DNA of 62,908 nt from Alphaproteobacteria bacterium (GTDB lineage: Bacteria > Pseudomonadota > Alphaproteobacteria > RF32 > CAG-239), in contig JAZNXK010000029.1 of assembly GCA_045593845.1 (NCBI GenBank), forward strand, positions 1 through 62,908, given 5' to 3'. Positions 1 to 62,908 of this stretch are shown here, piece after piece (positions within the stretch are counted from its first letter, which is position 1; the number at the start of each line of letters is the position of its first letter). A program made the position numbers and the translations under genes. The notes below the pieces were generated by a model that was not told the DNA's origin, searched no databases, and was given only the letters and a program-made list of their open reading frames with translations.

Positions 1-141
1 GATGATACTTTGACCAGATTAGAGATTGGCGGCCGCTACAACTTTACCGACGAATTATACGGATATGCTTGGGCTAACTACACCTATGGCAAAGAATATA
101 ACGCATTCTCTCTCGGTTCCGGTCTTAACTATTCTTGGTAA
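1..141 (+). CDS. C-terminal fragment of an outer-membrane beta-barrel (autotransporter-like) protein, truncated by the window start
   Basis: Frame 1 reads DDTLTRLEIGGRYNFTDELYGYAWANYTYGKEYNAFSLGSGLNYSW* with alternating amphipathic strands and a terminal aromatic residue (BAM signal); not in the ORF track. Confidence 0.75.
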   Translation, partial: DDTLTRLEIGGRYNFTDELYGYAWANYTYGKEYNAFSLGSGLNYSW

Positions 142-216
142 AAATAATTTGAAAACATAGTAAGGTTGTTCAGAAGAACTTTTCCGTTTTCGTGCTAAAA
201 TCGTTAATATTCCAAA

Positions 217-234
217 TTATCCACGTTATACACA
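217..234 (+). promoter_or_regulatory. Tandem DnaA-box-like motifs upstream of dnaB
   Basis: TTATCCACG (1 mismatch) directly followed by TTATACACA (matches TTWTNCACA). Confidence 0.55.
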
Positions 235-316
235 GCCATGTGTTTTAAATATACTTTGAAAAAATTTTTTTATTTGCTAAAAAGAAAAAAATAAAATTTT
301 GACTGAAAGTAAAAAA

Positions 317-1777
317 ATGGAAAAACCTGATCTATCCGCAATGCCGCAAAACCTAGAAGCTGAACAAGCTCTTTTAGGCGCGATTTTGGCCAATAATAAG
401 GCATTTGAAAATATTTCTGACTACTTGAAAGCTAATCATTTTGCAGACGCAACTCACGCAAAAATATATGAAGTTATATCAAAACTCATTTCACGCGGTC
501 ACGTTGCCGATACTATTACGCTGAAAAATTATTTTGAGCAGGAGGGGACGCTCAATGATGTCGGTGGCTATAAGTACCTTATAAAATTGGTCGAAAGTTC
601 TTCTCCGCTGACAAATCCGGAATTCTATGCCCAATATATATATGAGCAATATTTGCGTCGCGAATTGATTTCTACCGGTTATGATATTGTTAACAAAGCA
701 ATGGTAGAAGACATAGACAACAACGCAGTGCAACAGATTGAAGAAGCCGAAAAAAGGCTTTATGATTTGTCCGACAAAGGTGAAGCCTCAAGAGGTTTTA
801 TAGACTTTTCCGCGGCATTAGATTCCTCTTTAGGGTACATTGACAGAGCATATCAACACGTTGGTAAAATATCGGGAATATCAACAGGTTTGGACGATTT
901 AGATAAAGGAACAGGTGGCTTGAACGATTCGGATCTCATTGTTTTAGCGGGGCGTCCGGCAATGGGAAAAACTGCACTTGCCACAAATATTGCATATAAT
1001 GTTGCAGAGATAATGAGTCGCGATAAGAGCATAGATGAAAAATCACGCGGAGTTGCATTTTTTTCACTGGAAATGTCTGCAGACCAGCTTGCAACCAGAA
1101 TTTTGTCCTCCACCGCGGGAATATCATCACAAAGAATGAGAAATGGCAACATTGATAACGGTGAATATGAAAGAATTACAGAGGTCGTCCGCTCTCTGGA
1201 GAATATGCCCTTATATATTGATGACACCCCCGGTTTGACAATCAATGCCATTCGCAATCGATCCAGAAGACTAAAAAGAACCAAAGGTTTAGGATTAATT
1301 GTTATAGACTATATTCAATTGATAACCGGTAACTCTAAACGTGGTGAAGCCAACAGAGTTCAAGAATTATCAGAAATTTCGCGCGGACTAAAAATTTTAG
1401 CAAAAGAGCTTAATGTGCCGGTTATCGCTCTTTCACAACTTAATCGCGGTGTTGAACAACGAGAAGACAAACGCCCGGTTATGTCCGACTTGCGTGAGTC
1501 GGGGTCTATTGAGCAAGATGCAGATATTGTTTTATTTGTTTATCGCGAAAATTACTATATAGAACGTGAAAAACCAAAAGAAACCGACAAAAACTATACT
1601 CCCGAAAAATACCAAAAATGGGAACAAAAAATGAAGGCAACAAAATATGTGGCAGAGGTAATCGTCGGAAAGCACAGACACGCGCCGACAGGAACGGTAA
1701 CGTTATCATGGAATGGTGAGTTTGCCCAATTCGGCAACTATATACGTGATGAACAACTGCCTGATCAGATAGGATAA
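317..1777 (+). CDS. dnaB: Replicative DNA helicase
   Basis: PQNLEAEQALLG N-terminus, Walker A GRPAMGKT, FSLEMS, VIDYIQL, LSQLNR, DLRESGSIEQDAD; ATG at 317 preferred to TTG at 299. Confidence 0.98.
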   Translation: MEKPDLSAMPQNLEAEQALLGAILANNKAFENISDYLKANHFADATHAKIYEVISKLISRGHVADTITLKNYFEQEGTLNDVGGYKYLIKLVESSSPLTNPEFYAQYIYEQYLRRELISTGYDIVNKAMVEDIDNNAVQQIEEAEKRLYDLSDKGEASRGFIDFSAALDSSLGYIDRAYQHVGKISGISTGLDDLDKGTGGLNDSDLIVLAGRPAMGKTALATNIAYNVAEIMSRDKSIDEKSRGVAFFSLEMSADQLATRILSSTAGISSQRMRNGNIDNGEYERITEVVRSLENMPLYIDDTPGLTINAIRNRSRRLKRTKGLGLIVIDYIQLITGNSKRGEANRVQELSEISRGLKILAKELNVPVIALSQLNRGVEQREDKRPVMSDLRESGSIEQDADIVLFVYRENYYIEREKPKETDKNYTPEKYQKWEQKMKATKYVAEVIVGKHRHAPTGTVTLSWNGEFAQFGNYIRDEQLPDQIG

Positions 1778-1778
1778 A

Positions 1779-2276
1779 ATGGCAGAATATAAAATTGTAA
1801 TTACCAACACATATCGCAAAGACCAATCAAAAGTCGCTCCTGACTTTTGGAAAAAGAAAAAATTGGAAGAAATGAGCCCTCAAGAGTGGGAACTTTTGTG
1901 TGATGGCTGTGGCAAATGTTGTTTGAACAAACTTGACTGGGGCGGTAAAATCAGTTTTACTCGTGTAAAATGCCGATTTTTGGATAGCAAAAGTTGTCTC
2001 TGCCGAATTTATGAAAATAGATTTGCCAAAGTTCCGGATTGCCGTAGTGTTGACATGAAGGCATTAAGCGAAAGGCCACGCTGGTTGCCGAAAACTTGTG
2101 CATATTGGTTGCTTGCAAACGGAGAGGACTTGCCCGATTGGCATCCCTTGGTCAGCGGAGACAAGGATAGTGTGCATAAAGCCGGAAAATCAGTGCGCGA
2201 CAGATTGCTTATATCTGAAACAGAAATAAAAGATGACGAATATGAAGATTACATTGTTGACTGGAAAGACATTTGA
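1779..2276 (+). CDS. YcgN (UPF0260) family cysteine-cluster protein
   Basis: EWELLCDGCGKCCLNKL, CRIYENRF..VPDC, WLPKTCAY, WHPLVSGD. Confidence 0.9.
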   Translation: MAEYKIVITNTYRKDQSKVAPDFWKKKKLEEMSPQEWELLCDGCGKCCLNKLDWGGKISFTRVKCRFLDSKSCLCRIYENRFAKVPDCRSVDMKALSERPRWLPKTCAYWLLANGEDLPDWHPLVSGDKDSVHKAGKSVRDRLLISETEIKDDEYEDYIVDWKDI

Positions 2277-2952
2277 TATTGCCAAGGAAGTCGGATTCTC
2301 GATTGAAGTAGTTCTATCCCCGAGAGCAAAAATGCTGGGGTTGCGAATTGATGCCAAAAAGAGACTTCCTGTTTTGACCATCCCGAAATATTGTTCAAAA
2401 AAACAAGCAATAAATTTTGTTATCAATCAAAAACAATGGATAGATGAACATTTGCAAAAATTGCAAATACGAAAGCCTTTTGAAGAGGGAGAAAAAATTT
2501 GCCTGAACGGTCAGGATTTGGAACTGAAGCATTGCGCAACTCTGCGCGCGGGAGTGCAAATTGAAAACGGATATATGCTTGTTTCCGGAGAAAAGTGCTT
2601 TTTTTCGCGCCGCGTGAGAGATTTTATTAAAGAGCAAGCGCAAAAAATATTATATCAAATGTCTGTCGAAAAGGCGACAAAATTGCAATGCAAAATAAAC
2701 CGCATAATTATAAAAGACACAAAATCCCGTTGGGGGAGCTGTTCATCATTGAATAACATCAATTATAATTGGAGGATAATGTTGGCTCCTCCTCTGGTAA
2801 TAGATTATTTAACAGCGCATGAAGTGGCACACTTAAAATACCAAAACCATTCAGCAGATTTTTGGAAATGCGTAGATGAGCTTGCCGAGAATGCAGGCTA
2901 TGGCAGACAATGGTTGAAAAAAAACGCCGAAAGCCTCAATAAATATATTTAA
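2233..2952 (+). CDS. YgjP/DUF45 (SprT/M48-like) zinc metalloprotein
   Basis: KSRWGSCS, NWRIMLAP, DYLTAHEVAHL (HExxH), NHSADFW. Confidence 0.9.
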   Translation: MTNMKITLLTGKTFDIAKEVGFSIEVVLSPRAKMLGLRIDAKKRLPVLTIPKYCSKKQAINFVINQKQWIDEHLQKLQIRKPFEEGEKICLNGQDLELKHCATLRAGVQIENGYMLVSGEKCFFSRRVRDFIKEQAQKILYQMSVEKATKLQCKINRIIIKDTKSRWGSCSSLNNINYNWRIMLAPPLVIDYLTAHEVAHLKYQNHSADFWKCVDELAENAGYGRQWLKKNAESLNKYI

Positions 2953-3030
2953 TCAGCCTTTTTTGAGTTTTTTTCTCGTGTAATTTCTTAAATTTTTGCT
3001 TATGCCAACTATTAAATAAACATTTTTGAC

Positions 3031-3059
3031 TTGACATATGGTGATAAAAGGCATATATA
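3031..3059 (+). promoter_or_regulatory. Sigma70-type promoter of the tRNA gene
   Basis: TTGACA-17 bp-TATATA ending 14 bp before the tRNA; a -10 element lacking the last T is common in alphaproteobacteria. Confidence 0.6.
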
Positions 3060-3073
3060 CACAACATATTTAT

Positions 3074-3150
<77 letters not shown>

Positions 3151-3155
3151 TTATC

Positions 3156-3186
3156 AAAAGCGGAAGTTTATACTTCCGCTTTTTTT
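3156..3186 (+). terminator. Intrinsic terminator after the tRNA
   Basis: AAAAGCGGAAGT-TTAT-ACTTCCGCTTTTTTT. Confidence 0.85.
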
Positions 3187-3338
3187 GTGTTTTAAATATT
3201 CCTCAAAGTCCGAGAAATAGCGCACTTTGGAAATTTTTCCGATGGGCGTACCATATAATATTTTATATCAAATTTTTGCACCAAATTATCATCAGAATCG
3301 CAAAAAAATATACTTTTTCTGATGACATTATTGCAGTT

Positions 3339-5277
3339 ACCTCAGACCATTAACTGGCAATAAAAAAGTATCAATTTCCACTTTTTGCAGCCTTTGCCTA
3401 TGCGGGGATAATGATACTTTTTATTGAATATTATAAAAAAAACTGTTACGAAATACTGTAGATGTTTGGTAGATAAAGTATTAGATAATGCCACAAGAGA
3501 GTAAAAAATACATAGCTGATGATGAGCGTTTGATGAGAGAATGGGATTGGGAAGCCAATGCTGGCTTAGACCCCAATAAAATTACTTATGGTAGTCATAA
3601 AAAGGTTTGCTGGAGGTGTCCTAAATGTGGTTATAAATGGCAGCAAGCCATAATGGAAAGAACTAGAAAAATTAAACCGGCACATTGCCCATGTTGTACA
3701 AGCAGAGTCGTGGTAAAAGGAATAAATGATTTTGCTACATTTCATCCTGAAGATGCAAAAGAATGGCATCCGACAAAAAATGGTTCTCTTAAACCGTATA
3801 TGATAACAAAAGCCTCTTCTAAACGTATTTGGTGGAAGTGTCATAAATGTGGTCATGAATGGCAAACCACAGCAAGTAGCAAAAGAAGTTGCCCTCATTG
3901 TCTACATAAACCAACAGTAGGAAAAAATGATCTAGCTACCTTATATCCAGAAATAGCAAAAGAATGGCATCCTACGAAAAATGGAAATTTAACACCTAAA
4001 GATGTAAAACGTAGAAGCAATAAAAAGGTTTGGTGGTTATGTCCCAATAATCATGAATATCAAGCAGTAATTTCTGAAAGAACATCCCATAGTAAAACAA
4101 ATTGTCCTATTTGCTATAAACAAAATAGGACATCATTTCCTGAGCAAGCAATTTTCTATTATGTGAAACAATTATATCCAGATGCGATAAATGGTTATCG
4201 TGAAGATTTTTTAAAAAATATGGAGTTGGATATTTATATACCATCAATTAAATTAGCAATTGAATATGATGGTGAGCCGTGGCACGGAAGAGATAAACTC
4301 AAAAGAGAACAACAAAAATATCAAAAATGTCACAAACAGGGTATTAGACTGCTTAGAATCAGAGAAAAAATAGCGGACTTGGGTTCAGATATAGCAGATG
4401 AGCAAATGAAAATAGCTGAAAAAGGAAAAATAAATTTAGAGGAAACAATCAAATTAATTATAAAACGAATTAATTTTTCCTCTATGTCTGTAGATGTTAA
4501 TCTTGCCAGGGATGAAATAAAAATAAGAGAAAATTACCAGACAAAGGTAAAGGATTCTATAGCAAAAATTCATCCTGAACTTATAAAAGAGTGGCATCCT
4601 ACGAAAAATGGATATTTAACACCATATGACTGTAAAGTTGGCTCTACATACAAGGTATGGTGGAAATGTCCAATATGCGGATATGAATGGCAAGCGTCAG
4701 CAGAAAAAAGATGTTCAAGAGGACATGGATGCTTGAACTGCTCTAAACAAGCCCCTCTGGTGGGTATTAACGATTTAGCTACTCTATATCCTGAAGTGGC
4801 AAAAGAGTGGCATCCTACGAAAAATGGAAATATTAAACCAACCGATGTACGCCCTAGAAGCAATAGAAAGTATTGGTGGAAATGCCAAATATGCGGATAT
4901 GAATGGCAAGCATCCGGAAATAATCGCATCGGGCATAAATCAGGATGTCCTGCTTGTGCTGGTCGTGTTCCAAGAATAGGAACTGATGATATTTTTACAG
5001 TACGTCCGGAATTACAAAAAGAATGGGATAATAAGTTAAATAGTGGTATAGATGCAAAATCTTTACCTTTGGGTTCTCATACCAAAGTTTGGTGGAAATG
5101 TTCAATATGCGGACATCAGTGGCAAACAGAAGTAAGACAGAGAGTAAAAGGTTTTGGTAAATGTCCTTGTTGCTCTAAAAAAAGCAATCAACTTGATTTT
5201 GATTTTACATCCGAGATAACAAATTAAAGGAACTTAATCAAAGCCATTTTTTATTAAAATTTTTAATGTTCTGAGGT
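3339..5277. mobile_element. Putative IR-bounded element carrying the zinc-ribbon nuclease gene
   Basis: ACCTCAGACCATTAA (3339-3353) and TTAATGTTCTGAGGT (5263-5277) form a 14/15 inverted repeat around the single gene; adjacent to a tRNA. Confidence 0.4.
3488..5227 (+). CDS. Zinc-ribbon (DUF4379/treble-clef-like) repeat protein with a central PD-(D/E)xK-like (Vsr/DUF559-type) nuclease domain
   Basis: Six ~65-70 aa repeats P-E-x-x-K-E-W-H-P-T-K-N...W-W-K-C-x2-C-G-x-E-W...C-P-x-C, three on each side of SFPEQAI...ELDIYIPSIKLAIEYDGEPWH...GIRLLRIRE. Confidence 0.85.
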   Translation: MPQESKKYIADDERLMREWDWEANAGLDPNKITYGSHKKVCWRCPKCGYKWQQAIMERTRKIKPAHCPCCTSRVVVKGINDFATFHPEDAKEWHPTKNGSLKPYMITKASSKRIWWKCHKCGHEWQTTASSKRSCPHCLHKPTVGKNDLATLYPEIAKEWHPTKNGNLTPKDVKRRSNKKVWWLCPNNHEYQAVISERTSHSKTNCPICYKQNRTSFPEQAIFYYVKQLYPDAINGYREDFLKNMELDIYIPSIKLAIEYDGEPWHGRDKLKREQQKYQKCHKQGIRLLRIREKIADLGSDIADEQMKIAEKGKINLEETIKLIIKRINFSSMSVDVNLARDEIKIRENYQTKVKDSIAKIHPELIKEWHPTKNGYLTPYDCKVGSTYKVWWKCPICGYEWQASAEKRCSRGHGCLNCSKQAPLVGINDLATLYPEVAKEWHPTKNGNIKPTDVRPRSNRKYWWKCQICGYEWQASGNNRIGHKSGCPACAGRVPRIGTDDIFTVRPELQKEWDNKLNSGIDAKSLPLGSHTKVWWKCSICGHQWQTEVRQRVKGFGKCPCCSKKSNQLDFDFTSEITN

Positions 5278-5386
5278 TGACAAAAACATACTTTTTTGGA
5301 AAATTGCAAAAAATATGATTTAATTACAATATGTTACAAACAAAGTATATGGTTCCATATTTTAGAGCTTATGACTAACCATTGAG

Positions 5387-5414
5387 AAAAAAGCACCTGT
5401 TAAGGTGCTTTTTT
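5387..5414. terminator. Bidirectional-type intrinsic terminator
   Basis: AAAAAAGCACCT-GTTA-AGGTGCTTTTTT. Confidence 0.8.
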
Positions 5415-5553
5415 ATTTTGAGGCTCTTGGAAAGGATTTTAGGCGATAGATTTGCTGGGTAACAAATCGCTTAAACCACGTTTTCAAATCATTTTATATA
5501 ATCTCTTGATATTTTCATAATTAAATCCTAAATTGAGAACAAGAGGAAAAATT

Positions 5554-6006
5554 ATGAACGATAATCTGCCGGAATTAAGAGATATACATTTGCCTGAAAC
5601 TGCCACTTTTCTATGGCCGGTAGCTTATGGCTGGTGGCTGATTGCCGGAATTATCATTGGTGCGACAATTTTATATTATGTGCTTTCCTATTACAAACGC
5701 AAAAGCAAGAAGCGCTATGCTCTCAAAATGCTCTCCAAACTTGATGTAAACAATTTCTCTTCTGCCGCAAAAATGTCAGAAATCCTGCGCCGTATCTGCG
5801 TTTATAAATATCCGCAAGCTGCTGCGTTGTTCAATGATAAATGGCTGGAATTCTTGAATTCCCATTCCAATTCCAAGCTTGAGGGTACAACGGCAAAGCT
5901 ATTACTTAATGCCCCCTATATGGCGCCGCAAAAAACAAAAACAAATCTCCAAGAAATGCAAAAATTGCTTGATTTTTGCCGCAAATGGATAGGAGAAAAT
6001 TTATGA
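5554..6006 (+). CDS. DUF4381 family protein (Bat/MoxR operon)
   Basis: LPELRDIHLP...WPVAYGWW, TM helix, ILRRIC, WLEFLN; precedes the VWA genes. Confidence 0.88.
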   Translation: MNDNLPELRDIHLPETATFLWPVAYGWWLIAGIIIGATILYYVLSYYKRKSKKRYALKMLSKLDVNNFSSAAKMSEILRRICVYKYPQAAALFNDKWLEFLNSHSNSKLEGTTAKLLLNAPYMAPQKTKTNLQEMQKLLDFCRKWIGENL

Positions 6007-7010
6007 TAATTTTTCAATTTCCGCTTGCCTTAACTCTATTGATTTTACCGTTTTTTATCTATTTTCTTTTGCCTCCGTTAAAAGGACTGCACGGCGATGC
6101 CTTGCGAGTTCCGTTTTTGAATGATATTGCGCAAATAAATCTTCTTGCCGGCTCGCTTTGGGGGCAAAAAAGTCAAGGAAAATCAAGCAAATTATTATAT
6201 GCAATATTATATACAAGCTGGATTTTTTTATCTCTAGCCGTTGCACGTCCTCAATGGGTGGGAGAACCATTAAGAACAAACAATTACGGACGCGACATCT
6301 TATTGGTAACAGATATTTCCACCTCCATGTTGGAGCCTGATTTTACTTATAATAACCGCAGAATAGACAGGCTTACGGCTGTCAAGCTGGCGGCGGATTC
6401 TTTTATCAAACAAAGAACATCTGACCGTATCGGCTTAATATTATTTGGCACAAGGGCTTATCTGCAATCTCCCATAACGTTTGATAAACAATCCGTTTTA
6501 GATATTTTATGGTCAACAGATGCAGGAATGGCCGGAAACTCTACCGCAATCGGCGATGCCGTAGGGCTTGCGCTCAAAACCCTTTCTTCAAGCCCGACAG
6601 CCGACAAAGATAAAACAATAATTCTCTTAACCGACGGCGAAAATAATGATGGCAGTTTGAGTATGCCCGAAGTATTAAAATTGGCCAAAGATGAAAATAT
6701 CAAAATTTATACAATCGGTGTCAGCGGTGAGAATCAGATTCTTAATTCTTTTTTTGGTGTAAAATTGCCGCAAATTAAAGGATTGGATGAAGAAACCTTA
6801 AAACTTTTGGCAGCAGAAACCAAGGGGAACTACTATCGAGCATCCGATACAAACTCTCTTCAGCAAATATATAAAGAAATCGACAGCTTGGAGCCGAGCC
6901 TTGACAAAGACCAATATATTCAGGAACGAAAAGACTTATTTTATTATCCACTGGCAATTTCTTTGATGATGGTTTTGTTCTTGTTGATGATAAAAAGGAG
7001 AACAATCTGA
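6003..7010 (+). CDS. batA: BatA-like VWA-domain membrane protein
   Basis: ARPQWVG, DISTSM (DxSxS MIDAS), DRIGLILFG, TAIGDAVG, ILLTDGENN, IYTIGV. Confidence 0.88.
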   Translation: MIIFQFPLALTLLILPFFIYFLLPPLKGLHGDALRVPFLNDIAQINLLAGSLWGQKSQGKSSKLLYAILYTSWIFLSLAVARPQWVGEPLRTNNYGRDILLVTDISTSMLEPDFTYNNRRIDRLTAVKLAADSFIKQRTSDRIGLILFGTRAYLQSPITFDKQSVLDILWSTDAGMAGNSTAIGDAVGLALKTLSSSPTADKDKTIILLTDGENNDGSLSMPEVLKLAKDENIKIYTIGVSGENQILNSFFGVKLPQIKGLDEETLKLLAAETKGNYYRASDTNSLQQIYKEIDSLEPSLDKDQYIQERKDLFYYPLAISLMMVLFLLMIKRRTI

Positions 7011-8764
7011 TGTTGACAGATTTTCATTTTTTGCGCCCTTTATGGTTGTTATTGCTGATTATTCCCGTTTTGGGATATTATTTCTTTTTTTCCGGCAATC
7101 GCAATGTTTCTGCCTGGGAAAATGTTTGCGATAAAAAATTGCTCAAGTTCTTGTTGGTAAAAGGCAACTCTAAACAAAGAAGCATACTTGGTTACCTTGC
7201 ACTGGTCGGTATTATTGGCTCAATAATTTCATTATCCGGCCCCAGTTGGCAAAAAAAAGAAGCTCCCGCATTTTCTCCGGTCAATCCGGTAATGATTCTG
7301 CTAAACTTATCATCAGATATGGATAACAACGATTTGCGTCCCAACAGATTGGCCAGAGCAAAGTTTGCTATTGATGATTTGCTAAAAGAAATACAAGCAC
7401 AAGTTGCCATGATAGTTTATACAAATGAGCCTTACGTTATAAGCCCGTCAACCGAAGATAAAAAAATTATCAGTAATCTGTTGCCGTCTGTAAGTCCGGA
7501 TATAATACCCGAAAACGGCGATAAACTCTATCGAGCAATAGATATGGCCGTGTCTCGTATGATAGAGGAGGGGAACACTTTTGGCAATATTATAGTTTTT
7601 GCTCCTGATATCGGGCAAGATTTTAATAAGGCCCTCACATCAGCAGCAAATGCAGTTACTAAAGGATATAACATAGATGTTGTGGCAGTTCGCGCCGATA
7701 AAAATGAAAAATTATCAATGTTGGCTGACAAGGGAAAAGGTATATTTGTTACAATCAACGAAATATCTTTACTGGCAAACAAAATTAATACTAAAATATC
7801 AAGCGATATGAAGCAAAGCAAAAATCTCCAAGAAACTTGGGAAGACTACGGTTATTGGTTTTTAATTATTCCTCTTGTATGTTTTTTGAGCTTTTTCCGC
7901 CGCGGTGCGCTGGTTATTTTGTTTTTGCTCCATAGTTTTTCTGCTCAAGCCGGATTTTTCACTAATGCTAATCAAGATGGAATAAAAGCCTTTACTAAAG
8001 AAGATTATGCAACAGCTGCAAACTATTTCAATCATCCGCAGTGGAAAGCTTCGGCCCTTTATAAACAGGAAAAATATGAAGAATCGCTAAAATATTTTTC
8101 GCAGGGCAATGATGTTGAAAGTTTGTATAATCAGGGAAATGCGTTGGCAAAATCGGGCAATATCGAAGAAGCAATTAAAAAATATGAAGAGGTTTTGAAA
8201 ACCAACCCCCAACACGAAGATGCCAAGTTTAATCTTGAATATTTAAAAAAACAGCAGGAGCAACAGCAACAACAGCAAAGCCAAGGCGATGGAAACGACG
8301 AAAATAATAATGATAGTCAGCAATCAAGCGAAGATGAAGAACAGCAAAATAACGAAAACAGCCAAGGCAACAACTCCGAACAGCAACAAGAGGATAATGA
8401 AAATCAGGAAAACAACAATCAAGACAGCAATTCTCAAAATAACCAAAGTGCTTCAACGGAAAATTCTGATGAGCAACAACAAAATTCTGATGAAAACCAA
8501 AATCTACAACAATCCTCTGGAACCGACCAAAAAGAAACAGACCAATCGAGTATGCAATCAACTCCTTCAGATAGCCAACCCCAAGAAAAAAGTGATAAGG
8601 ATGCAGAAGCGCAAGCTACCAAAAGTGATGACAAACAAGATGAGTTTGATGAACAAACCCAAGCCCGCGAAATGACCTATCGCAACATTCCCGAAGATGC
8701 CGGCGGGTTGCTGCGGGCCTTTATATATAAAGAATACAACAAAAACCGATATGGAGATAATTGA
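7010..8764 (+). CDS. BatB/BatC-like VWA + TPR fusion protein with a Q/N/S-rich tail
   Basis: FHFLRPLWL, GPSW, degenerate MIDAS NLSSDM, PNRLARAKF, TPR YNQGNALAKSG...DAKFNLE, IPEDAGGLLR. Confidence 0.85.
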   Translation: MLTDFHFLRPLWLLLLIIPVLGYYFFFSGNRNVSAWENVCDKKLLKFLLVKGNSKQRSILGYLALVGIIGSIISLSGPSWQKKEAPAFSPVNPVMILLNLSSDMDNNDLRPNRLARAKFAIDDLLKEIQAQVAMIVYTNEPYVISPSTEDKKIISNLLPSVSPDIIPENGDKLYRAIDMAVSRMIEEGNTFGNIIVFAPDIGQDFNKALTSAANAVTKGYNIDVVAVRADKNEKLSMLADKGKGIFVTINEISLLANKINTKISSDMKQSKNLQETWEDYGYWFLIIPLVCFLSFFRRGALVILFLLHSFSAQAGFFTNANQDGIKAFTKEDYATAANYFNHPQWKASALYKQEKYEESLKYFSQGNDVESLYNQGNALAKSGNIEEAIKKYEEVLKTNPQHEDAKFNLEYLKKQQEQQQQQQSQGDGNDENNNDSQQSSEDEEQQNNENSQGNNSEQQQEDNENQENNNQDSNSQNNQSASTENSDEQQQNSDENQNLQQSSGTDQKETDQSSMQSTPSDSQPQEKSDKDAEAQATKSDDKQDEFDEQTQAREMTYRNIPEDAGGLLRAFIYKEYNKNRYGDN

Positions 8765-8766
8765 TT

Positions 8767-10494
8767 ATGAGAAAATTTTTTGCAGCATTCATATTGACGT
8801 TTACGATTACTTTTTCTGTTCAGGCCGGCAATTTTACGGCCAAGGTTGATAATAACCGAGTTCCTTTGGGAGAAACATTCGTTTTAACTCTTCAATATGA
8901 TGATGCACCGGGAACATCAGAGCCCGATCTCACTCCGTTACAAAAAGATTTTAATATATATTCCGTAGGCAGAAATTATCAAACTACGATAATAAACGGA
9001 GAAACAAGCCAAACATATCAATGGAACGTCGTATTATCACCAAAAGTAGAAAATGTGGCAGTTATTCCCTCTATCAGTTTTAAGAATTTATCGTCATCAC
9101 CCATCCAAATTACCGTAGCTACGGCTCCCGATTCTGCCCAGCAGCAAAATATATCAATGTCCTATTACATAAACAATCCGGAACCATATCTTCAAGAACA
9201 AATACTTTATACCCTAACGATAAAAACAAGCGAAAATTTACAAGGCTCGTTGCCGCAATTTATTGATGACGGCGGTCAAAATTGGATAATCAAGCAAATA
9301 TCCGAACCGATTGTTGATACGGAACTGGATAACGGAATTGAAAGCAAAATTGTAACAATTCGTTATGCTCTCTTTCCTCAAAAAAGCGGAGTTTTATCAA
9401 TTCCTCAAATGCGCTTGCATGCTTATTATCCGGATAAAAATAAAGGACGTGCTCCAAGCAATTTATTTAGTGCATTTTTCAATGATAATTTCTTAAATAG
9501 CTTTGGTTTTGATAATAATATGAAAAAAGTAGATTTGGCAACGCAACCGAAATCTGTTGAAGTAAAACCTGTTCCGGCCGATAATAACGGTTATTGGTGG
9601 TTGCCGTCATCACAAGTTGAAATATCCTCCGATTGGGAAAATAATCTTCCGACATTTAAGGCCGGCGAACCGGTAAACAGGAGTATAAATGTAACTGCCG
9701 ATGGTATTATTGATACTCAATTACCGAAAATATCATTCAAAGAAGTGCCCGGTCTTAAGCAATATCCCGAAAAGCCTGAAATCAGCAGTTATGCCACTCC
9801 AAACGGCATTGTTTCACAGATGACGGTTAATGTTGTTTATATACCGGAAAAAGATGGAGTTATGGATGTTCCGGCAATAAGTATCCCATGGTATAACATA
9901 AATACACACCAAATGGAAAAAGCAACATTGTCTTCATTGCAGATACAGGTAGAAAACAATCCCTTGCTGGTCAATAGCGACAATGATCAGGTAAATACCA
10001 ATAATAATATCGTGACGCAAACAAATGAAAATTTATCTGTTTCAGAGCCCGAAGAGACAGATAAGCAAAACATTTCTACCACTCAAATTTATGCGCTTTT
10101 TGCTTTATCTTTTGTTTTGGGATTGATATTCAGTTGGATGCTACTTCGAGGAAAAGAGAAAAAAGCCATCTCTAAAACAAAAACAGAACCTTCCTACAAA
10201 AAAGATATACCGTCAGCGATAGGTAAAAATGCTAAAGATGTTCGTGATATAGTCATAAATTGGGCAAGAGCCAATTATCCAGGAGCTAATATCCTAAATC
10301 TTGATGATGTAGAAAACTTGGTTGACGATAAAAGGTTTAGCGATATTATGGCACAACTGAAAAAGGATTTATACTCCGGCAAACAACAAGGTTTTAATTC
10401 TCAAGAATTGGAAAAATTAATGCGAGAACATTCCTCCAAAAAGAGTAAACTGCTCAAAAAAGAACAGTCACCTCTTCCTGAACTGTATAAATAA
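8767..10494 (+). CDS. batD: BatD family protein
   Basis: Signal peptide, VPLGETFVLTL, PDLTPLQKDF, YALFPQKSG, WLPSSQV, LKQYPEKP, C-terminal TM helix, LPELY terminus. Confidence 0.85.
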   Translation: MRKFFAAFILTFTITFSVQAGNFTAKVDNNRVPLGETFVLTLQYDDAPGTSEPDLTPLQKDFNIYSVGRNYQTTIINGETSQTYQWNVVLSPKVENVAVIPSISFKNLSSSPIQITVATAPDSAQQQNISMSYYINNPEPYLQEQILYTLTIKTSENLQGSLPQFIDDGGQNWIIKQISEPIVDTELDNGIESKIVTIRYALFPQKSGVLSIPQMRLHAYYPDKNKGRAPSNLFSAFFNDNFLNSFGFDNNMKKVDLATQPKSVEVKPVPADNNGYWWLPSSQVEISSDWENNLPTFKAGEPVNRSINVTADGIIDTQLPKISFKEVPGLKQYPEKPEISSYATPNGIVSQMTVNVVYIPEKDGVMDVPAISIPWYNINTHQMEKATLSSLQIQVENNPLLVNSDNDQVNTNNNIVTQTNENLSVSEPEETDKQNISTTQIYALFALSFVLGLIFSWMLLRGKEKKAISKTKTEPSYKKDIPSAIGKNAKDVRDIVINWARANYPGANILNLDDVENLVDDKRFSDIMAQLKKDLYSGKQQGFNSQELEKLMREHSSKKSKLLKKEQSPLPELYK

Positions 10495-10495
10495 A

Positions 10496-12259
10496 TTACT
10501 TCTTAAATTGCGCATTATACAAAAGCCGATAAGCCCCATTTTCGTTTGCTAACAGGGTTTCGTGGTTGCCCTTTTCTATAATTTCTCCGCTGTTTAATAC
10601 AACAATGGTATCAGCATTCATAATCGTTGACAAACGGTGCGCAATTATAAACACGGTCCTGTTTTTCATCAAATTCTCTATAGCTTTTTGAACAACGGCC
10701 TCAGATTTATTATCAAGAGCAGATGTGGCTTCATCCAAAATAACGATTGGTGCATTTTTTATAAGTGCACGAGCAATAGCCAAACGTTGTCGCTGTCCTC
10801 CGGATAACGAAGATCCTCTTTCCCCGATATAAGTATCCAACCCTTTTTCTTGCTCCTTAACAAAATCATCCAAATATGCCATCTTTAACGCATTATATAT
10901 TTCTTCTTCTGACGCATCCGGATTACCAAGCAAAATGTTCTCTCTGATAGTGCCCGAAAACAAAAAATTATCCTGAAAAACAACGGCTATATTATCGCGC
11001 AAAGACTTCAAAGTATAATCTTTAATATTCACACCATCAATCATAATAGCCCCATTACATACGTCATAAAACCTTGGTAAGAGGTTAACAATGGTTGTTT
11101 TGCCGCCGCCTGAATTTCCAACCAAGGCAATTGTCTCGCCGGCTTTAACCGTAAGATTAATATTTTTAAGAACCTTAATTTCAGGCAAATAGCTGAAATC
11201 AACATCCTTAAATACAATATCTTTTTTTATCTCAACCAAAGTTTTTGCATCAGGTTTATCCAAAATTTTCGGCTCTGTTTTGAGAATTTCCATAATTCTT
11301 TCGATTGCCAAGAAAGACACTTGAACATTATTAAAATTTTTGCCGATACCTTTAATAGGTGTATAGAGTAAAATAAGTGCAGTTATGAAAGAAACAAAGT
11401 TTCCTGACGTAATATCCCCTTGCACAATCAAATAACTTCCATAACCGATAACCGCACCGACACCAACAGAAACAACCACATGCATAAGAGGTGTCATCCA
11501 ACCTGTTTTTTGCACCATTTTGATTGTCAGCTTAAATAAGGAGCGCAAAATATTGTCAAAACGACCATACATTTTCTCTTGCAAATTATATGAGGCAATA
11601 GTTTTACTTCCGGCATAAGTTTCATTATAATGAGTAACGACGGTTGCAGATTCCTCAATAGTTTTTTTAATAATCCCCTTAATTCTTCTTTTTACCTGTG
11701 ATAGTGGCAGTAATGCACACAAAAGAACAACTACGGCAATAATGGCCAACTGCCATGAATTATATATAAGCACCGCTATAAGCGATACAGAAGAAAAAAA
11801 CCTGGAAACAAACAATTTAAGATTATCCAAAAGTCCGGTGCAGGATGTATCAGCATCGGTCGTAAAACGTTGGATAACATAACCTGAAGCATTTTGGTCG
11901 TAAAAAGAAGAATCAAAAGTCAAAAGTTTCTTAAACAAAGCTCTTTTCAAATCGTGGTTGATTTTTGTTCCTACCCAAGTATTCAAATAAGTAGCGGCAT
12001 AGTTCAAAAATCCCTGCACTGTGGTAAAAGCCACAATCAAAAGCGGAATATATAAAGGAGAAGATTCTGTTTTATCCACCAAAACATTATCCATATACGG
12101 TTTCAAAGCCAAAGCTATAACTGAATCCAAAGCTCCGACGGGAATACAAATCAATATGGCAAGCATAGCTCTGAACCAATATGGTTTTATGAACGGCCAC
12201 ATTTCTTTATAATGTTGGCTGAATTTCCATTTATCTTCGCTTAATTCCAATGTTTTCAT
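10496..12259 (-). CDS. msbA: Lipid A export ABC transporter (MsbA-like)
   Basis: 6-TM domain plus GNSGGGKTT, LSGGQRQR, ILDEATSALD, IAHRLST. Confidence 0.85.
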   Translation of the reverse strand: MKTLELSEDKWKFSQHYKEMWPFIKPYWFRAMLAILICIPVGALDSVIALALKPYMDNVLVDKTESSPLYIPLLIVAFTTVQGFLNYAATYLNTWVGTKINHDLKRALFKKLLTFDSSFYDQNASGYVIQRFTTDADTSCTGLLDNLKLFVSRFFSSVSLIAVLIYNSWQLAIIAVVVLLCALLPLSQVKRRIKGIIKKTIEESATVVTHYNETYAGSKTIASYNLQEKMYGRFDNILRSLFKLTIKMVQKTGWMTPLMHVVVSVGVGAVIGYGSYLIVQGDITSGNFVSFITALILLYTPIKGIGKNFNNVQVSFLAIERIMEILKTEPKILDKPDAKTLVEIKKDIVFKDVDFSYLPEIKVLKNINLTVKAGETIALVGNSGGGKTTIVNLLPRFYDVCNGAIMIDGVNIKDYTLKSLRDNIAVVFQDNFLFSGTIRENILLGNPDASEEEIYNALKMAYLDDFVKEQEKGLDTYIGERGSSLSGGQRQRLAIARALIKNAPIVILDEATSALDNKSEAVVQKAIENLMKNRTVFIIAHRLSTIMNADTIVVLNSGEIIEKGNHETLLANENGAYRLLYNAQFKK

Positions 12260-12268
12260 AAAAGTATC

Positions 12269-12724
12269 CTACATAAATTTTAAATGTTTTAAGATGATAT
12301 AAATAACCAAAACTTCCATAATGAGCATAGCCCAAAAGAAAGATTGATAACTTGTCTTTTTGGTTTTGTGATTAAACACTTTTTGCCCGATAATAGCTCC
12401 TATCCAGCCTCCTAAAAACTCCAGTGCGTGCAAATGAGCTTCCGGAATTCGGCGGTTTTTTCTGATGGCAGCTTTTTTGTCTGCGCCATAAGCCAAAAAA
12501 GTAACAATATTTATGGAAATCAAATGCAAAAAGAGCACATAAATTGCTGCCAACTGCCATTTTGCCACCCAAAAAGCGGCTGTAGCCCGCGGAAAATATC
12601 TGTTTTCGACAAACCATGCGGCTGCCATCATGATAATCAAATGCACGGAATAAAAACTGTTTCTGCGCAAAGGCGCAAAAAGAAACATCAAACCCAAAAA
12701 AATACAAATCGCCATAATCAGCAT
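12269..12724 (-). CDS. DUF1294 family membrane protein
   Basis: INIVTFLAYGADKKAA...RIPE..LH.LEFLGGWIGA....FNHKTKK. Confidence 0.88.
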   Translation of the reverse strand: MLIMAICIFLGLMFLFAPLRRNSFYSVHLIIMMAAAWFVENRYFPRATAAFWVAKWQLAAIYVLFLHLISINIVTFLAYGADKKAAIRKNRRIPEAHLHALEFLGGWIGAIIGQKVFNHKTKKTSYQSFFWAMLIMEVLVIYIILKHLKFM

Positions 12725-12880
12725 AACAAAAGTTCCCGATAAAAATTATTGAAACTATAGAATATAAAATTATTTTTTGCAAGAATAGTAAAAATATGTT
12801 TGATAACTGGTAAAAAATAGATGAGAAAAAGACAAAACAAAATTATCATAAATAAAAAACTGATGACACAGGAGAAAACC

Positions 12881-13570
12881 ATGAGATATTTATATATACT
12901 TTCTTTAGCAATAATTTTATCCGCTTGCCGTTCTGGAACAATCGTAGAGGCAGAAAAAAACGATACCACGAAAACGGAACAGACATATTGGGCAGATGAA
13001 GACTATAAAACATCATCTCAATCCGAGGCAGCAACTCCGAAAGTTGTTAAGCTTAACCCCAATATTGTAATTGAACCTGATTATGAGGAACAACCGAACA
13101 TTACGATTACGACCGAGAAGTCGAATATTTCCGTTACCCAAGATCAATATGCTCCGGCGCCTTCTCTCACACTGTCCGATGAAACTTCGCGCCAGTTGTA
13201 CACTGTTTTAGGTTCTCGTGCCATCAATAAAATGCTTACGGAAACTGCAAATTTATACAAAGATGAAAAACCGAATTTGTTTTTATCTTATCCCAACGTT
13301 GATAACAGAAATATGATTTTTTCATCTCCGGAATACGCAGAAGTTGTTGCCGAAGATATAATTGTAGGCTCGGAGAGCTATAATGTTGTCCATGCTTCCG
13401 ATGCCGCCGACTATGTGTTGGATACATATATTAGCGGAGCAACGGTTGCCGGTCGTGGAACACCGGTTGTAGCATACAGAATTATTCTCAAAGACCGTCA
13501 AAACAAGCAGATTGGCACATGGAGCGAAAGTGTTAGCCAAATTGCTAATGATGACAAGAGTTGGTGGTAA
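12881..13570 (+). CDS. Lipoprotein, possibly LpoB-like (disordered linker plus C-terminal globular domain)
   Basis: MRYLYILSLAIILSA|C lipobox from ATG 12881; P/T/E-rich linker; C-terminal ADYVLDTYI...YRIILKD...IGTWSE. Confidence 0.55.
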   Translation: MRYLYILSLAIILSACRSGTIVEAEKNDTTKTEQTYWADEDYKTSSQSEAATPKVVKLNPNIVIEPDYEEQPNITITTEKSNISVTQDQYAPAPSLTLSDETSRQLYTVLGSRAINKMLTETANLYKDEKPNLFLSYPNVDNRNMIFSSPEYAEVVAEDIIVGSESYNVVHASDAADYVLDTYISGATVAGRGTPVVAYRIILKDRQNKQIGTWSESVSQIANDDKSWW

Positions 13571-14631
13571 TGTTTTGTAAAAAATATTTTCTTCTCTTGC
13601 TTGGTTTTATTACGTTTTCAGCCAAAGCAAGTGATGACATGATAAAAATATCCGGCACGGCTTGTGAAATTTTTGACAGCAGTCAACCGATTTCGAGTGT
13701 TCGTGTAAGAGTTACGGATAAGGCCAGCTATAATGCGGTCAGCCAAATTCCTTCTCTTACCGAACTTCGTGCCAATATGCTTGAACATGACTTTAATGTT
13801 GTTGTTTATGATTTGGTCGATAATCGCGTTCAGGACATGGTTGTAAAAACTACGAGCCAAGATGCCAACGAGATTTGCGTTGAAGTAACCGGAGGTATTT
13901 TATCACAAGATATTATTACGACAATTGCCAACAATTCTCCATCACAAGCCGCCAAAGAATACAATTTTGCCAAGGCCAACGACATTATCCAAGAACAAAA
14001 TACTCCTTATGAAGATCCGACACCTTCAAAAGCAGAGGTTATGTATGACGGAGAAAAAGATTTTGATAAAATAGAAGAACCTACAACAGCACCTGTTGCC
14101 TATCAAGATACAACGGATGATGAAACATTAGAAAATTCGCCAATAGAAAATATTTCTCCCTCGATTAAAATTGACCAAGATGAAGATACGGCAACGTTGA
14201 AAGCCCTTGTATATGTCGGACCGGTAGAGTTTTCAAACAATACGCACTCATATAAACCTATATCGGTATTAAAAGACTTCTTCAAAAATGAAGACGTTTA
14301 TACGATAATCGATTCTCCTGACGGAGCCGATTATATTATTACACCCAAGGTCTTAAAAGCCAAAATAGATCCGATAGATCAACAAAACAGCCGTTTACAA
14401 ATGGTTGTTTCTACCGAACTCAAAATCAACAATACCGACGGTTCAATAAGCGACCATCAAAATCGTTTTGTTTTATTTCCAAGCAATCAAAATGAGCAGG
14501 AAGTTGCAATGAATCTTCTTAAAAAACTTTTGAAAAAATCGGGAGAAAAGTTGGTTCAACGTATCGAGCAAAACGAAAAGAAAATTTATCGTGGTCCCTT
14601 TCTAAAGCCCAAACCTATGGGTGATCTTTGA
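13570..14631 (+). CDS. Secreted hypothetical protein
   Basis: Signal peptide ending AKA; start overlaps the upstream stop (TAATG); two domains separated by an acidic linker. Confidence 0.65.
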   Translation: MFCKKYFLLLLGFITFSAKASDDMIKISGTACEIFDSSQPISSVRVRVTDKASYNAVSQIPSLTELRANMLEHDFNVVVYDLVDNRVQDMVVKTTSQDANEICVEVTGGILSQDIITTIANNSPSQAAKEYNFAKANDIIQEQNTPYEDPTPSKAEVMYDGEKDFDKIEEPTTAPVAYQDTTDDETLENSPIENISPSIKIDQDEDTATLKALVYVGPVEFSNNTHSYKPISVLKDFFKNEDVYTIIDSPDGADYIITPKVLKAKIDPIDQQNSRLQMVVSTELKINNTDGSISDHQNRFVLFPSNQNEQEVAMNLLKKLLKKSGEKLVQRIEQNEKKIYRGPFLKPKPMGDL

Positions 14632-15352
14632 TATTAAGGCACTTAAAGCTCAAATTAAAAATACGTTTACCGGCACAGCTTAAGAAATAACTTTGAATTT
14701 TGCTCTCAATCAGCATTTGATACTTTTTTACATTCATATCATAATTGCTGAAATAAAGTTTTATCTCCACATCGGTAAAACCTCTGTCGGTATAATAATC
14801 AAAGTCATAACCGCAAATCATATCCGAAACATTATTAAGGACAATTTTTTGCATATTGGCAAAATGATACTCATATCCCAAACGAATATACGTATCGGCA
14901 AAATGTAACAAGGCCTTGCACAAAGGATTGGTCCGATTCTTACTGACCACTTTTTTCAGCAGTTGCGCATTACCTATCATCAGCGCAAAAACAATCATCT
15001 CGAGCGGAAAAATAGCAATATTTTCATCCAAATTTTCCAATCTCGGGCGCAAAAGGATGCCAGCCATATCAATCATTCCGAGATTAAGCAAATCCCTTAA
15101 ATACATCTTTTCAAACAACAAACTGATATTGCCGCCCAGTTCCCAAACTCTGTTTGCCAAAGCTCTCGCGCGCTGCTCTTGAGAATTCATAATCTGTAAA
15201 TGTGTGAGCAAAATAAGCAGTTCGGTATTGTCGCGGTTTTGTGATGAAAGTCTTTCAACTTCGCCGACATTCTGCAAAATTGCGCTGGTGTTCTTAAAAC
15301 TAATTTTCAAAATTCTGTTATATAAAGCATCAATTTGTTGTTTGGCAATCAT
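14615..15352 (-). CDS. Hypothetical protein (helical, TPR-like N-terminus)
   Basis: Long ORF filling the gap; no recognised motif; ATG at 15352 assumed. Confidence 0.6.
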   Translation of the reverse strand: MIAKQQIDALYNRILKISFKNTSAILQNVGEVERLSSQNRDNTELLILLTHLQIMNSQEQRARALANRVWELGGNISLLFEKMYLRDLLNLGMIDMAGILLRPRLENLDENIAIFPLEMIVFALMIGNAQLLKKVVSKNRTNPLCKALLHFADTYIRLGYEYHFANMQKIVLNNVSDMICGYDFDYYTDRGFTDVEIKLYFSNYDMNVKKYQMLIESKIQSYFLSCAGKRIFNLSFKCLNIKDHP

Positions 15353-15414
15353 CAAAATTCTCCGCAAAAATAATATATGACAACAACTTATAACCTAATT
15401 CTAAATTTTTCCAT

Positions 15415-15454
15415 AAAAAAACGCTCGGAGAATTTTTTTAATTCTCTGAGCGTT
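15415..15454 (-). terminator. Intrinsic terminator of the 66-aa gene
   Basis: Minus strand reads AACGCTCAGAGAATT-loop-AATTCTCCGAGCGTTTTTTT. Confidence 0.7.
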
Positions 15455-15471
15455 AAGGGGGAGGAAGAGTC

Positions 15472-15672
15472 TTACTCCGAAAAAATGTTCATATCACATT
15501 CCATCGTGGCAATGACATCTTTAATTGCTCTAAGTTCTACTAAATCTGAACCGACGGTTCTTTCCAGTTCATCTCTTCTTTCTACAAGAGAAGCAAGGGA
15601 GTCTCCTTGATATTGTTCATAGAACTCTTCATACCGAATTTCTTCCTGTTCAATAATTTCTGCTTTAGTCAT
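15472..15672 (-). CDS. Small acidic helical hypothetical protein
   Basis: 66-aa ORF with its own downstream terminator. Confidence 0.65.
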   Translation of the reverse strand: MTKAEIIEQEEIRYEEFYEQYQGDSLASLVERRDELERTVGSDLVELRAIKDVIATMECDMNIFSE

Positions 15673-15793
15673 TTTTTTAAATTTTTAAGTTAATGATTTA
15701 TTTCTTTTTTAATAATATGCATAATATAAATAGTAATTACAACATACACTATAAAAATAATTTTGTCTAGAAAAAAGTTGCAAAGGTAAAAAA

Positions 15794-16894
15794 ATGCTCA
15801 AAAAAATATTGATCACAATAACCGTATATGCCTTATCTACCGCCGCTTCTAATGCCGGTGAGTGGAGTTATGATTTTTTTGGCAAGGGGCGTTTATTTTA
15901 TGGCTATTCTGATTACGACTCGAATCATATAAAAGGCGAGTCGCAACACAATGTTCCTGCACGTTTGAATGCGGAAAGCATGCTGCAATATAGCTTTAAT
16001 GATGATTATCAGCTAGGTTTGCACCTCGATTTAGCTTATGGAATCGATCAAAAGCTGAAAGATTATAATCAAGGCTCATGGGGTGAACAGGTTTATGGAA
16101 TTTTCGATTCTCCTCACGGCAAATTTATTTTCGGACAAAGTTATAATGCCGCCTATCAGTTAAGTGTAGGGGCTCCATCAATCGGAGTTTTGGGGATAAA
16201 CCAAAGCGACATAGTCAATTTTATCTCCAATCCGAATTGGCAGCGCAATCACAGAGCCACAGGTTATCGCACACTCAATTCCACGGATATTAACACTGAC
16301 GGCACTGCGCCAAAAATAACCTATATTTCTCCTGAAGTGTTTGAAAGCACAATGATAGGTTTATCTTATATTCCGCGCAGTTACAGCCGCGATGGCCTCA
16401 TCAATTCTCATGCTTCATACAAAAACAAATCCGGTTATGTTGCCTCTCTTGCACATTCTGCAGATATTTACGGATTCGCAATTTCAAGCTATTTAGGTCT
16501 GGCATATTTTGACGATAATGATACCGAAGGCTCACTTGGTTTGAGTATCTACCGCAAAGGCTGGACATTGGGCGGAAGTCTGCGCCGCACTTGGGCAGAT
16601 TCAAAAATCAATCGCCCGATTCGTAAATCTATTGCCGACTACGATGCCTATCGCGATTCTTGGGCAAGCAATGCCGGTGTGAGCTACGAGTTTGGTCCGT
16701 TCAAAACAGCGCTTAACTATTTTTATGCCAAAGCCGACGGCAAAGATTATTCAAGCCAAATCTACCAATGGGAAAACTCTTATCAATATAATAAACATCT
16801 CTTATTCAATGCTACCATTGCCAGAGGTAACTTTAAGAGTGATGTTGATAATGCCGGCTATGCATATATTGTGGGCGCAGAAATTAAATTCTAG
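15794..16894 (+). CDS. Outer-membrane porin
   Basis: Signal peptide, DSPHGKFIFG, APKITYISP, aromatic-rich strands, terminal EIKF. Confidence 0.85.
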   Translation: MLKKILITITVYALSTAASNAGEWSYDFFGKGRLFYGYSDYDSNHIKGESQHNVPARLNAESMLQYSFNDDYQLGLHLDLAYGIDQKLKDYNQGSWGEQVYGIFDSPHGKFIFGQSYNAAYQLSVGAPSIGVLGINQSDIVNFISNPNWQRNHRATGYRTLNSTDINTDGTAPKITYISPEVFESTMIGLSYIPRSYSRDGLINSHASYKNKSGYVASLAHSADIYGFAISSYLGLAYFDDNDTEGSLGLSIYRKGWTLGGSLRRTWADSKINRPIRKSIADYDAYRDSWASNAGVSYEFGPFKTALNYFYAKADGKDYSSQIYQWENSYQYNKHLLFNATIARGNFKSDVDNAGYAYIVGAEIKF

Positions 16895-16903
16895 GAGATA
16901 TTT

Positions 16904-17521
16904 ATGCCTAATCTGCTGTTTTTATCCTCATCAGAGCTGTTTGCCGAAGATTTCAAGGAACAATTGGATCTTGTTGCCCCTGATTTTGATTTTTATACTC
17001 AATATCAAGATGATGTCGTTTTTGACGTTGCCATTATTGACAAATCACAAGTTGTCCCGCCTCTTTTGGCAGAAACAAATAATATTCCCCTAATCTTTCT
17101 CGGAAACGAAACGGATGAAATTCCCGATTCTGCTCTTGTCATCAATAAACCGTGCAAACTTGAAAATTTGTTGGATTCGGTCTTGTCCTGCATCAATTTT
17201 TCCAGTCGTGGCGCCAATGCGCAAATAAATTTCGGAAATTATACTTTGGATTCCTTTCACAAACAGCTGATTAACAATCAAACCGATTCTGCAACCAAAC
17301 TCACCGAAAGAGAAATTGCTATAATAAACTATTTATATAAGACTAAAGGTAAGACCGTCAGTAAGGCGGAACTGCTTTCCGAGGTTTGGGAATATAATCC
17401 CGAAGCAACAACACATACCGTTGAAACACACATTTACCGTCTTCGCCAAAAAATAGATGCTGATAATCAGGGTGAAAATCCCATTTTGACCGAAGAAAAC
17501 GGCTATAGCCTACAATTTTAG
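16904..17521 (+). CDS. OmpR/PhoB-type winged-helix regulator with a degenerate receiver domain
   Basis: LTERE..II.YL, ELLSEVWEY, TTHTVETHIYRLRQKI, TEENGYSL; receiver lacks the N-terminal acidic pair. Confidence 0.85.
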   Translation: MPNLLFLSSSELFAEDFKEQLDLVAPDFDFYTQYQDDVVFDVAIIDKSQVVPPLLAETNNIPLIFLGNETDEIPDSALVINKPCKLENLLDSVLSCINFSSRGANAQINFGNYTLDSFHKQLINNQTDSATKLTEREIAIINYLYKTKGKTVSKAELLSEVWEYNPEATTHTVETHIYRLRQKIDADNQGENPILTEENGYSLQF

Positions 17522-18295
17522 TGTTATAATAACCGGAGCATGGTCAGAAGGCCTTTCCATTGCGCGAAAATCCTTCCTGATTTTTATGCCATTGACAGCT
17601 TTTTGCAAATTTTTCGAAACCCAAATATGGTCTAGTCTCCGCCCTTTGTCATTTGTTTGCCAATTCGGATTGCGATAACTCCACCATGAATAAATTTTTT
17701 GCGGCTCACTATATATATGTCGCACCGCATCTTCAAAATTCCCCTTTTTAAAGAAATTTTGCAACTTTTCTACTTCTACCGGTGTATGAGAAACCGTTTG
17801 CAATAATGCTTTATGACTCCACACATCATTTTCAGATGGCGCAATATTGAAATCACCGCACAACAGCAATTTTTTATCCGATTCGCAACTAAAAAAATCT
17901 GCCATTTCATCAACAAAATTAAGTTTGTGCAGAAAAGATGGATTCTCTTTTATGTCGGGAACATCTCCACCCGCCGGAATATATATATTGTGAATCTCCA
18001 CTCCATCCACGCAAGCAGAAATATGGCGAGCATCACTTTTTCCGACATGGTCATGTCTTTGCGCATTTTCCAAAGGCAGTTTTGATAATATTGCGACTCC
18101 GTTATAGCCGGTCATTCCATACAATCCGATATTATTAAATCCGATTCGCTTAATCTCATCAAAAGGAAAATCGCTTTCTTTGGCTTTTACTTCTTGCAAG
18201 CACACAACATCCGGCGACTCTTCTTTTGCGAGTCTTTCCAATAATCCCAAGCGAATCCTTATGGAATTTACGTTCCACGTTGCCAGTTTTAGCAT
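17510..18295 (-). CDS. xth: Exodeoxyribonuclease III
   Basis: ATWNVNSIR, CLQEVK, YNGVAILS, GDFNIAP, YSWWSYR, RRLDHIW, SDHAPV. Confidence 0.95.
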   Translation of the reverse strand: MLKLATWNVNSIRIRLGLLERLAKEESPDVVCLQEVKAKESDFPFDEIKRIGFNNIGLYGMTGYNGVAILSKLPLENAQRHDHVGKSDARHISACVDGVEIHNIYIPAGGDVPDIKENPSFLHKLNFVDEMADFFSCESDKKLLLCGDFNIAPSENDVWSHKALLQTVSHTPVEVEKLQNFFKKGNFEDAVRHIYSEPQKIYSWWSYRNPNWQTNDKGRRLDHIWVSKNLQKAVNGIKIRKDFRAMERPSDHAPVIITLKL

Positions 18296-18909
18296 TAACG
18301 TCCTTTTTTCAGCTTAAATTTGCCGGAGTCTTTCTTAAACTTGAACAATGAGTGATTGATAGCCTTATCAATCTGCGCTCCGTATAAAGAAAGTGTAATT
18401 TCAACACTTTGCGGATCAACAACAGTCCATTGTCTCAACTCGAAAGGTGAGTTATTAAAAGTGAGAGTAATAACTCCTATATCGCCGCGCCCCTTATAAT
18501 CCAAACCTATAACGGTTGTGCCGGCATCTTTATAAAAAGAGGCAACTTTAATGTTTTGTCCGTCAATTTTTACATCATTACCCAAGATAACCGAAGCCGG
18601 AATATCATCATAATCAATATTGCTGACTTGATCCAAATCCTTGTCATTATAAACAATATAATCGCCGTTACCGACAATCAAAACATTGGTCGGCTCATAA
18701 TATTCCATCCTGATTTTGTTGGGTTTTTCAATATATATTTTTCCCTCGCTCACACTCCCGTTGCTGGCATTTTGAACAAAGCGGGCTTGCAAAGTTTTGA
18801 CCGAATTAAGATAATTTTCAATTTTTTCGACATCGCTTTTGGTTTGAGCTCTCACCCCAAAAGCAAATAATAAAGAGCATAATAAAGAAGGAATAAATAT
18901 ATTTCTCAT
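18295..18909 (-). CDS. lolA: Outer-membrane lipoprotein carrier protein LolA
   Basis: Signal peptide from ATG 18909 (GAGGA RBS), YLNSVKTLQARFVQ, GKIYIEKPNKIRMEY, LRQWTVVDPQ; lolA-xth order typical of alphaproteobacteria. Confidence 0.85.
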   Translation of the reverse strand: MRNIFIPSLLCSLLFAFGVRAQTKSDVEKIENYLNSVKTLQARFVQNASNGSVSEGKIYIEKPNKIRMEYYEPTNVLIVGNGDYIVYNDKDLDQVSNIDYDDIPASVILGNDVKIDGQNIKVASFYKDAGTTVIGLDYKGRGDIGVITLTFNNSPFELRQWTVVDPQSVEITLSLYGAQIDKAINHSLFKFKKDSGKFKLKKGR

Positions 18910-19235
18910 TTTTCTTGTCCTCATTAACGATAAATAGAATATACCGACAAATATTTCAAAATGCAAATCATTGTTTTTTTTATTGCATAAACAAAGCATT
19001 TTTGCTTTTTGCACAATATAAAAAAGGTCAACTTACTGATTCTTCCCGAAATTTATTTTATCTACAATTTTATACACCGATTTTATATCCGTAAAAAAGG
19101 ATTTTTATTATATCCCGTCTATGTCAAGGTAAAAATTTTAAAAAAAATCTTATTTGTTCCTTTGAAAAAAAATATTTTTACCCCACAATCACGGCAGAAA
19201 ATCTCATAAATTATAAATGCAAAAAAAATCTGTGC

Positions 19236-19282
19236 ATACAATATATAGTCTATTTACTTTTTTTTAACACTATATGTAGTAT
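19236..19282 (+). promoter_or_regulatory. Tandem NrdR boxes
   Basis: ATACAATATATAGTCT (19236-19251) and ACACTATATGTAGTAT (19267-19282) match acaCwAtATaTwGtgt, start 31 bp apart and lie upstream of nrdD. Confidence 0.85.
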
Positions 19283-19331
19283 ATCGGAAAACAATTTAGC
19301 AACAACTTAACTAGAAGGAATAAAACTTAAA

Positions 19332-21386
19332 ATGTCTGACCACGAATACAATGCCTCCAAAATCAAAAACAATACAAAGATTGAAAGTGTAATCAAAAGA
19401 GATGGCACAATGGTTCCGTTTGACAGCGATAAAATTTTTAACGCTATATTCAAAGCAGGAGAGAGTACAAAAGAATTTGGTGAACAAGAAAGCTATCTTC
19501 TTACAGGTCAGGTTCTTAAAGTGTTGGATCATAAATTTTCCGATACGATTCCTTCAATTGAGAGCATACAAGATATAGTTGAGCAGGTTCTCATTTCTGC
19601 TAACTACTTTGCAACTGCCAAATCTTATATATTGTATCGTGATCAGCGCAGTCGTAACAGAGGCGACCAAAAGGTGGTTGTTGATGTGGAAAGTTCTATC
19701 AATGAATATTTGGAAAGACTCGACTGGCGCGTTAATGCAAATGCCAACCAGGGATATTCTAACGGCGGTCTTATTCTTAATGTATCCGGAAAAGTTACAG
19801 CCAATTATTGGTTGAGCCATGTATATCCTGCTAATGTCGGCGAAGCTCACCGTAATGGTGATATTCATATTCATGATCTTGATATGTTGGCTGCATATTG
19901 TGCCGGATGGTCATTGAAAAATCTTCTTCACGAAGGTTTTAACGGTGTCCCCGGTAAGGCCGAAGCTGGTCCTGCAAAGCATTTATCTGCAGCAATCGGT
20001 CAGATGGTAAACTTTATGGGTACGCTGCAAAATGAGTGGGCGGGAGCGCAAGCATTTTCTTCGGTAGATACATATTTGGCACCATATATTCGTGCTGACA
20101 ATATGTCTTATCATCAAGTTGAACAATGCTTCCAAGAACTTATTTATAATTTGAATGTTCCTTCTCGTTGGGGTTCACAGACACCATTTACCAATTTTAC
20201 TTTTGATTGGGTTTGCCCTGAAGATTTGCGTGATAAACACCCGATTATTGCCGGTGTTGAACAACCGTTTACCTACGGAGAACTCAAACCTGAAATGGAT
20301 ATGATAAACAAAGCATATATTTCAATCATGATGCAAGGAGACATCAAAGGGCGTCCGTTTACTTTCCCGATTCCTACATATAACATAACCCCCGATTTTC
20401 CATGGGAAGATGAAAATACGGAACTTCTGTTTGAGATGACTGCAAAATACGGCTTGCCCTATTTTCAAAACTTTATCAATTCAGTCTTAAAACCGGGACA
20501 AATCCGTTCAATGTGCTGCCGCTTGCAACTCGACTTGCGCGAGCTCTTGGCAAAAGGTAACGGCTTGTTCGGTTCTGCAGAACAAACAGGTTCCATCGGT
20601 GTTGTAACCTTTAACTGCGCTCGTCTCGGCTATGTTTATAAAAATAACGAAACCGGACTTTTTGCTCGTGTTGATGAATTGATGAACATCGCCCGCACTT
20701 CTCTTGAAATAAAGCGCAAACTGATTCAACGTCTGATAGATAATGGTCTTTTCCCATTCACAAAACGTTATCTCGGCACGTTGCGTAACCACTTTTCTAC
20801 CATTGGTGTAAACGGCATCAACGAAATGATTTTGAATTACACTGATGGCAAGCATAATATTGCAGATGAATGGGGATTAGCTTTTGCAGAAAAGTTCCTT
20901 GATTACATTCGTGCAAAAATGGTAAAAATTCAAGAAGAGACCGGACATATGTATAATTTGGAAGCAACTCCGGCAGAAAGTGCTACCTATCGTTTTGCCC
21001 GTGAAGACAAAAAGCGCTTTCCTGGCATTATTCAAGCAGGAACATCAGAGAATCCTTATTATACAAACTCTTCTCAATTGCCGGTTAATTACACCGACGA
21101 TCCGTTTGAAGCATTGGAACTGCAGGCAAATCTGCAATCGAAATATACCGGAGGCACAGTGTTGCACCTTTATATGGGCCAACGCATTTCTTCGGCAAAA
21201 GTATGTCGCGATATAGTAAGACGCGTTCTGACCAACTATCGCTTGCCATACATTACCATCACTCCGACGTTCTCCGTATGTCCTAAACATGGCTACATTT
21301 CAGGAGAGCACAAATACTGCCCGATTTGTGATGAAGAACTGAGGGTAGAAAAAAGAAAGAACGCTACTTCAGAAGAAGTTGCATAA
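19332..21386 (+). CDS. nrdD: Anaerobic (class III) ribonucleoside-triphosphate reductase, large part with ATP cone, lacking the glycyl-radical tail
   Basis: VIKRDG ATP cone, IHIHDL, AYC, SMCCRL, NLEATPAES, YTGGTV, CPKHG...CPIC. Confidence 0.95.
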   Translation: MSDHEYNASKIKNNTKIESVIKRDGTMVPFDSDKIFNAIFKAGESTKEFGEQESYLLTGQVLKVLDHKFSDTIPSIESIQDIVEQVLISANYFATAKSYILYRDQRSRNRGDQKVVVDVESSINEYLERLDWRVNANANQGYSNGGLILNVSGKVTANYWLSHVYPANVGEAHRNGDIHIHDLDMLAAYCAGWSLKNLLHEGFNGVPGKAEAGPAKHLSAAIGQMVNFMGTLQNEWAGAQAFSSVDTYLAPYIRADNMSYHQVEQCFQELIYNLNVPSRWGSQTPFTNFTFDWVCPEDLRDKHPIIAGVEQPFTYGELKPEMDMINKAYISIMMQGDIKGRPFTFPIPTYNITPDFPWEDENTELLFEMTAKYGLPYFQNFINSVLKPGQIRSMCCRLQLDLRELLAKGNGLFGSAEQTGSIGVVTFNCARLGYVYKNNETGLFARVDELMNIARTSLEIKRKLIQRLIDNGLFPFTKRYLGTLRNHFSTIGVNGINEMILNYTDGKHNIADEWGLAFAEKFLDYIRAKMVKIQEETGHMYNLEATPAESATYRFAREDKKRFPGIIQAGTSENPYYTNSSQLPVNYTDDPFEALELQANLQSKYTGGTVLHLYMGQRISSAKVCRDIVRRVLTNYRLPYITITPTFSVCPKHGYISGEHKYCPICDEELRVEKRKNATSEEVA

Positions 21387-21427
21387 TTAACCAAAATATG
21401 ATAAACTTTAACTTAGGAGATAAAAAT

Positions 21428-21634
21428 ATGAACGTAGTAAATATTGAAGATGTAAAATTGGCAGATTCAGAGAGACAACCTTGCGAAGTATGGACTCGCG
21501 TAATGGGCTATCTTCGTCCTGTATCTGAATTTAACAAAGGCAAAAAGTCTGAGTTTTATTCTCGCCAATATTTTACAGAACAAAAAGCTGTTTTGGGTTG
21601 CTGCTGCGATCATATGGGTATCGCCGCAGAATAA
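21428..21634 (+). CDS. Stand-alone NrdD glycyl-radical domain
   Basis: CEVWTRVMGYLRPVSEFNKGKKSEF; AGGAGA RBS before ATG 21428. Confidence 0.9.
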   Translation: MNVVNIEDVKLADSERQPCEVWTRVMGYLRPVSEFNKGKKSEFYSRQYFTEQKAVLGCCCDHMGIAAE

Positions 21635-21637
21635 TCC

Positions 21638-22351
21638 ATGTCGGATAATATCATAAGAGTCGGCGGTGTTGAAACATTCAGCACCGTCGATTTTCCGGAT
21701 AAAATCAGCGCAGTTATTTTTATGCAAGGATGCCCGTGGCGGTGTCCTTTTTGTCACAATGCATTTTTGCAAGATGTTGATTATGACAGCGGTTTTATAT
21801 GGGAGAAATTTGTAGATTTTCTTAAAAGCCGTCGAAAATTATTAGATGGCGTAGTTTTTAGTGGTGGTGAACCTCTCATTCAAAAAGGCTTGGCACAAGC
21901 GATTAAGCAGGTAAAAGATATGGGGTATGCCATAGGGCTACATACCGGAGGATATAATCCTGAACACTTAAGCCAAGTTTTACCGCTTCTGGATTGGGTA
22001 GGTATGGATATAAAATCACCGTTTGATACAGATAAATATTCGCGTATAATAGGTATTCCCGCAGAAAAGCAACTGCCAAAGATCAAACAATCTCTAGACT
22101 TATTGATAAAAAGCGGTATTGATTTTGAATGCCGAACCACTTGTGATCCTCGCTTTTTGGACATAGAAGATATAAAAAATATTGCTGAGGAACTGTCTTC
22201 AAAAGGGGTGCAAAAATACTTTCTGCAAAAATACCGCCCGATTGAAAGCGATAGAACGACCACCGATTCGGAATGTGAAAAATTTTTCCTCAATCAAGAA
22301 CTTTTACAGGATTTACAAAAAAAGTTCAAAGTTTTTGATATTCGTAAATAA
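21638..22351 (+). CDS. nrdG: Anaerobic RNR activating radical-SAM enzyme
   Basis: STVDFP, GCPWRCPFCHN, GVVFSGGEP. Confidence 0.93.
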   Translation: MSDNIIRVGGVETFSTVDFPDKISAVIFMQGCPWRCPFCHNAFLQDVDYDSGFIWEKFVDFLKSRRKLLDGVVFSGGEPLIQKGLAQAIKQVKDMGYAIGLHTGGYNPEHLSQVLPLLDWVGMDIKSPFDTDKYSRIIGIPAEKQLPKIKQSLDLLIKSGIDFECRTTCDPRFLDIEDIKNIAEELSSKGVQKYFLQKYRPIESDRTTTDSECEKFFLNQELLQDLQKKFKVFDIRK

Positions 22352-22401
22352 TTAACCTTTCAAAGCTTAAAATATAGCAAAAATATTTTTGTCGAATTTT
22401 T

Positions 22402-22430
22402 TTGACAAAACAATTATCCTATGTTACAAT
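22402..22430 (+). promoter_or_regulatory. Sigma70-type promoter
   Basis: TTGACA-17 bp-TACAAT with extended -10 TG; GAGGAG RBS at 22451. Confidence 0.7.
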
Positions 22431-22463
22431 GAGTAAAAAATAACGATACTGAGGAGAGAAAAA

Positions 22464-24197
22464 ATGTCTAGAATCTTAACACCGGAAGAAAAAGCATGGG
22501 TAGAAAAAAATATGCCTAGTGTCGGAGATACCGTTGAAGATGAGGTTTATAAAAAAATTGTAGAGGGTATGAAAAAAGAATCAAACACATCTTTGATTGT
22601 TTCTGAAAGCGGTTATAATACAGAACAGCAAAATGATAAAAATCAAGAGACTCCAACATCCGGAACATCTCCTCTTGCTCAAAACAATAACAGAGAAAAT
22701 ACGGCTGTTGCTCTCTATGATGTTGATTGGGCTTTAGGCTTTTTCAGGCACTATGCTAAAGAAAAAGGATTAACATTTAACCGGGATATGGATGATTCCA
22801 CCAAAGTTTCCGGAGACTTTACCGATTCGAATGGAGAAGAATGCGGACGAGTCAGTGTAAAAGATAATAAAGCGACGTCAGATATCAAAGGAATCGAGGC
22901 ATTGGTTAAATATGCTAAAGAGCGTGGCTATGAAAGCATAACACTTGGTAGTTGCAGTGATGAATATGCCGAGGAAATGGCAAAAGTTTGCGAGGCTCTT
23001 GGCATGAAACTTATTGGTAAAGATGGGGAGAATCTTGAGCAGAAAAGAGAGCAAAATGTAGATAATGGGACTCCGGGTGAAATTTCAGTTTCCTCTGCTA
23101 ATCAAGACGAGACAAAAAATAATGATGAATTATCCAAACAGCCGCAACTGGCTTTACCTCCGGCACCTGAAGATGTCTCTAAAAAAGATAAATTACCGCC
23201 GGAAACACAGGAAGTAATCCCATTGGGCGGCGAAATTGAGGTAAAGGAGCAACCGAAACCTGAGCAACAAAACACAAATGATGCTGATAATAGGTATGTG
23301 CCGGATATGTCTATTACGGAGCAAAGACTGAAAGGCTATAAAGTAAATGATGAATTTATAGAAGAAACCAAAAAAATGAGAGAGAATCTGGCAAATCAGA
23401 GCGAAGAGAATAAACCAAAGGAAGAATTTAGAGTTTTACTTCGCGAATATGCCATAGCTGCAAAAGGAGAAGATAAGAATAAAGATGCAATAGCAAAAGC
23501 ATTGCAATATTATAATATCGACTCCATAACTTTCAGCCCTAACGGTGATGTCAGTATTACCCAAAAAACATTCTCAGAAAGGACGGATGAGGAAAAGAAT
23601 GAGATAAAATCATGCCATGACAAACTGCTAAACAAAGAAACAAAAGACAAGCAGGAAGAAAAACAAAAATCCCCCAAAGAACAGAATAATGAAGAGTTAC
23701 AAGAATTGAGAGCAGAAAGTTTCAAAATGGCCCCAAAAGTTGCAAAATCACTGCTTTCAATGTATTTGCGTTCGGCTGCAGAAAATATGGATGACTTCAT
23801 TACAGATACCAAGAAAAATGAAGAAATTCTGAGAAAGAATAATAATGGAGAAGTCGAAGTATCGCCCAGCCAAATCTTGATGAGAAAATATGCCATCGGG
23901 GTTGTCAAAGAAGATGCCGAAATGACTTCAAAAGCTCTAAAAGCCCTCCAATTATATGGTTTTGACAATATTCAGTACAATATTAAAACAAAACGAGAAT
24001 ATAATGATGAATTGGAGCTTGTAGAAAGTAAAGAATATGAATGTGTTGACATTTCAACCAAATTATATTCTGACAGAACAATTGAAGAGAAAAGAGAAAT
24101 ACATAAAGCAAACAAAGATTTGCTACTGACCAAAACTGGTAGCAACAAAAAAGGTAATCAAAAACAATCTGTTAGAGGCAATAAGCAAGAAAGATAA
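22464..24197 (+). CDS. Acidic hypothetical protein with an LPD7-like domain and an internal duplication; candidate T4SS substrate
   Basis: IEALVKYAKERGYESITLGSCSDEYAEEMAKVCEALGMKLIG; duplicated YAI...KALQ.Y..D.I...K.FS.RT.EEK.EI module; basic tail KKGNQKQSVRGNKQER; no signal peptide. Confidence 0.6.
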   Translation: MSRILTPEEKAWVEKNMPSVGDTVEDEVYKKIVEGMKKESNTSLIVSESGYNTEQQNDKNQETPTSGTSPLAQNNNRENTAVALYDVDWALGFFRHYAKEKGLTFNRDMDDSTKVSGDFTDSNGEECGRVSVKDNKATSDIKGIEALVKYAKERGYESITLGSCSDEYAEEMAKVCEALGMKLIGKDGENLEQKREQNVDNGTPGEISVSSANQDETKNNDELSKQPQLALPPAPEDVSKKDKLPPETQEVIPLGGEIEVKEQPKPEQQNTNDADNRYVPDMSITEQRLKGYKVNDEFIEETKKMRENLANQSEENKPKEEFRVLLREYAIAAKGEDKNKDAIAKALQYYNIDSITFSPNGDVSITQKTFSERTDEEKNEIKSCHDKLLNKETKDKQEEKQKSPKEQNNEELQELRAESFKMAPKVAKSLLSMYLRSAAENMDDFITDTKKNEEILRKNNNGEVEVSPSQILMRKYAIGVVKEDAEMTSKALKALQLYGFDNIQYNIKTKREYNDELELVESKEYECVDISTKLYSDRTIEEKREIHKANKDLLLTKTGSNKKGNQKQSVRGNKQER

Positions 24198-24250
24198 TAA
24201 TTATTATCTGGCCTAAACAAAAAAAATTACAAAAATTGACAAAAAAATAC

Positions 24251-24279
24251 TTGCCAAATGATTAAATTTGTGTTATAGT
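24251..24279 (+). promoter_or_regulatory. Sigma70-type promoter
   Basis: TTGCCA-17 bp-TATAGT with extended -10 TG; GAGGAGA RBS at 24301. Confidence 0.7.
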
Positions 24280-24314
24280 GCGCACAAATTAAGATTTATT
24301 GAGGAGACAAAACA

Positions 24315-26777
24315 ATGGACGTAAACAAAATTAAATCTGCACTTTCACTAGGGATTGTGTATGACGGAATGGATAGAGAGTTGCAAGATCTTCGTGATGC
24401 AAACGTTATTACATCAGAAGAATACTACTCTTTGTTGGGTAAATTGACCAGAATTGAAAACGACAACAACAAAGAAGAAAATACTCTTACTATCAGCCAA
24501 TATTCTTCCGAGCGTGAAGAAAATACCAAACCCAAAGAAGATAATACTGACACAAACTTAAACGATGTTTCAGGTAACCCGTTCACATCCACCTATACAA
24601 ACGAATCCGCAGAAGATGAAGCAGCCGAAGAAAGAACTAATGAAGAACCGGTATCATCTGCTTCGACTCCGAATGAAGAAAATAGCACCCAAGAAACAGG
24701 TGGAACAAAAACAGAAGAGTGGGTTTCTGACTATCACAACTATATGATGGAATGGTCAGCCCGCAATCCAGAACGCAGACTCGAAAAATTTGAAGCTGAA
24801 GAAACATCTTTCAAAGCAGAATTCAAAGACGGTGTAGCCCTCAATTTCTCCTCTCCTTCCAATGTTGCAGTGAAGGCAGCCGATCCCGATTCGCCTAAAG
24901 CCAGCGACTTTGATGCTTTGATTGAAATCGCCAAAAAGAGCAATCAAAACATTCGTCTCTCCGATAATATGTCTCCGGAGTTCCGCAAAGCTCTGATAGA
25001 AGCATGCGCAACTTCAGATGTTAAAATTGTTAATTTGTCAAAAGAAGATGCAGAGCTTTATTTGAGCTTTGTAGCCAAAGACAATGAAGAAACAACAGAA
25101 CAGCAAGACGTTGTAGATAACAGCAACGTAAGAGACGAAGCTCCGGCAGTTGAAAACGAGGAACCAGCCCAAGAAGAAACAGAAACCCCGGTTGTTGAAG
25201 ACGAAGCCCCTGCTCAAGAAGAAGCCGAGACTCCGCTCGTTGAAGACGAAGCACCTGCTCAAGAAGAAAATGCTCCAATTCCAATGCCGGCATCTTTCGA
25301 AAATGAAGCAACAGATGAAAATGATGAAGTTGACCATCTTTTTGACGGACTTGAATTAAATGATGTTGCCGAAGAAGATGAGGCTGATCATCTTTTTGAC
25401 GGACTTGAATTAAATGGTTCAGCCGGAGAAACTGCAAATTACTCTGATTATGTTTTTGATGAAAGTTCGGATCAACCTTCCAAAGAAACTCCTGCACCAA
25501 CTGACGAAATCTCTGCAGAGGAAGCTCCTAATGAAGGTTGGCTTCATAGAGCTTACAATAAGGCAAAAGACAAGGCTCGTGAAATAAAGGGCAAGGGCAA
25601 AGAAGTAAAAAAAGATGTATCCCAATTTATGGTAGGGCTTGGAACTATGGCAGTTGTAGCATCCAGTTGCGCTAATCCTAAACAAAAGCAAGTAACTCAA
25701 GATGTTATACCTGATACAATCCCTGAAAACAATTATGAAGAACGCACAACCCCAACGGATGAAAATACAATAACTTGGGAACAAGCTTGCGATACCGTTC
25801 CGGCAAAGTGGAATGATTCTATGGATATAAGCGAGAGAGAGTTCAATAAGCTACAAAAATTACCGAATTGGAGAGAGATATATACGAATGCACACTTATT
25901 AAAAGATACTCTCAAAATGAGTGAACTCAAGATTATTCGCTCTTGGTATAATGTTGTTGCTTGGACAACATCTCCAAATTCTAAAGGAGATGCCGATTAT
26001 AACAGCGGAATTTTAGCTCCCTATGGACTTGAAAATTTAAGTAGAGCCTTGAATTGCGGTGATACTCTGATTGTTGAAAATATCGAGAATTACAGGATAA
26101 TGTTGAATGCCGGTAATAATGACCTTGGCAAGGTAAATGCCTATACCCTGTCTGGTATAAGAGCGGGATTTGCAAATCTTCCGCATGATGCTGAAGGCTA
26201 TATAATTGGTAGTACTTGCAACAGTGTGGCATTTATTTATGATTGCGGTAGTGAAAAAGATGTACACTACAATATGCGCGCTTGTGATTGCCAAAATATA
26301 ACATCTCGCGTTGAAGTTGTTCTTCAACAAGACACAACCGAAGTTCAAACACCTGTTGTTGATACCGTTGCCGCACCGGTTGTTGAAGTAGTTGATACTG
26401 TTCAAACTCCTCCTCCGGCACCAAAACTCAAAAAGGTAAAGCCACAACCGCAGGAAGAATCGGTAATGGTATATTCCACTACAAGTCTTGGTAAAGCTCC
26501 TATCCACAAATTCATAAGTAGCTATACTGAAAATGAAAGTAGTATCAGCCAAGGTTCAAGAGCATCTACCAGAAGCTTTGTAAGAAAAAATAAGCGCCAT
26601 GGTGTTTATGATGAAAGAACTGCCGAAGCTCTTCAAGAGGAGGTTACCAGTCCAGGAACTTCAAAAGCGAAGCTTGAAGAAAAGAGAAGACAAGCCGAGC
26701 AACAACAGGATGATTATACCTACGAAGAAAATGGAAATACCTATAACTGGACCATTAACCAATCTGAAGGCAGATAA
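24315..26777 (+). CDS. Acidic hypothetical protein with an LPD7-like domain, tandem repeats and an internal lipoprotein-signal-like segment; candidate T4SS substrate
   Basis: DFDALIEIAKKSNQNIRLSDNMSPEFRKALIEACATSDVKIVN; VEDEAPAQEE repeats; K-rich stretch then FMVGLGTMAVVASSC452; ends NQSEGR. Confidence 0.6.
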   Translation: MDVNKIKSALSLGIVYDGMDRELQDLRDANVITSEEYYSLLGKLTRIENDNNKEENTLTISQYSSEREENTKPKEDNTDTNLNDVSGNPFTSTYTNESAEDEAAEERTNEEPVSSASTPNEENSTQETGGTKTEEWVSDYHNYMMEWSARNPERRLEKFEAEETSFKAEFKDGVALNFSSPSNVAVKAADPDSPKASDFDALIEIAKKSNQNIRLSDNMSPEFRKALIEACATSDVKIVNLSKEDAELYLSFVAKDNEETTEQQDVVDNSNVRDEAPAVENEEPAQEETETPVVEDEAPAQEEAETPLVEDEAPAQEENAPIPMPASFENEATDENDEVDHLFDGLELNDVAEEDEADHLFDGLELNGSAGETANYSDYVFDESSDQPSKETPAPTDEISAEEAPNEGWLHRAYNKAKDKAREIKGKGKEVKKDVSQFMVGLGTMAVVASSCANPKQKQVTQDVIPDTIPENNYEERTTPTDENTITWEQACDTVPAKWNDSMDISEREFNKLQKLPNWREIYTNAHLLKDTLKMSELKIIRSWYNVVAWTTSPNSKGDADYNSGILAPYGLENLSRALNCGDTLIVENIENYRIMLNAGNNDLGKVNAYTLSGIRAGFANLPHDAEGYIIGSTCNSVAFIYDCGSEKDVHYNMRACDCQNITSRVEVVLQQDTTEVQTPVVDTVAAPVVEVVDTVQTPPPAPKLKKVKPQPQEESVMVYSTTSLGKAPIHKFISSYTENESSISQGSRASTRSFVRKNKRHGVYDERTAEALQEEVTSPGTSKAKLEEKRRQAEQQQDDYTYEENGNTYNWTINQSEGR
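25149..25268 (+). repeat. In-frame 45-bp (15-aa) tandem repeat, about 2.7 copies
   Basis: VENEEPAQEETETPV / VEDEAPAQEEAETPL / VEDEAPAQEE. Confidence 0.85.
25323..25415 (+). repeat. In-frame 54-bp-period duplication
   Basis: DEVDHLFDGLELN and DEADHLFDGLELN; CATCTTTTTGACGGACTTGAATTAAATG occurs twice. Confidence 0.9.
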
Positions 26778-26799
26778 AATTTCTCCTCCGAAAAAAGTT

Positions 26800-26828
26800 A
26801 GCCCGATTCGTCGGGCTTTCTTTTTTTT
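26800..26828 (+). terminator. Intrinsic terminator
   Basis: AGCCCGA-TTCG-TCGGGCT followed by a T tract. Confidence 0.85.
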
Positions 26829-26830
26829 AT

Positions 26831-27916
26831 CTATTTATATATTCTCACAAATCTTGGATTTTTTCCGATTCGCGAAAGCACCTCATAACCTATTGTCCCG
26901 CTGTCGCGCCCGATATCATCGAGAGTATAGCATTCTCCGATAACTGTTGCCATATCGCCGATTTTCAGTTTCTCTACATTGGTAACATCACAAATAATAT
27001 TATCCATGGAAATTCTGCCGATAATCCTTGCTTCTTGCACAACATTTCCTTTGGTAAAAAACACTTTTCCCACATTAGAAAGAGACCTTGGCACACCATC
27101 TCCGTATCCGATTGATACAATTGCAATCTTTCTGTTTGTTGCCGCTCGATACGTTGCGGAATAACCAACAAAATCACCCTTTTCCAATTCGGCAATTTCC
27201 AATACCGGAGCCAAAATTTTTATACAAGGCAACATCTGATTTTCTCGATACGGAGCAGTATTAATGCCATAAAGTGCCGCCCCCAGACGGACAACATCCT
27301 TCTGATATTTTTTACCCAAAAAAGTGCCGTCCGAAGCCGAAAGAGAGGCCTTTGTATTCGGAAAATAAGCCTTTTTCAGCCTATCGAATTGCAAAAGCTG
27401 ATGCTCATTCATAAAATGGTCTTTTTCGTCACCGCATGCCAAATGCGACATAATCAATCCAAATTCTTTTTTATCGCTGTCACTTAATTGCTTCAAACTG
27501 CATTCTCTGAAACCCAAACGATTTAATCCCGTTTCCACTTGAATTGCAGGTTTAATCCCTTTAATTTTATGTTTTTTCCAAAAATCGAACTGTTCCGGCG
27601 AAGATATAACTGGTGTTAAATTGGCTTTTTCAAACGATCCCAAACTGTCTTCTCCGATTCCCTGCAAAACAAAAATTTGTGATTTCCCGACAAATGGTCT
27701 GATTTTTTCACCTTCAATCCCGTGAGCAACAAAAAAGCACTTACAACCGGCTTTCTTATATAGTGTCTTTGCCACAATTTCGGCACCCACTCCGTAAGCA
27801 TCATCTTTAACAACGGCAGCCGGCTCTGAAACGGAAGCAATTTTTCGTAAAGTTTCAAAGTTTTTGATAATATTTTTCAAGTTAATTTCTAAAATTGGTC
27901 TTGTCAAAATGCTCAT
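26831..27916 (-). CDS. alr: Alanine racemase
   Basis: AVVKDDAYGVG (PLP Lys), ETGLNRLG, MSHLAC, VRLGAALYG, VGYSATY, GYGDG, GRISMD, TIGYEVL. Confidence 0.93.
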   Translation of the reverse strand: MSILTRPILEINLKNIIKNFETLRKIASVSEPAAVVKDDAYGVGAEIVAKTLYKKAGCKCFFVAHGIEGEKIRPFVGKSQIFVLQGIGEDSLGSFEKANLTPVISSPEQFDFWKKHKIKGIKPAIQVETGLNRLGFRECSLKQLSDSDKKEFGLIMSHLACGDEKDHFMNEHQLLQFDRLKKAYFPNTKASLSASDGTFLGKKYQKDVVRLGAALYGINTAPYRENQMLPCIKILAPVLEIAELEKGDFVGYSATYRAATNRKIAIVSIGYGDGVPRSLSNVGKVFFTKGNVVQEARIIGRISMDNIICDVTNVEKLKIGDMATVIGECYTLDDIGRDSGTIGYEVLSRIGKNPRFVRIYK

Positions 27917-27961
27917 AACTGCTTATCATCCTTCCATAATCAACAAAAATCCGAATTTTGC

Positions 27962-28702
27962 ATGCAATATATCGATTCACATATACATCTTCAAGATTAT
28001 AATCAGGATGCTATCCCCGAAATGGTTAAAAAAGCCATAAATATCGGTATAAAAAGAATGGTTTGCGCGGGAACATCACCGCAAGACTGGCAAAAGGTTG
28101 CCGATTATGCACACAAATATCCCGACTTGATAATTCCGGCATTTGGTGTTCATCCTTGGCATTTTTTATCTGCGCAAAACGATTGGAAAGAGCTCTTGCA
28201 GTATTATTTATCAAAGTTTTCCAGTGCGCTTGTCGGTGAAATCGGAATGGATAAACTCAAACCGGATATAGAATTGCAACAAACAATTTTTGCCGAACAA
28301 TTACAAATTGCCAAAGCAAATAATCGCCCCGTTGTTATCCATGCCGTAAAGGCAATTTCATTACTTGCAAATTATTGGCATTTAATGCCGAAAAATTTTT
28401 TGATTCATTCTTTTTCCTCCTCACTTGAACAGTTACGCGAAGTCATCAATCACGGCGGCTATGTTTCCTTTAATCAATCAATTGAAAAAAATCGCGATTT
28501 TGAAAAAATTGTTCAAGCTGTTCCGCAAAATAGAATTTTACTTGAAAGTGACGGACCATACCAATCTCTAAACAAATCGGAGACTTCAACACCTCTTTAT
28601 ATCCCGGAGCTTGCAAAAAAAATTGCATCTGTACGCGGAGAAAATTTTGAGGATTTTGCAAAAATTATCTATAACAATTCAATGGAGTTTATCAATGTCT
28701 GA
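27962..28702 (+). CDS. tatD: TatD family DNase
   Basis: IDSHIHL, GVHPW, VGEIGMD, PVVIH, IHSFS, ILLESDGP. Confidence 0.9.
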   Translation: MQYIDSHIHLQDYNQDAIPEMVKKAINIGIKRMVCAGTSPQDWQKVADYAHKYPDLIIPAFGVHPWHFLSAQNDWKELLQYYLSKFSSALVGEIGMDKLKPDIELQQTIFAEQLQIAKANNRPVVIHAVKAISLLANYWHLMPKNFLIHSFSSSLEQLREVINHGGYVSFNQSIEKNRDFEKIVQAVPQNRILLESDGPYQSLNKSETSTPLYIPELAKKIASVRGENFEDFAKIIYNNSMEFINV

Positions 28703-29444
28703 CAGTCGTTTTATGCGCACAAAAGCTCTGCTGGGAGAAAAAAACTTTGCCAAACTTCAACACTCGTCAGTAATGATTATCGGGCTCGGTGCTGTTGGAG
28801 GCTATGCCTTGGAAGCTTTGGCCAGAGCAGGGATTGGTAAGCTTGTTTTGGTCGATTTTGATAAAGTTGATATTACAAATATCAATCGCCAAATTTTAGC
28901 ACTTGATTCTACCATAGGACAAGCTAAAACAGCCATTGCAGCCCAAAGAGTTCATGACATAAATCCTGATTGCAAAATTATAACAAAGGAAATGTTTGTA
29001 AACTCCCAAAATATTGATGAACTTCTGTCCGAAAAAGTTGATTTTGTCGTTGATGCTATTGACGCTCTAAATCCCAAATGTGACTTAATTCAAGCGCTTT
29101 ATCAAAAAAATATTCCTTTTATTTCTTCTATGGGTGCAGCCTTAAAAACAGATGCTTCACATATCAAACTGCAAACCCTGAACAAAACAAAAAATTGCCA
29201 TTTGGCAAGGTTTATTCGCAAACGCCTGAAAAGGCGCGGGGTTGATATTGGTAAAATTCTTTGTGTATCATCCGATGAACAAACAAATTTGCCGGAGACG
29301 GCTCTCTTTTTGGAGAATAATGAGAATTGTTCCAACAATACCAGACAGCGTCATACAATGGGTTCTCTACCGACAATAACTGCCATTTTCGGTCTTACGA
29401 TAGCCAATGCTGTGATTCTTTCTTTGTCAAAGCTTGCAAAATAA
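28695..29444 (+). CDS. tcdA: tRNA threonylcarbamoyladenosine dehydratase (ThiF family)
   Basis: GLGAVGGYALEALARAGIG, DFDKVDITNINRQ, VVDAID, SSMGAA, C-LARFIRKRL; ATG at 28695. Confidence 0.88.
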   Translation: MSDSRFMRTKALLGEKNFAKLQHSSVMIIGLGAVGGYALEALARAGIGKLVLVDFDKVDITNINRQILALDSTIGQAKTAIAAQRVHDINPDCKIITKEMFVNSQNIDELLSEKVDFVVDAIDALNPKCDLIQALYQKNIPFISSMGAALKTDASHIKLQTLNKTKNCHLARFIRKRLKRRGVDIGKILCVSSDEQTNLPETALFLENNENCSNNTRQRHTMGSLPTITAIFGLTIANAVILSLSKLAK

Positions 29445-29497
29445 AATAAATCAACTACAATTTTTTCATATTTGATAATTTTGACGGCAATAAAAAA

Positions 29498-30361
29498 ATG
29501 AAAATGATAAAACCGATAGTTAATGTATCTAAAATAATAGACAATTTTGATGTTGTATTGTGTGGTCTCAACGGGGTTTTGTATGATGGCAACTCATTTA
29601 AGACCGAGGCCGTAAATGCCCTTATCAGACTAAAGAAAAGTGGTAAAAAAATTGTTTTGCTCAGCAATACCGCAATGAGACTGGAGCAGTTAATAAAGTT
29701 GATGTATGAAAATCAAGTTTCACCTCTTCTTTTTGATAATATTGTAACTATGGGTGAAGTATTGCACTACAAATTACAATCAACAGACCCGAAATATACA
29801 TCACTTGGTAAAGTTTACTATAACATGAGTGATGAAGAAGAAGCTGAAGTATTTTCCGGATTAGATTTCTTGATTACCGAAAATTATTCTCAAGCAGACT
29901 TTTTGTATGTTGCCCATTCTTCCCAATTAAATGAAGTCGATAATTATATTGAAGTATTGAGCCATTGTGCCGGATTAGATATTCCTATGTTATGTGTTGG
30001 TGCTGAAAATTCCGCATTCATAAATGGCGAGATTTCTCCTTCTGCAGGGGCTCTTGCCGAGCAATATGCAGCCTTGGGAGGAAAAATCATTCTTTTAGGA
30101 AAACCCGACACAAATATTGCAAAATACACTCTTGAAAATATCCCGTATAGCGAAAGCAACAGAGTTTTGATGATAGGCGACAGTGTGCAAGTGGATATTA
30201 AACTGGCAGATGCTTGCGGTTTTTCGAGTTTGTTAATCAGTAAGGGAATTCATAAAAATTACCTTGGCGAAGGATATATCCCCGATGTCAGCAAAGCCCG
30301 CGAGCTATCGAGCAACTTTGATATATTCCCCGATTACATAATCTCAAATTTGCGCTGGTAG
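29498..30361 (+). CDS. HAD-IIA family hydrolase homolog (TIGR01459-like), motif I Asp missing
   Basis: LCGLNGVLYDG, LLSN, GKPD, MIGDSVQVDI. Confidence 0.8.
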   Translation: MKMIKPIVNVSKIIDNFDVVLCGLNGVLYDGNSFKTEAVNALIRLKKSGKKIVLLSNTAMRLEQLIKLMYENQVSPLLFDNIVTMGEVLHYKLQSTDPKYTSLGKVYYNMSDEEEAEVFSGLDFLITENYSQADFLYVAHSSQLNEVDNYIEVLSHCAGLDIPMLCVGAENSAFINGEISPSAGALAEQYAALGGKIILLGKPDTNIAKYTLENIPYSESNRVLMIGDSVQVDIKLADACGFSSLLISKGIHKNYLGEGYIPDVSKARELSSNFDIFPDYIISNLRW

Positions 30362-30365
30362 TTTT

Positions 30366-32165
30366 TTAAGATATTTCCTCTGCCAATAATGAAATTTCTA
30401 GCCATTGATCTTCAGCTTCAGATTTTTGATTCTGAATTTCTTTCAACTCATCCGTAAGAGCAAAAAACTCTTCTCTGTTGTTTTGATACAAATCTGCATC
30501 CGAAAGTCTTTGGGAAATATCAATAATCTTATTTTCAAGTTCCGTAATTTTATCCGGTAAAATTTGCAACAATCGCTGCTGATTATAAGTCAGTTTTTTC
30601 TGCGGAATAACTTTTGGTCGCTCCTGTTTTTGTGTCTGTTTATTCTTATCGCTTTTTATAGCAACCGGTTTTTGCTTTTCCAAAAAATCGGAATAACTTC
30701 CGACATATTCTTCAACACTCCCGTCACCCTTCATATATATAATGGATGTAACCAACTTGTCCAAAAAATCTCTGTCATGGCTGACAACAATCATTGTTCC
30801 ATCATATTCACTCAATATTTCTTGTAACAAGTCGAGAGTGTCCATATCCAAATCGTTCGTCGGCTCATCAAGCAGCAAAAAATTTGATGGTTGTGACAAT
30901 ATTTTTGCCAGCATAAGTCGATTCTTTTCCCCGCCGGACAGGGTTGCAACAGGCGATTTAGCTTGTTCCGGAGTAAAAAGAAAATCTTTAAGATAAGCAA
31001 CAACATGGCGATATGATCCTCTAACCCAAAGATGGTCTCCTTCATCACAAAGTGTTTGCCACAAAGTTTTTTGAGGATTTAAGCTGAAGCGATTCTGATC
31101 AAAATAAGCTTCTTGCAAATTTTTACCGATTCTTACAAACCCCTCATCAGGTTGCAATTTTTTAGTCAGCAATTTAATCAAAGTAGTTTTTCCGGCACCG
31201 TTAGGTCCGACGATTCCGATTCTATTTCCTCTGATGACCTTAATGGAAAAATCTTTTACGATAGGTCTGTTCTCAAAGCTTTTGGATATATGTTTTGCCT
31301 CAAGCACAATTTTAGATTTCCATAAAGTATTCTCCACATCAATATTGACATTTCCGATTTGTTTAATTTGTTCTCGTCTTTCTTGTCTTAATTGCAATAA
31401 CCTTCTCAAACGCCCTTGATTGCGACGCCTTCTTGCCGTAACTCCCTTGTGCAACCACTCGGTTTCTTCAGCCAATTTCTTATCCAAATATTTTTGGGCG
31501 ATAATTTCTTGTTCAATAACTTGCTCTTGCCATTCCTCAAAAAACTCAAACCCCTTGTTATTTCTGCGCATAATTCCTCTATCGAGCCAGAAAGTAGTTT
31601 TTGAAATTTTGCGTAAAAAATATCTGTCGTGGCTAATCAAAACAACTGCCCCTGGAAAATTAGCAATAATCTTCTCAAGTATTTCGATAGTCGGCATATC
31701 CAAATGGTTTGTCGGTTCATCCAACAGCAAAATGTCCGGCTCCGAAACCAAAGCTTTTGCAAGAGTTGCTTTCCGTCTTTCTCCTCCGGATGCTTTTTCC
31801 GGAGATTGTTCTCCGGCAATACCTAGTTGCTCAATCAATATTTGTGCTTTGTATTCCGAAGACAAATCATTTTTTTCCAATCCCGATAACACAACATCAC
31901 GCAAAGTTTTATATTCCGCAAGGTCTGCATCTTGAGGCATATAACCTATTTTTGTTGCCGGCTGAATAAAAATTTCTCCGTCATCAACATCTTGCAATCC
32001 GGCAATAATTTTTAATAGCGTAGATTTTCCCGAGCCGTTTCTTCCAATCAAAGAAATTTTATCTCCGCGATTTATATAAAGCTCAATACTGCGAAAAAGT
32101 TGATTAGTACCAAAACGTAATTTTACATCTTTTAATGTATATATAGGCGGCTCAAAGTTACTCAT
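30366..32165 (-). CDS. uup: ABC-F family ATPase (Uup-like)
   Basis: Two ABC domains (GRNGSGKST, GPNGAGKTT, LLDEPTN twice), GVTARRRRNQGR linker, C-terminal coiled coil, no TM segments. Confidence 0.9.
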   Translation of the reverse strand: MSNFEPPIYTLKDVKLRFGTNQLFRSIELYINRGDKISLIGRNGSGKSTLLKIIAGLQDVDDGEIFIQPATKIGYMPQDADLAEYKTLRDVVLSGLEKNDLSSEYKAQILIEQLGIAGEQSPEKASGGERRKATLAKALVSEPDILLLDEPTNHLDMPTIEILEKIIANFPGAVVLISHDRYFLRKISKTTFWLDRGIMRRNNKGFEFFEEWQEQVIEQEIIAQKYLDKKLAEETEWLHKGVTARRRRNQGRLRRLLQLRQERREQIKQIGNVNIDVENTLWKSKIVLEAKHISKSFENRPIVKDFSIKVIRGNRIGIVGPNGAGKTTLIKLLTKKLQPDEGFVRIGKNLQEAYFDQNRFSLNPQKTLWQTLCDEGDHLWVRGSYRHVVAYLKDFLFTPEQAKSPVATLSGGEKNRLMLAKILSQPSNFLLLDEPTNDLDMDTLDLLQEILSEYDGTMIVVSHDRDFLDKLVTSIIYMKGDGSVEEYVGSYSDFLEKQKPVAIKSDKNKQTQKQERPKVIPQKKLTYNQQRLLQILPDKITELENKIIDISQRLSDADLYQNNREEFFALTDELKEIQNQKSEAEDQWLEISLLAEEIS

Positions 32166-32301
32166 ATTTTCCTCAAATTCTTGTTGAATAAAACTTATAA
32201 CGCAAACATTATCAAAAATAAAGATAATTCACAAATAAAGTTTGAATATCGCTGATTTTTGTATATTATAAAAATAGCTTTTATCATTATTAGGATTTAT
32301 C

Positions 32302-33483
32302 ATGAAGAAAATTTTAGTTTTTTTGGCCTGTTCGCTAATTGCGTCCAATGCCTTTGCTGAAAAAGATTTGTCACTCATAGACCTTTTTGGCGAAGAAGAT
32401 ACAAAAAAAGAAGAAACATCAAAAGGCGATAAGGCTATTCAAAAAGAAACAAATGATGCTTCATCCGCAAAAGAGGAGCAAATAACTGAAGAAGAGCAAA
32501 AATCTAAATTTTCAGAATTTTTCTCCTTTTTGAATATTCCGTTTTTTAGGAACAAAGATACACTAAATCAACCGGAACTGGTCAGACAAAAGAATGAACC
32601 CCAAGAAAGCTATGAGCAACGTGTGGAAAAAACGGCCGAAACAGGTGATGTTGATACATTCCTCACATTGGGATATATGTATTTGTTTGGTGAAAACGGG
32701 GTAGAAAAGGACGAGAAAAAAGCCTTTAAATACTATGAGATGGCTGCCAAAAAAGATGATGTTATAGCGCTGAACAACTTGGGAAGTTTGTATTACAGCG
32801 GCATAGGAACGGAAAAAAATGTCGCTGAAGCTACAAAGTTGTTTGAAAAAGCAACACAACTCGGTAACTATGAATCAGGTGTAAATCTTGCCTTTATATA
32901 TTTGACACAGAACTCAAATCCCGATGCAAAAATGCGCAGCACAATTGTTCGCTTATTCAATCAGGCCGCCGAAGCCGATAATATCGTTGCGCAATACATG
33001 ATGGGAATGATATACTACAAAGGTTATGCTATAGCTAAAAATGATGTAAAAGCATTTAATTATATAAGACAGGCAGCCAGATCATATGATGAAGCGCAAT
33101 ATAAATTGGCAGAAATGTATATAAATGCCGAAGGAACAACCCTAAATTATAAAAAAGCCGTCATTAATTTTACAAAAGCTGCAAAGCAGGGAAATATAAA
33201 AGCAATGATAACTTTGGCTGATATATTATCGGAAGGCAAAAATTATCCGAAAAACGACTATGATGCCTATATTTGGTATAATATTGCATCCGTTTCCAAT
33301 CCAGATGAAGCAATTGAAAAAAGAGATGAGACAGAGAAAAAACTTCAGATAGAAGTAATATTGCAAGCTCAAGAGACTGCTGAAAATTTCAAACCGGAGC
33401 CAAGCGAAATAACAACCTATGTCCGTAAAACATTTGGCGAAAATATTGCTGATTATTTAAAAACAACAAAGGCGCAAAACTAA
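32302..33483 (+). CDS. Secreted Sel1-repeat protein
   Basis: Signal peptide; repeats LGYMYLFGENGVEKD..KA, ALNNLGSLYYSGIG, AQYMMGMIYYKG, AQYKLAEMY. Confidence 0.9.
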   Translation: MKKILVFLACSLIASNAFAEKDLSLIDLFGEEDTKKEETSKGDKAIQKETNDASSAKEEQITEEEQKSKFSEFFSFLNIPFFRNKDTLNQPELVRQKNEPQESYEQRVEKTAETGDVDTFLTLGYMYLFGENGVEKDEKKAFKYYEMAAKKDDVIALNNLGSLYYSGIGTEKNVAEATKLFEKATQLGNYESGVNLAFIYLTQNSNPDAKMRSTIVRLFNQAAEADNIVAQYMMGMIYYKGYAIAKNDVKAFNYIRQAARSYDEAQYKLAEMYINAEGTTLNYKKAVINFTKAAKQGNIKAMITLADILSEGKNYPKNDYDAYIWYNIASVSNPDEAIEKRDETEKKLQIEVILQAQETAENFKPEPSEITTYVRKTFGENIADYLKTTKAQN

Positions 33484-33520
33484 AAATTTTGCGCCTCTAT
33501 CAATTAAAAAGAATTTAGGG

Positions 33521-35449
33521 TTAGAAAGAATGAGGCATTCTCGCTTCTTCTTTCAGTGATTTTACAAACTCATCAACACTCATAACCATTTGTTTGTCAA
33601 CACCGAGACGGCGAACCGTAACCGTGCCGGTTTCTTTTTCTTTTGCTCCGACAACGGCAATAACAGGAATTTTTGCCATAGAATGTTCACGAACTTTATA
33701 GTTAATTTTCTCATTACGCAAATCAGTTTTTGCAGACAATCCGGCTGCTTTCAGCTTATTTGCAACTTCGGTTGCATAACCGTCAAATTCACTCACAATA
33801 GGAGCAACGACAACTTGTTCCGGAGACAACCACAAAGGCAACTTTCCGGCATGATGTTCAATTAAAATACCCAAAAATCTTTCAATAGAACCAAACAATG
33901 CGCGGTGCAACATAACCGGTTGATGTTTTTCGCCATCTTCACCGATATATGAAATATCAAAGCGCTGCGGCAAGTTCATATCCACCTGAATTGTTCCGCA
34001 TTGCCATTCGCGACCGATGGCATCACGCAAAATAAATTCTAATTTCGGACCATAAAAAGCACCTTCACCGGCATTGATTTCAAATTTATACCCATGCGAG
34101 GTTAGAGCATTAGCCAAAGCATTTTCGCACAAATCCCAAATTTCATCTGAACCAATTCTATAAATACTGTCCGGTCTGGTAGAAAGATAAATTTTAACAT
34201 CCTCAAATCCAAAATCTTTATAAATATCCAAAATAAGTTTTAAGGTTGTAATACACTCTTCTTCCATTTGTTCAGGTGTGCAGAAAATATGAGCATCATC
34301 TTGTGTAAACTCTCTAACTCTCATCAATCCCATCAAAGAGCCGGAAGCCTCATAACGATTAACCATGCCAAACTCGGCCATACGCAAGGGCAAATCACGA
34401 TAAGATTTAATTCCCTGTTTATACACCAAAAGTCCGCCCGGGCAATTCATCGGCTTAACACAGAATACCTTTCCGTCTTCCGTTTTACCGGAATAGTTAT
34501 GAGCACCGTATTTGTCCCAGTGCCCTGAGGTTTCCCACAAAACTCTATCCATAATACGCGGTGTCGCAATTTCAATATATCCGTTTTGCTCCTGACGACT
34601 GCGCATATATTCAATCAATCTGCGATAAATGCGATATCCCTTATCGTGCCAAAAGACAGCACCTGGGGCATATTCAGGCTCAAAATGGAATAAATCCATC
34701 TCTTTTCCCAATTTGCGGTGGTCTCTTTTTGCTGCTTCTTCAAGCATGGTCAAATAAGCATCCAAATCCTTCTTATTAGCCCAAGCAGTTGCATAAATAC
34801 GTTGTAACATTTCCTTTGAGGAGTCGCCGCGCCAATATGCTCCGGCAACTTTCATCAGCTTAAAAGCGTCACCGATTTTTCCTGTTGAAGGAACGTGCGG
34901 ACCGCGGCACAAATCTGTAAAATTGCCCTGCGAATAAAGAGATATAATCTCATCTTCCGGCAAGTCCTCAATCAACTCAACTTTATAATGTTCTCCGATA
35001 GACTTAAAATAAGCAATAGCCTCATTTCTCGGTAAGACTTTACGCGTAACTTTTTCATCGCGTTTAACAATTTCATGCATTTTAGCTTCAATTTTTTCAA
35101 AATCCTCGGTCGTAAAAGGCTCTTTACGCGAAAAGTCATAATAAAAACCGTTTTCAATAGCAGGACCAATCGTAACTTGAACATCGGGCCACAATTCCTT
35201 AACTGCTTCTGCCATAACGTGCGAGCAAGAGTGGCGCAAAACATCCAGTCCCTCTTTATCTTTGGTTGTAATTATAGTCACGGTTGCATCAGTGTTAATT
35301 GTTGTGTTCAAATCTTGTAATTTATCATTAACCTTAACCGCTAAAGCATTTTTTGCTAGACCGGCACTAATCTTTTCAGCAACATCCATTCCCGAAACAT
35401 TGCCTTCAAAATTGATAACACTACCATCTGGTAATTTTATAGCAACCAT
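33521..35449 (-). CDS. thrS: Threonine--tRNA ligase
   Basis: TGS domain, RHSCSH, DLCRGPH, RDHRKLG, KPMNCP, RVREFTQDDAH, MLHRA. Confidence 0.98.
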   Translation of the reverse strand: MVAIKLPDGSVINFEGNVSGMDVAEKISAGLAKNALAVKVNDKLQDLNTTINTDATVTIITTKDKEGLDVLRHSCSHVMAEAVKELWPDVQVTIGPAIENGFYYDFSRKEPFTTEDFEKIEAKMHEIVKRDEKVTRKVLPRNEAIAYFKSIGEHYKVELIEDLPEDEIISLYSQGNFTDLCRGPHVPSTGKIGDAFKLMKVAGAYWRGDSSKEMLQRIYATAWANKKDLDAYLTMLEEAAKRDHRKLGKEMDLFHFEPEYAPGAVFWHDKGYRIYRRLIEYMRSRQEQNGYIEIATPRIMDRVLWETSGHWDKYGAHNYSGKTEDGKVFCVKPMNCPGGLLVYKQGIKSYRDLPLRMAEFGMVNRYEASGSLMGLMRVREFTQDDAHIFCTPEQMEEECITTLKLILDIYKDFGFEDVKIYLSTRPDSIYRIGSDEIWDLCENALANALTSHGYKFEINAGEGAFYGPKLEFILRDAIGREWQCGTIQVDMNLPQRFDISYIGEDGEKHQPVMLHRALFGSIERFLGILIEHHAGKLPLWLSPEQVVVAPIVSEFDGYATEVANKLKAAGLSAKTDLRNEKINYKVREHSMAKIPVIAVVGAKEKETGTVTVRRLGVDKQMVMSVDEFVKSLKEEARMPHSF

Positions 35450-35470
35450 ATTTATATTCCTTTGTTTAAA

Positions 35471-36622
35471 TTAAATTTTTAATACTTCTTCATACACATC
35501 GATAGTTTTACTACACATAATCTGCTTGGTAAAATTATCGTTTACATTTTTAATCGCTGCCGCTGACATAGCTTTTCTCTCTGTCAAAGGCATATCAAGC
35601 GCCCAATCAATGGCATCTGCCAAAGATTTTGCATTATTGCTTTGGAACAACTTTCCGCTGACTCCGTCAATCAAATTTTCCAAAGATCCTCCGATATTGG
35701 AAGCCAGAACAATTTTGCCCATTGCTTGCCCCTCAATCGCAGCCCTTCCGAAAGCCTCGGGTTCGGTAGCGGTTGATAGCACAATATCCGAAACCATTAA
35801 CAGTGCCGGAATATCAAAACTTTCTCCGATAAATTGGATTCTGTCATCCACTTTCAATTTTTTTGCCAGTTCTTTTAATTCATTGGTATATTTTACTCTT
35901 CCTTGGTCAGAACCGACAATTATGGCATAAGCCTCCTTATGTTTAATCAAAGACATCGCTTCGACCAATAAGTGTTGACCTTTCCAACGCGTAATTCTTC
36001 CGACAAGAGCAATAATAGGCCTGTCTTCAGGCAAATTGTTATCGGAAATAGTGCGAATAATTCTTTCTTGAGAAACAGATTTAGGTGAAAACTTTTCGAT
36101 ATCAACACATCTCGGAATAAGACGAATTTTTTCCGGATTTACCTGATAGTTAAGGAGTATATGCTTTTTTATATGCTCGGAAATCGCAATAATCAATTCT
36201 CCGAAAGTCATAACCTTATTATAAACCTTTTTAATTCCTTTAGGTCCCAATCCGTAAGTTCCATGAAAAGTCGTCATATATTTTACACCTGCTCTTTTTG
36301 CCGCCCAATATGCGCTCCATGCAGGGGCGCGTGAGCGTGCATGCACAATATTTACGCCGTTTTCTTTGATAAACTTTTCAAGTTTCAATGAGTTCAAATA
36401 CATCCTAATGGGATTTTTCGTTTTTAAGGGCAAAGTAAAATGCGGCACCCCCAACTTATTGAGTTCGTACACTAAACGACCGCCTTTAGATGCGACAAAA
36501 TTAACATACCCACGTTGTTTTAATGCTTCTGCCACCTGAATAGTGCCCCACTCGACACCGCCATGCTCAAGTTCCGGCAAAATCTGCAAAACAACAGGTT
36601 TTTCTTCTTTACTTTTAGCCAT
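35471..36622 (-). CDS. Glycosyltransferase family 4 protein
   Basis: LQILPELEHGGVE, HARSRAPAW, TTFHG, GRITRWKGQ, PEAFGRAAIEGQAMG. Confidence 0.92.
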   Translation of the reverse strand: MAKSKEEKPVVLQILPELEHGGVEWGTIQVAEALKQRGYVNFVASKGGRLVYELNKLGVPHFTLPLKTKNPIRMYLNSLKLEKFIKENGVNIVHARSRAPAWSAYWAAKRAGVKYMTTFHGTYGLGPKGIKKVYNKVMTFGELIIAISEHIKKHILLNYQVNPEKIRLIPRCVDIEKFSPKSVSQERIIRTISDNNLPEDRPIIALVGRITRWKGQHLLVEAMSLIKHKEAYAIIVGSDQGRVKYTNELKELAKKLKVDDRIQFIGESFDIPALLMVSDIVLSTATEPEAFGRAAIEGQAMGKIVLASNIGGSLENLIDGVSGKLFQSNNAKSLADAIDWALDMPLTERKAMSAAAIKNVNDNFTKQIMCSKTIDVYEEVLKI

Positions 36623-36679
36623 TTTAACAGTATAGTCCCAAATATATTAACAAAACTTTCTTCTAAAATAGGTAACAAT

Positions 36680-37420
36680 ATGCAAAAATACACTTTTAAT
36701 TCTCACTTTGCAACAGATTTTGAATATATTAAACCCAAAAATAATTTACCAACGATTTTATATCTTCACGGATTTTGTTCAAATGCTTGGGGGCAAAAAC
36801 CCGAAACGGTAAAACAAGAATGCATAAAACATGGTATTGGCATTGTCCGCTTTGACTTTGCCGGACACGGTAGTGACAATGATAATTTTATGCGGGTTGA
36901 CTTTAATATTTGGCTTGAACAAGCTTCAGAGATTGTGGAAAAAGTGATTAAAGGCGATATTGTTCTTATCGGCTCGTCAATGGGTGGATGGATAGCAATG
37001 TTGCTTGCTATAAAATATCCCGACAGGGTAAAAGGCTTGATTGGCTTGGCGGCAGCGCCCAATTTTATAAAATCATTTGAAAAAGTCATAAGCGAACAGC
37101 AAAAATTCGATTTGCAGACTAAAGGATATTTTAATTTTGTTAATAACGATTTTACCTATACAATTACAGACAAATTCATAGAAACAGCACTTAAAGCATG
37201 TTTGCCGGAAGAAGAAAATTGGCCGATATATTGCCCCGTTCATCTGATTCAAGGTATGAGAGATGCAAGTTTGCATTGGCAAAAGGTTTTACAACTTGCG
37301 CAACAAATAATCTCTGACAAGGTAGAAATAAAGCTTCTGAAAAACTCAAATCACCGATTGAATGACGAAACGGCACTTCAAGAGCTGCGGCAATCGATAG
37401 TAAATATTGTGAATATCTGA
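36680..37420 (+). CDS. Alpha/beta hydrolase (ABHD10-like)
   Basis: YLHGF, RFDFAGHGS, GSSMGGW nucleophile elbow, IQGMRD, NHRL; ATG at 36680. Confidence 0.9.
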   Translation: MQKYTFNSHFATDFEYIKPKNNLPTILYLHGFCSNAWGQKPETVKQECIKHGIGIVRFDFAGHGSDNDNFMRVDFNIWLEQASEIVEKVIKGDIVLIGSSMGGWIAMLLAIKYPDRVKGLIGLAAAPNFIKSFEKVISEQQKFDLQTKGYFNFVNNDFTYTITDKFIETALKACLPEEENWPIYCPVHLIQGMRDASLHWQKVLQLAQQIISDKVEIKLLKNSNHRLNDETALQELRQSIVNIVNI

Positions 37421-37441
37421 TAATAAGTATTTCTCTATAAT

Positions 37442-37457
37442 TTAAAAATCAGTTAAC
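37442..37457 (+). promoter_or_regulatory. CtrA-box-like motif
   Basis: TTAA-AAATCAG-TTAAC (TTAA-N7-TTAAC) upstream of the fliG-like/flhG operon. Confidence 0.55.
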
Positions 37458-37489
37458 ATGCCATCGTAAGAAATTGTAGAGAGAAAAAA

Positions 37490-38542
37490 GTGAGTGCTTG
37501 TCATAAAATAGATAAAAGCATGGTTTTTACGGCTTTCTTTTGTGCCATAGCTGCATTTGTTTGCGGTTTTGTGTTCTGTTTGGCATTGTTGAGCGGTAAT
37601 GAAAGCTGCTATTTCCTTGTCCAAAATTTTTGGGTTTCAACGCGCGCATACAAGATAATTCAATACATAAGCCAACAAAGTGCCGATACATTGTTTAATT
37701 ATTCCATTGTCGGTCTAATCGGCTTGTTGTGCCTGATCATTATATGGCAAGGGTTCAAAAAGCTGTTTTCCAAAGAGTGTAATGATAATGTGACGCAAGA
37801 TAGCAGTTCCGAAGAAAACGAAGAAGAAATCGGCACAACAGAAGAAGAAAGTTCGGATTCCAAGATTGAAAATCTCTATGAAAATTGGTCTTCGCTAAAC
37901 TCTGTTCAGCCCGAGGTTTTAGCCTCATATCTCCAAAATGAATATCCGCAAATTTCCGCTATTGCAATTTCTCAACTCAGTGCAGAGCAGGGGGCTGCAG
38001 TATTATCAAGAATGAATTCTAGTTTTGCTGCAGTTACCATAACCCAAATGATTACGGCTCATCCTCTCGATTCTCAAATAATTTCCAGACTTGGCAAAGC
38101 AATAGCCAAAGATATTCTCCATGGTGCAAAAAATAACGGACTTTTGCAAGTTTCATCAATTTGGAATCTCCTTGATGACGACACGGCAGAACAAATAATG
38201 TCATTCCTTATTGGATATGCTCCGGATGTGGCTGAATTGATAGCTAAAAGACCTATCGTCTTTGAAGATTTGTGTCGTCTGCCTATATCTCAAATTCAGG
38301 AAATTATTTCAAAAACAGAAGAAGCCAAACTTGTAATTGCCCTTTTGGGAGCATCTGACAACGTTCGTGAGCGCTTTTATCAGGCAATGAACGACCGTCA
38401 AAGCAAAATTGTTCGTGAAGCTTTGCAACGTTTGGATTCGGTCAATCTGAACGAAATTCAGAAAGCACAAAAAAATATAGTATTGCAAAGCAAAAAAATC
38501 TTTTCTGCAAAAAATATGGATGCACCCGATAACTTATTTTAG
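37490..38542 (+). CDS. Membrane-anchored FliG middle/C-terminal domain protein
   Basis: Two N-terminal hydrophobic helices and an acidic linker, then LASYLQNEYPQ (EHPQ motif), VFEDL, LVIALLGAS...MNDRQ...EIQKAQKNIV. Confidence 0.75.
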   Translation: MSACHKIDKSMVFTAFFCAIAAFVCGFVFCLALLSGNESCYFLVQNFWVSTRAYKIIQYISQQSADTLFNYSIVGLIGLLCLIIIWQGFKKLFSKECNDNVTQDSSSEENEEEIGTTEEESSDSKIENLYENWSSLNSVQPEVLASYLQNEYPQISAIAISQLSAEQGAAVLSRMNSSFAAVTITQMITAHPLDSQIISRLGKAIAKDILHGAKNNGLLQVSSIWNLLDDDTAEQIMSFLIGYAPDVAELIAKRPIVFEDLCRLPISQIQEIISKTEEAKLVIALLGASDNVRERFYQAMNDRQSKIVREALQRLDSVNLNEIQKAQKNIVLQSKKIFSAKNMDAPDNLF

Positions 38543-38557
38543 CAAAAGATTGAGAGT

Positions 38558-39352
38558 ATGACAAATATTCAGCGCAATTATCCTCGAACAGAAATCGGCA
38601 ATATTTTTCCTTCTCACGATAATATGACAGCAATTGTTTCCGGCAAAGGTGGTGTCGGAAAAACTTGGTTTGCCATAACATTGGCTCACGCATTGAGTTA
38701 TTTAAAAAATAAAATTCTTTTTTTTGACGGCGATTTAGGACTATCAAATATCGATAATCAGCTCGGGCTTGGAATATCTCACGACATAGGCTGCGCCGTT
38801 ACCGGTGTGATTACCCTAAACCAAATAATTACCAACAGTGACAAAGGGCATTTTGATGTAATCGCAGGACGTTCAGGCTCCGCAAAACTGACATCCATGC
38901 CTGTGGGACGGCTCCAAATTTTGGCTGAAGATTTGCTGTTATTGTCCCCAAATTATGACCAGGTTTTGTTGGATATGGATAACGGTAATGACCGCTCTGT
39001 GCGCATTCTTGCGGGAAAATCAGGCAATATAATTGTTGTCTGTACTGATGAACCCAGTTCACTGACCGAGGCTTACGGTATTATAAAGGCGATGTCATCC
39101 CAATATCCTCAAAGCGGTATTTCCGTAGTAGTTAATCAGGCAGAAACACTGCAAGCTGGACAAATGACCTATGAAATCCTGCGCAAAGCATGTCATTCTT
39201 ATTTAGATATTACACCGCCGTTGCTCGGAATTGTGCGTAGAGATGCAAGAGTTCGTGATGCAATACGCAACCAAATGCCCATAATAACCCGTTATCCAAC
39301 TTCAGAAGCGGCAAAAGACGTCATGGAAATAGCAAGAAAGTTACAACAATGA
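38558..39352 (+). CDS. FlhG/MinD-like ParA family ATPase
   Basis: SGKGGVGKT, DGDLGLSNID, IAGRSG, DEPSSLTEAY, VVVNQA, VRDAIRNQ. Confidence 0.88.
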   Translation: MTNIQRNYPRTEIGNIFPSHDNMTAIVSGKGGVGKTWFAITLAHALSYLKNKILFFDGDLGLSNIDNQLGLGISHDIGCAVTGVITLNQIITNSDKGHFDVIAGRSGSAKLTSMPVGRLQILAEDLLLLSPNYDQVLLDMDNGNDRSVRILAGKSGNIIVVCTDEPSSLTEAYGIIKAMSSQYPQSGISVVVNQAETLQAGQMTYEILRKACHSYLDITPPLLGIVRRDARVRDAIRNQMPIITRYPTSEAAKDVMEIARKLQQ

Positions 39353-40488
39353 AAGATGCTTTAGGATATTATAAAATATTGGAAATAAATACCCCGCAGG
39401 ATATGGCGGAATTGAAAAACAAATATCACAGCCTTGCCAAAATGTGGCACCCAGATTCTAATCAGGATCCGTCGGCAATGGAACATTTCCAGAAATTGTC
39501 AACGGCATACGATATTTTAAAAGATGATGAAAAACGTCTTGAATATGATTTGTTGAGCGAGATTTATACCGAGCAAAACTTTCCGGATATAAATAATTTA
39601 AATATTATCAAAGACCAAAATCAAACGGAAAGCCCGCTGGTAAGAGTTGTTGTGTTACAAAAAGTTATAGGAAAGATACTTTCTTATACCAATCATACAG
39701 ACAAACTTGTTTGCACATATTCCCAAGCCAAACAGGAAGTGTTACGTTATTCTCTCATCAATTGGTTCTGCGGTTGGTGGCACCTTAAAGCATTTATTGC
39801 AAATATAAAAGCAATAATTCATAATATAAGTAATATAGGGAGCAATAAAACTGATAATTTGATATTGCTTATACATAACGCTATTGCTTATAAAAAGGCG
39901 CAAAAAAAATCACAATCAATCATCTCTGCTACACAAGCTTTGCAATATTGCACTCCGTCACAAAGTATTTTAGTTAAACAATTTATCGCTAGCGAAAATC
40001 CTAAAAAAATGCCAAAAAATGTTTGTTGGCATACCGGAATATTAAAGATATATCAGCTGATAATCCCGCTAGTTTTAATATTGCTTATCAGCTATCCCTA
40101 CATACAAAAAAAATCATTATGGAAATATATGCAAAAAAATAACGAAATAACATTTTTCCAAAAAGTAAAACTTAATAACGGCAAAGAAATTATGGATGAC
40201 GTGGTTGTTTCAAAAATATTTTCCATTCCCGTAAATTTAAATGACAACAGCAAATTATACCATCTCAAAGAAGAGACAAATATAATGTACGGACCGAGCG
40301 AAAGATTTGACGTTATAAGCAAGGGTAAAGCAAATCAAACAGTTCGTTTAACCGGATTAACTGCCGATAAAAAATGGTATAGAATTATGATAGATAGCGG
40401 TGAAATGGGATTTGTATCCAAGCAATTTTTGCAATTTGGAGTCGGAACTCCCCCGCCTTACGGCAGCAAAATAGTGCCTCAAAACTAG
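39349..40488 (+). CDS. DnaJ-domain membrane protein with a C-terminal SH3b-like domain
   Basis: YYKILEI...WHPD...AYDILKD..KR..YD; TM helix LIIPLVLILLISY; GPSERFDVI...WYRIMIDSGEMGFV. Confidence 0.85.
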   Translation: MKDALGYYKILEINTPQDMAELKNKYHSLAKMWHPDSNQDPSAMEHFQKLSTAYDILKDDEKRLEYDLLSEIYTEQNFPDINNLNIIKDQNQTESPLVRVVVLQKVIGKILSYTNHTDKLVCTYSQAKQEVLRYSLINWFCGWWHLKAFIANIKAIIHNISNIGSNKTDNLILLIHNAIAYKKAQKKSQSIISATQALQYCTPSQSILVKQFIASENPKKMPKNVCWHTGILKIYQLIIPLVLILLISYPYIQKKSLWKYMQKNNEITFFQKVKLNNGKEIMDDVVVSKIFSIPVNLNDNSKLYHLKEETNIMYGPSERFDVISKGKANQTVRLTGLTADKKWYRIMIDSGEMGFVSKQFLQFGVGTPPPYGSKIVPQN

Positions 40489-40627
40489 CTTATACATATT
40501 TATACAATATATATATCCGAAAGATGTAAGATTTTTTCATAACACGAATACTAGTTTTCACCACTAGTAACGACACCTGTTTTATGATTACATTTAACAG
40601 AATTAAACAGGTGAAAGGAAACAAAAA

Positions 40628-40858
40628 ATGGCGCAGTCTGACAAAACCAAAACACAGCAAAACGAATGTGCGCGAGAACTTTTATTGATTGATAAAATAT
40701 ACCAAAGTTTTGAGGCATTGGAATATACACTCGGACAGTTAAAACTGGAAGAGCCTTTGTTCATAACCTATATGGCAAAGAAATCATTTGCAGATAAAGT
40801 ATTTCATCAAGTTCGACATTATCAGGAAAAAATAAAATCCAAAAAATATCTCAATTAA
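40628..40858 (+). CDS. Small hypothetical protein
   Basis: 76 aa, AAAGGA RBS, stop abuts the cysS stop. Confidence 0.6.
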   Translation: MAQSDKTKTQQNECARELLLIDKIYQSFEALEYTLGQLKLEEPLFITYMAKKSFADKVFHQVRHYQEKIKSKKYLN

Positions 40859-42235
40859 CTAAACTCTTTTCCAAGAAGTTCCGTTGGGTGTATCTTCCAA
40901 AAGAATACCGCTTTCCTTCAGTTGATTACGGATTTCGTCGGCTCTTGCCCAATTTTTTTCCTTTTTGGCATTTGCTCTTTCTTCAATCAAAGAATTTATC
41001 TGTTCAGCACCAATCTCTGCATTTGAAACCGGATTCTTAAACCAGCTTTCCGGATCTTGATACAGCAACCCCAAAACTTTTGCACTGGCTAACAGAACTG
41101 ACTTATATTTTTTCTTTTCCGCAGCCTCCGTAGCCTTATTGAGATTATTAACAATTTCGTGCAAATAAGCAATAGCCAACGGAGTATTTATATCATCAGT
41201 CAAAGCATCCATCACTTTTTGATCCGGAGCAACGGGAGAAATTGCAATATCTTTTACTTTTAACAAAGCATTATAAAACTTATCCAAAACTTGTTTTGCC
41301 TGTTTCAGACCCTCAAACGTAAAATTAAAGGGTTGATGATAATGTGAACTGATAAAGAGCAAACGCAAAGCTTCAGCAGGATATTGTGCTACAATTTCTT
41401 TTACGGTATGAAAATTGCCCAAAGATTTTGACATCTTCACACCGTCAACCATCAACATTCCTGCATGAACCCAATAATTTGCAAAACTATCATTAGGGTG
41501 GGCACACAAAGACTGTGCACACTCATTTTCATGATGCGGAAAAATAAGATCCGAACCTCCGCCATGAATATCAAAAGAATTGCCCAAATATTTAGAACTC
41601 ATTGCCGAGCATTCCAAATGCCACCCTGGTCGACCGTATCCCCAAGGGCTATCCCAACCAGGCTGTCCGTTTTCGGAAGGTTTCCATAAAATGAAGTCAG
41701 CCGGATTTTTCTTATATTCAGCCACTTCAATTCTAGCTCCGGCCAACATTTCTTTCATGCTTCTTCCTGATAAAAAGCCGTATTTCGGCATTGAATCGAC
41801 ATCAAACAAAACATGCCCGTTTGCAATATATGCATGTCCGTTATCAATCAACATCTGGACCAACTCTATCATCTCTTGCACAAATTCGGTAGCTTTTGGT
41901 CTGAAGTCGGGATCCTTAACATTTAGGGCATGCATATCTTCAAGATACCAATTATATGTCTCTGTCGTAATTTCAGCGATAGGTTTGCCAGTTTCCTTAT
42001 GTTTATTTAGTATTTTGTCGTCAATATCAGTGATATTGGAAACATAAGTAACATTTTTTTGCCCATAAACTTCGCGCAAGATTCTGTTTAATACATCAAA
42101 AACCACGGCAGATTTGGCATTTCCCAAATGTGCACGATCATAAACCGTAGGCCCGCAAACATACATACGAACATTTTTTTCATCTATCGGAACAAACTTT
42201 TCTTTTCTTTTAGTCAGTGTGTTGTGCAAAAACAT
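40859..42235 (-). CDS. cysS: Cysteine--tRNA ligase
   Basis: MYVCGPTVY, HLGN, GRPGWHLECSAM, DIHGGG.DLIFPHHENE, KMSKS. Confidence 0.98.
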   Translation of the reverse strand: MFLHNTLTKRKEKFVPIDEKNVRMYVCGPTVYDRAHLGNAKSAVVFDVLNRILREVYGQKNVTYVSNITDIDDKILNKHKETGKPIAEITTETYNWYLEDMHALNVKDPDFRPKATEFVQEMIELVQMLIDNGHAYIANGHVLFDVDSMPKYGFLSGRSMKEMLAGARIEVAEYKKNPADFILWKPSENGQPGWDSPWGYGRPGWHLECSAMSSKYLGNSFDIHGGGSDLIFPHHENECAQSLCAHPNDSFANYWVHAGMLMVDGVKMSKSLGNFHTVKEIVAQYPAEALRLLFISSHYHQPFNFTFEGLKQAKQVLDKFYNALLKVKDIAISPVAPDQKVMDALTDDINTPLAIAYLHEIVNNLNKATEAAEKKKYKSVLLASAKVLGLLYQDPESWFKNPVSNAEIGAEQINSLIEERANAKKEKNWARADEIRNQLKESGILLEDTPNGTSWKRV

Positions 42236-42249
42236 ATATATAAACTCCG

Positions 42250-43572
42250 CTACGCTTTAATACCTTTAAGTCTTTTATAAACCCTGTCATAGCCGATTAA
42301 AGGCAATAAAATTTTCAATTCGGGACCGTTATCTTGGGCAGTAATCGCCTTGCGCAAAGGATGAAATAAATCCTTTCCCTTAAGTCCGGTTGCCGATTTG
42401 ACATCATTGACCCATTTGTTGAAAGTATCATCATTCCAAGGCTCGGGAGGTAATAATTCCGATGCTTTTTCCAACAAATTTTCATTTTCAACAATCGGCT
42501 CAACTTCTTTGCAACAAATGTCAATCCACTGTTGACAATCGCTGACTATGTTCAAATTTCCGCGCACTACTTCCCAAAATCTCTCCTCAATATTGACTCT
42601 GCCGGCAATATATTTATAAGGCATATTTCTTACTAAATGAGTATTAAAACGCTCCAAATCATCTTCCGAAAACTTTGGTTGAGCACGGCCAATCTTATTA
42701 AAATCAAGTGTTTGAGCCAAACTAATCAAATCATAAAACGGCTCAACTCCTTCAGATGTTCCGAGTTTTGCCAAATATGAAGAAATAGCCATAGCTTCTA
42801 TTCCTCTTGCTCTCAAATCCAAAACTCCGATGCTTCCCAAACGTTTTGACAATTTTCCCTCTTGTCCTGTCAACAACGGTAAGTGTGCAAAAGTAGGCGC
42901 TACACCTCCGATTGCTTCAAACATCTGAATTTGTGCGGCAGTATTTGTAACATGATCTTCTCCACGCACAATATGGGTAATTCCGAAATCGCAATCATCA
43001 ATAACCGACGGTAGATGATAAAGATAACTTCCGTCCGCCCTGATAATAACGGGGTCACTCAAATTTTTTGCATTATAACGACATTCGCTACGTATCATAT
43101 CCTGCCAAACAATATCACCATCAAGCAGCCTAAAACGGTAATGGGGTTTGCGACCTTCTGCCTTATAAGCAGCAATTTGCTCGTCTGTTAATTTTAAAGC
43201 ACTTCTGTCATAAATCGGCGGTAAACCCTTGGTCATCAGCTTTTTGCGCATCATATCCAATTCTTCTGCCGTTTCATAACATGGATAAACTCTGCCGCTT
43301 TCAATAAGTTTTGCAGTAACCTCGCGGTATCTGTCAAAGCGCTCTGATTGCTTTGCTTCACTGTCCCAATTAAGTCCGAGCCAAATAAGGCTCTCTCTAA
43401 TAGCTGTCTCATATTCCGGCTTTGAACGTTCACCGTCAGTATCATCAATGCGCAACATAAAATGCCCGCCAGACTTCTTCGCTAAAAGCCAGTTAAAAAT
43501 TGCCGTGCGGGTATTGCCGATATGCATATAACCGGTAGGCGATGGTGCAAATCTTACTTTTATAGACGTCAT
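42250..43572 (-). CDS. gltX: Glutamate--tRNA ligase
   Basis: RFAPSPTG.MHIGN, RIDDTD, RGEDH, KLSKR, GPEL. Confidence 0.96.
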   Translation of the reverse strand: MTSIKVRFAPSPTGYMHIGNTRTAIFNWLLAKKSGGHFMLRIDDTDGERSKPEYETAIRESLIWLGLNWDSEAKQSERFDRYREVTAKLIESGRVYPCYETAEELDMMRKKLMTKGLPPIYDRSALKLTDEQIAAYKAEGRKPHYRFRLLDGDIVWQDMIRSECRYNAKNLSDPVIIRADGSYLYHLPSVIDDCDFGITHIVRGEDHVTNTAAQIQMFEAIGGVAPTFAHLPLLTGQEGKLSKRLGSIGVLDLRARGIEAMAISSYLAKLGTSEGVEPFYDLISLAQTLDFNKIGRAQPKFSEDDLERFNTHLVRNMPYKYIAGRVNIEERFWEVVRGNLNIVSDCQQWIDICCKEVEPIVENENLLEKASELLPPEPWNDDTFNKWVNDVKSATGLKGKDLFHPLRKAITAQDNGPELKILLPLIGYDRVYKRLKGIKA

Positions 43573-43909
43573 AGTAAATCCTCTCATTTTATAAGTTCCG
43601 AATTCTACAAATATATTGTATTTATTTCAAGTTTTTTTAGCAGATTCGCTGTATATTTTTTCCATATGCTTGAATGAAAGACAAAAATAAGAGATTATGT
43701 AATTAAAAACATCTACAAAAAACAATGGTAATAATCGGCAATAACAAAGAAAATCAACTATGAAATTTTTGTTACAGAATAATTTTATATAGTAAAAACA
43801 AAATGTTAACACTGATTTTGGGAGAGTCTGAAACACTGGATTTTTCTCTCAAAATGAGCTACAATAAAAATGTAAGAAGTACAACAACTTAAATTTAAGG
43901 AGAAAAATC

Positions 43910-44260
43910 ATGCGATTTATTAAGAAAAACTTCTGGACAATGTTAGCGATGATTTTCGTTATTTCATTGTCATTTGTCAGCGACGCTTCTGCACAAACCT
44001 TCTTTGTTACAACACAAGGTAAGTTGATTCAACTTTTCCAAAACGTAAAGTTAGTTGTGTTCATCATTGGCGGTTTCGGCTTGGTTGCAGTTGCTTTTGC
44101 TGCTATTTTTGGCAAAATTAACTGGAAATGGTTTGCAGGTTTAGCAGCAGGTCTTGCTATCTTGGCTGCAGCTGCAATGGCTATTGAATACGTTACCGGT
44201 ACTGCTGGTTGGGAATCATCTAATAACCAAACAGTTGTTGATACATTTGGTAACATTTAG
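43910..44260 (+). CDS. virB2: VirB2/TrbC family pilin 1 (probable major pilin)
   Basis: Signal peptide ending ASA|Q, two hydrophobic helices joined by FGKINWKWF, AAGGAG RBS, downstream terminator, upstream of virB3-virB4. Confidence 0.8.
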   Translation: MRFIKKNFWTMLAMIFVISLSFVSDASAQTFFVTTQGKLIQLFQNVKLVVFIIGGFGLVAVAFAAIFGKINWKWFAGLAAGLAILAAAAMAIEYVTGTAGWESSNNQTVVDTFGNI

Positions 44261-44284
44261 TATTGTAGCCAAACTCAACCCAAC

Positions 44285-44332
44285 AAAGGAGAGCTGCCGA
44301 AAGCTCTCAGCCGACAGCGGCTCTCCTTTTTT
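44285..44332 (+). terminator. Intrinsic terminator with an alternative fold after virB2-1
   Basis: AAAGGAGAGCTGC...GCGGCTCTCCTTTTTT 13-bp stem; competing GAGAGCT/AGCTCTC hairpin. Confidence 0.7.
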
Positions 44333-44364
44333 CTTCAACCGATATTTATGAAAGGAGACCTAAA

Positions 44365-44703
44365 ATGCTGTGTATAAAACTAAAGAAACAGATATTTATG
44401 TTTTTGGCTGTATTTGTGATTTCTTCAGTTTTATTTGCAGCCGAAAGCTATGCCGCCGACAGCGGATTGTTTAGTGATCTCATTTCTAAAGGTGCCGAAA
44501 TATTCAACGGTATGCGTGATATTATATATGCCGTATCCGGTTTTGGTATTATCGCCGTTGCTATTGGCGGTATATTCGGTAACTTCAACTGGAAATGGCT
44601 CGGAGCTATCATAATCGGATTGATGGTTATTGCCGTAACCTCAGGAATAATAGAATATCTGACTGGCACAAAAATACAAGACATAACAGATACTTTAAAA
44701 TAA
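44365..44703 (+). CDS. virB2: VirB2/TrbC family pilin 2
   Basis: Signal ending SYA, IIYAVSGFGIIAVAIGGIFGNFNWKWL; paralog of 43910. Confidence 0.78.
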   Translation: MLCIKLKKQIFMFLAVFVISSVLFAAESYAADSGLFSDLISKGAEIFNGMRDIIYAVSGFGIIAVAIGGIFGNFNWKWLGAIIIGLMVIAVTSGIIEYLTGTKIQDITDTLK

Positions 44704-44715
44704 AAGGAGGCGGCC

Positions 44716-45405
44716 ATGAAAAAAATAATCAACATATATGTAACCGCAGCTATTCTGATACTATTAAGTGCCGGCACATCTTTTGCAGCAGATAACATAT
44801 TTGCTACCATTGTCAGCAAAGTAAATACCACATTACTCGACTTACAAAAAGTTGTATATATTATAGGTGGTTTGGGCATGGTTGCGTTCGCTTTTGCTGC
44901 CGTATTTGGAAAAATCAGCTTCAGACATCTTTCATACCTGTCTTTTAGTCTGTTTTTGGTCGCCATGATGGGGCCTTTCGTTCGTTATTTTAGCGGTGAT
45001 GATAGTGCAATGACTCAATTGGAATATCAAGATTATTGTCAAGTTCAAGATTGTTCATTTGGCTATTTTCCTGAAGATTGCGAGGGGAACGACTGCGATA
45101 CACCTGATGATGTTGATTGTGATTCACTGTATAATGCTGCCCTTGGAGGTGATCCAGACGCAAATAGTCAACTGGCTGATACCGATTGCCAAGACCAACT
45201 TTTCAATGGTCTTAATATTCCCAATAGCAACAATAACAACAATAACAATAATAACAATAGCAACAATAACAACAATAACAATAATAACAATAATAACAGC
45301 TCTTCGTGTGACGAATGGGGCAATATAATGAACAACTCAAATTATCCTCTTTCACAACAATTAGTGGCTCAACATAACTATATAGCGAACGGTTGCAGTA
45401 ACTAG
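44716..45405 (+). CDS. virB2: VirB2/TrbC family pilin 3 with a Cys/Asp-rich and poly-Asn C-terminal extension
   Basis: VVYIIGGLGMVAFAFAAVFGKISF paralogous core followed by an extension with 8 Cys and an Asn run. Confidence 0.72.
   Translation: MKKIINIYVTAAILILLSAGTSFAADNIFATIVSKVNTTLLDLQKVVYIIGGLGMVAFAFAAVFGKISFRHLSYLSFSLFLVAMMGPFVRYFSGDDSAMTQLEYQDYCQVQDCSFGYFPEDCEGNDCDTPDDVDCDSLYNAALGGDPDANSQLADTDCQDQLFNGLNIPNSNNNNNNNNNNSNNNNNNNNNNNNSSSCDEWGNIMNNSNYPLSQQLVAQHNYIANGCSN
45223..45297 (+). repeat. AAC/AAT microsatellite containing an exact 33-bp tandem duplication
   Basis: AATAGCAACAATAACAACAATAACAATAATAAC at 45223-45255 and 45256-45288. Confidence 0.92.
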
Positions 45406-45416
45406 AGGTAATTTTC

Positions 45417-45740
45417 ATGAGAAAAATAGCAAAATTTTTAACTTTCGTTATATTAATACAAACAGTGTTTTCCGTCGATCCGTGGCGCAGAACTCAAAAA
45501 TTTTTTGATAGTTACGGCAATACCGCAAAATCATCATCAAGCGCAAATACTAAAATGCAAAGTAATGATTCAGATGAAAATTATCAGTATGTCTTATCTG
45601 TGCTTAAAAATGTTGATAAAAGAACAAATAACTACGATAAGAATGTTTCCGAAATATTAAATTCATGGAGCAAAAGCCCCAATTCATTGAATACTTTTAG
45701 CAATGTTGTTTCTGTTATCAATAATGCACAAAAGTATTAA
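45417..45740 (+). CDS. Small exported hypothetical protein in the T4SS locus
   Basis: GAGG RBS, N-terminal signal-like segment MRKIAKFLTFVILIQTVFS, S/N-rich. Confidence 0.6.
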   Translation: MRKIAKFLTFVILIQTVFSVDPWRRTQKFFDSYGNTAKSSSSANTKMQSNDSDENYQYVLSVLKNVDKRTNNYDKNVSEILNSWSKSPNSLNTFSNVVSVINNAQKY

Positions 45741-45744
45741 AATA

Positions 45745-45759
45745 TTAAGCTAAAATTAA
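45745..45759 (+). promoter_or_regulatory. CtrA-box-like motif upstream of the type IV pilin
   Basis: TTAA-GCTAAAA-TTAA; the AT-rich context lowers significance. Confidence 0.35.
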
Positions 45760-45815
45760 TAAAATATGTTCATAATGACTGCAAACGTAATAACTGTAAT
45801 GCGGGAAATTATACT

Positions 45816-46418
45816 ATGCTTAAAAGAAAACTATCAGAAAATTCAGGACGTTCAACTCTTGAAATGATTGGTGTCTTAACCATAATGGCAGTTTTGACTA
45901 TAGGTGGTATTGCCGGATATTCTAAAGCTATGCCAAAATATAGAATGTCAAAAATGGCAGAGCAAACTTCTTTAATCATAACTAATATTCGAGCTGCCTA
46001 TGCTATAAAAGATGATTATGCAGGACTAACCACAACTGCTGCAATTCAGATGGGAGCAATAGCTAAAGAAATGACCAAAATTGCAAGCGGAACTAATACA
46101 CTTGCAGCATTTAATCCCTTTGGAGGCCGAATATTTCTTTCCCCTGCCGAGGATCATAAAAGTGTATTTATAACTATAGCTGGCCTTCCAACCAATGCTT
46201 GTGTGTACCTTGGTTCTGCTGACTGGGGCGGAAGAGTTGGCAATGGTATTGCTTCCGTAGCAACTGTTGCTCAATCAACGCAGGCTCCAGTTTCTGAACG
46301 TCTTACAGAGAATATTGGTACTGCTGAAGATAATACCTTACCACTTGGAGTCATCGAAGCCAGTAATGGTTGCAACGGGGAAGAATCAAATAATGCCGTA
46401 GTTATTGAGTATAGATAA
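45816..46418 (+). CDS. Type IV pilin (class III signal peptide, PilS-like head)
   Basis: SENSG|RSTLEMIGVLTIMAVLTIGGIAGY (E at +5), NPFGG, GLPTNACVYL, C-terminal Cys pair. Confidence 0.85.
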   Translation: MLKRKLSENSGRSTLEMIGVLTIMAVLTIGGIAGYSKAMPKYRMSKMAEQTSLIITNIRAAYAIKDDYAGLTTTAAIQMGAIAKEMTKIASGTNTLAAFNPFGGRIFLSPAEDHKSVFITIAGLPTNACVYLGSADWGGRVGNGIASVATVAQSTQAPVSERLTENIGTAEDNTLPLGVIEASNGCNGEESNNAVVIEYR

Positions 46419-46582
46419 TTACCTGTCAAAATAACGGTTCTGCAGAAATTAGTCTGCAAAGATTTCAGATTGTAGCCGATTTATCTATTTTTAAGCTTTT
46501 TAACATATACTGTTGATTGCTGGGTTTTTTGTTGCATTCCAAAAACTTTTTTTGTAGAATCAAAAAACAGGGAGAACAAACA

Positions 46583-46873
46583 ATGAGAGAACCGATATTA
46601 AAAGCCGTTGCCGCACCGCCTAAGATATTGTGGGCGCCGTTTTTGCCCGTGCTCTTAAATATCGGTGTTCAGTTTCCGTTTATGTTTGCATCTATAGGCA
46701 CTTTTGATGTTAATCCCTTGGTTTTTGTAATATCTATCGTTATTGTTCACCTCATCATTATTATTTTTGCAAACAGAGAGCCTCACATTTCAAACATGAT
46801 TCAGGCATTCGGTCAATGTTATCGCGTAACCAACAATCTATATAAAACGAAGGGGAAGAAATTTGCACCCTGA
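46583..46873 (+). CDS. virB3: VirB3 family protein
   Basis: EPILKAVAAPPKILWAP, two TM segments, REPH, ends KFAP; directly upstream of virB4. Confidence 0.8.
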   Translation: MREPILKAVAAPPKILWAPFLPVLLNIGVQFPFMFASIGTFDVNPLVFVISIVIVHLIIIIFANREPHISNMIQAFGQCYRVTNNLYKTKGKKFAP

Positions 46874-49295
46874 TTTTGATTTTTTCAGCGTCTTTGTGCA
46901 GGGTTTAAGCAGCAAAGAGGTTATTGTCGCAATTATCGGTTTTATTTCAGCAATGTCTTTTGCCGGGCTTTGGGCAACGAAGTTTGGTCGTATTTTTTTA
47001 CCTCAACCCAATGAGTCGAGGGTATCTGACTTTTTGCCTTTTGATAAACTGCTCGAAGACGGCATGACAATTCGTTGTCACAATAAATCTCTTGCCCGAG
47101 TTTTCAAAATTGAAGGATTAGATTTGGCTTTTTCTTCGGAAGAAACCAATATATCAATGGCCGAAGCGAGAAAATCGTGGATTGACAGCATGTCTGATTT
47201 ACAGATTACTTCACGAGTCATAACTTTGCGTGAAAGGATTCCCGCGGATAAAATTGAAAATACTTTTGATAATAAAATATTGGAGAAGGTTGCTTATGCT
47301 TGGCAGGCAACGCTTAATCGTGTTTACGAAAACAGCCACTATATAATTATTTCCGTTCCCGACAGAGATGATGCCTTAAAAGATTTGAATTATGCATCTC
47401 AATCATTGATGGCAATATTGAGTGAATATGGCGTCCGCCCGATGTATGAAAATGCTGAAAGTTCACCGAAAGACAGCCCCTTCTATGTATTTAGTCGCAT
47501 GTGCAGTCCTCTTTCCAAACCGGATCCCAAAGTCGGTTCCACGGAAGGGCACCAATTAAGGGAATTATTGACGGCAGACCATATACATTTTACCGGAGAA
47601 GAAGGTATAATTCGCTTCTTTGCCGGCGAAAGAGAAAAATATGCAATAGTTATGGGTATCAGATCCTCCGGTGATTATATGGACGAGTCTATGATAATGT
47701 CTCTAATGGCACTTGATTGCGAAATTAATATTATCCATAATGTAAAGGCCCTATATCGCCCGAAAGCTCGTGCAATTTTGATGCAACAACGCAGTATGGC
47801 CAGAATGACAAGTTTTTCGGCAGATGTTGTTGACCAATATAGTTATGCAATGAGTTCAATCGAGGACAGTGATGCCAATTATCAATCGCTTTCCGAATAT
47901 GCCTTATCTATGGTAATATACGGAGAAAGCAAAGAAGAAATAGATTTTGCCGAAAGTGAAGTTCAAAGAATATGTCGTTTATTCGGTGTAACGCCGGTTC
48001 GTGAAGGCTGGGTTGCCCAAGCAACATTCTTCAGCCAATTTCCGACTTACGAGGTTTATCCCAGAACTTATCTTTATTTATCCAGAGTTATTACCGCTGC
48101 AATCTGTTTTGACAAGCCGTCCGAAGGATTTAATAAATGTGACTGGGGGCCGGGAGCAATTACAACATTTCGCACGGTTAACGGCTCCGGGTACAGGTTC
48201 CAATTTCACGTCTCTCCCGAAGAAGCTGCCGTTGCTCACTGCTGCATAATCGGACCGACCGGACAAGGTAAAACAACCTTGCTTACGTTTTTAGCCGGAC
48301 AAGCCATGCGACACAAAGACTTGAAGGTATTTTTCTTTGATCGTCACCGAGGTGCAGAGATTTTTACCCGTTCCATCGGCGGTGCATACATAGGTTTTGA
48401 CGGAGATGAAAAGAATGTTTCTCTAAATCCTTTTGATACATCCCCGACCCCGAATAACAGAGCCTTTTTGCGTCGTTGGATAAAATCCATTACCATGGTA
48501 GATGATGCTTTATCCGAGCACGAAATTGCCCGCGCTGTCACTACGGCTTTTGACTACCTGAAACCCGAAGAACGAATAATGGCAAACTTGCACAAAAGCT
48601 GTTTTTCTCCGACAGGTAATGTCCGACGTGAATTGTACCGCTGGATAAATCCCGACCAATACGGTAATATTTTTAATGCCCAAAATGATAGTTTGGATTT
48701 GCATACCAAAAGATTTATGGCTTTTGACTTTACACATATTTTTGAAGATGAAACTTTGGCTCCTGCCGTTATCAGTTATATCATGCACCGTATTCAGTCC
48801 GAAACCGGCGAGACCGGTGTTCCTTCACTAATTATGATTGATGAAACGGCGCCGATGTTAAAACACCCTATGTTCCGTGATTATTTCATTATTGGCTTGC
48901 AAGAAGGACGTAAAAAACGTCAGGCATATTTGTGCGCATTTCAACAACCGAATATTATCGATTCTCTGGGTGTCGGAGAGGCGATTCGCGGTCAATGCCA
49001 AACCGTAATTTTCTTTCGTAACCCGCAAGCGAGAGCAGAAGATTATGTCAATTGGAACCTCAATCAGCGAGAAATGGATTTTATTTTCGGTAAATCATAC
49101 AGAGAATTTCCTTATGCAATTTTACTTTCACGTCCGGCAACGGGAGAATCTGTAATTTTGGATGTGGATTTAAGCGGACTTGGACCATATTTAAAAATTT
49201 ACAACTCAAGCCGCAAAAATGTATTATTAGTTGAAGATTTAATAAAACAATACGGAGAGGAGAATTTTGTTACAAAATATTTAAATTTTTCGTAA
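46863..49295 (+). CDS. virB4: VirB4 family T4SS ATPase
   Basis: Walker A GPTGQGKT, FFFDRHRG, LNPF, Walker B IMIDE, RKK, FQQP, IFFRNP. Confidence 0.95.
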   Translation: MHPDFDFFSVFVQGLSSKEVIVAIIGFISAMSFAGLWATKFGRIFLPQPNESRVSDFLPFDKLLEDGMTIRCHNKSLARVFKIEGLDLAFSSEETNISMAEARKSWIDSMSDLQITSRVITLRERIPADKIENTFDNKILEKVAYAWQATLNRVYENSHYIIISVPDRDDALKDLNYASQSLMAILSEYGVRPMYENAESSPKDSPFYVFSRMCSPLSKPDPKVGSTEGHQLRELLTADHIHFTGEEGIIRFFAGEREKYAIVMGIRSSGDYMDESMIMSLMALDCEINIIHNVKALYRPKARAILMQQRSMARMTSFSADVVDQYSYAMSSIEDSDANYQSLSEYALSMVIYGESKEEIDFAESEVQRICRLFGVTPVREGWVAQATFFSQFPTYEVYPRTYLYLSRVITAAICFDKPSEGFNKCDWGPGAITTFRTVNGSGYRFQFHVSPEEAAVAHCCIIGPTGQGKTTLLTFLAGQAMRHKDLKVFFFDRHRGAEIFTRSIGGAYIGFDGDEKNVSLNPFDTSPTPNNRAFLRRWIKSITMVDDALSEHEIARAVTTAFDYLKPEERIMANLHKSCFSPTGNVRRELYRWINPDQYGNIFNAQNDSLDLHTKRFMAFDFTHIFEDETLAPAVISYIMHRIQSETGETGVPSLIMIDETAPMLKHPMFRDYFIIGLQEGRKKRQAYLCAFQQPNIIDSLGVGEAIRGQCQTVIFFRNPQARAEDYVNWNLNQREMDFIFGKSYREFPYAILLSRPATGESVILDVDLSGLGPYLKIYNSSRKNVLLVEDLIKQYGEENFVTKYLNFS

Positions 49296-49376
49296 CTGAT
49301 CAAAAATTTATTTTATCGTAGAGCATTTTGTGATAAAATGACTCTTATGGTGGGAACCAAACTGCGGAGAGGGAAC

Positions 49377-51089
49377 ATGACAAAAAAAAGTAGTATTGCC
49401 ATTATTATCGGTATGTTAATGTTATTTAACAATCATTCAGCCAAAGCACAGCTTCCAACAGTTGATTTTGGAAATATTGCCGGCACGATAGGTATTGTAA
49501 CCCAAGGAATAACAAACGTTAAGCAAGGTTTAGAGGTTATAACTAACGGAAGTAACCTGAATGCCATTATCGGAGATGCCGTCGGCACAATTTCAAAATT
49601 TGCCAGCACCATAAAGGGTTATGTTCAAGACGCACAACAAGCCATAGAAAAAGCAAAACAGAGGATTGCGGAAGGAAAAGAACTATACGAAAAGTATAAG
49701 AACGAAATAGAAGAAAGAAAAGCAAAATACCAAGCTTTGCTCCAAAGTATTCCTAATTACACAAATCCCAATTCTTATAATGATGAAGATGATAATACTT
49801 CTTCTTCAGGCAGGAATAATAATCAATCATCTGATGATAATAGCGGTTCCTCTAATAATAACTCCGGCAGGACACCAAATTCTCAAAATTCTGGCAATCA
49901 AATAAACAATGGTCGTAACCCATCATACAATACCGGCAACACCAGTTTAAGTTCCGGCAAAACTCCCGCCAACAACAGCAGTCTAAATACGGGTTCCGGT
50001 AAAACTCCCGCCAATAACAGCAGTGTAAATACCGGTTCCGTAAAAACTCCTCTTGACAACAGCGGCAAAATAAATACGGGATATAGAAGTTCTCCGACAT
50101 TGAATACATCTGACCAAAAGGGAGATGATTCTTCATATCTGAAAGACAATACCTTAACAGACAGTGATACCCTGGCCACCGAAGAAGAAGTTTTAACTCT
50201 GGATGAAAAAGATCAAAAGGATAATAAGGATAAAGAGCAAGAAAAGAGTAAGCTTCCGCAAAAGGATGATAGGTCATCTTTGTCAATAGGACGCCAAGCC
50301 TTCGGTACACCAGCGGATGAAAAAACTTCGTCAACAAAAGATTCAGCCTCAAAGGCGACGGAAACAATAACCAAGACCGTAACCCCGAATACAAATGAAT
50401 CAGATAAATCGGCAGCCGCAAAAAACCCAGCATCTGAAACAATTTCAAAGACAGACACATCTGCGGCGACCTCAAAATCAGGCGGAAAGGAGGCTACTTC
50501 CATAAATACCGGAAATCAGTTTAGAGTATCTCCGAGTGCCACAAAAGATAAACAATCTCATAATACTATAATATTCAGTTCTCGCCTCGCTTTTGCTGCA
50601 GAAACCAGCAATTCCAATAAAGGAACAGGTTATGATAAAAATGGTGTTTTCATTTTTAACACAAAATATTGCGACAAAAGTGTTGATGACCTTTTAACGG
50701 AAAACGGAACCAGAGAATGCTTTGTAAATATAGTTAATAAAATTAACAACAAAAACTCATATTATGCAATGCAGAACAAAGAAGATTGCAAAAAAATGGT
50801 AACCGACACATCAGTTGCTCTGTTGGCAGAAGCAATCAAAATGAAATATGAGGCATCAAACTACCAAGATACATTGGATGAACAAGAATCATTGGGTGGC
50901 AACAGTAACAATACCAGAGACGACACACAAGTATTGGCAATGAATTATGAACAAACACAAAAGCTGTTAAATAAATTGATAACACTTCTTTCCGGAGAAA
51001 CAATATACAGCATTACAAAAGAAATATGTGATGTTACGGAAAAAGTGCTCGAAGACAACGAAGTGGATGTAGACAATGGAGGTAAATAA
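49377..51089 (+). CDS. Secreted VirB5/TrbJ-like protein with a long low-complexity insertion
   Basis: Signal AKA|QLPTVDFGNI (VirB5-type P-x-x-D start), coiled coil, N/S/T/K linker, helical C-terminus; follows virB4. Confidence 0.55.
   Translation: MTKKSSIAIIIGMLMLFNNHSAKAQLPTVDFGNIAGTIGIVTQGITNVKQGLEVITNGSNLNAIIGDAVGTISKFASTIKGYVQDAQQAIEKAKQRIAEGKELYEKYKNEIEERKAKYQALLQSIPNYTNPNSYNDEDDNTSSSGRNNNQSSDDNSGSSNNNSGRTPNSQNSGNQINNGRNPSYNTGNTSLSSGKTPANNSSLNTGSGKTPANNSSVNTGSVKTPLDNSGKINTGYRSSPTLNTSDQKGDDSSYLKDNTLTDSDTLATEEEVLTLDEKDQKDNKDKEQEKSKLPQKDDRSSLSIGRQAFGTPADEKTSSTKDSASKATETITKTVTPNTNESDKSAAAKNPASETISKTDTSAATSKSGGKEATSINTGNQFRVSPSATKDKQSHNTIIFSSRLAFAAETSNSNKGTGYDKNGVFIFNTKYCDKSVDDLLTENGTRECFVNIVNKINNKNSYYAMQNKEDCKKMVTDTSVALLAEAIKMKYEASNYQDTLDEQESLGGNSNNTRDDTQVLAMNYEQTQKLLNKLITLLSGETIYSITKEICDVTEKVLEDNEVDVDNGGK
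49953..50081 (+). repeat. In-frame 42-bp tandem repeat, 3 copies
   Basis: SGKTPANNSSLNTG / SGKTPANNSSVNTG / SVKTPLDNSGKINTG. Confidence 0.88.
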
Positions 51090-51760
51090 TGAAAATACGT
51101 TTACTAACATTGGTCGTAGTATTTAGCCTTTGTTTTGTGCAACAGGCAAGGGCCGACTTTGAGGCCATACAAACAGTTTTTACGGTGATTGAAAACGTTA
51201 CCAAAAAGATAGATAATGTATTTTCTAAAATACAAGAAGTAACGACAGAAATTCATAGAATTCGCACCGGTATAGAGGGAAAGATAGAAAAAATCAAAAA
51301 CCTTGTAGAAGAGGGAAAAGATTTGCTGACCGGTGGCGGATTAAAAGATAAGATTTTGGCCAGATTTAAGATCGGTAACATTCTTAACGGACTTGAAAAT
51401 AATAACATAAGAGATATTGAGCGAGGTATTCTTGAAGAAACTGTAGCTCTCTATACTAATGAAAAACAAACAGAAACATATATGAAAATAAAAGATACAA
51501 ATGCCAAAATCTTGAAAGAGGACTTATCAAGAATGTATGCTTATGCATTCACTCTCAGAACCAATTTGGCAAAAGAACGTAAAGAAAACGACGATACCCC
51601 GGTAGTGGCAACGGATTCAAGAGAAATATATGCATTGGCCAATAAAGAAGCATTGGAAAGCGCCAGAAGATTAAATCGAATTTTGGATATGCAGGCATCA
51701 AAAGCTTCTATAGAAATGCGTATAAAATTGAGAACTGACACCCGTTCGGAAGAAGATTAG
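51089..51760 (+). CDS. Secreted helical protein, VirB5-like size and architecture
   Basis: Signal ARA|D, heptad-rich, 223 aa, no TM segment. Confidence 0.5.
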   Translation: MKIRLLTLVVVFSLCFVQQARADFEAIQTVFTVIENVTKKIDNVFSKIQEVTTEIHRIRTGIEGKIEKIKNLVEEGKDLLTGGGLKDKILARFKIGNILNGLENNNIRDIERGILEETVALYTNEKQTETYMKIKDTNAKILKEDLSRMYAYAFTLRTNLAKERKENDDTPVVATDSREIYALANKEALESARRLNRILDMQASKASIEMRIKLRTDTRSEED

Positions 51761-51771
51761 GAGAACAAGCA

Positions 51772-52860
51772 ATGAGAAAAATATTGAACATAATTTTACT
51801 GCTTGCCTTAATTGCCTTTGCGACAGAAGCAAAAGCTTTTATGTTGCCTCCTTTCAAAACGGATATTGCCGGAACTTTGCAAAAATATTATACTATCATT
51901 AACACGAAGGTACAAACCATAAAAGATAAAATCAAAGAAGCAACCGATATTCAAAGCATAATTCAAAAAGGTCAGGATGCAATAAACGAAGTAAAAGAAT
52001 ATACGGCCAAAGTCCGCAATGTAATTGATAAAGTTCAGGGATTTGCTAATAACATTTCCAATATTTCATCACAATTCAGCAAAATCAATGAAAATATGAG
52101 CAGTTTGAAAGAGGCTGCGGGAATAGACCAACTTAACATTTCGGAAAGAGTTAATACTCAAATCTTTGATATAGAAAAGAACATCAGAGAGCTTGAAACT
52201 GATACGCTGAATAATGCCGGTGATGAAAATAAAATTGCCAGCAACATGAACAAAATAAAACAGCTAAATCAGCAAAAAGCACAGTTGCGAGATGAAGCAA
52301 CAACCGAGTTGAAAAACATAAAATCAAGGCTTGCTACATCACTCTCATCTTTACAAGGTTTAAGAGACCAAGCACTTGAAAGTTTGAAATCAATGTCGTT
52401 TGAAAACCTACAGATTTTGCCCGGCAACTATGATTCTTCAAAAGACTTGAAAGAGGCATATAATATATTAACGCCCTCAAAAGATACAAAAATTACACCC
52501 GAGGTTGTCTATGCATATAAGGAAAGCTACGGAAAGCTTTGGTTTAATGATGTAGTAGCGGTAGATAACAGAATCAACAATATCCGCACGGAATTATTTG
52601 ATGATGACCAAGATTCCGGCAAACTAACGGAACAGGTCGGCACAATGGAAGGCGGAAATTCGGCAAAAATTACGGCGATGGTTGAAGGACGGAAAAAGAA
52701 TATGCATGCTCTCATTACCTATACGGAAACAGTGTTGTTAAAACTCAAAGTTGAAGTTGCCGAAGATCTTAAAAACGGAAATTTTGAGCCGATTGATCCG
52801 TCAGCAATGGATGACTTTGACTTTAACAATTATCGTCTGACAGAAGAAGATTTGAAATAA
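51772..52860 (+). CDS. Secreted coiled-coil protein, VirB5/TrbJ-like
   Basis: Signal AKA|FMLPPFKTDIAG, long heptad stretches, no TM segment. Confidence 0.5.
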   Translation: MRKILNIILLLALIAFATEAKAFMLPPFKTDIAGTLQKYYTIINTKVQTIKDKIKEATDIQSIIQKGQDAINEVKEYTAKVRNVIDKVQGFANNISNISSQFSKINENMSSLKEAAGIDQLNISERVNTQIFDIEKNIRELETDTLNNAGDENKIASNMNKIKQLNQQKAQLRDEATTELKNIKSRLATSLSSLQGLRDQALESLKSMSFENLQILPGNYDSSKDLKEAYNILTPSKDTKITPEVVYAYKESYGKLWFNDVVAVDNRINNIRTELFDDDQDSGKLTEQVGTMEGGNSAKITAMVEGRKKNMHALITYTETVLLKLKVEVAEDLKNGNFEPIDPSAMDDFDFNNYRLTEEDLK

Positions 52861-52872
52861 AGGAGAATAAAA

Positions 52873-55800
52873 ATGAAAAAAAATAATTTAAAATTTTGCA
52901 TTCTGTTTATTCTTCTTTTAAGTGTTATGTTGCCGCATAATTCGATGGCGCAACTGCCTTTTGCCGCATCTTTTGATTTTGGCGCTGAAATAAAAGGGGT
53001 AATACAGGATATTCAAGCATCATTGAAATCGGTAGAAACAAATATTGTAGGTGTGTGGAAAGGTAATTTGAGCAAACTTCAAGCCGCATTTGACCAATAT
53101 TCAGGCAAGATTACTAAAGTTTTTAATAAAATACCGGGAACCAAAGACTTTAAGATAGGTTCAACCATAGGAATAAATTCCGGCTCTAATTCTGGTTCTA
53201 TTTTTGGCTCCATACTTGGGGCAAATTCGGCGATAGCATCTGGAGGAAGCATGCAAAGTGTTGACATATACAATGCGGCTTCTGTGAAAGAAGCATTTGA
53301 AGAGCTATTCCTCACATATCCGTCCACAGAAAAAAGAGCGCAAATTGCATATGACAATATGTCAAACAAATTTTATTATGACACTCTGATAGAAGTTAGA
53401 GCCGCGATAACCGGACTTGAAGAACAACTCGATAAATTGAGAAAAGAAGTAGAAGACTTTAGTGAGCAAGCAATGTCTGCACCGGAGGGCGGAGCCGAAA
53501 GCGGTGACAGTGACGGAGCTACCAGTGCTGAAGATGAGAGCGGTGTTATTTATAATGCATATTTATCCAATCGAAAATTTAATGACATATTGAAAGTAAC
53601 CGAAGAAGTCGTTGCTTTGCAAAATCAGTATTATGCAGCCAAGCTCATGCGTCGTCCGCGCAAAGTTGTTCCCAGCATACCAAATAACAGGTCAGGGCAA
53701 CAATCTTTTATAATTTTCAGCCAATCACTTGCTTATGCTCAATATGTAAAAAATGAAAGCACTAATAAGTCTTATTATCAAAATAATGCATCCGATTTGG
53801 ATTCAAAAATGGGAATATCTTCAACAGAAAAATCAGCAATCAAACAGAACGATGGCGGCATTGTTGTAAAAGAGATAACTTTTACCGAAAAATCTGACGG
53901 ACAAGCCAAACTTTCTCCGGTTGAGCAAAAAATAACAAGCTCTGAAGATAAAACAATATCTGCAAAACAATCCCAAGAAGAAAGCATATTGAGCAAAAAA
54001 GATGCTTTAGATGAAAAGTCCGATGTCAAATCAACGGCAAAAGAAGATACCGTTATTTCGACGGACCTGCAAAAAACGAGCATCACTTCAAGGCAATATG
54101 TATCGGAAAAACAGCCCCAAAATGACAAAGAAATTGCAGATACTTCTGTGAAGAAAATATCTTCATCATCAAAAATTACGGAAGCTTCCGATCCTATATC
54201 AAATTCGCCCAAAATAATCAATTCCGGCAAAGATGATACATATATTCAACAAAAGGACGAAAGTGGTGTAAATGCGGAAAACAAACTTTCCGGTTCATCA
54301 AGAACAAATTATTATGATGATGACGACTTTTTTGCTGTTCCTGCGGCACCTGAAACTTCTTCTCCGCTAAAATACAGTGTGGCAGAATTAGAGGCCTTAA
54401 ATAAAATTGCCGAAGCAAATACTTTGGTAGATAAAGCTAAGGATGTTCATAACCTTTTGCAACAATTACCGAGTTATCAAGATACTTTTAAGCAATTCGG
54501 TTTGATAAAGAGAATACACGAAAAAGCTAAAGCAGCCTTGGAACGAGCTGACGGTTGCGTTACAAGATATTTGGGGTACTATTATAACAATCCGAACAAT
54601 ATATGGTACGGGCAAAGTACAATACCGACAAATCGTTTCGATTATGACAGTCGCAAAGGGTTATCAGGTGTGGCCATAGAAGCATATCAGCTGGCAAACG
54701 CATCTTCAGGCAACAATATCGATATAAGTGAATTAACCAATCCTGTCCCCGGTGCTGAAGATGGTGATCCCGAGCTGATAGAATTTGATACCGACAAATT
54801 ATCGAAAAAAACGGAAGGTTTTGTTACCCCGGCAATAGATATAAGTGATTCGGATAACGGATACAGCGATTCTGTCAGAGATTTAGATCCTGAAAAAATG
54901 GCAGAAGAAAGGGATGGTGAAACTGAAAGTTTAGAAGATAATTTTACCGATTCCAATAAAGCTAAAGAGTTTACAACTACTTCAAGAGAAGTATCACTGA
55001 TTAACTGGCAGGTAGGTAAAGCCATAACACAATATCTTGCTCAAGATCAAAACAAGCAAAATCCAGAATATGGCAAACCATACAGACCTTATGAATTATG
55101 GAATGACGAGCGCAGTTATTATGACCAATACATAAGCGGAAAATACGGCAATATGAAAGCCTATATAAATCAACTAAATGTGGGAGAAAGCGCACTCGGA
55201 ATAGTTGAGCTGTTTAACAGTGTTACCGAAAATGAAGAAGAAAAACAATCAATTGCTAATGGTATCAGTGCCATAGCAAATGCCTTGAATAACAATGTCG
55301 GTGTGTCTGATCCTTTGGCATCTATCATGCAGGCGAGAAATTCGGCGATAGCTACGTTAAAACAGCAACAAAAATCAAAACTTGAGAATAAACAGGAGAA
55401 ACTGGATAAAGCCAACAACAACTTACAGGCTGTAACTCAACAGATTAGTAAGATAAATGAAGAAATAAATGAAAGCAGCAACGATGTGACAAGCAATGAT
55501 TCTACTGCAAATTCTTCACAGCAATTCCTTGATATCCTAAACAGACGAGGCACAAACCCTCTTTCTTCTCTATTTAGCCAAGCTCGCGAGAAATTGCAAG
55601 AAGCAATAGGTAATTTAAGTATTGAGGGCACCAGATTAAACCTTTTGAAGGTAGAGCTGAAAACACTTGAAGTTACAAGAAAAGCCCTCAAAGAAAGAGT
55701 AAATAAACTTAGCGAAGACATTGAAGAGCTTATTCAAGAGCAACAAATGGAACTCGAAACGGCGGAAAGCGATTGGGATGCAATGATCGTGACAGCACAA

Positions 55801-57435
55801 GAGAATATTCAATCTCCCAAACTTTCGGATGTGCTTTCGGCAATTTCTCTTTCTGATACAAATTTGGAAGAGCTGATTAATAAAGCTGATGTTTTAGTGG
55901 ACAAGGCCAGAGAATGTGCCGCCCAGCTGATTGATGAGCACTTGCAAGAGCTGCAAGCCAGCGCGGCAGGGGATATGCTTTATAAAAGTTCAAATCACCA
56001 AAATGTAGTAAACAAGCATAACCAGCTCATAAATAAACTGAAAAATTTGCCTTCAGCATGTCTGCTTAACACCGTCCAAAGTCAAATAGGAATTCTTGAA
56101 ATCAGTGAACAAATCATAATGGGGCAACTGCAAAATATTTTCCAGTCCGCGCTGACATCAGATATATGTTCTGAATATGATTGCAACACTCCTGACAGTG
56201 ATTATTTTGTCGGACAAGTGGCAAAGAAACGCGATTTCACGGCACCACGTTCCCTGTCGGTTGAAGCCCACCCAACGGTCCGCGATATCGTCCACCTTGA
56301 CACAACGGATTATAAAAATATCAAAATGTCGAAACACGGCAGAATAACCAGAGATGCATTCTTGGAATATGGTGCGGAAATGCCGTCAATATGGACACGC
56401 CTGTTATCTGATAACTCTTATGTGGAAAGAAGAGCCAACCTATCGCCAATTCTCAATAAAGGAGGCGAGGATAAAGCATTTTTGCGCGGAATGATGCTGC
56501 CGTGCAAACTCGGACGATATGTAATTGATGCAAATGAAAACAACGGAAAATATAAAGTGCTCGATACCGTCGAAGATGCAACCTACGCAGAAACGTTAGA
56601 ATTCAACAAACTTGCGGATTGTCAGGAATTGGAGGTAGTTATCCATGTGATTGACAGTTATACTCTGAAAGACACGGATGTAAAAGACAACATTCATGGT
56701 ACCGGCACCAATGAAATAGAAGATCCTGTGAGCAGTGAACTTGGAATGTTCTTAAAATATGAAAACGGACATCTTTCCATAAACGACAGACCTTTCGATG
56801 GAATAGGCACTCTCGTTGAAAAAGAGAAAAAAGCCGAGAAAAAAGGCAAGCTTAATTTAAAAGCCGAAGACAATGTATATGAGAGAGCATTGTTTGCAAA
56901 AAATCAAATCGGCGAATTTTTACACTTTATGAACAAAGAAAAAGAAGCCAGAGAAAAACTCGAGCAGGCCGAAGAAGATATTGCCGAATTGAGAGAAACA
57001 TTAAAGCAAGCCGTATCTGAATTGGGCTTTGAATTAAGCGATGATGTAAATTTGGCCAATCAGGAAGACTATGATGAGGTTGTGCAAAAACTTAAAACCA
57101 GTAAAAATACAATCATGGGCCAAGCTATCGTAAAACTGAATAATACGAAAGATTTGGCTCAAAGTAATGCAGATGTATATGAACGTTACTATAAGGCAAA
57201 AAACACCTATGATGCCTTGGTTCAAGATAACAAAGCATTAGTGAATATAAGTGCAAATACAGAGGCCGGTAACGACTTAAAAGAAAGTATAAAATCTGAA
57301 GAGGCAAATAAGAAAGTTGTTGAAAAATCACGCAATGATGGTTATAAAGCCCTGCAGGATGAAATTGACAACTATGAGCAACCAATTTGTATTCCTAACG
57401 GAGTAATAGTTCCTACATCACAAGTAAATAACTGA
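52873..57435 (+). CDS. Giant secreted protein with a VirB5-like N-terminus, a linker and coiled-coil/Cys-containing domains
   Basis: Signal SMA|QLPFAASFDFG, 1520 aa, no TM segment, inside the T4SS operon. Confidence 0.55.
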   Translation: MKKNNLKFCILFILLLSVMLPHNSMAQLPFAASFDFGAEIKGVIQDIQASLKSVETNIVGVWKGNLSKLQAAFDQYSGKITKVFNKIPGTKDFKIGSTIGINSGSNSGSIFGSILGANSAIASGGSMQSVDIYNAASVKEAFEELFLTYPSTEKRAQIAYDNMSNKFYYDTLIEVRAAITGLEEQLDKLRKEVEDFSEQAMSAPEGGAESGDSDGATSAEDESGVIYNAYLSNRKFNDILKVTEEVVALQNQYYAAKLMRRPRKVVPSIPNNRSGQQSFIIFSQSLAYAQYVKNESTNKSYYQNNASDLDSKMGISSTEKSAIKQNDGGIVVKEITFTEKSDGQAKLSPVEQKITSSEDKTISAKQSQEESILSKKDALDEKSDVKSTAKEDTVISTDLQKTSITSRQYVSEKQPQNDKEIADTSVKKISSSSKITEASDPISNSPKIINSGKDDTYIQQKDESGVNAENKLSGSSRTNYYDDDDFFAVPAAPETSSPLKYSVAELEALNKIAEANTLVDKAKDVHNLLQQLPSYQDTFKQFGLIKRIHEKAKAALERADGCVTRYLGYYYNNPNNIWYGQSTIPTNRFDYDSRKGLSGVAIEAYQLANASSGNNIDISELTNPVPGAEDGDPELIEFDTDKLSKKTEGFVTPAIDISDSDNGYSDSVRDLDPEKMAEERDGETESLEDNFTDSNKAKEFTTTSREVSLINWQVGKAITQYLAQDQNKQNPEYGKPYRPYELWNDERSYYDQYISGKYGNMKAYINQLNVGESALGIVELFNSVTENEEEKQSIANGISAIANALNNNVGVSDPLASIMQARNSAIATLKQQQKSKLENKQEKLDKANNNLQAVTQQISKINEEINESSNDVTSNDSTANSSQQFLDILNRRGTNPLSSLFSQAREKLQEAIGNLSIEGTRLNLLKVELKTLEVTRKALKERVNKLSEDIEELIQEQQMELETAESDWDAMIVTAQENIQSPKLSDVLSAISLSDTNLEELINKADVLVDKARECAAQLIDEHLQELQASAAGDMLYKSSNHQNVVNKHNQLINKLKNLPSACLLNTVQSQIGILEISEQIIMGQLQNIFQSALTSDICSEYDCNTPDSDYFVGQVAKKRDFTAPRSLSVEAHPTVRDIVHLDTTDYKNIKMSKHGRITRDAFLEYGAEMPSIWTRLLSDNSYVERRANLSPILNKGGEDKAFLRGMMLPCKLGRYVIDANENNGKYKVLDTVEDATYAETLEFNKLADCQELEVVIHVIDSYTLKDTDVKDNIHGTGTNEIEDPVSSELGMFLKYENGHLSINDRPFDGIGTLVEKEKKAEKKGKLNLKAEDNVYERALFAKNQIGEFLHFMNKEKEAREKLEQAEEDIAELRETLKQAVSELGFELSDDVNLANQEDYDEVVQKLKTSKNTIMGQAIVKLNNTKDLAQSNADVYERYYKAKNTYDALVQDNKALVNISANTEAGNDLKESIKSEEANKKVVEKSRNDGYKALQDEIDNYEQPICIPNGVIVPTSQVNN

Positions 57436-57471
57436 TTATGTAACAATGCTTATAAAGAAAGCCGTTAAATA

Positions 57472-58227
57472 ATGGATATAAAGAATAACCTTCTCAATAA
57501 CACCAAAATAAAAGCCATAACTGATGGCAAACAGATTTTTCCGCACTTTTTGGAAAAAGAAGAAAAAAACAAAAGAGGCCTCAAGCTATATTACTATATG
57601 TGGCTTTCTCGGTTATTTATATTTTCTGCCACAATTTTTCTACTGCTGTTTTTAGCCGCATCTCTTTCACTATTCAAACTTGCGCCCCAGGTAACGGTTG
57701 AACCGTTTTTAATCATAAATCAAAATTCTTCCGCAGAAATGGTGATAGCTGAACCTATAGCCACAAATATGGCCTCAAAAGAAAAATTGATGGAAACTTT
57801 TGTAAAACAATACGTCATATATCGCAATTCTATTGTCAGTGATACCAAAGAAATGCAAACCAGATGGTATCCCGGCGGCTTGATACACTTTCTTTCCAGT
57901 GAAGCGGTATTTAAGAATTTTTACGAACCGATAGAAAGAGATTTGCCTCAAATGGTATCAAACGGACAAAATCGTGAAGTCGAAATTTTATCGGTCGGAA
58001 AAGTTGGCGGGCAAAAAAGTCCTGTGTGGAAAGTTGACTTTAAAACGTATGAAACATCAAACAGCAGCAGAGATTCTGCCACCGGTGTAATAGTTCCGAA
58101 AATACGCTATTGGACAGCCTCAGTTACACCGTTTTTTGTTCCTGAAAGAATTTTTACCGGACGCAGGCTGATAAACCATCTTGGCTTTACCGTTTACAGA
58201 TACAATCAAAGCGAAGTCAGTTTTTAA
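57472..58227 (+). CDS. virB8: VirB8 family protein (copy a; NHLGF in place of NPxG)
   Basis: TM helix, VEPFLI, FVKQYVIYRNS, LSS..VF..F, INHLGFTVYRY. Confidence 0.85.
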   Translation: MDIKNNLLNNTKIKAITDGKQIFPHFLEKEEKNKRGLKLYYYMWLSRLFIFSATIFLLLFLAASLSLFKLAPQVTVEPFLIINQNSSAEMVIAEPIATNMASKEKLMETFVKQYVIYRNSIVSDTKEMQTRWYPGGLIHFLSSEAVFKNFYEPIERDLPQMVSNGQNREVEILSVGKVGGQKSPVWKVDFKTYETSNSSRDSATGVIVPKIRYWTASVTPFFVPERIFTGRRLINHLGFTVYRYNQSEVSF

Positions 58228-58323
58228 AAATAAGCATTCTGTGGCTATCTTGAGAAATGTGTTAGACTTTTGTAAAAAAAGAGTTTAAATTCTAACCAAC
58301 TATAGTTAGAAAAGGAAAAACTC

Positions 58324-58512
58324 ATGAGCAAAAAGTTAATATTGCTGTTCTTCGTATGTTTATTGGCGGGGTGCGGCATCTTTGGTTCGTATTATGAGCC
58401 GGAGCCTGTTGAAATAGGTAAAGCAACGGATGAATTAAAAATGTCTCCTTGCGCCTGTCTTCAAGTTGAATTGCCTCAAACATTACCGGACTGGTTTGTC
58501 GAAACAATCTAA
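58324..58512 (+). CDS. virB7: VirB7-like small lipoprotein
   Basis: LLAG|C lipobox, KMSPCAC motif resembling Rickettsiales RvhB7, located between two virB8 genes. Confidence 0.7.
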   Translation: MSKKLILLFFVCLLAGCGIFGSYYEPEPVEIGKATDELKMSPCACLQVELPQTLPDWFVETI

Positions 58513-58530
58513 AAGTATAGATGAGGCAAA

Positions 58531-59253
58531 ATGGTTAAAACAATAGGAAATAACAACAATCAAAAATTGCTTACCGGCACAACATCAACGAGCCACAAAA
58601 GCTCTGATGGGGATGTTTTTGTTGCAAACACCGAAGAAAAAAGATATTTGTGGACGGCAAGAGCTTTTGCGATTGTAACGGCAATCAGTTTTTGTTGTAA
58701 CATAATTTTGTTATTGGCAATATCCCAAGTTATTCCCTTATACAGAGTAGAACCATTCTTGTTGACTTTTCAAAATAAAGAAGAGCAAATTTATAATCTG
58801 AAACCTATGGGCAGAAGCTTTTCCGATTCAAAATCGGTTACAGAGATTTTTGTTCGCCAATACGTTTTAATGCGCAGCTCTTTTGATAGAGATATCGAAG
58901 ACGTAGAAGCCAGATGGTTACCGGGCGGTAGCATTCAAGAAATGTCCTCTCCTTCTGTTTATGACGATTTTTTGAAAAATACAGCTAATCGCGCTCTGGA
59001 AATTATGAGGAGTCGTCACTTAATAAGAGATGTGCGCATCCTTACTGTGAACGAACTGGGCTCTAATATATGGCAGGTAGAATATGAAACCAGAGATATG
59101 TATCCTGATTCCAGAAAACCTGATGTCAACTACTGGACGGCATCCTTAAAAGTTACATACCGCCACAAAACGGTAAAATACAAAGAGCGTCTGAAAAATC
59201 CCGTAGGATTTACGGTAATAAATTATTCTTTAAGCCATAACACAGTGAAATAG
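58531..59253 (+). CDS. virB8: VirB8 family protein (copy b)
   Basis: TM helix, PLYRVEPFLL, FVRQYVLMR, MSSPSVY, RLKNPVGFTVINY. Confidence 0.92.
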   Translation: MVKTIGNNNNQKLLTGTTSTSHKSSDGDVFVANTEEKRYLWTARAFAIVTAISFCCNIILLLAISQVIPLYRVEPFLLTFQNKEEQIYNLKPMGRSFSDSKSVTEIFVRQYVLMRSSFDRDIEDVEARWLPGGSIQEMSSPSVYDDFLKNTANRALEIMRSRHLIRDVRILTVNELGSNIWQVEYETRDMYPDSRKPDVNYWTASLKVTYRHKTVKYKERLKNPVGFTVINYSLSHNTVK

Positions 59254-59264
59254 GTGGTAATAAT

Positions 59265-60860
59265 ATGTTGTTAAAGCTAGTAAAAATAAATATATTCGTT
59301 TTAATTTCCGTTTTGTTTTCTGCAGATGTTTATGCGCAAACAACCATAGACAGTTTGAACCAAAATGCAGAACAATCCCAAGGGCAATACCAGCCTATGG
59401 ATATGAGTTATGCAGGATTTAATTCTCTGGGCATGATGCAAAGTGCATGGCTTGATCCTTTGCAAAATCTTGGTGAGGGACAGAGCCGACCGGCTTATTC
59501 CAAATATTACTGGTCACCGGATTTGGTTTTGCCTTTGCGCTTGCGTGAGGGAATGATTACCATGGTTAATTTTCCTGAATGGGAAATGATAGAAGATATA
59601 TATCTCGGTGACAGTTCAACATTTGACGGACAAATATCCGGTCCTAATACTTTGCTGTTATATCCCCGTAAAGGCGCAAACGTTGGTGTTGATACAAACA
59701 TCATCGTTTTTGGACGTTCAGGCAATCGCTACGTTTTCTATGCAAGAAGCGAGGGTGTCAACACCGAAAGATTGACGAATTCTATAGTTGATATAGAAGT
59801 TATTGGGGCAGAGAGTGCAAACGGTGGAGTAAGTTCTTTAACCGGAGGAGGACATGCCAATGCTTCAAAATACTATGCCGGTGGAGGAAAATCCGTTGAT
59901 TCCACATTTACAAAGAGAAATCAAAAAAATAATTGGGTAGAAAGCATTCCTTTAGACCCGACAAAATTTCGTTTTGATATAGAAGTATATGTTCCCAATC
60001 CCGATGATGTTGTTATTGCGCCGGAGCGGGTATGGCGTGACGATATTTTTACCTATATTGATTTAGGTGCAAAATCTCTCAATATGACACAGCGCCCCAT
60101 AGTGACCTTAATTGTTGAGCGTATGGAAGTTCCTGTTGGGTTCAGAACCAAAGGTCCGAATAATCGTTTGATTATTGTTGAGGCAATAGGCGATATGGTT
60201 TTGCGTAACGGAAAAAGAATTGTCTGCTTAAAAATGCGCAGATCTGATGATAACGGTTTGGAAGATTCAACAAAGGCTGACGATATTGTTGGTAATGAGT
60301 GGGATAGAGGCGATAAAATACCGAATATGAATTCCAAAGCGGGAGGTGCTGAATATCCTGATGTTACCAGACCGGCAACAGGTAATTCCGCTAATTATCC
60401 TGTCGGACAAACGGATGTTCACGTCGGAAACGGTGAAATTATTGTCCCCGGATACGGAAATCTTGGAGGACAAGGCGCAAATTCCGGTGATTTTGATTAT
60501 TCAAAGATGCACCGCATTCAAAACACACAGCAATTTAACCCTGCGGTAAGCAATTTTGCAAATCAATATCGCAACGGAGCCGGCTTTGGAGATGAAAACG
60601 GATCAAATATATCCATAGAACTCGGCACTGATGCCAATGTCGATAATTTGGAAAATCTATGGGATAATATATTAAGCAAACACGGAAAAACCTTGAAAAA
60701 TTATGATCCTTTCTTTTCCGTAGATGCTCCGGCTGACGGCCAAGGCAAAGAATTATTCCATTTGAGAATAGGTCCCGTAAAAACATTGGATGAGGGCGAT
60801 AAAGTCTGCAGCCAGCTTGGCAGAAGTGGTGTATTTTGTAGTGTGGTCAGAACTCAATGA
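59265..60860 (+). CDS. virB9: VirB9/TrbG family protein fused to a C-terminal SPOR domain
   Basis: Signal peptide, YLGDS, NTLLLYP, DTNIIV..RSG.RY.F, IAPERVWRDDIFTYID; SPOR: IELG...LW...FHLRIGP....GDKVCSQL...GVFCSVV. Confidence 0.88.
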   Translation: MLLKLVKINIFVLISVLFSADVYAQTTIDSLNQNAEQSQGQYQPMDMSYAGFNSLGMMQSAWLDPLQNLGEGQSRPAYSKYYWSPDLVLPLRLREGMITMVNFPEWEMIEDIYLGDSSTFDGQISGPNTLLLYPRKGANVGVDTNIIVFGRSGNRYVFYARSEGVNTERLTNSIVDIEVIGAESANGGVSSLTGGGHANASKYYAGGGKSVDSTFTKRNQKNNWVESIPLDPTKFRFDIEVYVPNPDDVVIAPERVWRDDIFTYIDLGAKSLNMTQRPIVTLIVERMEVPVGFRTKGPNNRLIIVEAIGDMVLRNGKRIVCLKMRRSDDNGLEDSTKADDIVGNEWDRGDKIPNMNSKAGGAEYPDVTRPATGNSANYPVGQTDVHVGNGEIIVPGYGNLGGQGANSGDFDYSKMHRIQNTQQFNPAVSNFANQYRNGAGFGDENGSNISIELGTDANVDNLENLWDNILSKHGKTLKNYDPFFSVDAPADGQGKELFHLRIGPVKTLDEGDKVCSQLGRSGVFCSVVRTQ

Positions 60861-62908
60861 GCAAAGAAGCATTAACACATTCTGAAAATTACATCAAAAA
60901 AACCAACCGCATAATCCTTGCGGTTGGTATAACTTCTTTTATAATATTCATTTTAGGCTTATATTTGCTGTTTGCAAGCAACGGCAATTCCGATGAATAT
61001 GCAGAACCTACATTTTCAGATAATGATGATGCTTTGAATATCTCAAATCAAACGGCAGAAGATGCAAGTATAGAATTCAGTACCATAACTGATGGTGAAG
61101 TTCCGATAACAACAACCCCGAACCCTGTTTCTTTGGGGCAGGTAATTATAGGTTCGGATGCTAAAAATGTGTTGACAATAGGCACTAACGGCAAATCATC
61201 GGTTGTAGTCATATCGGTTCACTTGGCCGAAGCTGCCTTTGACGGATTTGAATATAACGACCAGTGCAGCGGAAAAATATTACGAGGGAAAGAAACTTGC
61301 GATATCACAATGAGTTGGACCCCGGTCGTTACCGGAAACGTTCAAAATAATTTTATTATCTCATGGCATGAAAGTAATGTTTCTCAATCAAGTGCAAAAT
61401 CAGAAAAAGTTACAGTGTTTGGCAATGCCGTAACCAAGGAAGATTGTAACTTTTGTGATGCATCTTCGGTAGAAAATTCCGTCGGAGGCAAAACAAAGTC
61501 AGATAAAGAAAAATCTAACAAAACGCGCGCAATAATAGGCCCTGAAGGCAATATCATAGGCTATGCCAATGATGAAGGATATGTTTATAATGAAAAAGGT
61601 GAAGTTATCGGCCGCGTAAATGAAAACGGTTTGGCTGTAGATGCCGAAGGCAATATTATCGGTGTTGCCAATAATAAAAAGTTGGTTTTTGACGACAATG
61701 GCAATGTTATCGGTTATGTAAATTCAGATGGAACGGTTGTCGATTTGAATAGTAATGTAATCGGCAAAATGCTGCCAGACAATACGGTGGTTGATTTTAA
61801 AGGCAATGTCATCGGCAAAGCTGTGGACATGGGATATGTATATGACGACAATGGCAATACCATCGGTCAGGTAATGTCAGACGGCACCGTTGTTGACAGT
61901 AACGGTAACGTCGTCGGCCGCCTTAATGAAAAGGGCGAAGTTGTGGATGCTTCCGGTAATGTTTTAGGTCGTGTAAACAAAACAGGTCAAGTTGCAATAG
62001 ATGAAAACGGCAATATTTTAGGTGTTGTAATGCCCGACGGAACCGTTGTTGACGCAAACGGTGAGGTTGTAGGGCGCATAGATAAAGACGGCAATGTAAT
62101 AGCCAACAAAATTATACCCAATAACAGCATAAATCGTCGTGCCGTATATGACGATAGCGGAAAGATGGTCGGATATGTCGATAATGACGGTCTTGTTCGC
62201 GATTTTAACGGTAATATTATAGGCAGAACACGTCCTGATGGAACCATTGTAGATAATCAGGGAAAGGAACTGACGGCATCAGGTGTGCGTTTGGCATATG
62301 ATAATGACGGAAAAGTCATAGGTTACGTTGATAAAAACGGCAATGTAATAGGTGCCGAAGGAAAAGTAATCGGCGTAATGACAGAAAATGGTATGATTAT
62401 TGATAAAGAAGGAAAAGTTATCGGTCGTGCGGCTCCTGAAAATGATGAAGAGTCGCAATATAGTGTTTTGGCTTATGATAAAGACGGCAAAGCCATCGGT
62501 TACGTTGACGGCAAAGGCAATGTTCATGACTTTAACGGCAATGTAATCGGCAAAGTTTCGGAAAGTGGTAATATAGTTGATAAAGACGGCAATGTAATCG
62601 GTAAAATAGATCAAAAACGATTGGCCTATGACGAGAACGGTAACGTAATCGGTTATGCAGATGGAAAAGGCGACGTCTATAACTTCAAAGGCGAGAAAAT
62701 AGGTAGAATTAAAGCTGATGGAACAGTAGTTACAAACGCGGAAAGAACAATCGGCAAAGTCTCACCCAATGAGCGCATAGCATACGATAAAAACGGCAAA
62801 GCCATCGGCTATGTAGACGAGAGCGGCACGGTCCGTGACTTTAGCGGCAAGGTAATCGGCAAAGCCCGCGAAGATGGAACAATAGTCGATAATTCCGGTA
62901 ACGTAATC
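60857..62908 (+). CDS. Giant single-TM repeat protein in the virB10 position (truncated by the window end; absent from the ORF track)
   Basis: ATG overlaps the virB9 stop (ATGA); 684 open codons: MSKEALTH..., TM helix ILAVGITSFIIFILGLYLLF, Ig-like domain with C-x10-C, then DxxGxVIG repeats. Confidence 0.85.
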   Translation, partial: MSKEALTHSENYIKKTNRIILAVGITSFIIFILGLYLLFASNGNSDEYAEPTFSDNDDALNISNQTAEDASIEFSTITDGEVPITTTPNPVSLGQVIIGSDAKNVLTIGTNGKSSVVVISVHLAEAAFDGFEYNDQCSGKILRGKETCDITMSWTPVVTGNVQNNFIISWHESNVSQSSAKSEKVTVFGNAVTKEDCNFCDASSVENSVGGKTKSDKEKSNKTRAIIGPEGNIIGYANDEGYVYNEKGEVIGRVNENGLAVDAEGNIIGVANNKKLVFDDNGNVIGYVNSDGTVVDLNSNVIGKMLPDNTVVDFKGNVIGKAVDMGYVYDDNGNTIGQVMSDGTVVDSNGNVVGRLNEKGEVVDASGNVLGRVNKTGQVAIDENGNILGVVMPDGTVVDANGEVVGRIDKDGNVIANKIIPNNSINRRAVYDDSGKMVGYVDNDGLVRDFNGNIIGRTRPDGTIVDNQGKELTASGVRLAYDNDGKVIGYVDKNGNVIGAEGKVIGVMTENGMIIDKEGKVIGRAAPENDEESQYSVLAYDKDGKAIGYVDGKGNVHDFNGNVIGKVSESGNIVDKDGNVIGKIDQKRLAYDENGNVIGYADGKGDVYNFKGEKIGRIKADGTVVTNAERTIGKVSPNERIAYDKNGKAIGYVDESGTVRDFSGKVIGKAREDGTIVDNSGNVI
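61529..62908 (+). repeat. Degenerate ~16-aa V-x-D-x-x-G-x-V-I-G repeats (DUF3659-like) grouped as ~50-aa triplets
   Basis: e.g. LAYDKDGKAIGYVDGKG NVHDFNGNVIGKVSESG NIVDKDGNVIGKIDQKR LAYDENGNVIGYADGKG. Confidence 0.9.

Follow-up and report, generated by a model that had tools for sequence, protein, structure and literature searches.

A resident, expanded type IVA secretion system in an uncultured order of gut and rumen Alphaproteobacteria

The closest named relative of the type IV secretion system (T4SS) of the RF32 order is carried by the megaplasmid pMVF16-3 of Microvirga sp. VF16 (NZ_CP069357.1), which nests in the same VirB4 clade and has the same gene order: VirB2, VirB3, VirB4, three proteins, an SPCAC lipoprotein of ~58 aa, VirB8, a long VirB9 (550 aa), VirB10, VirB11, and VirD4. 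It differs in having a MobA/MobL relaxase 5 kb upstream of virB2, one VirB8, a normal-sized VirB10 (590 aa), and no SPOR domain detected on VirB9; it is plasmid-borne, not chromosomally fixed, and the stretch shown is without the giant pilin-domain protein, the secretin, and the tandem VirB6 array. On the IncI1 plasmid R64, a thin pilus of the PilS type (type IVb) works beside a T4SS. The rvh system of Rickettsiales is, like that of the RF32 order, resident, vertically inherited, and relaxase-free, with genes scattered over more than one locus; both have a duplicated VirB8 flanking VirB7 and followed by VirB9-B10-B11, and tandem VirB6 paralogs with long extensions. The Cag system of Helicobacter pylori is likewise an expanded type IVA system, and in the available part of PMC9371333 its VirB10 and VirB9 homologs (CagY and CagX) are enlarged compared with minimized systems and bear extra domains, so that the very large CagY is a precedent for a giant VirB10. 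In Bartonella Trw, trwL and trwJ-trwH are amplified and the surface pilus parts were read as variant adhesins (PMC2883598, available part); amplified, fast-diversifying VirB2, VirB5, and VirB6 are common to Trw and the RF32-order system. Trw arose recently from a conjugation system of the IncW type; the RF32-order system belongs to a different, deep VirB4 clade.

Extent and Gene Content of the Locus

The window, that is, the whole stretch of DNA analysed, is the entire contig JAZNXK010000029.1 (C29; 62,908 nt) of Alphaproteobacteria bacterium (RF32; CAG-239), GCA_045593845.1. This genome is a metagenome-assembled genome, 99.9% complete, in which C29, C31, and C33 were grouped by binning; relatives have the whole locus on a single long contig, which supports this grouping. 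The T4SS part of the window (43910-62908, all genes on the plus strand) is the upstream ~19 kb of a T4SS super-locus of ~42 kb over C29 and C31. The end of C29 and the start of C31 overlap exactly by 43 bp, in frame, and no other contig pair in the assembly does so. C31 contains the remainder of the repeat protein that begins on C29, a second repeat protein with a C-terminal VirB10 domain, VirB11, a secretin module, and four tandem VirB6 paralogs, while the VirD4 gene lies on the separate contig C33. The features of the window are as follows.

40859-42235, minus: cysS, directly upstream of the T4SS locus
42250-43587, minus: gltX, directly upstream of the T4SS locus
43910-44260, plus: VirB2 pilin paralog a, 116 aa; Pfam TrbC E 1.2e-6, 29 bits (cut-off 27.9)
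44365-44703, plus: VirB2 pilin paralog b, 112 aa; Pfam TrbC E 2.2e-7, above cut-off; 57/60 related loci
44716-45405, plus: third VirB2-domain protein, 229 aa; Pfam TrbC E 1.3e-3, below cut-off
45417-45740, plus: ORF without family, 107 aa; ORF call
45816-46418, plus: type IVb prepilin of PilS/bundlin type, 200 aa; Pfam PilS 5.9e-9, Bundlin 2.6e-6
46517-46873, plus: VirB3; Pfam VirB3 E 3.5e-3 (weak); 2 TM helices; overlaps virB4 by 11 nt
46863-49295, plus: VirB4 ATPase, 810 aa; CagE_TrbE_VirB 5e-14; TIGR00929 1.4e-114
49338-51089, plus: p583, probable VirB5-like superfamily, subfamily A; signal peptide; clusters with p362
51089-51760, plus: p223, probably VirB5-like, subfamily B; AF2 model all-helical, pLDDT 72.7
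51772-52860, plus: p362, probable VirB5-like superfamily, subfamily A; clusters with p583
52873-57435, plus: p1520, secreted giant, probable VirB5-like N-terminal module and long helical extension, subfamily B
57472-58227, plus: VirB8 paralog a, 251 aa; Pfam VirB8 6.9e-12; 55/60 related loci
58324-58512, plus: VirB7-like lipoprotein, 62 aa; lipobox LLAGC and SPCAC motif
58531-59253, plus: VirB8 paralog b, 240 aa; Pfam VirB8 8.7e-26
59265-60860, plus: VirB9 with C-terminal SPOR peptidoglycan-binding domain, 531 aa; CagX 3.2e-12; SPOR 1.2e-4, 22.8 bits (cut-off 21)
60857-62908, plus: N-terminal 684 aa of G1, an open-ended repeat protein; Pfam Bflower_2 1.5e-55, DUF3659, ASH

By ORFs and Pfam, every gene of the order given in an earlier note on this DNA, from three virB2 genes to a giant repeat protein, was at its place on the plus strand. 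Of the genes which that note had named for a search downstream, virB10, virB11, and virB6 were found on C31 and virD4 on C33. The parts list is thus complete: three VirB2, VirB3, VirB4, four VirB6, VirB7, three VirB8, VirB9, VirB10, VirB11, and VirD4. Ten more ORFs, including DnaB, NrdD, NrdG, Alr, and ThrS, lie upstream of the locus, and GC content is uniform over the window (0.35-0.41 per 2 kb). We surveyed 60 related loci for the presence and identity of each gene. The position beside gltX/cysS holds true in this genome but is not conserved, being found in 0 of the 60 loci.

VirB2 paralog a, which has a signal peptide and two TM helices, was present in 57 of the 60 loci. The third VirB2 protein has a VirB2-like N-terminus matching paralog a (phmmer, 1.4e-10) and a Cys-rich, poly-Asn C-terminal tail. 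In 40 of 60 loci the same slot is occupied by a much longer ORF, of 600-1896 aa, within which single-pass phmmer detects a VirB2 domain (1e-11 to 1e-21), and the 776-aa form in one relative is over the Pfam TrbC cut-off; the 229-aa protein is a short version of the giant pilin-domain proteins that relatives encode here. The 107-aa ORF has no Pfam family, no homolog in the 60 loci, and no paralog in the genome, and perhaps does not belong to the conserved parts of the system. The prepilin, with a G-x4-E leader, is a paralog (4e-39) of the pilin in a complete, chromosomal PilS/PilO/TcpQ/secretin/PilQ/PilR-type cluster on contig C11. A type IV pilin is really present in the locus, as had been claimed, but as a stray accessory copy whose paralog belongs to a distinct type IVb pilus system; only 2 of the 60 loci have it. 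The pilus genes and the T4SS are immediate neighbours in family f25 (G173) and, within the order, in one genome (L042). The PilS-type cluster and the pilin copy inside the T4SS locus recall R64; however, both RF32-order systems are chromosomal and without conjugation genes, and their link is positional only, in a minority of genomes.

All 60 loci have a VirB3, at 57-80% identity; the gene in this genome likely starts at the ATG at 46580, giving 97 aa. VirB4 matches TrwK in the PDB at 6e-42. The four ORFs that follow (49338-57435; 583, 223, 362, and 1520 aa) each start with a signal-like helix, beyond which no TM segment is present. The N-terminal module of p583 is common to all four, and four to six such fast-evolving secreted paralogs occupy the usual VirB5 place across related loci. 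Their median identity over the 60 loci is only 27-32%, with variable number and length, compared with 76% for VirB4, 65% for VirB3, and 54-60% for VirB8; p1520 occurs in all 60 loci at a median of 27%. By these identities, the surface parts are the fastest evolving. A search of the genome with Pfam PF07996 (VirB5) gave no match, and p1520 had no Pfam family. The p583 family profile weakly matched Agrobacterium VirB5 in a database of 14 sequences only, the p362 family profile matched the first gene after virB4 in Microvirga (3.5e-8), and the p223 family profile matched residues 1-261 of p1520 (2e-13). The p223 model aligned with R388 TrwJ/VirB5 (7o3v_A) as joint top match (VIA-align Z 8.6, 121 residues), a value within helical-protein noise; in the Atlas p223 lies near a cluster with PF07996 in 62% of members (score 0.90), and Foldseek and a PDB profile search returned nothing for it. 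The four proteins are probably an expanded VirB5-like family. Since they look VirB5-like, if by weak signals, the claim that the system lacks VirB5 is probably wrong. The elaborate pilus or surface apparatus proposed in the earlier note was borne out.

The VirB7-like lipoprotein was found in 40 of 60 loci (E<=1e-5), and its SPCAC motif is common to a 58-aa ORF at the same position in Microvirga. VirB8 paralog b matches VirB8 chains in the PDB, down to 1e-9. The VirB9-SPOR protein is the sole VirB9 of the genome; the fusion recurs in family f25 and in two more genomes from the order, and SPOR was not found on VirB9 in f175 or Microvirga. On C31, VirB11 (TIGR02788, 6e-42) is kept in 15 of 15 loci examined, and the four tandem VirB6-like ORFs are polytopic, with 5-9 TM segments each, one being over the TrbL cut-off and one carrying Peptidase_M23. 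The secretin gene next to virB11, the second in the genome, shows this linkage in 41 of 41 cases, and its fold gave 41 Foldseek matches at E<=1e-3, the best being BfpB, PilQ, InvG, and GspD. From the fixed linkage we infer that it works with the T4SS. No effector was identified, and the neighbours of VirD4 on C33 had no Pfam family.

The giant repeat protein at 60857-62908 is real, but it is the inner half of a split VirB10. G1 comprises a short cytoplasmic tail, a TM helix (19-37), an ASH domain, and 17-residue beta-hairpin (beta-flower) repeats; given the overlap and in-frame join of C29 and C31, it has at least 1617 aa. G2, a 1438-aa ORF on C31, has its own signal peptide and a C-terminal TrbI/VirB10 domain, which among NCBIfam models scored best with ComB10 (2e-31; VirB10, 5.5e-27). 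In family f25 a single ORF of 2831 aa spans G1, G2, and the TrbI domain. All 15 informative genomes of the order (seven genera) have the G1, G2, VirB11 arrangement; the C-terminus of G1 is conserved (...KNRRN), with GGAGG within its last codons. Together G1 and G2 form a split VirB10 of ~3000 residues, mostly 17-residue beta-flower repeats, from two translationally coupled genes, G1 being the inner-membrane-anchored half and G2 the Sec-exported half with the VirB10 barrel domain. The repeats, which are beta-flower beta-hairpins (PF21784/PF21785), and the division over two genes distinguish it from Cag.

Distribution and Ancestry

VirB4 is a single-copy gene across all 20 genera of the order, occurring in 150 of 151 genomes with 65-86% identity; VirD4 occurs in 100 of 101 genomes (65-85% identity). 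In contrast, a MobA/MobL relaxase was matched in 1 of 101 genomes, by a fragment with stop codons. Searches of this genome with PF03432, PF08751, and PF03389 gave no significant match; the relaxase scope was these three Pfam families in the genome and one across the order. Based on these counts, we regard the system as a resident machine and not a mobile element; the housekeeping flanks and the even GC point the same way. Both the residency and the absence of a relaxase had been proposed from the window. This is a chromosomal, vertically inherited expanded type IVA system, core equipment of an uncultured gut/rumen order. A literature search found no published description of such a system, in line with the earlier note, which had not recognised the architecture.

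That note had also taken the system to be related to rvh, and here the results were against it. In the VirB4 tree the system forms a strongly supported clade with small-genome Alphaproteobacteria and the relaxase-linked Microvirga megaplasmid system; a MAG labelled Rickettsiales has its VirB4-I/II pair outside this clade, and forcing the clade together with rvh was rejected by the AU test (p-AU 1.8e-83). Each of six core proteins compared was more similar to Microvirga than to rvh; identity to Microvirga was 38% for VirB4, 35% for VirB9, 40% for VirB11, and 32% for VirD4, and VirB4 identity to Rickettsiales VirB4-I was ~23%. VirB4 and VirB9 are single-copy, unlike in rvh, and the system probably has VirB5-like proteins. 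The rvh hallmarks given in the available part of PMC11077975 do not include a giant split VirB10, SPOR, a secretin, or pilin-domain giants. What remains for membership in rvh, or a direct sister position, are the tandem VirB6 paralogs, the lack of a Pfam VirB5 match in the genome, and the order B8-B7-B8-B9-B10-B11, which is indeed that of Rickettsia islet C (PMC2653234, available part). However, in the VirB8 tree the paralogs fall beside VirB8 of Microvirga and f175 and not with the two from Rickettsiales, with modest support (81-82). This tree places the duplication inside the present lineage, so the likeness to islet C would be convergent and the VirB8 duplication looks independent of rvh. 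Membership in rvh is largely refuted by the VirB4 tree, the AU test, the six-protein similarity, and the single-copy VirB4 and VirB9, and we consider it highly improbable.

Possible Function of the System

ComB systems are not known to have VirD4 and VirB11. Both are conserved here, and a large surface apparatus would be superfluous for uptake; so, a ComB-like DNA-uptake (competence) system has little probability, even though the VirB10 domain scores highest with the ComB10 model and the genome has a type IVb pilus system, which sometimes adjoins the locus. A conjugative or DNA-releasing system whose relaxase has escaped recognition, which might for instance pass chromosomal DNA among kin, would accord with the retained VirD4 and VirB11 and with the MobA/MobL gene of the Microvirga relative. 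Nevertheless, the three relaxase families gave nothing significant in the genome, the only MobA/MobL match in the order is a broken fragment, and the system is single-copy, vertically inherited, and set among housekeeping genes; this reading is improbable, if less so than competence. On the other hand, amplified pilus parts might only bind a host or partner cell, with nothing translocated, as in Bartonella Trw. Three VirB2, four to six VirB5-like, and four VirB6 proteins, the divergence of the surface parts, and the same kind of trwL and trwJ-trwH amplification in Trw favor an adhesion-only machine, but Trw is without the coupling protein (PMC2883598, available part), while VirD4 is retained in 100 of 101 genomes of the RF32 order and VirB11 in all 15 loci examined. 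We find this unlikely, though the least so of these alternatives.

Contact-dependent delivery of proteins, combined with elaborate adhesion, is the likeliest function. On balance, we favor a resident, order-wide expanded type IVA system which probably delivers effectors into a contacted cell and has lost conjugation. According to this proposal, VirD4 would recruit protein substrates, VirB4 and VirB11 would power assembly and transfer, and VirB3, VirB6, and VirB8 would form the channel. VirB7, VirB9-SPOR, and G2 would make up an enlarged outer-membrane complex pinned to peptidoglycan, which the repeat arrays of G1 and G2 would join to the inner membrane. A pilus of VirB2, bearing VirB5-like proteins at its tip and pilin-anchored extensions, might touch another cell (bacterium, protist, or host), into which effectors would pass, the ancestral ability to conjugate having presumably been lost. 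The machine consists of familiar T4SS parts, and their duplication, fusion, and enlargement in this order take forms for which no earlier description was found.

Composition of the secretion machine

We found sixteen ORFs, called in one direction and nearly without gaps, from position 43910 to the end of the window, which is an entire contig (C29, 62,908 bp) of a 1.41-Mb MAG with 39 contigs and a completeness of 99.9%. The genes cysS and gltX lie directly upstream on the opposite strand, followed farther upstream by DnaB, anaerobic ribonucleotide reductase with its activase, alanine racemase and ThrS, and GC content is even across the whole window. Amid these housekeeping genes, an 820-aa ORF (24315-26777, + strand) matched no Pfam family at E<=1e-5. 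The ORF, Pfam and NCBIfam content and the cysS/gltX flank agreed in every item with the earlier note, which had described the locus gene by gene. NCBIfam matched none of the four middle proteins, nor VirB2, VirB3 and the first VirB8 (VirB8a).

Genes of the type IV secretion system (T4SS) and of the separate pilus cluster in the window's genome, window genes in order
Window, +: two VirB2 pilins, over the Pfam TrbC cut-off
Window, +: third VirB2-like ORF; N-terminus VirB2-like (phmmer 1.4e-10 to the first VirB2), tail rich in Cys and Asn
Window, +: 107-aa orphan ORF
Window 45816-46418, +: type IVb prepilin of PilS/bundlin type (Pfam)
Window, +: VirB3; weak Pfam match, assigned by position, two TM helices and conservation in 60/60 loci
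Window, +: VirB4; Pfam CagE_TrbE_VirB over cut-off, TIGR00929 at 1.4e-114 (below its equivalog-style cut-off), TrwK at 6e-42
Window, +: four ORFs of 583, 223, 362 and 1520 aa (p583, p223, p362, p1520), each with a signal-like N-terminus and free of TM segments elsewhere
Window, +: VirB8, 62-aa lipoprotein, second VirB8; both VirB8 over the Pfam cut-off
Window, +: VirB9 with a C-terminal SPOR domain; CagX over the Pfam cut-off
Window, to contig end, +: open-ended repeat protein with TM anchor, ASH domain and beta-flower/DUF3659 repeats
C31, after the second VirB10 half: VirB11 (TIGR02788, 6.2e-42)
C31, after VirB11, on the opposite strand here: five-gene block of a 218-aa bitopic protein, a 419-aa lipoprotein, 164-aa and 702-aa proteins and an HTH regulator
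C31 8169-12743, -: conserved part of this block, comprising the 218-aa bitopic protein, the 419-aa secretin-fold lipoprotein (predicted), the 164-aa protein and the 702-aa acidic protein
C31: four tandem polytopic VirB6-like paralogs of 1167, 450, 539 and 1017 aa, with 5-9 predicted TM segments
C31 13886-16939, -: the 1017-aa VirB6-like protein, with an N-terminal periplasmic M23 peptidase domain before the membrane domain and a long C-terminal tail
C33, unlinked: VirD4 (PF02534, 2.2e-42, over cut-off)
C22 60518-61297, -: unlinked third VirB8 paralog of 259 aa (phmmer 6e-33 to VirB8b)
C11 ~170200-184400, -: complete type IVb pilus cluster of the R64/bundle-forming type

The virB10, virB11 and virB6 genes, which the earlier note had proposed to look for downstream, are all on C31, the contig that continues C29, and virD4 is present in the genome on the unlinked contig C33. 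The 3' end of C29 and the 5' end of C31 overlap exactly by 43 bp and in frame, the sole such pair in the assembly, so that the repeat protein left open at the contig end is at least 1617 aa long. On C31, a TrbI (VirB10) match and, in one of the four VirB6-like paralogs, a TrbL match exceeded their Pfam cut-offs. VirB4, VirB2, VirB3, VirB6, VirB8-VirB10, VirB11 and VirD4 were thus all found, which places the system in type IVA (VirB/VirD4, MPF-T-like). No VirB1 lytic transglycosylase is linked to the locus, and the M23-bearing VirB6-like protein may stand in for it; the genome holds two SLT-domain genes, neither of them near any T4SS gene.

The type IVb prepilin (PilS and Bundlin Pfam matches; leader ending in ...G followed by RSTLE, with E at +5) is not a part of the T4SS, because its paralog (4e-39) is the major pilin of the C11 pilus cluster and because only 2/60 relatives have it inside the T4SS locus. 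That cluster encodes TcpQ, a secretin, PilO, an ATPase, a platform protein, two PilS-type pilins and a PilT-like ATPase, with a prepilin peptidase (Peptidase_A24) on contig C28. It lies apart from the T4SS in the window's genome, whereas a whole pilus cluster abuts the T4SS in one of the two relatives with the internal pilin (L042) and in another family, f25 (G173 contig C14). This repeated adjacency hints at cooperation of both systems.

Residency and descent

The earlier note proposed that the system is resident, and the survey of RF32, the order of the window's family CAG-239, bore this out. VirB4 was found in 150 of the 151 sampled genomes, all of them small (1.3-2.0 Mb), and in 20/20 genera, in one full-length copy with 65-86% identity and, in the window, beside housekeeping genes; the inheritance of the locus is vertical. 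A conjugative MPF-T element would be expected to have a linked relaxase and a patchy distribution or mobile context, and neither was seen in the relaxase families, distribution and flanking genes surveyed: none of the three relaxase families searched (PF03432, PF08751 and PF03389) had a significant match in the window's genome, and across the order MobA/MobL (PF03389) appeared in 1/101 genomes, as a fragment with stop codons. The coupling protein, whose loss marks the Bartonella Trw-type systems, is retained here (VirD4 in 100/101 genomes of the order). A second VirD4 paralog (~780 aa, 27-38% identity) occurs in many genera of the order and is absent from the window's genome and from all seven sampled genomes of its genus. 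The gltX/cysS neighbourhood did not hold up as fixed synteny, since in none of the 60 related loci does either gene lie less than 10 kb from virB4 (0/60).

The same note considered the system related to rvh, the Rickettsiales vir homolog T4SS, and here organization and descent gave different answers. PMC11077975 names as rvh hallmarks that RvhB4, RvhB8 and RvhB9 are each duplicated, that RvhB6 is multicopy and that VirB5 is lacking, and the legend to Fig. 9 of PMC2653234 gives the order of Rickettsia islet C as virB9a-B8a-B7-B8b-B9b-B10-B11-D4. Two of these five hallmarks are shared by the RF32 system, namely multicopy VirB8 (the two copies in the window and a third on C22) and multicopy VirB6 (the four on C31), and the order B8-B7-B8-B9-B10-B11 is common to both. 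In contrast, VirB4 is not duplicated (one match in the genome and one full-length copy per genome of the order), and neither is VirB9 (one PF03524 match in the window's genome). As for VirB5, PF07996 is empty here, yet four secreted helical paralogs with weak VirB5/TrbJ/TrwJ signals occupy its slot.

Descent was compared with f138, one Rickettsiales family of two genomes, as the rvh reference, and with five named plasmids. The f138 label rests on one VirB4 protein record, named "Rickettsiales bacterium" at NCBI; the labelled genome is rvh-like, in that three polytopic genes come after virB3-virB4 and another VirB4 lies next to VirB8-B9-B10-B11-D4, and the two f138 genomes were the only 2 of 401 Alphaproteobacteria over the cut-off of NCBIfam NF010473. 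Among these 401, VirB4 relatives at 39-65% identity were found in ~17 other families, whose genomes are all small (0.9-2.5 Mb), and all remaining matches were at or below 32% identity. The best plasmid match was on the 731-kb megaplasmid of Microvirga sp. VF16 (37.9% identity), while 39 other plasmid rows, sampled across the ranking, reached 20.9-29.0%. The Microvirga locus has the gene order of the RF32 system, plus a MobA/MobL relaxase of its own.

In a VirB4 tree of 49 rows, the RF32 system fell into a 28-row clade (SH-aLRT 100) with the small-genome families and Microvirga, and the Rickettsiales pair formed its own clade in an unresolved base beside the Agrobacterium and Phaeobacter VirB4. 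Forcing the RF32-like and Rickettsiales rows into one clade was rejected (delta lnL 418, p-AU 1.8e-83, for a group chosen post hoc from the tree already inspected). For each of VirB4, VirB8, VirB9, VirB10, VirB11 and VirD4, the Microvirga protein is closer than that of the Rickettsiales MAG. A small VirB8 tree joined the three paralogs to the single VirB8 of Microvirga and of another family, f175, with the two Rickettsiales VirB8s placed elsewhere (supports 81-82), which suggests that VirB8 was duplicated independently of the rvh duplication. The likeness to rvh holds for gene order and for multicopy VirB8 and VirB6, and does not extend to descent: as judged from these sequences, with two genomes of one family standing for the Rickettsiales, the RF32 system is by descent other than rvh. 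The best reading of the likeness is that the two converged when a conjugation-type system was domesticated. On this reading of convergence, VirB8 duplication around VirB7, VirB6 arrays and relaxase loss would have arisen more than once on domestication.

Enlarged and additional parts

VirB10 is thought to act as one chain that senses the inner-membrane ATPases and gates the outer-membrane pore. The giant repeat protein of the window is half of a VirB10. It is the inner-membrane-anchored half, G1, and the half bearing the TrbI/VirB10 domain, G2, follows on C31; G2 has 1438 aa, carries a signal peptide of its own and further beta-flower repeats, and has the TrbI/VirB10 domain at the C-terminal end. 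Family f25 instead has one ORF of 2831 aa after VirB9, which matches the G1 anchor, repeats and TrbI domain alike and has VirB11 next to it. Within the order, VirB10 is split in 15/15 informative genomes from seven genera (G1 1099-2202 aa, G2 1395-1604 aa); this count omits one genome of the order (G124), and G257, G348, G227 and G416 of four other families were likewise left out, whose fetched regions gave no match and probably lie on the wrong side or reach a contig end. At the junction (L105, the C31 region, 2830-2850: ...CGGAGGAATTAAAATTG), G1 stops at TAA, G2 starts at TTG two bases on, and GGAGG lies inside the last codons of G1. The gap between the halves is 2-6 nt across genomes, and both the C-terminus of G1 (...EVAKNRRN) and the start of mature G2 (EITAI[DN]FNG; here EITAIDFNG) are nearly invariant across genera. 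The repeats have a period of 17 residues, in agreement with the beta-hairpin "petal" of the beta-flower; the authors who described this fold link it to the Tubby domain, which binds lipids (PMC10584680). The closest precedent for an oversized VirB10 homolog with extra domains is CagY, as presented in PMC9371333. A VirB10 in two pieces throughout the informative genomes is a natural experiment on the one-chain assumption.

The 419-aa lipoprotein beside virB11 gave nothing in Pfam. Its structural model, of modest confidence (pLDDT 61), gave 41 Foldseek matches in the PDB at E<=1e-3, nearly all of them secretins, led by BfpB (4.4e-10), PilQ, InvG and GspD, and in the Atlas it lies near clusters carrying PF00263; its predicted fold is therefore that of a secretin. 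It is distinct from the secretin of the C11 pilus cluster. The gene was found in 41/41 genomes of the order and shares a contig with virB4 in every case where both are on long contigs; genus g2 has the block after virB11 in the same orientation. In a homology search, the best 120 of 950 matches were all close relatives without Pfam annotation. A secretin fixed beside a T4SS locus is unusual and constitutes a natural experiment for T4SS biology. In f175 (G323 contig C5, L171, 171-7650), we observed a compact locus of VirB3, VirB4, VirB7, one VirB8 and VirB9, in which a homolog of this lipoprotein directly follows VirB9, at the place expected for VirB10, and the contig then ends.

Three VirB2-domain ORFs are present in 50/60 related loci, and in 40/60 the third has 600-1896 aa, with a pilin hairpin of ~75 residues between long N- and C-terminal extensions; Pfam found no domain in the extensions of six such giant proteins. 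The window's genome has a short form of 229 aa. Its tail includes a run of ~30 Asn/Ser codons (poly-Asn, 45240-45330), which could be a site of length variation. In conjugative pilus structures, the N- and C-terminus of the pilin both point outwards; if this holds here, the extensions would be exposed at the surface. The large ORF upstream of virB3 was also tried as a member of the VirB5-like family discussed next and rejected, because only 5/54 gave weak profile matches; it is the pilin-domain protein. A VirB2 pilin domain tolerated in the middle of chains of ~1900 residues is a further natural experiment for T4SS biology.

The four secreted proteins after VirB4 occupy the VirB5 slot. They form two related subfamilies with a common N-terminal module, alternating A-B-A-B (A-B-A-B-A-B in some genera), and are the least conserved of the locus (median identity 27-32% vs 76% for VirB4). 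Their kinship with VirB5 is somewhat probable. In a 14-sequence database, the family profiles weakly matched Agrobacterium VirB5, Sinorhizobium TrbJ and, in Microvirga, the first gene after VirB4; p223 lies near (score 0.90) an Atlas cluster with PF07996 in 62% of its members, and it aligned structurally with R388 TrwJ/VirB5 (Z 8.6 over 121 residues). On the other side, PF07996 had no match in the window's genome, a Foldseek search of the PDB with the p223 model gave none at E<=1e-3 (CagL was 15th at E 4.3), and the p223-family profile did not find VirB5 among PDB sequences.

A proposed contact apparatus in RF32 bacteria

The part set of the system is complete and conserved, coupling protein included, and its presumed surface parts are the fastest-evolving. 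We infer that it delivers proteins on contact, by means of an adhesive pilus and of an enlarged envelope complex that is anchored to peptidoglycan. The earlier note had recognized no described system with this architecture; we too found no description of this RF32 T4SS in the open-access full-text literature.

A bolder reading, which we hold to be possible and on balance unlikely, is that RF32-type gut Alphaproteobacteria and several related small-genome lineages live by one composite contact apparatus for attachment and injection, unlike described T4SSs. Such an apparatus would join a VirB/D4 core, whose VirB10 would be a two-piece array of ~3000 residues of possibly lipid-binding beta-flower domains, to an extra dedicated secretin; VirB9 would be anchored to peptidoglycan and a VirB6 would cut it. 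The pilus would carry giant adhesins anchored by their pilin domains and a variable VirB5-like tip family, and the whole might attach to and inject into bacteria, protists or host epithelium. Judged by record titles, the MAGs of the order come from human, chicken and ruminant gut, rumen and faecal samples, and we know of no cultured member. If this composite apparatus were real, abundant uncultured gut bacteria would be obligate epibionts or parasites, not free fermenters.

The secretion machine spans ~42 kb over C29 and C31, roughly 3% of the 1.4-Mb genome. Considering that such a share is kept in essentially every species and lacks conjugation genes, it is a strong clue to the order's way of life, and it raises an experimentally approachable question: what cells RF32 bacteria touch and inject.
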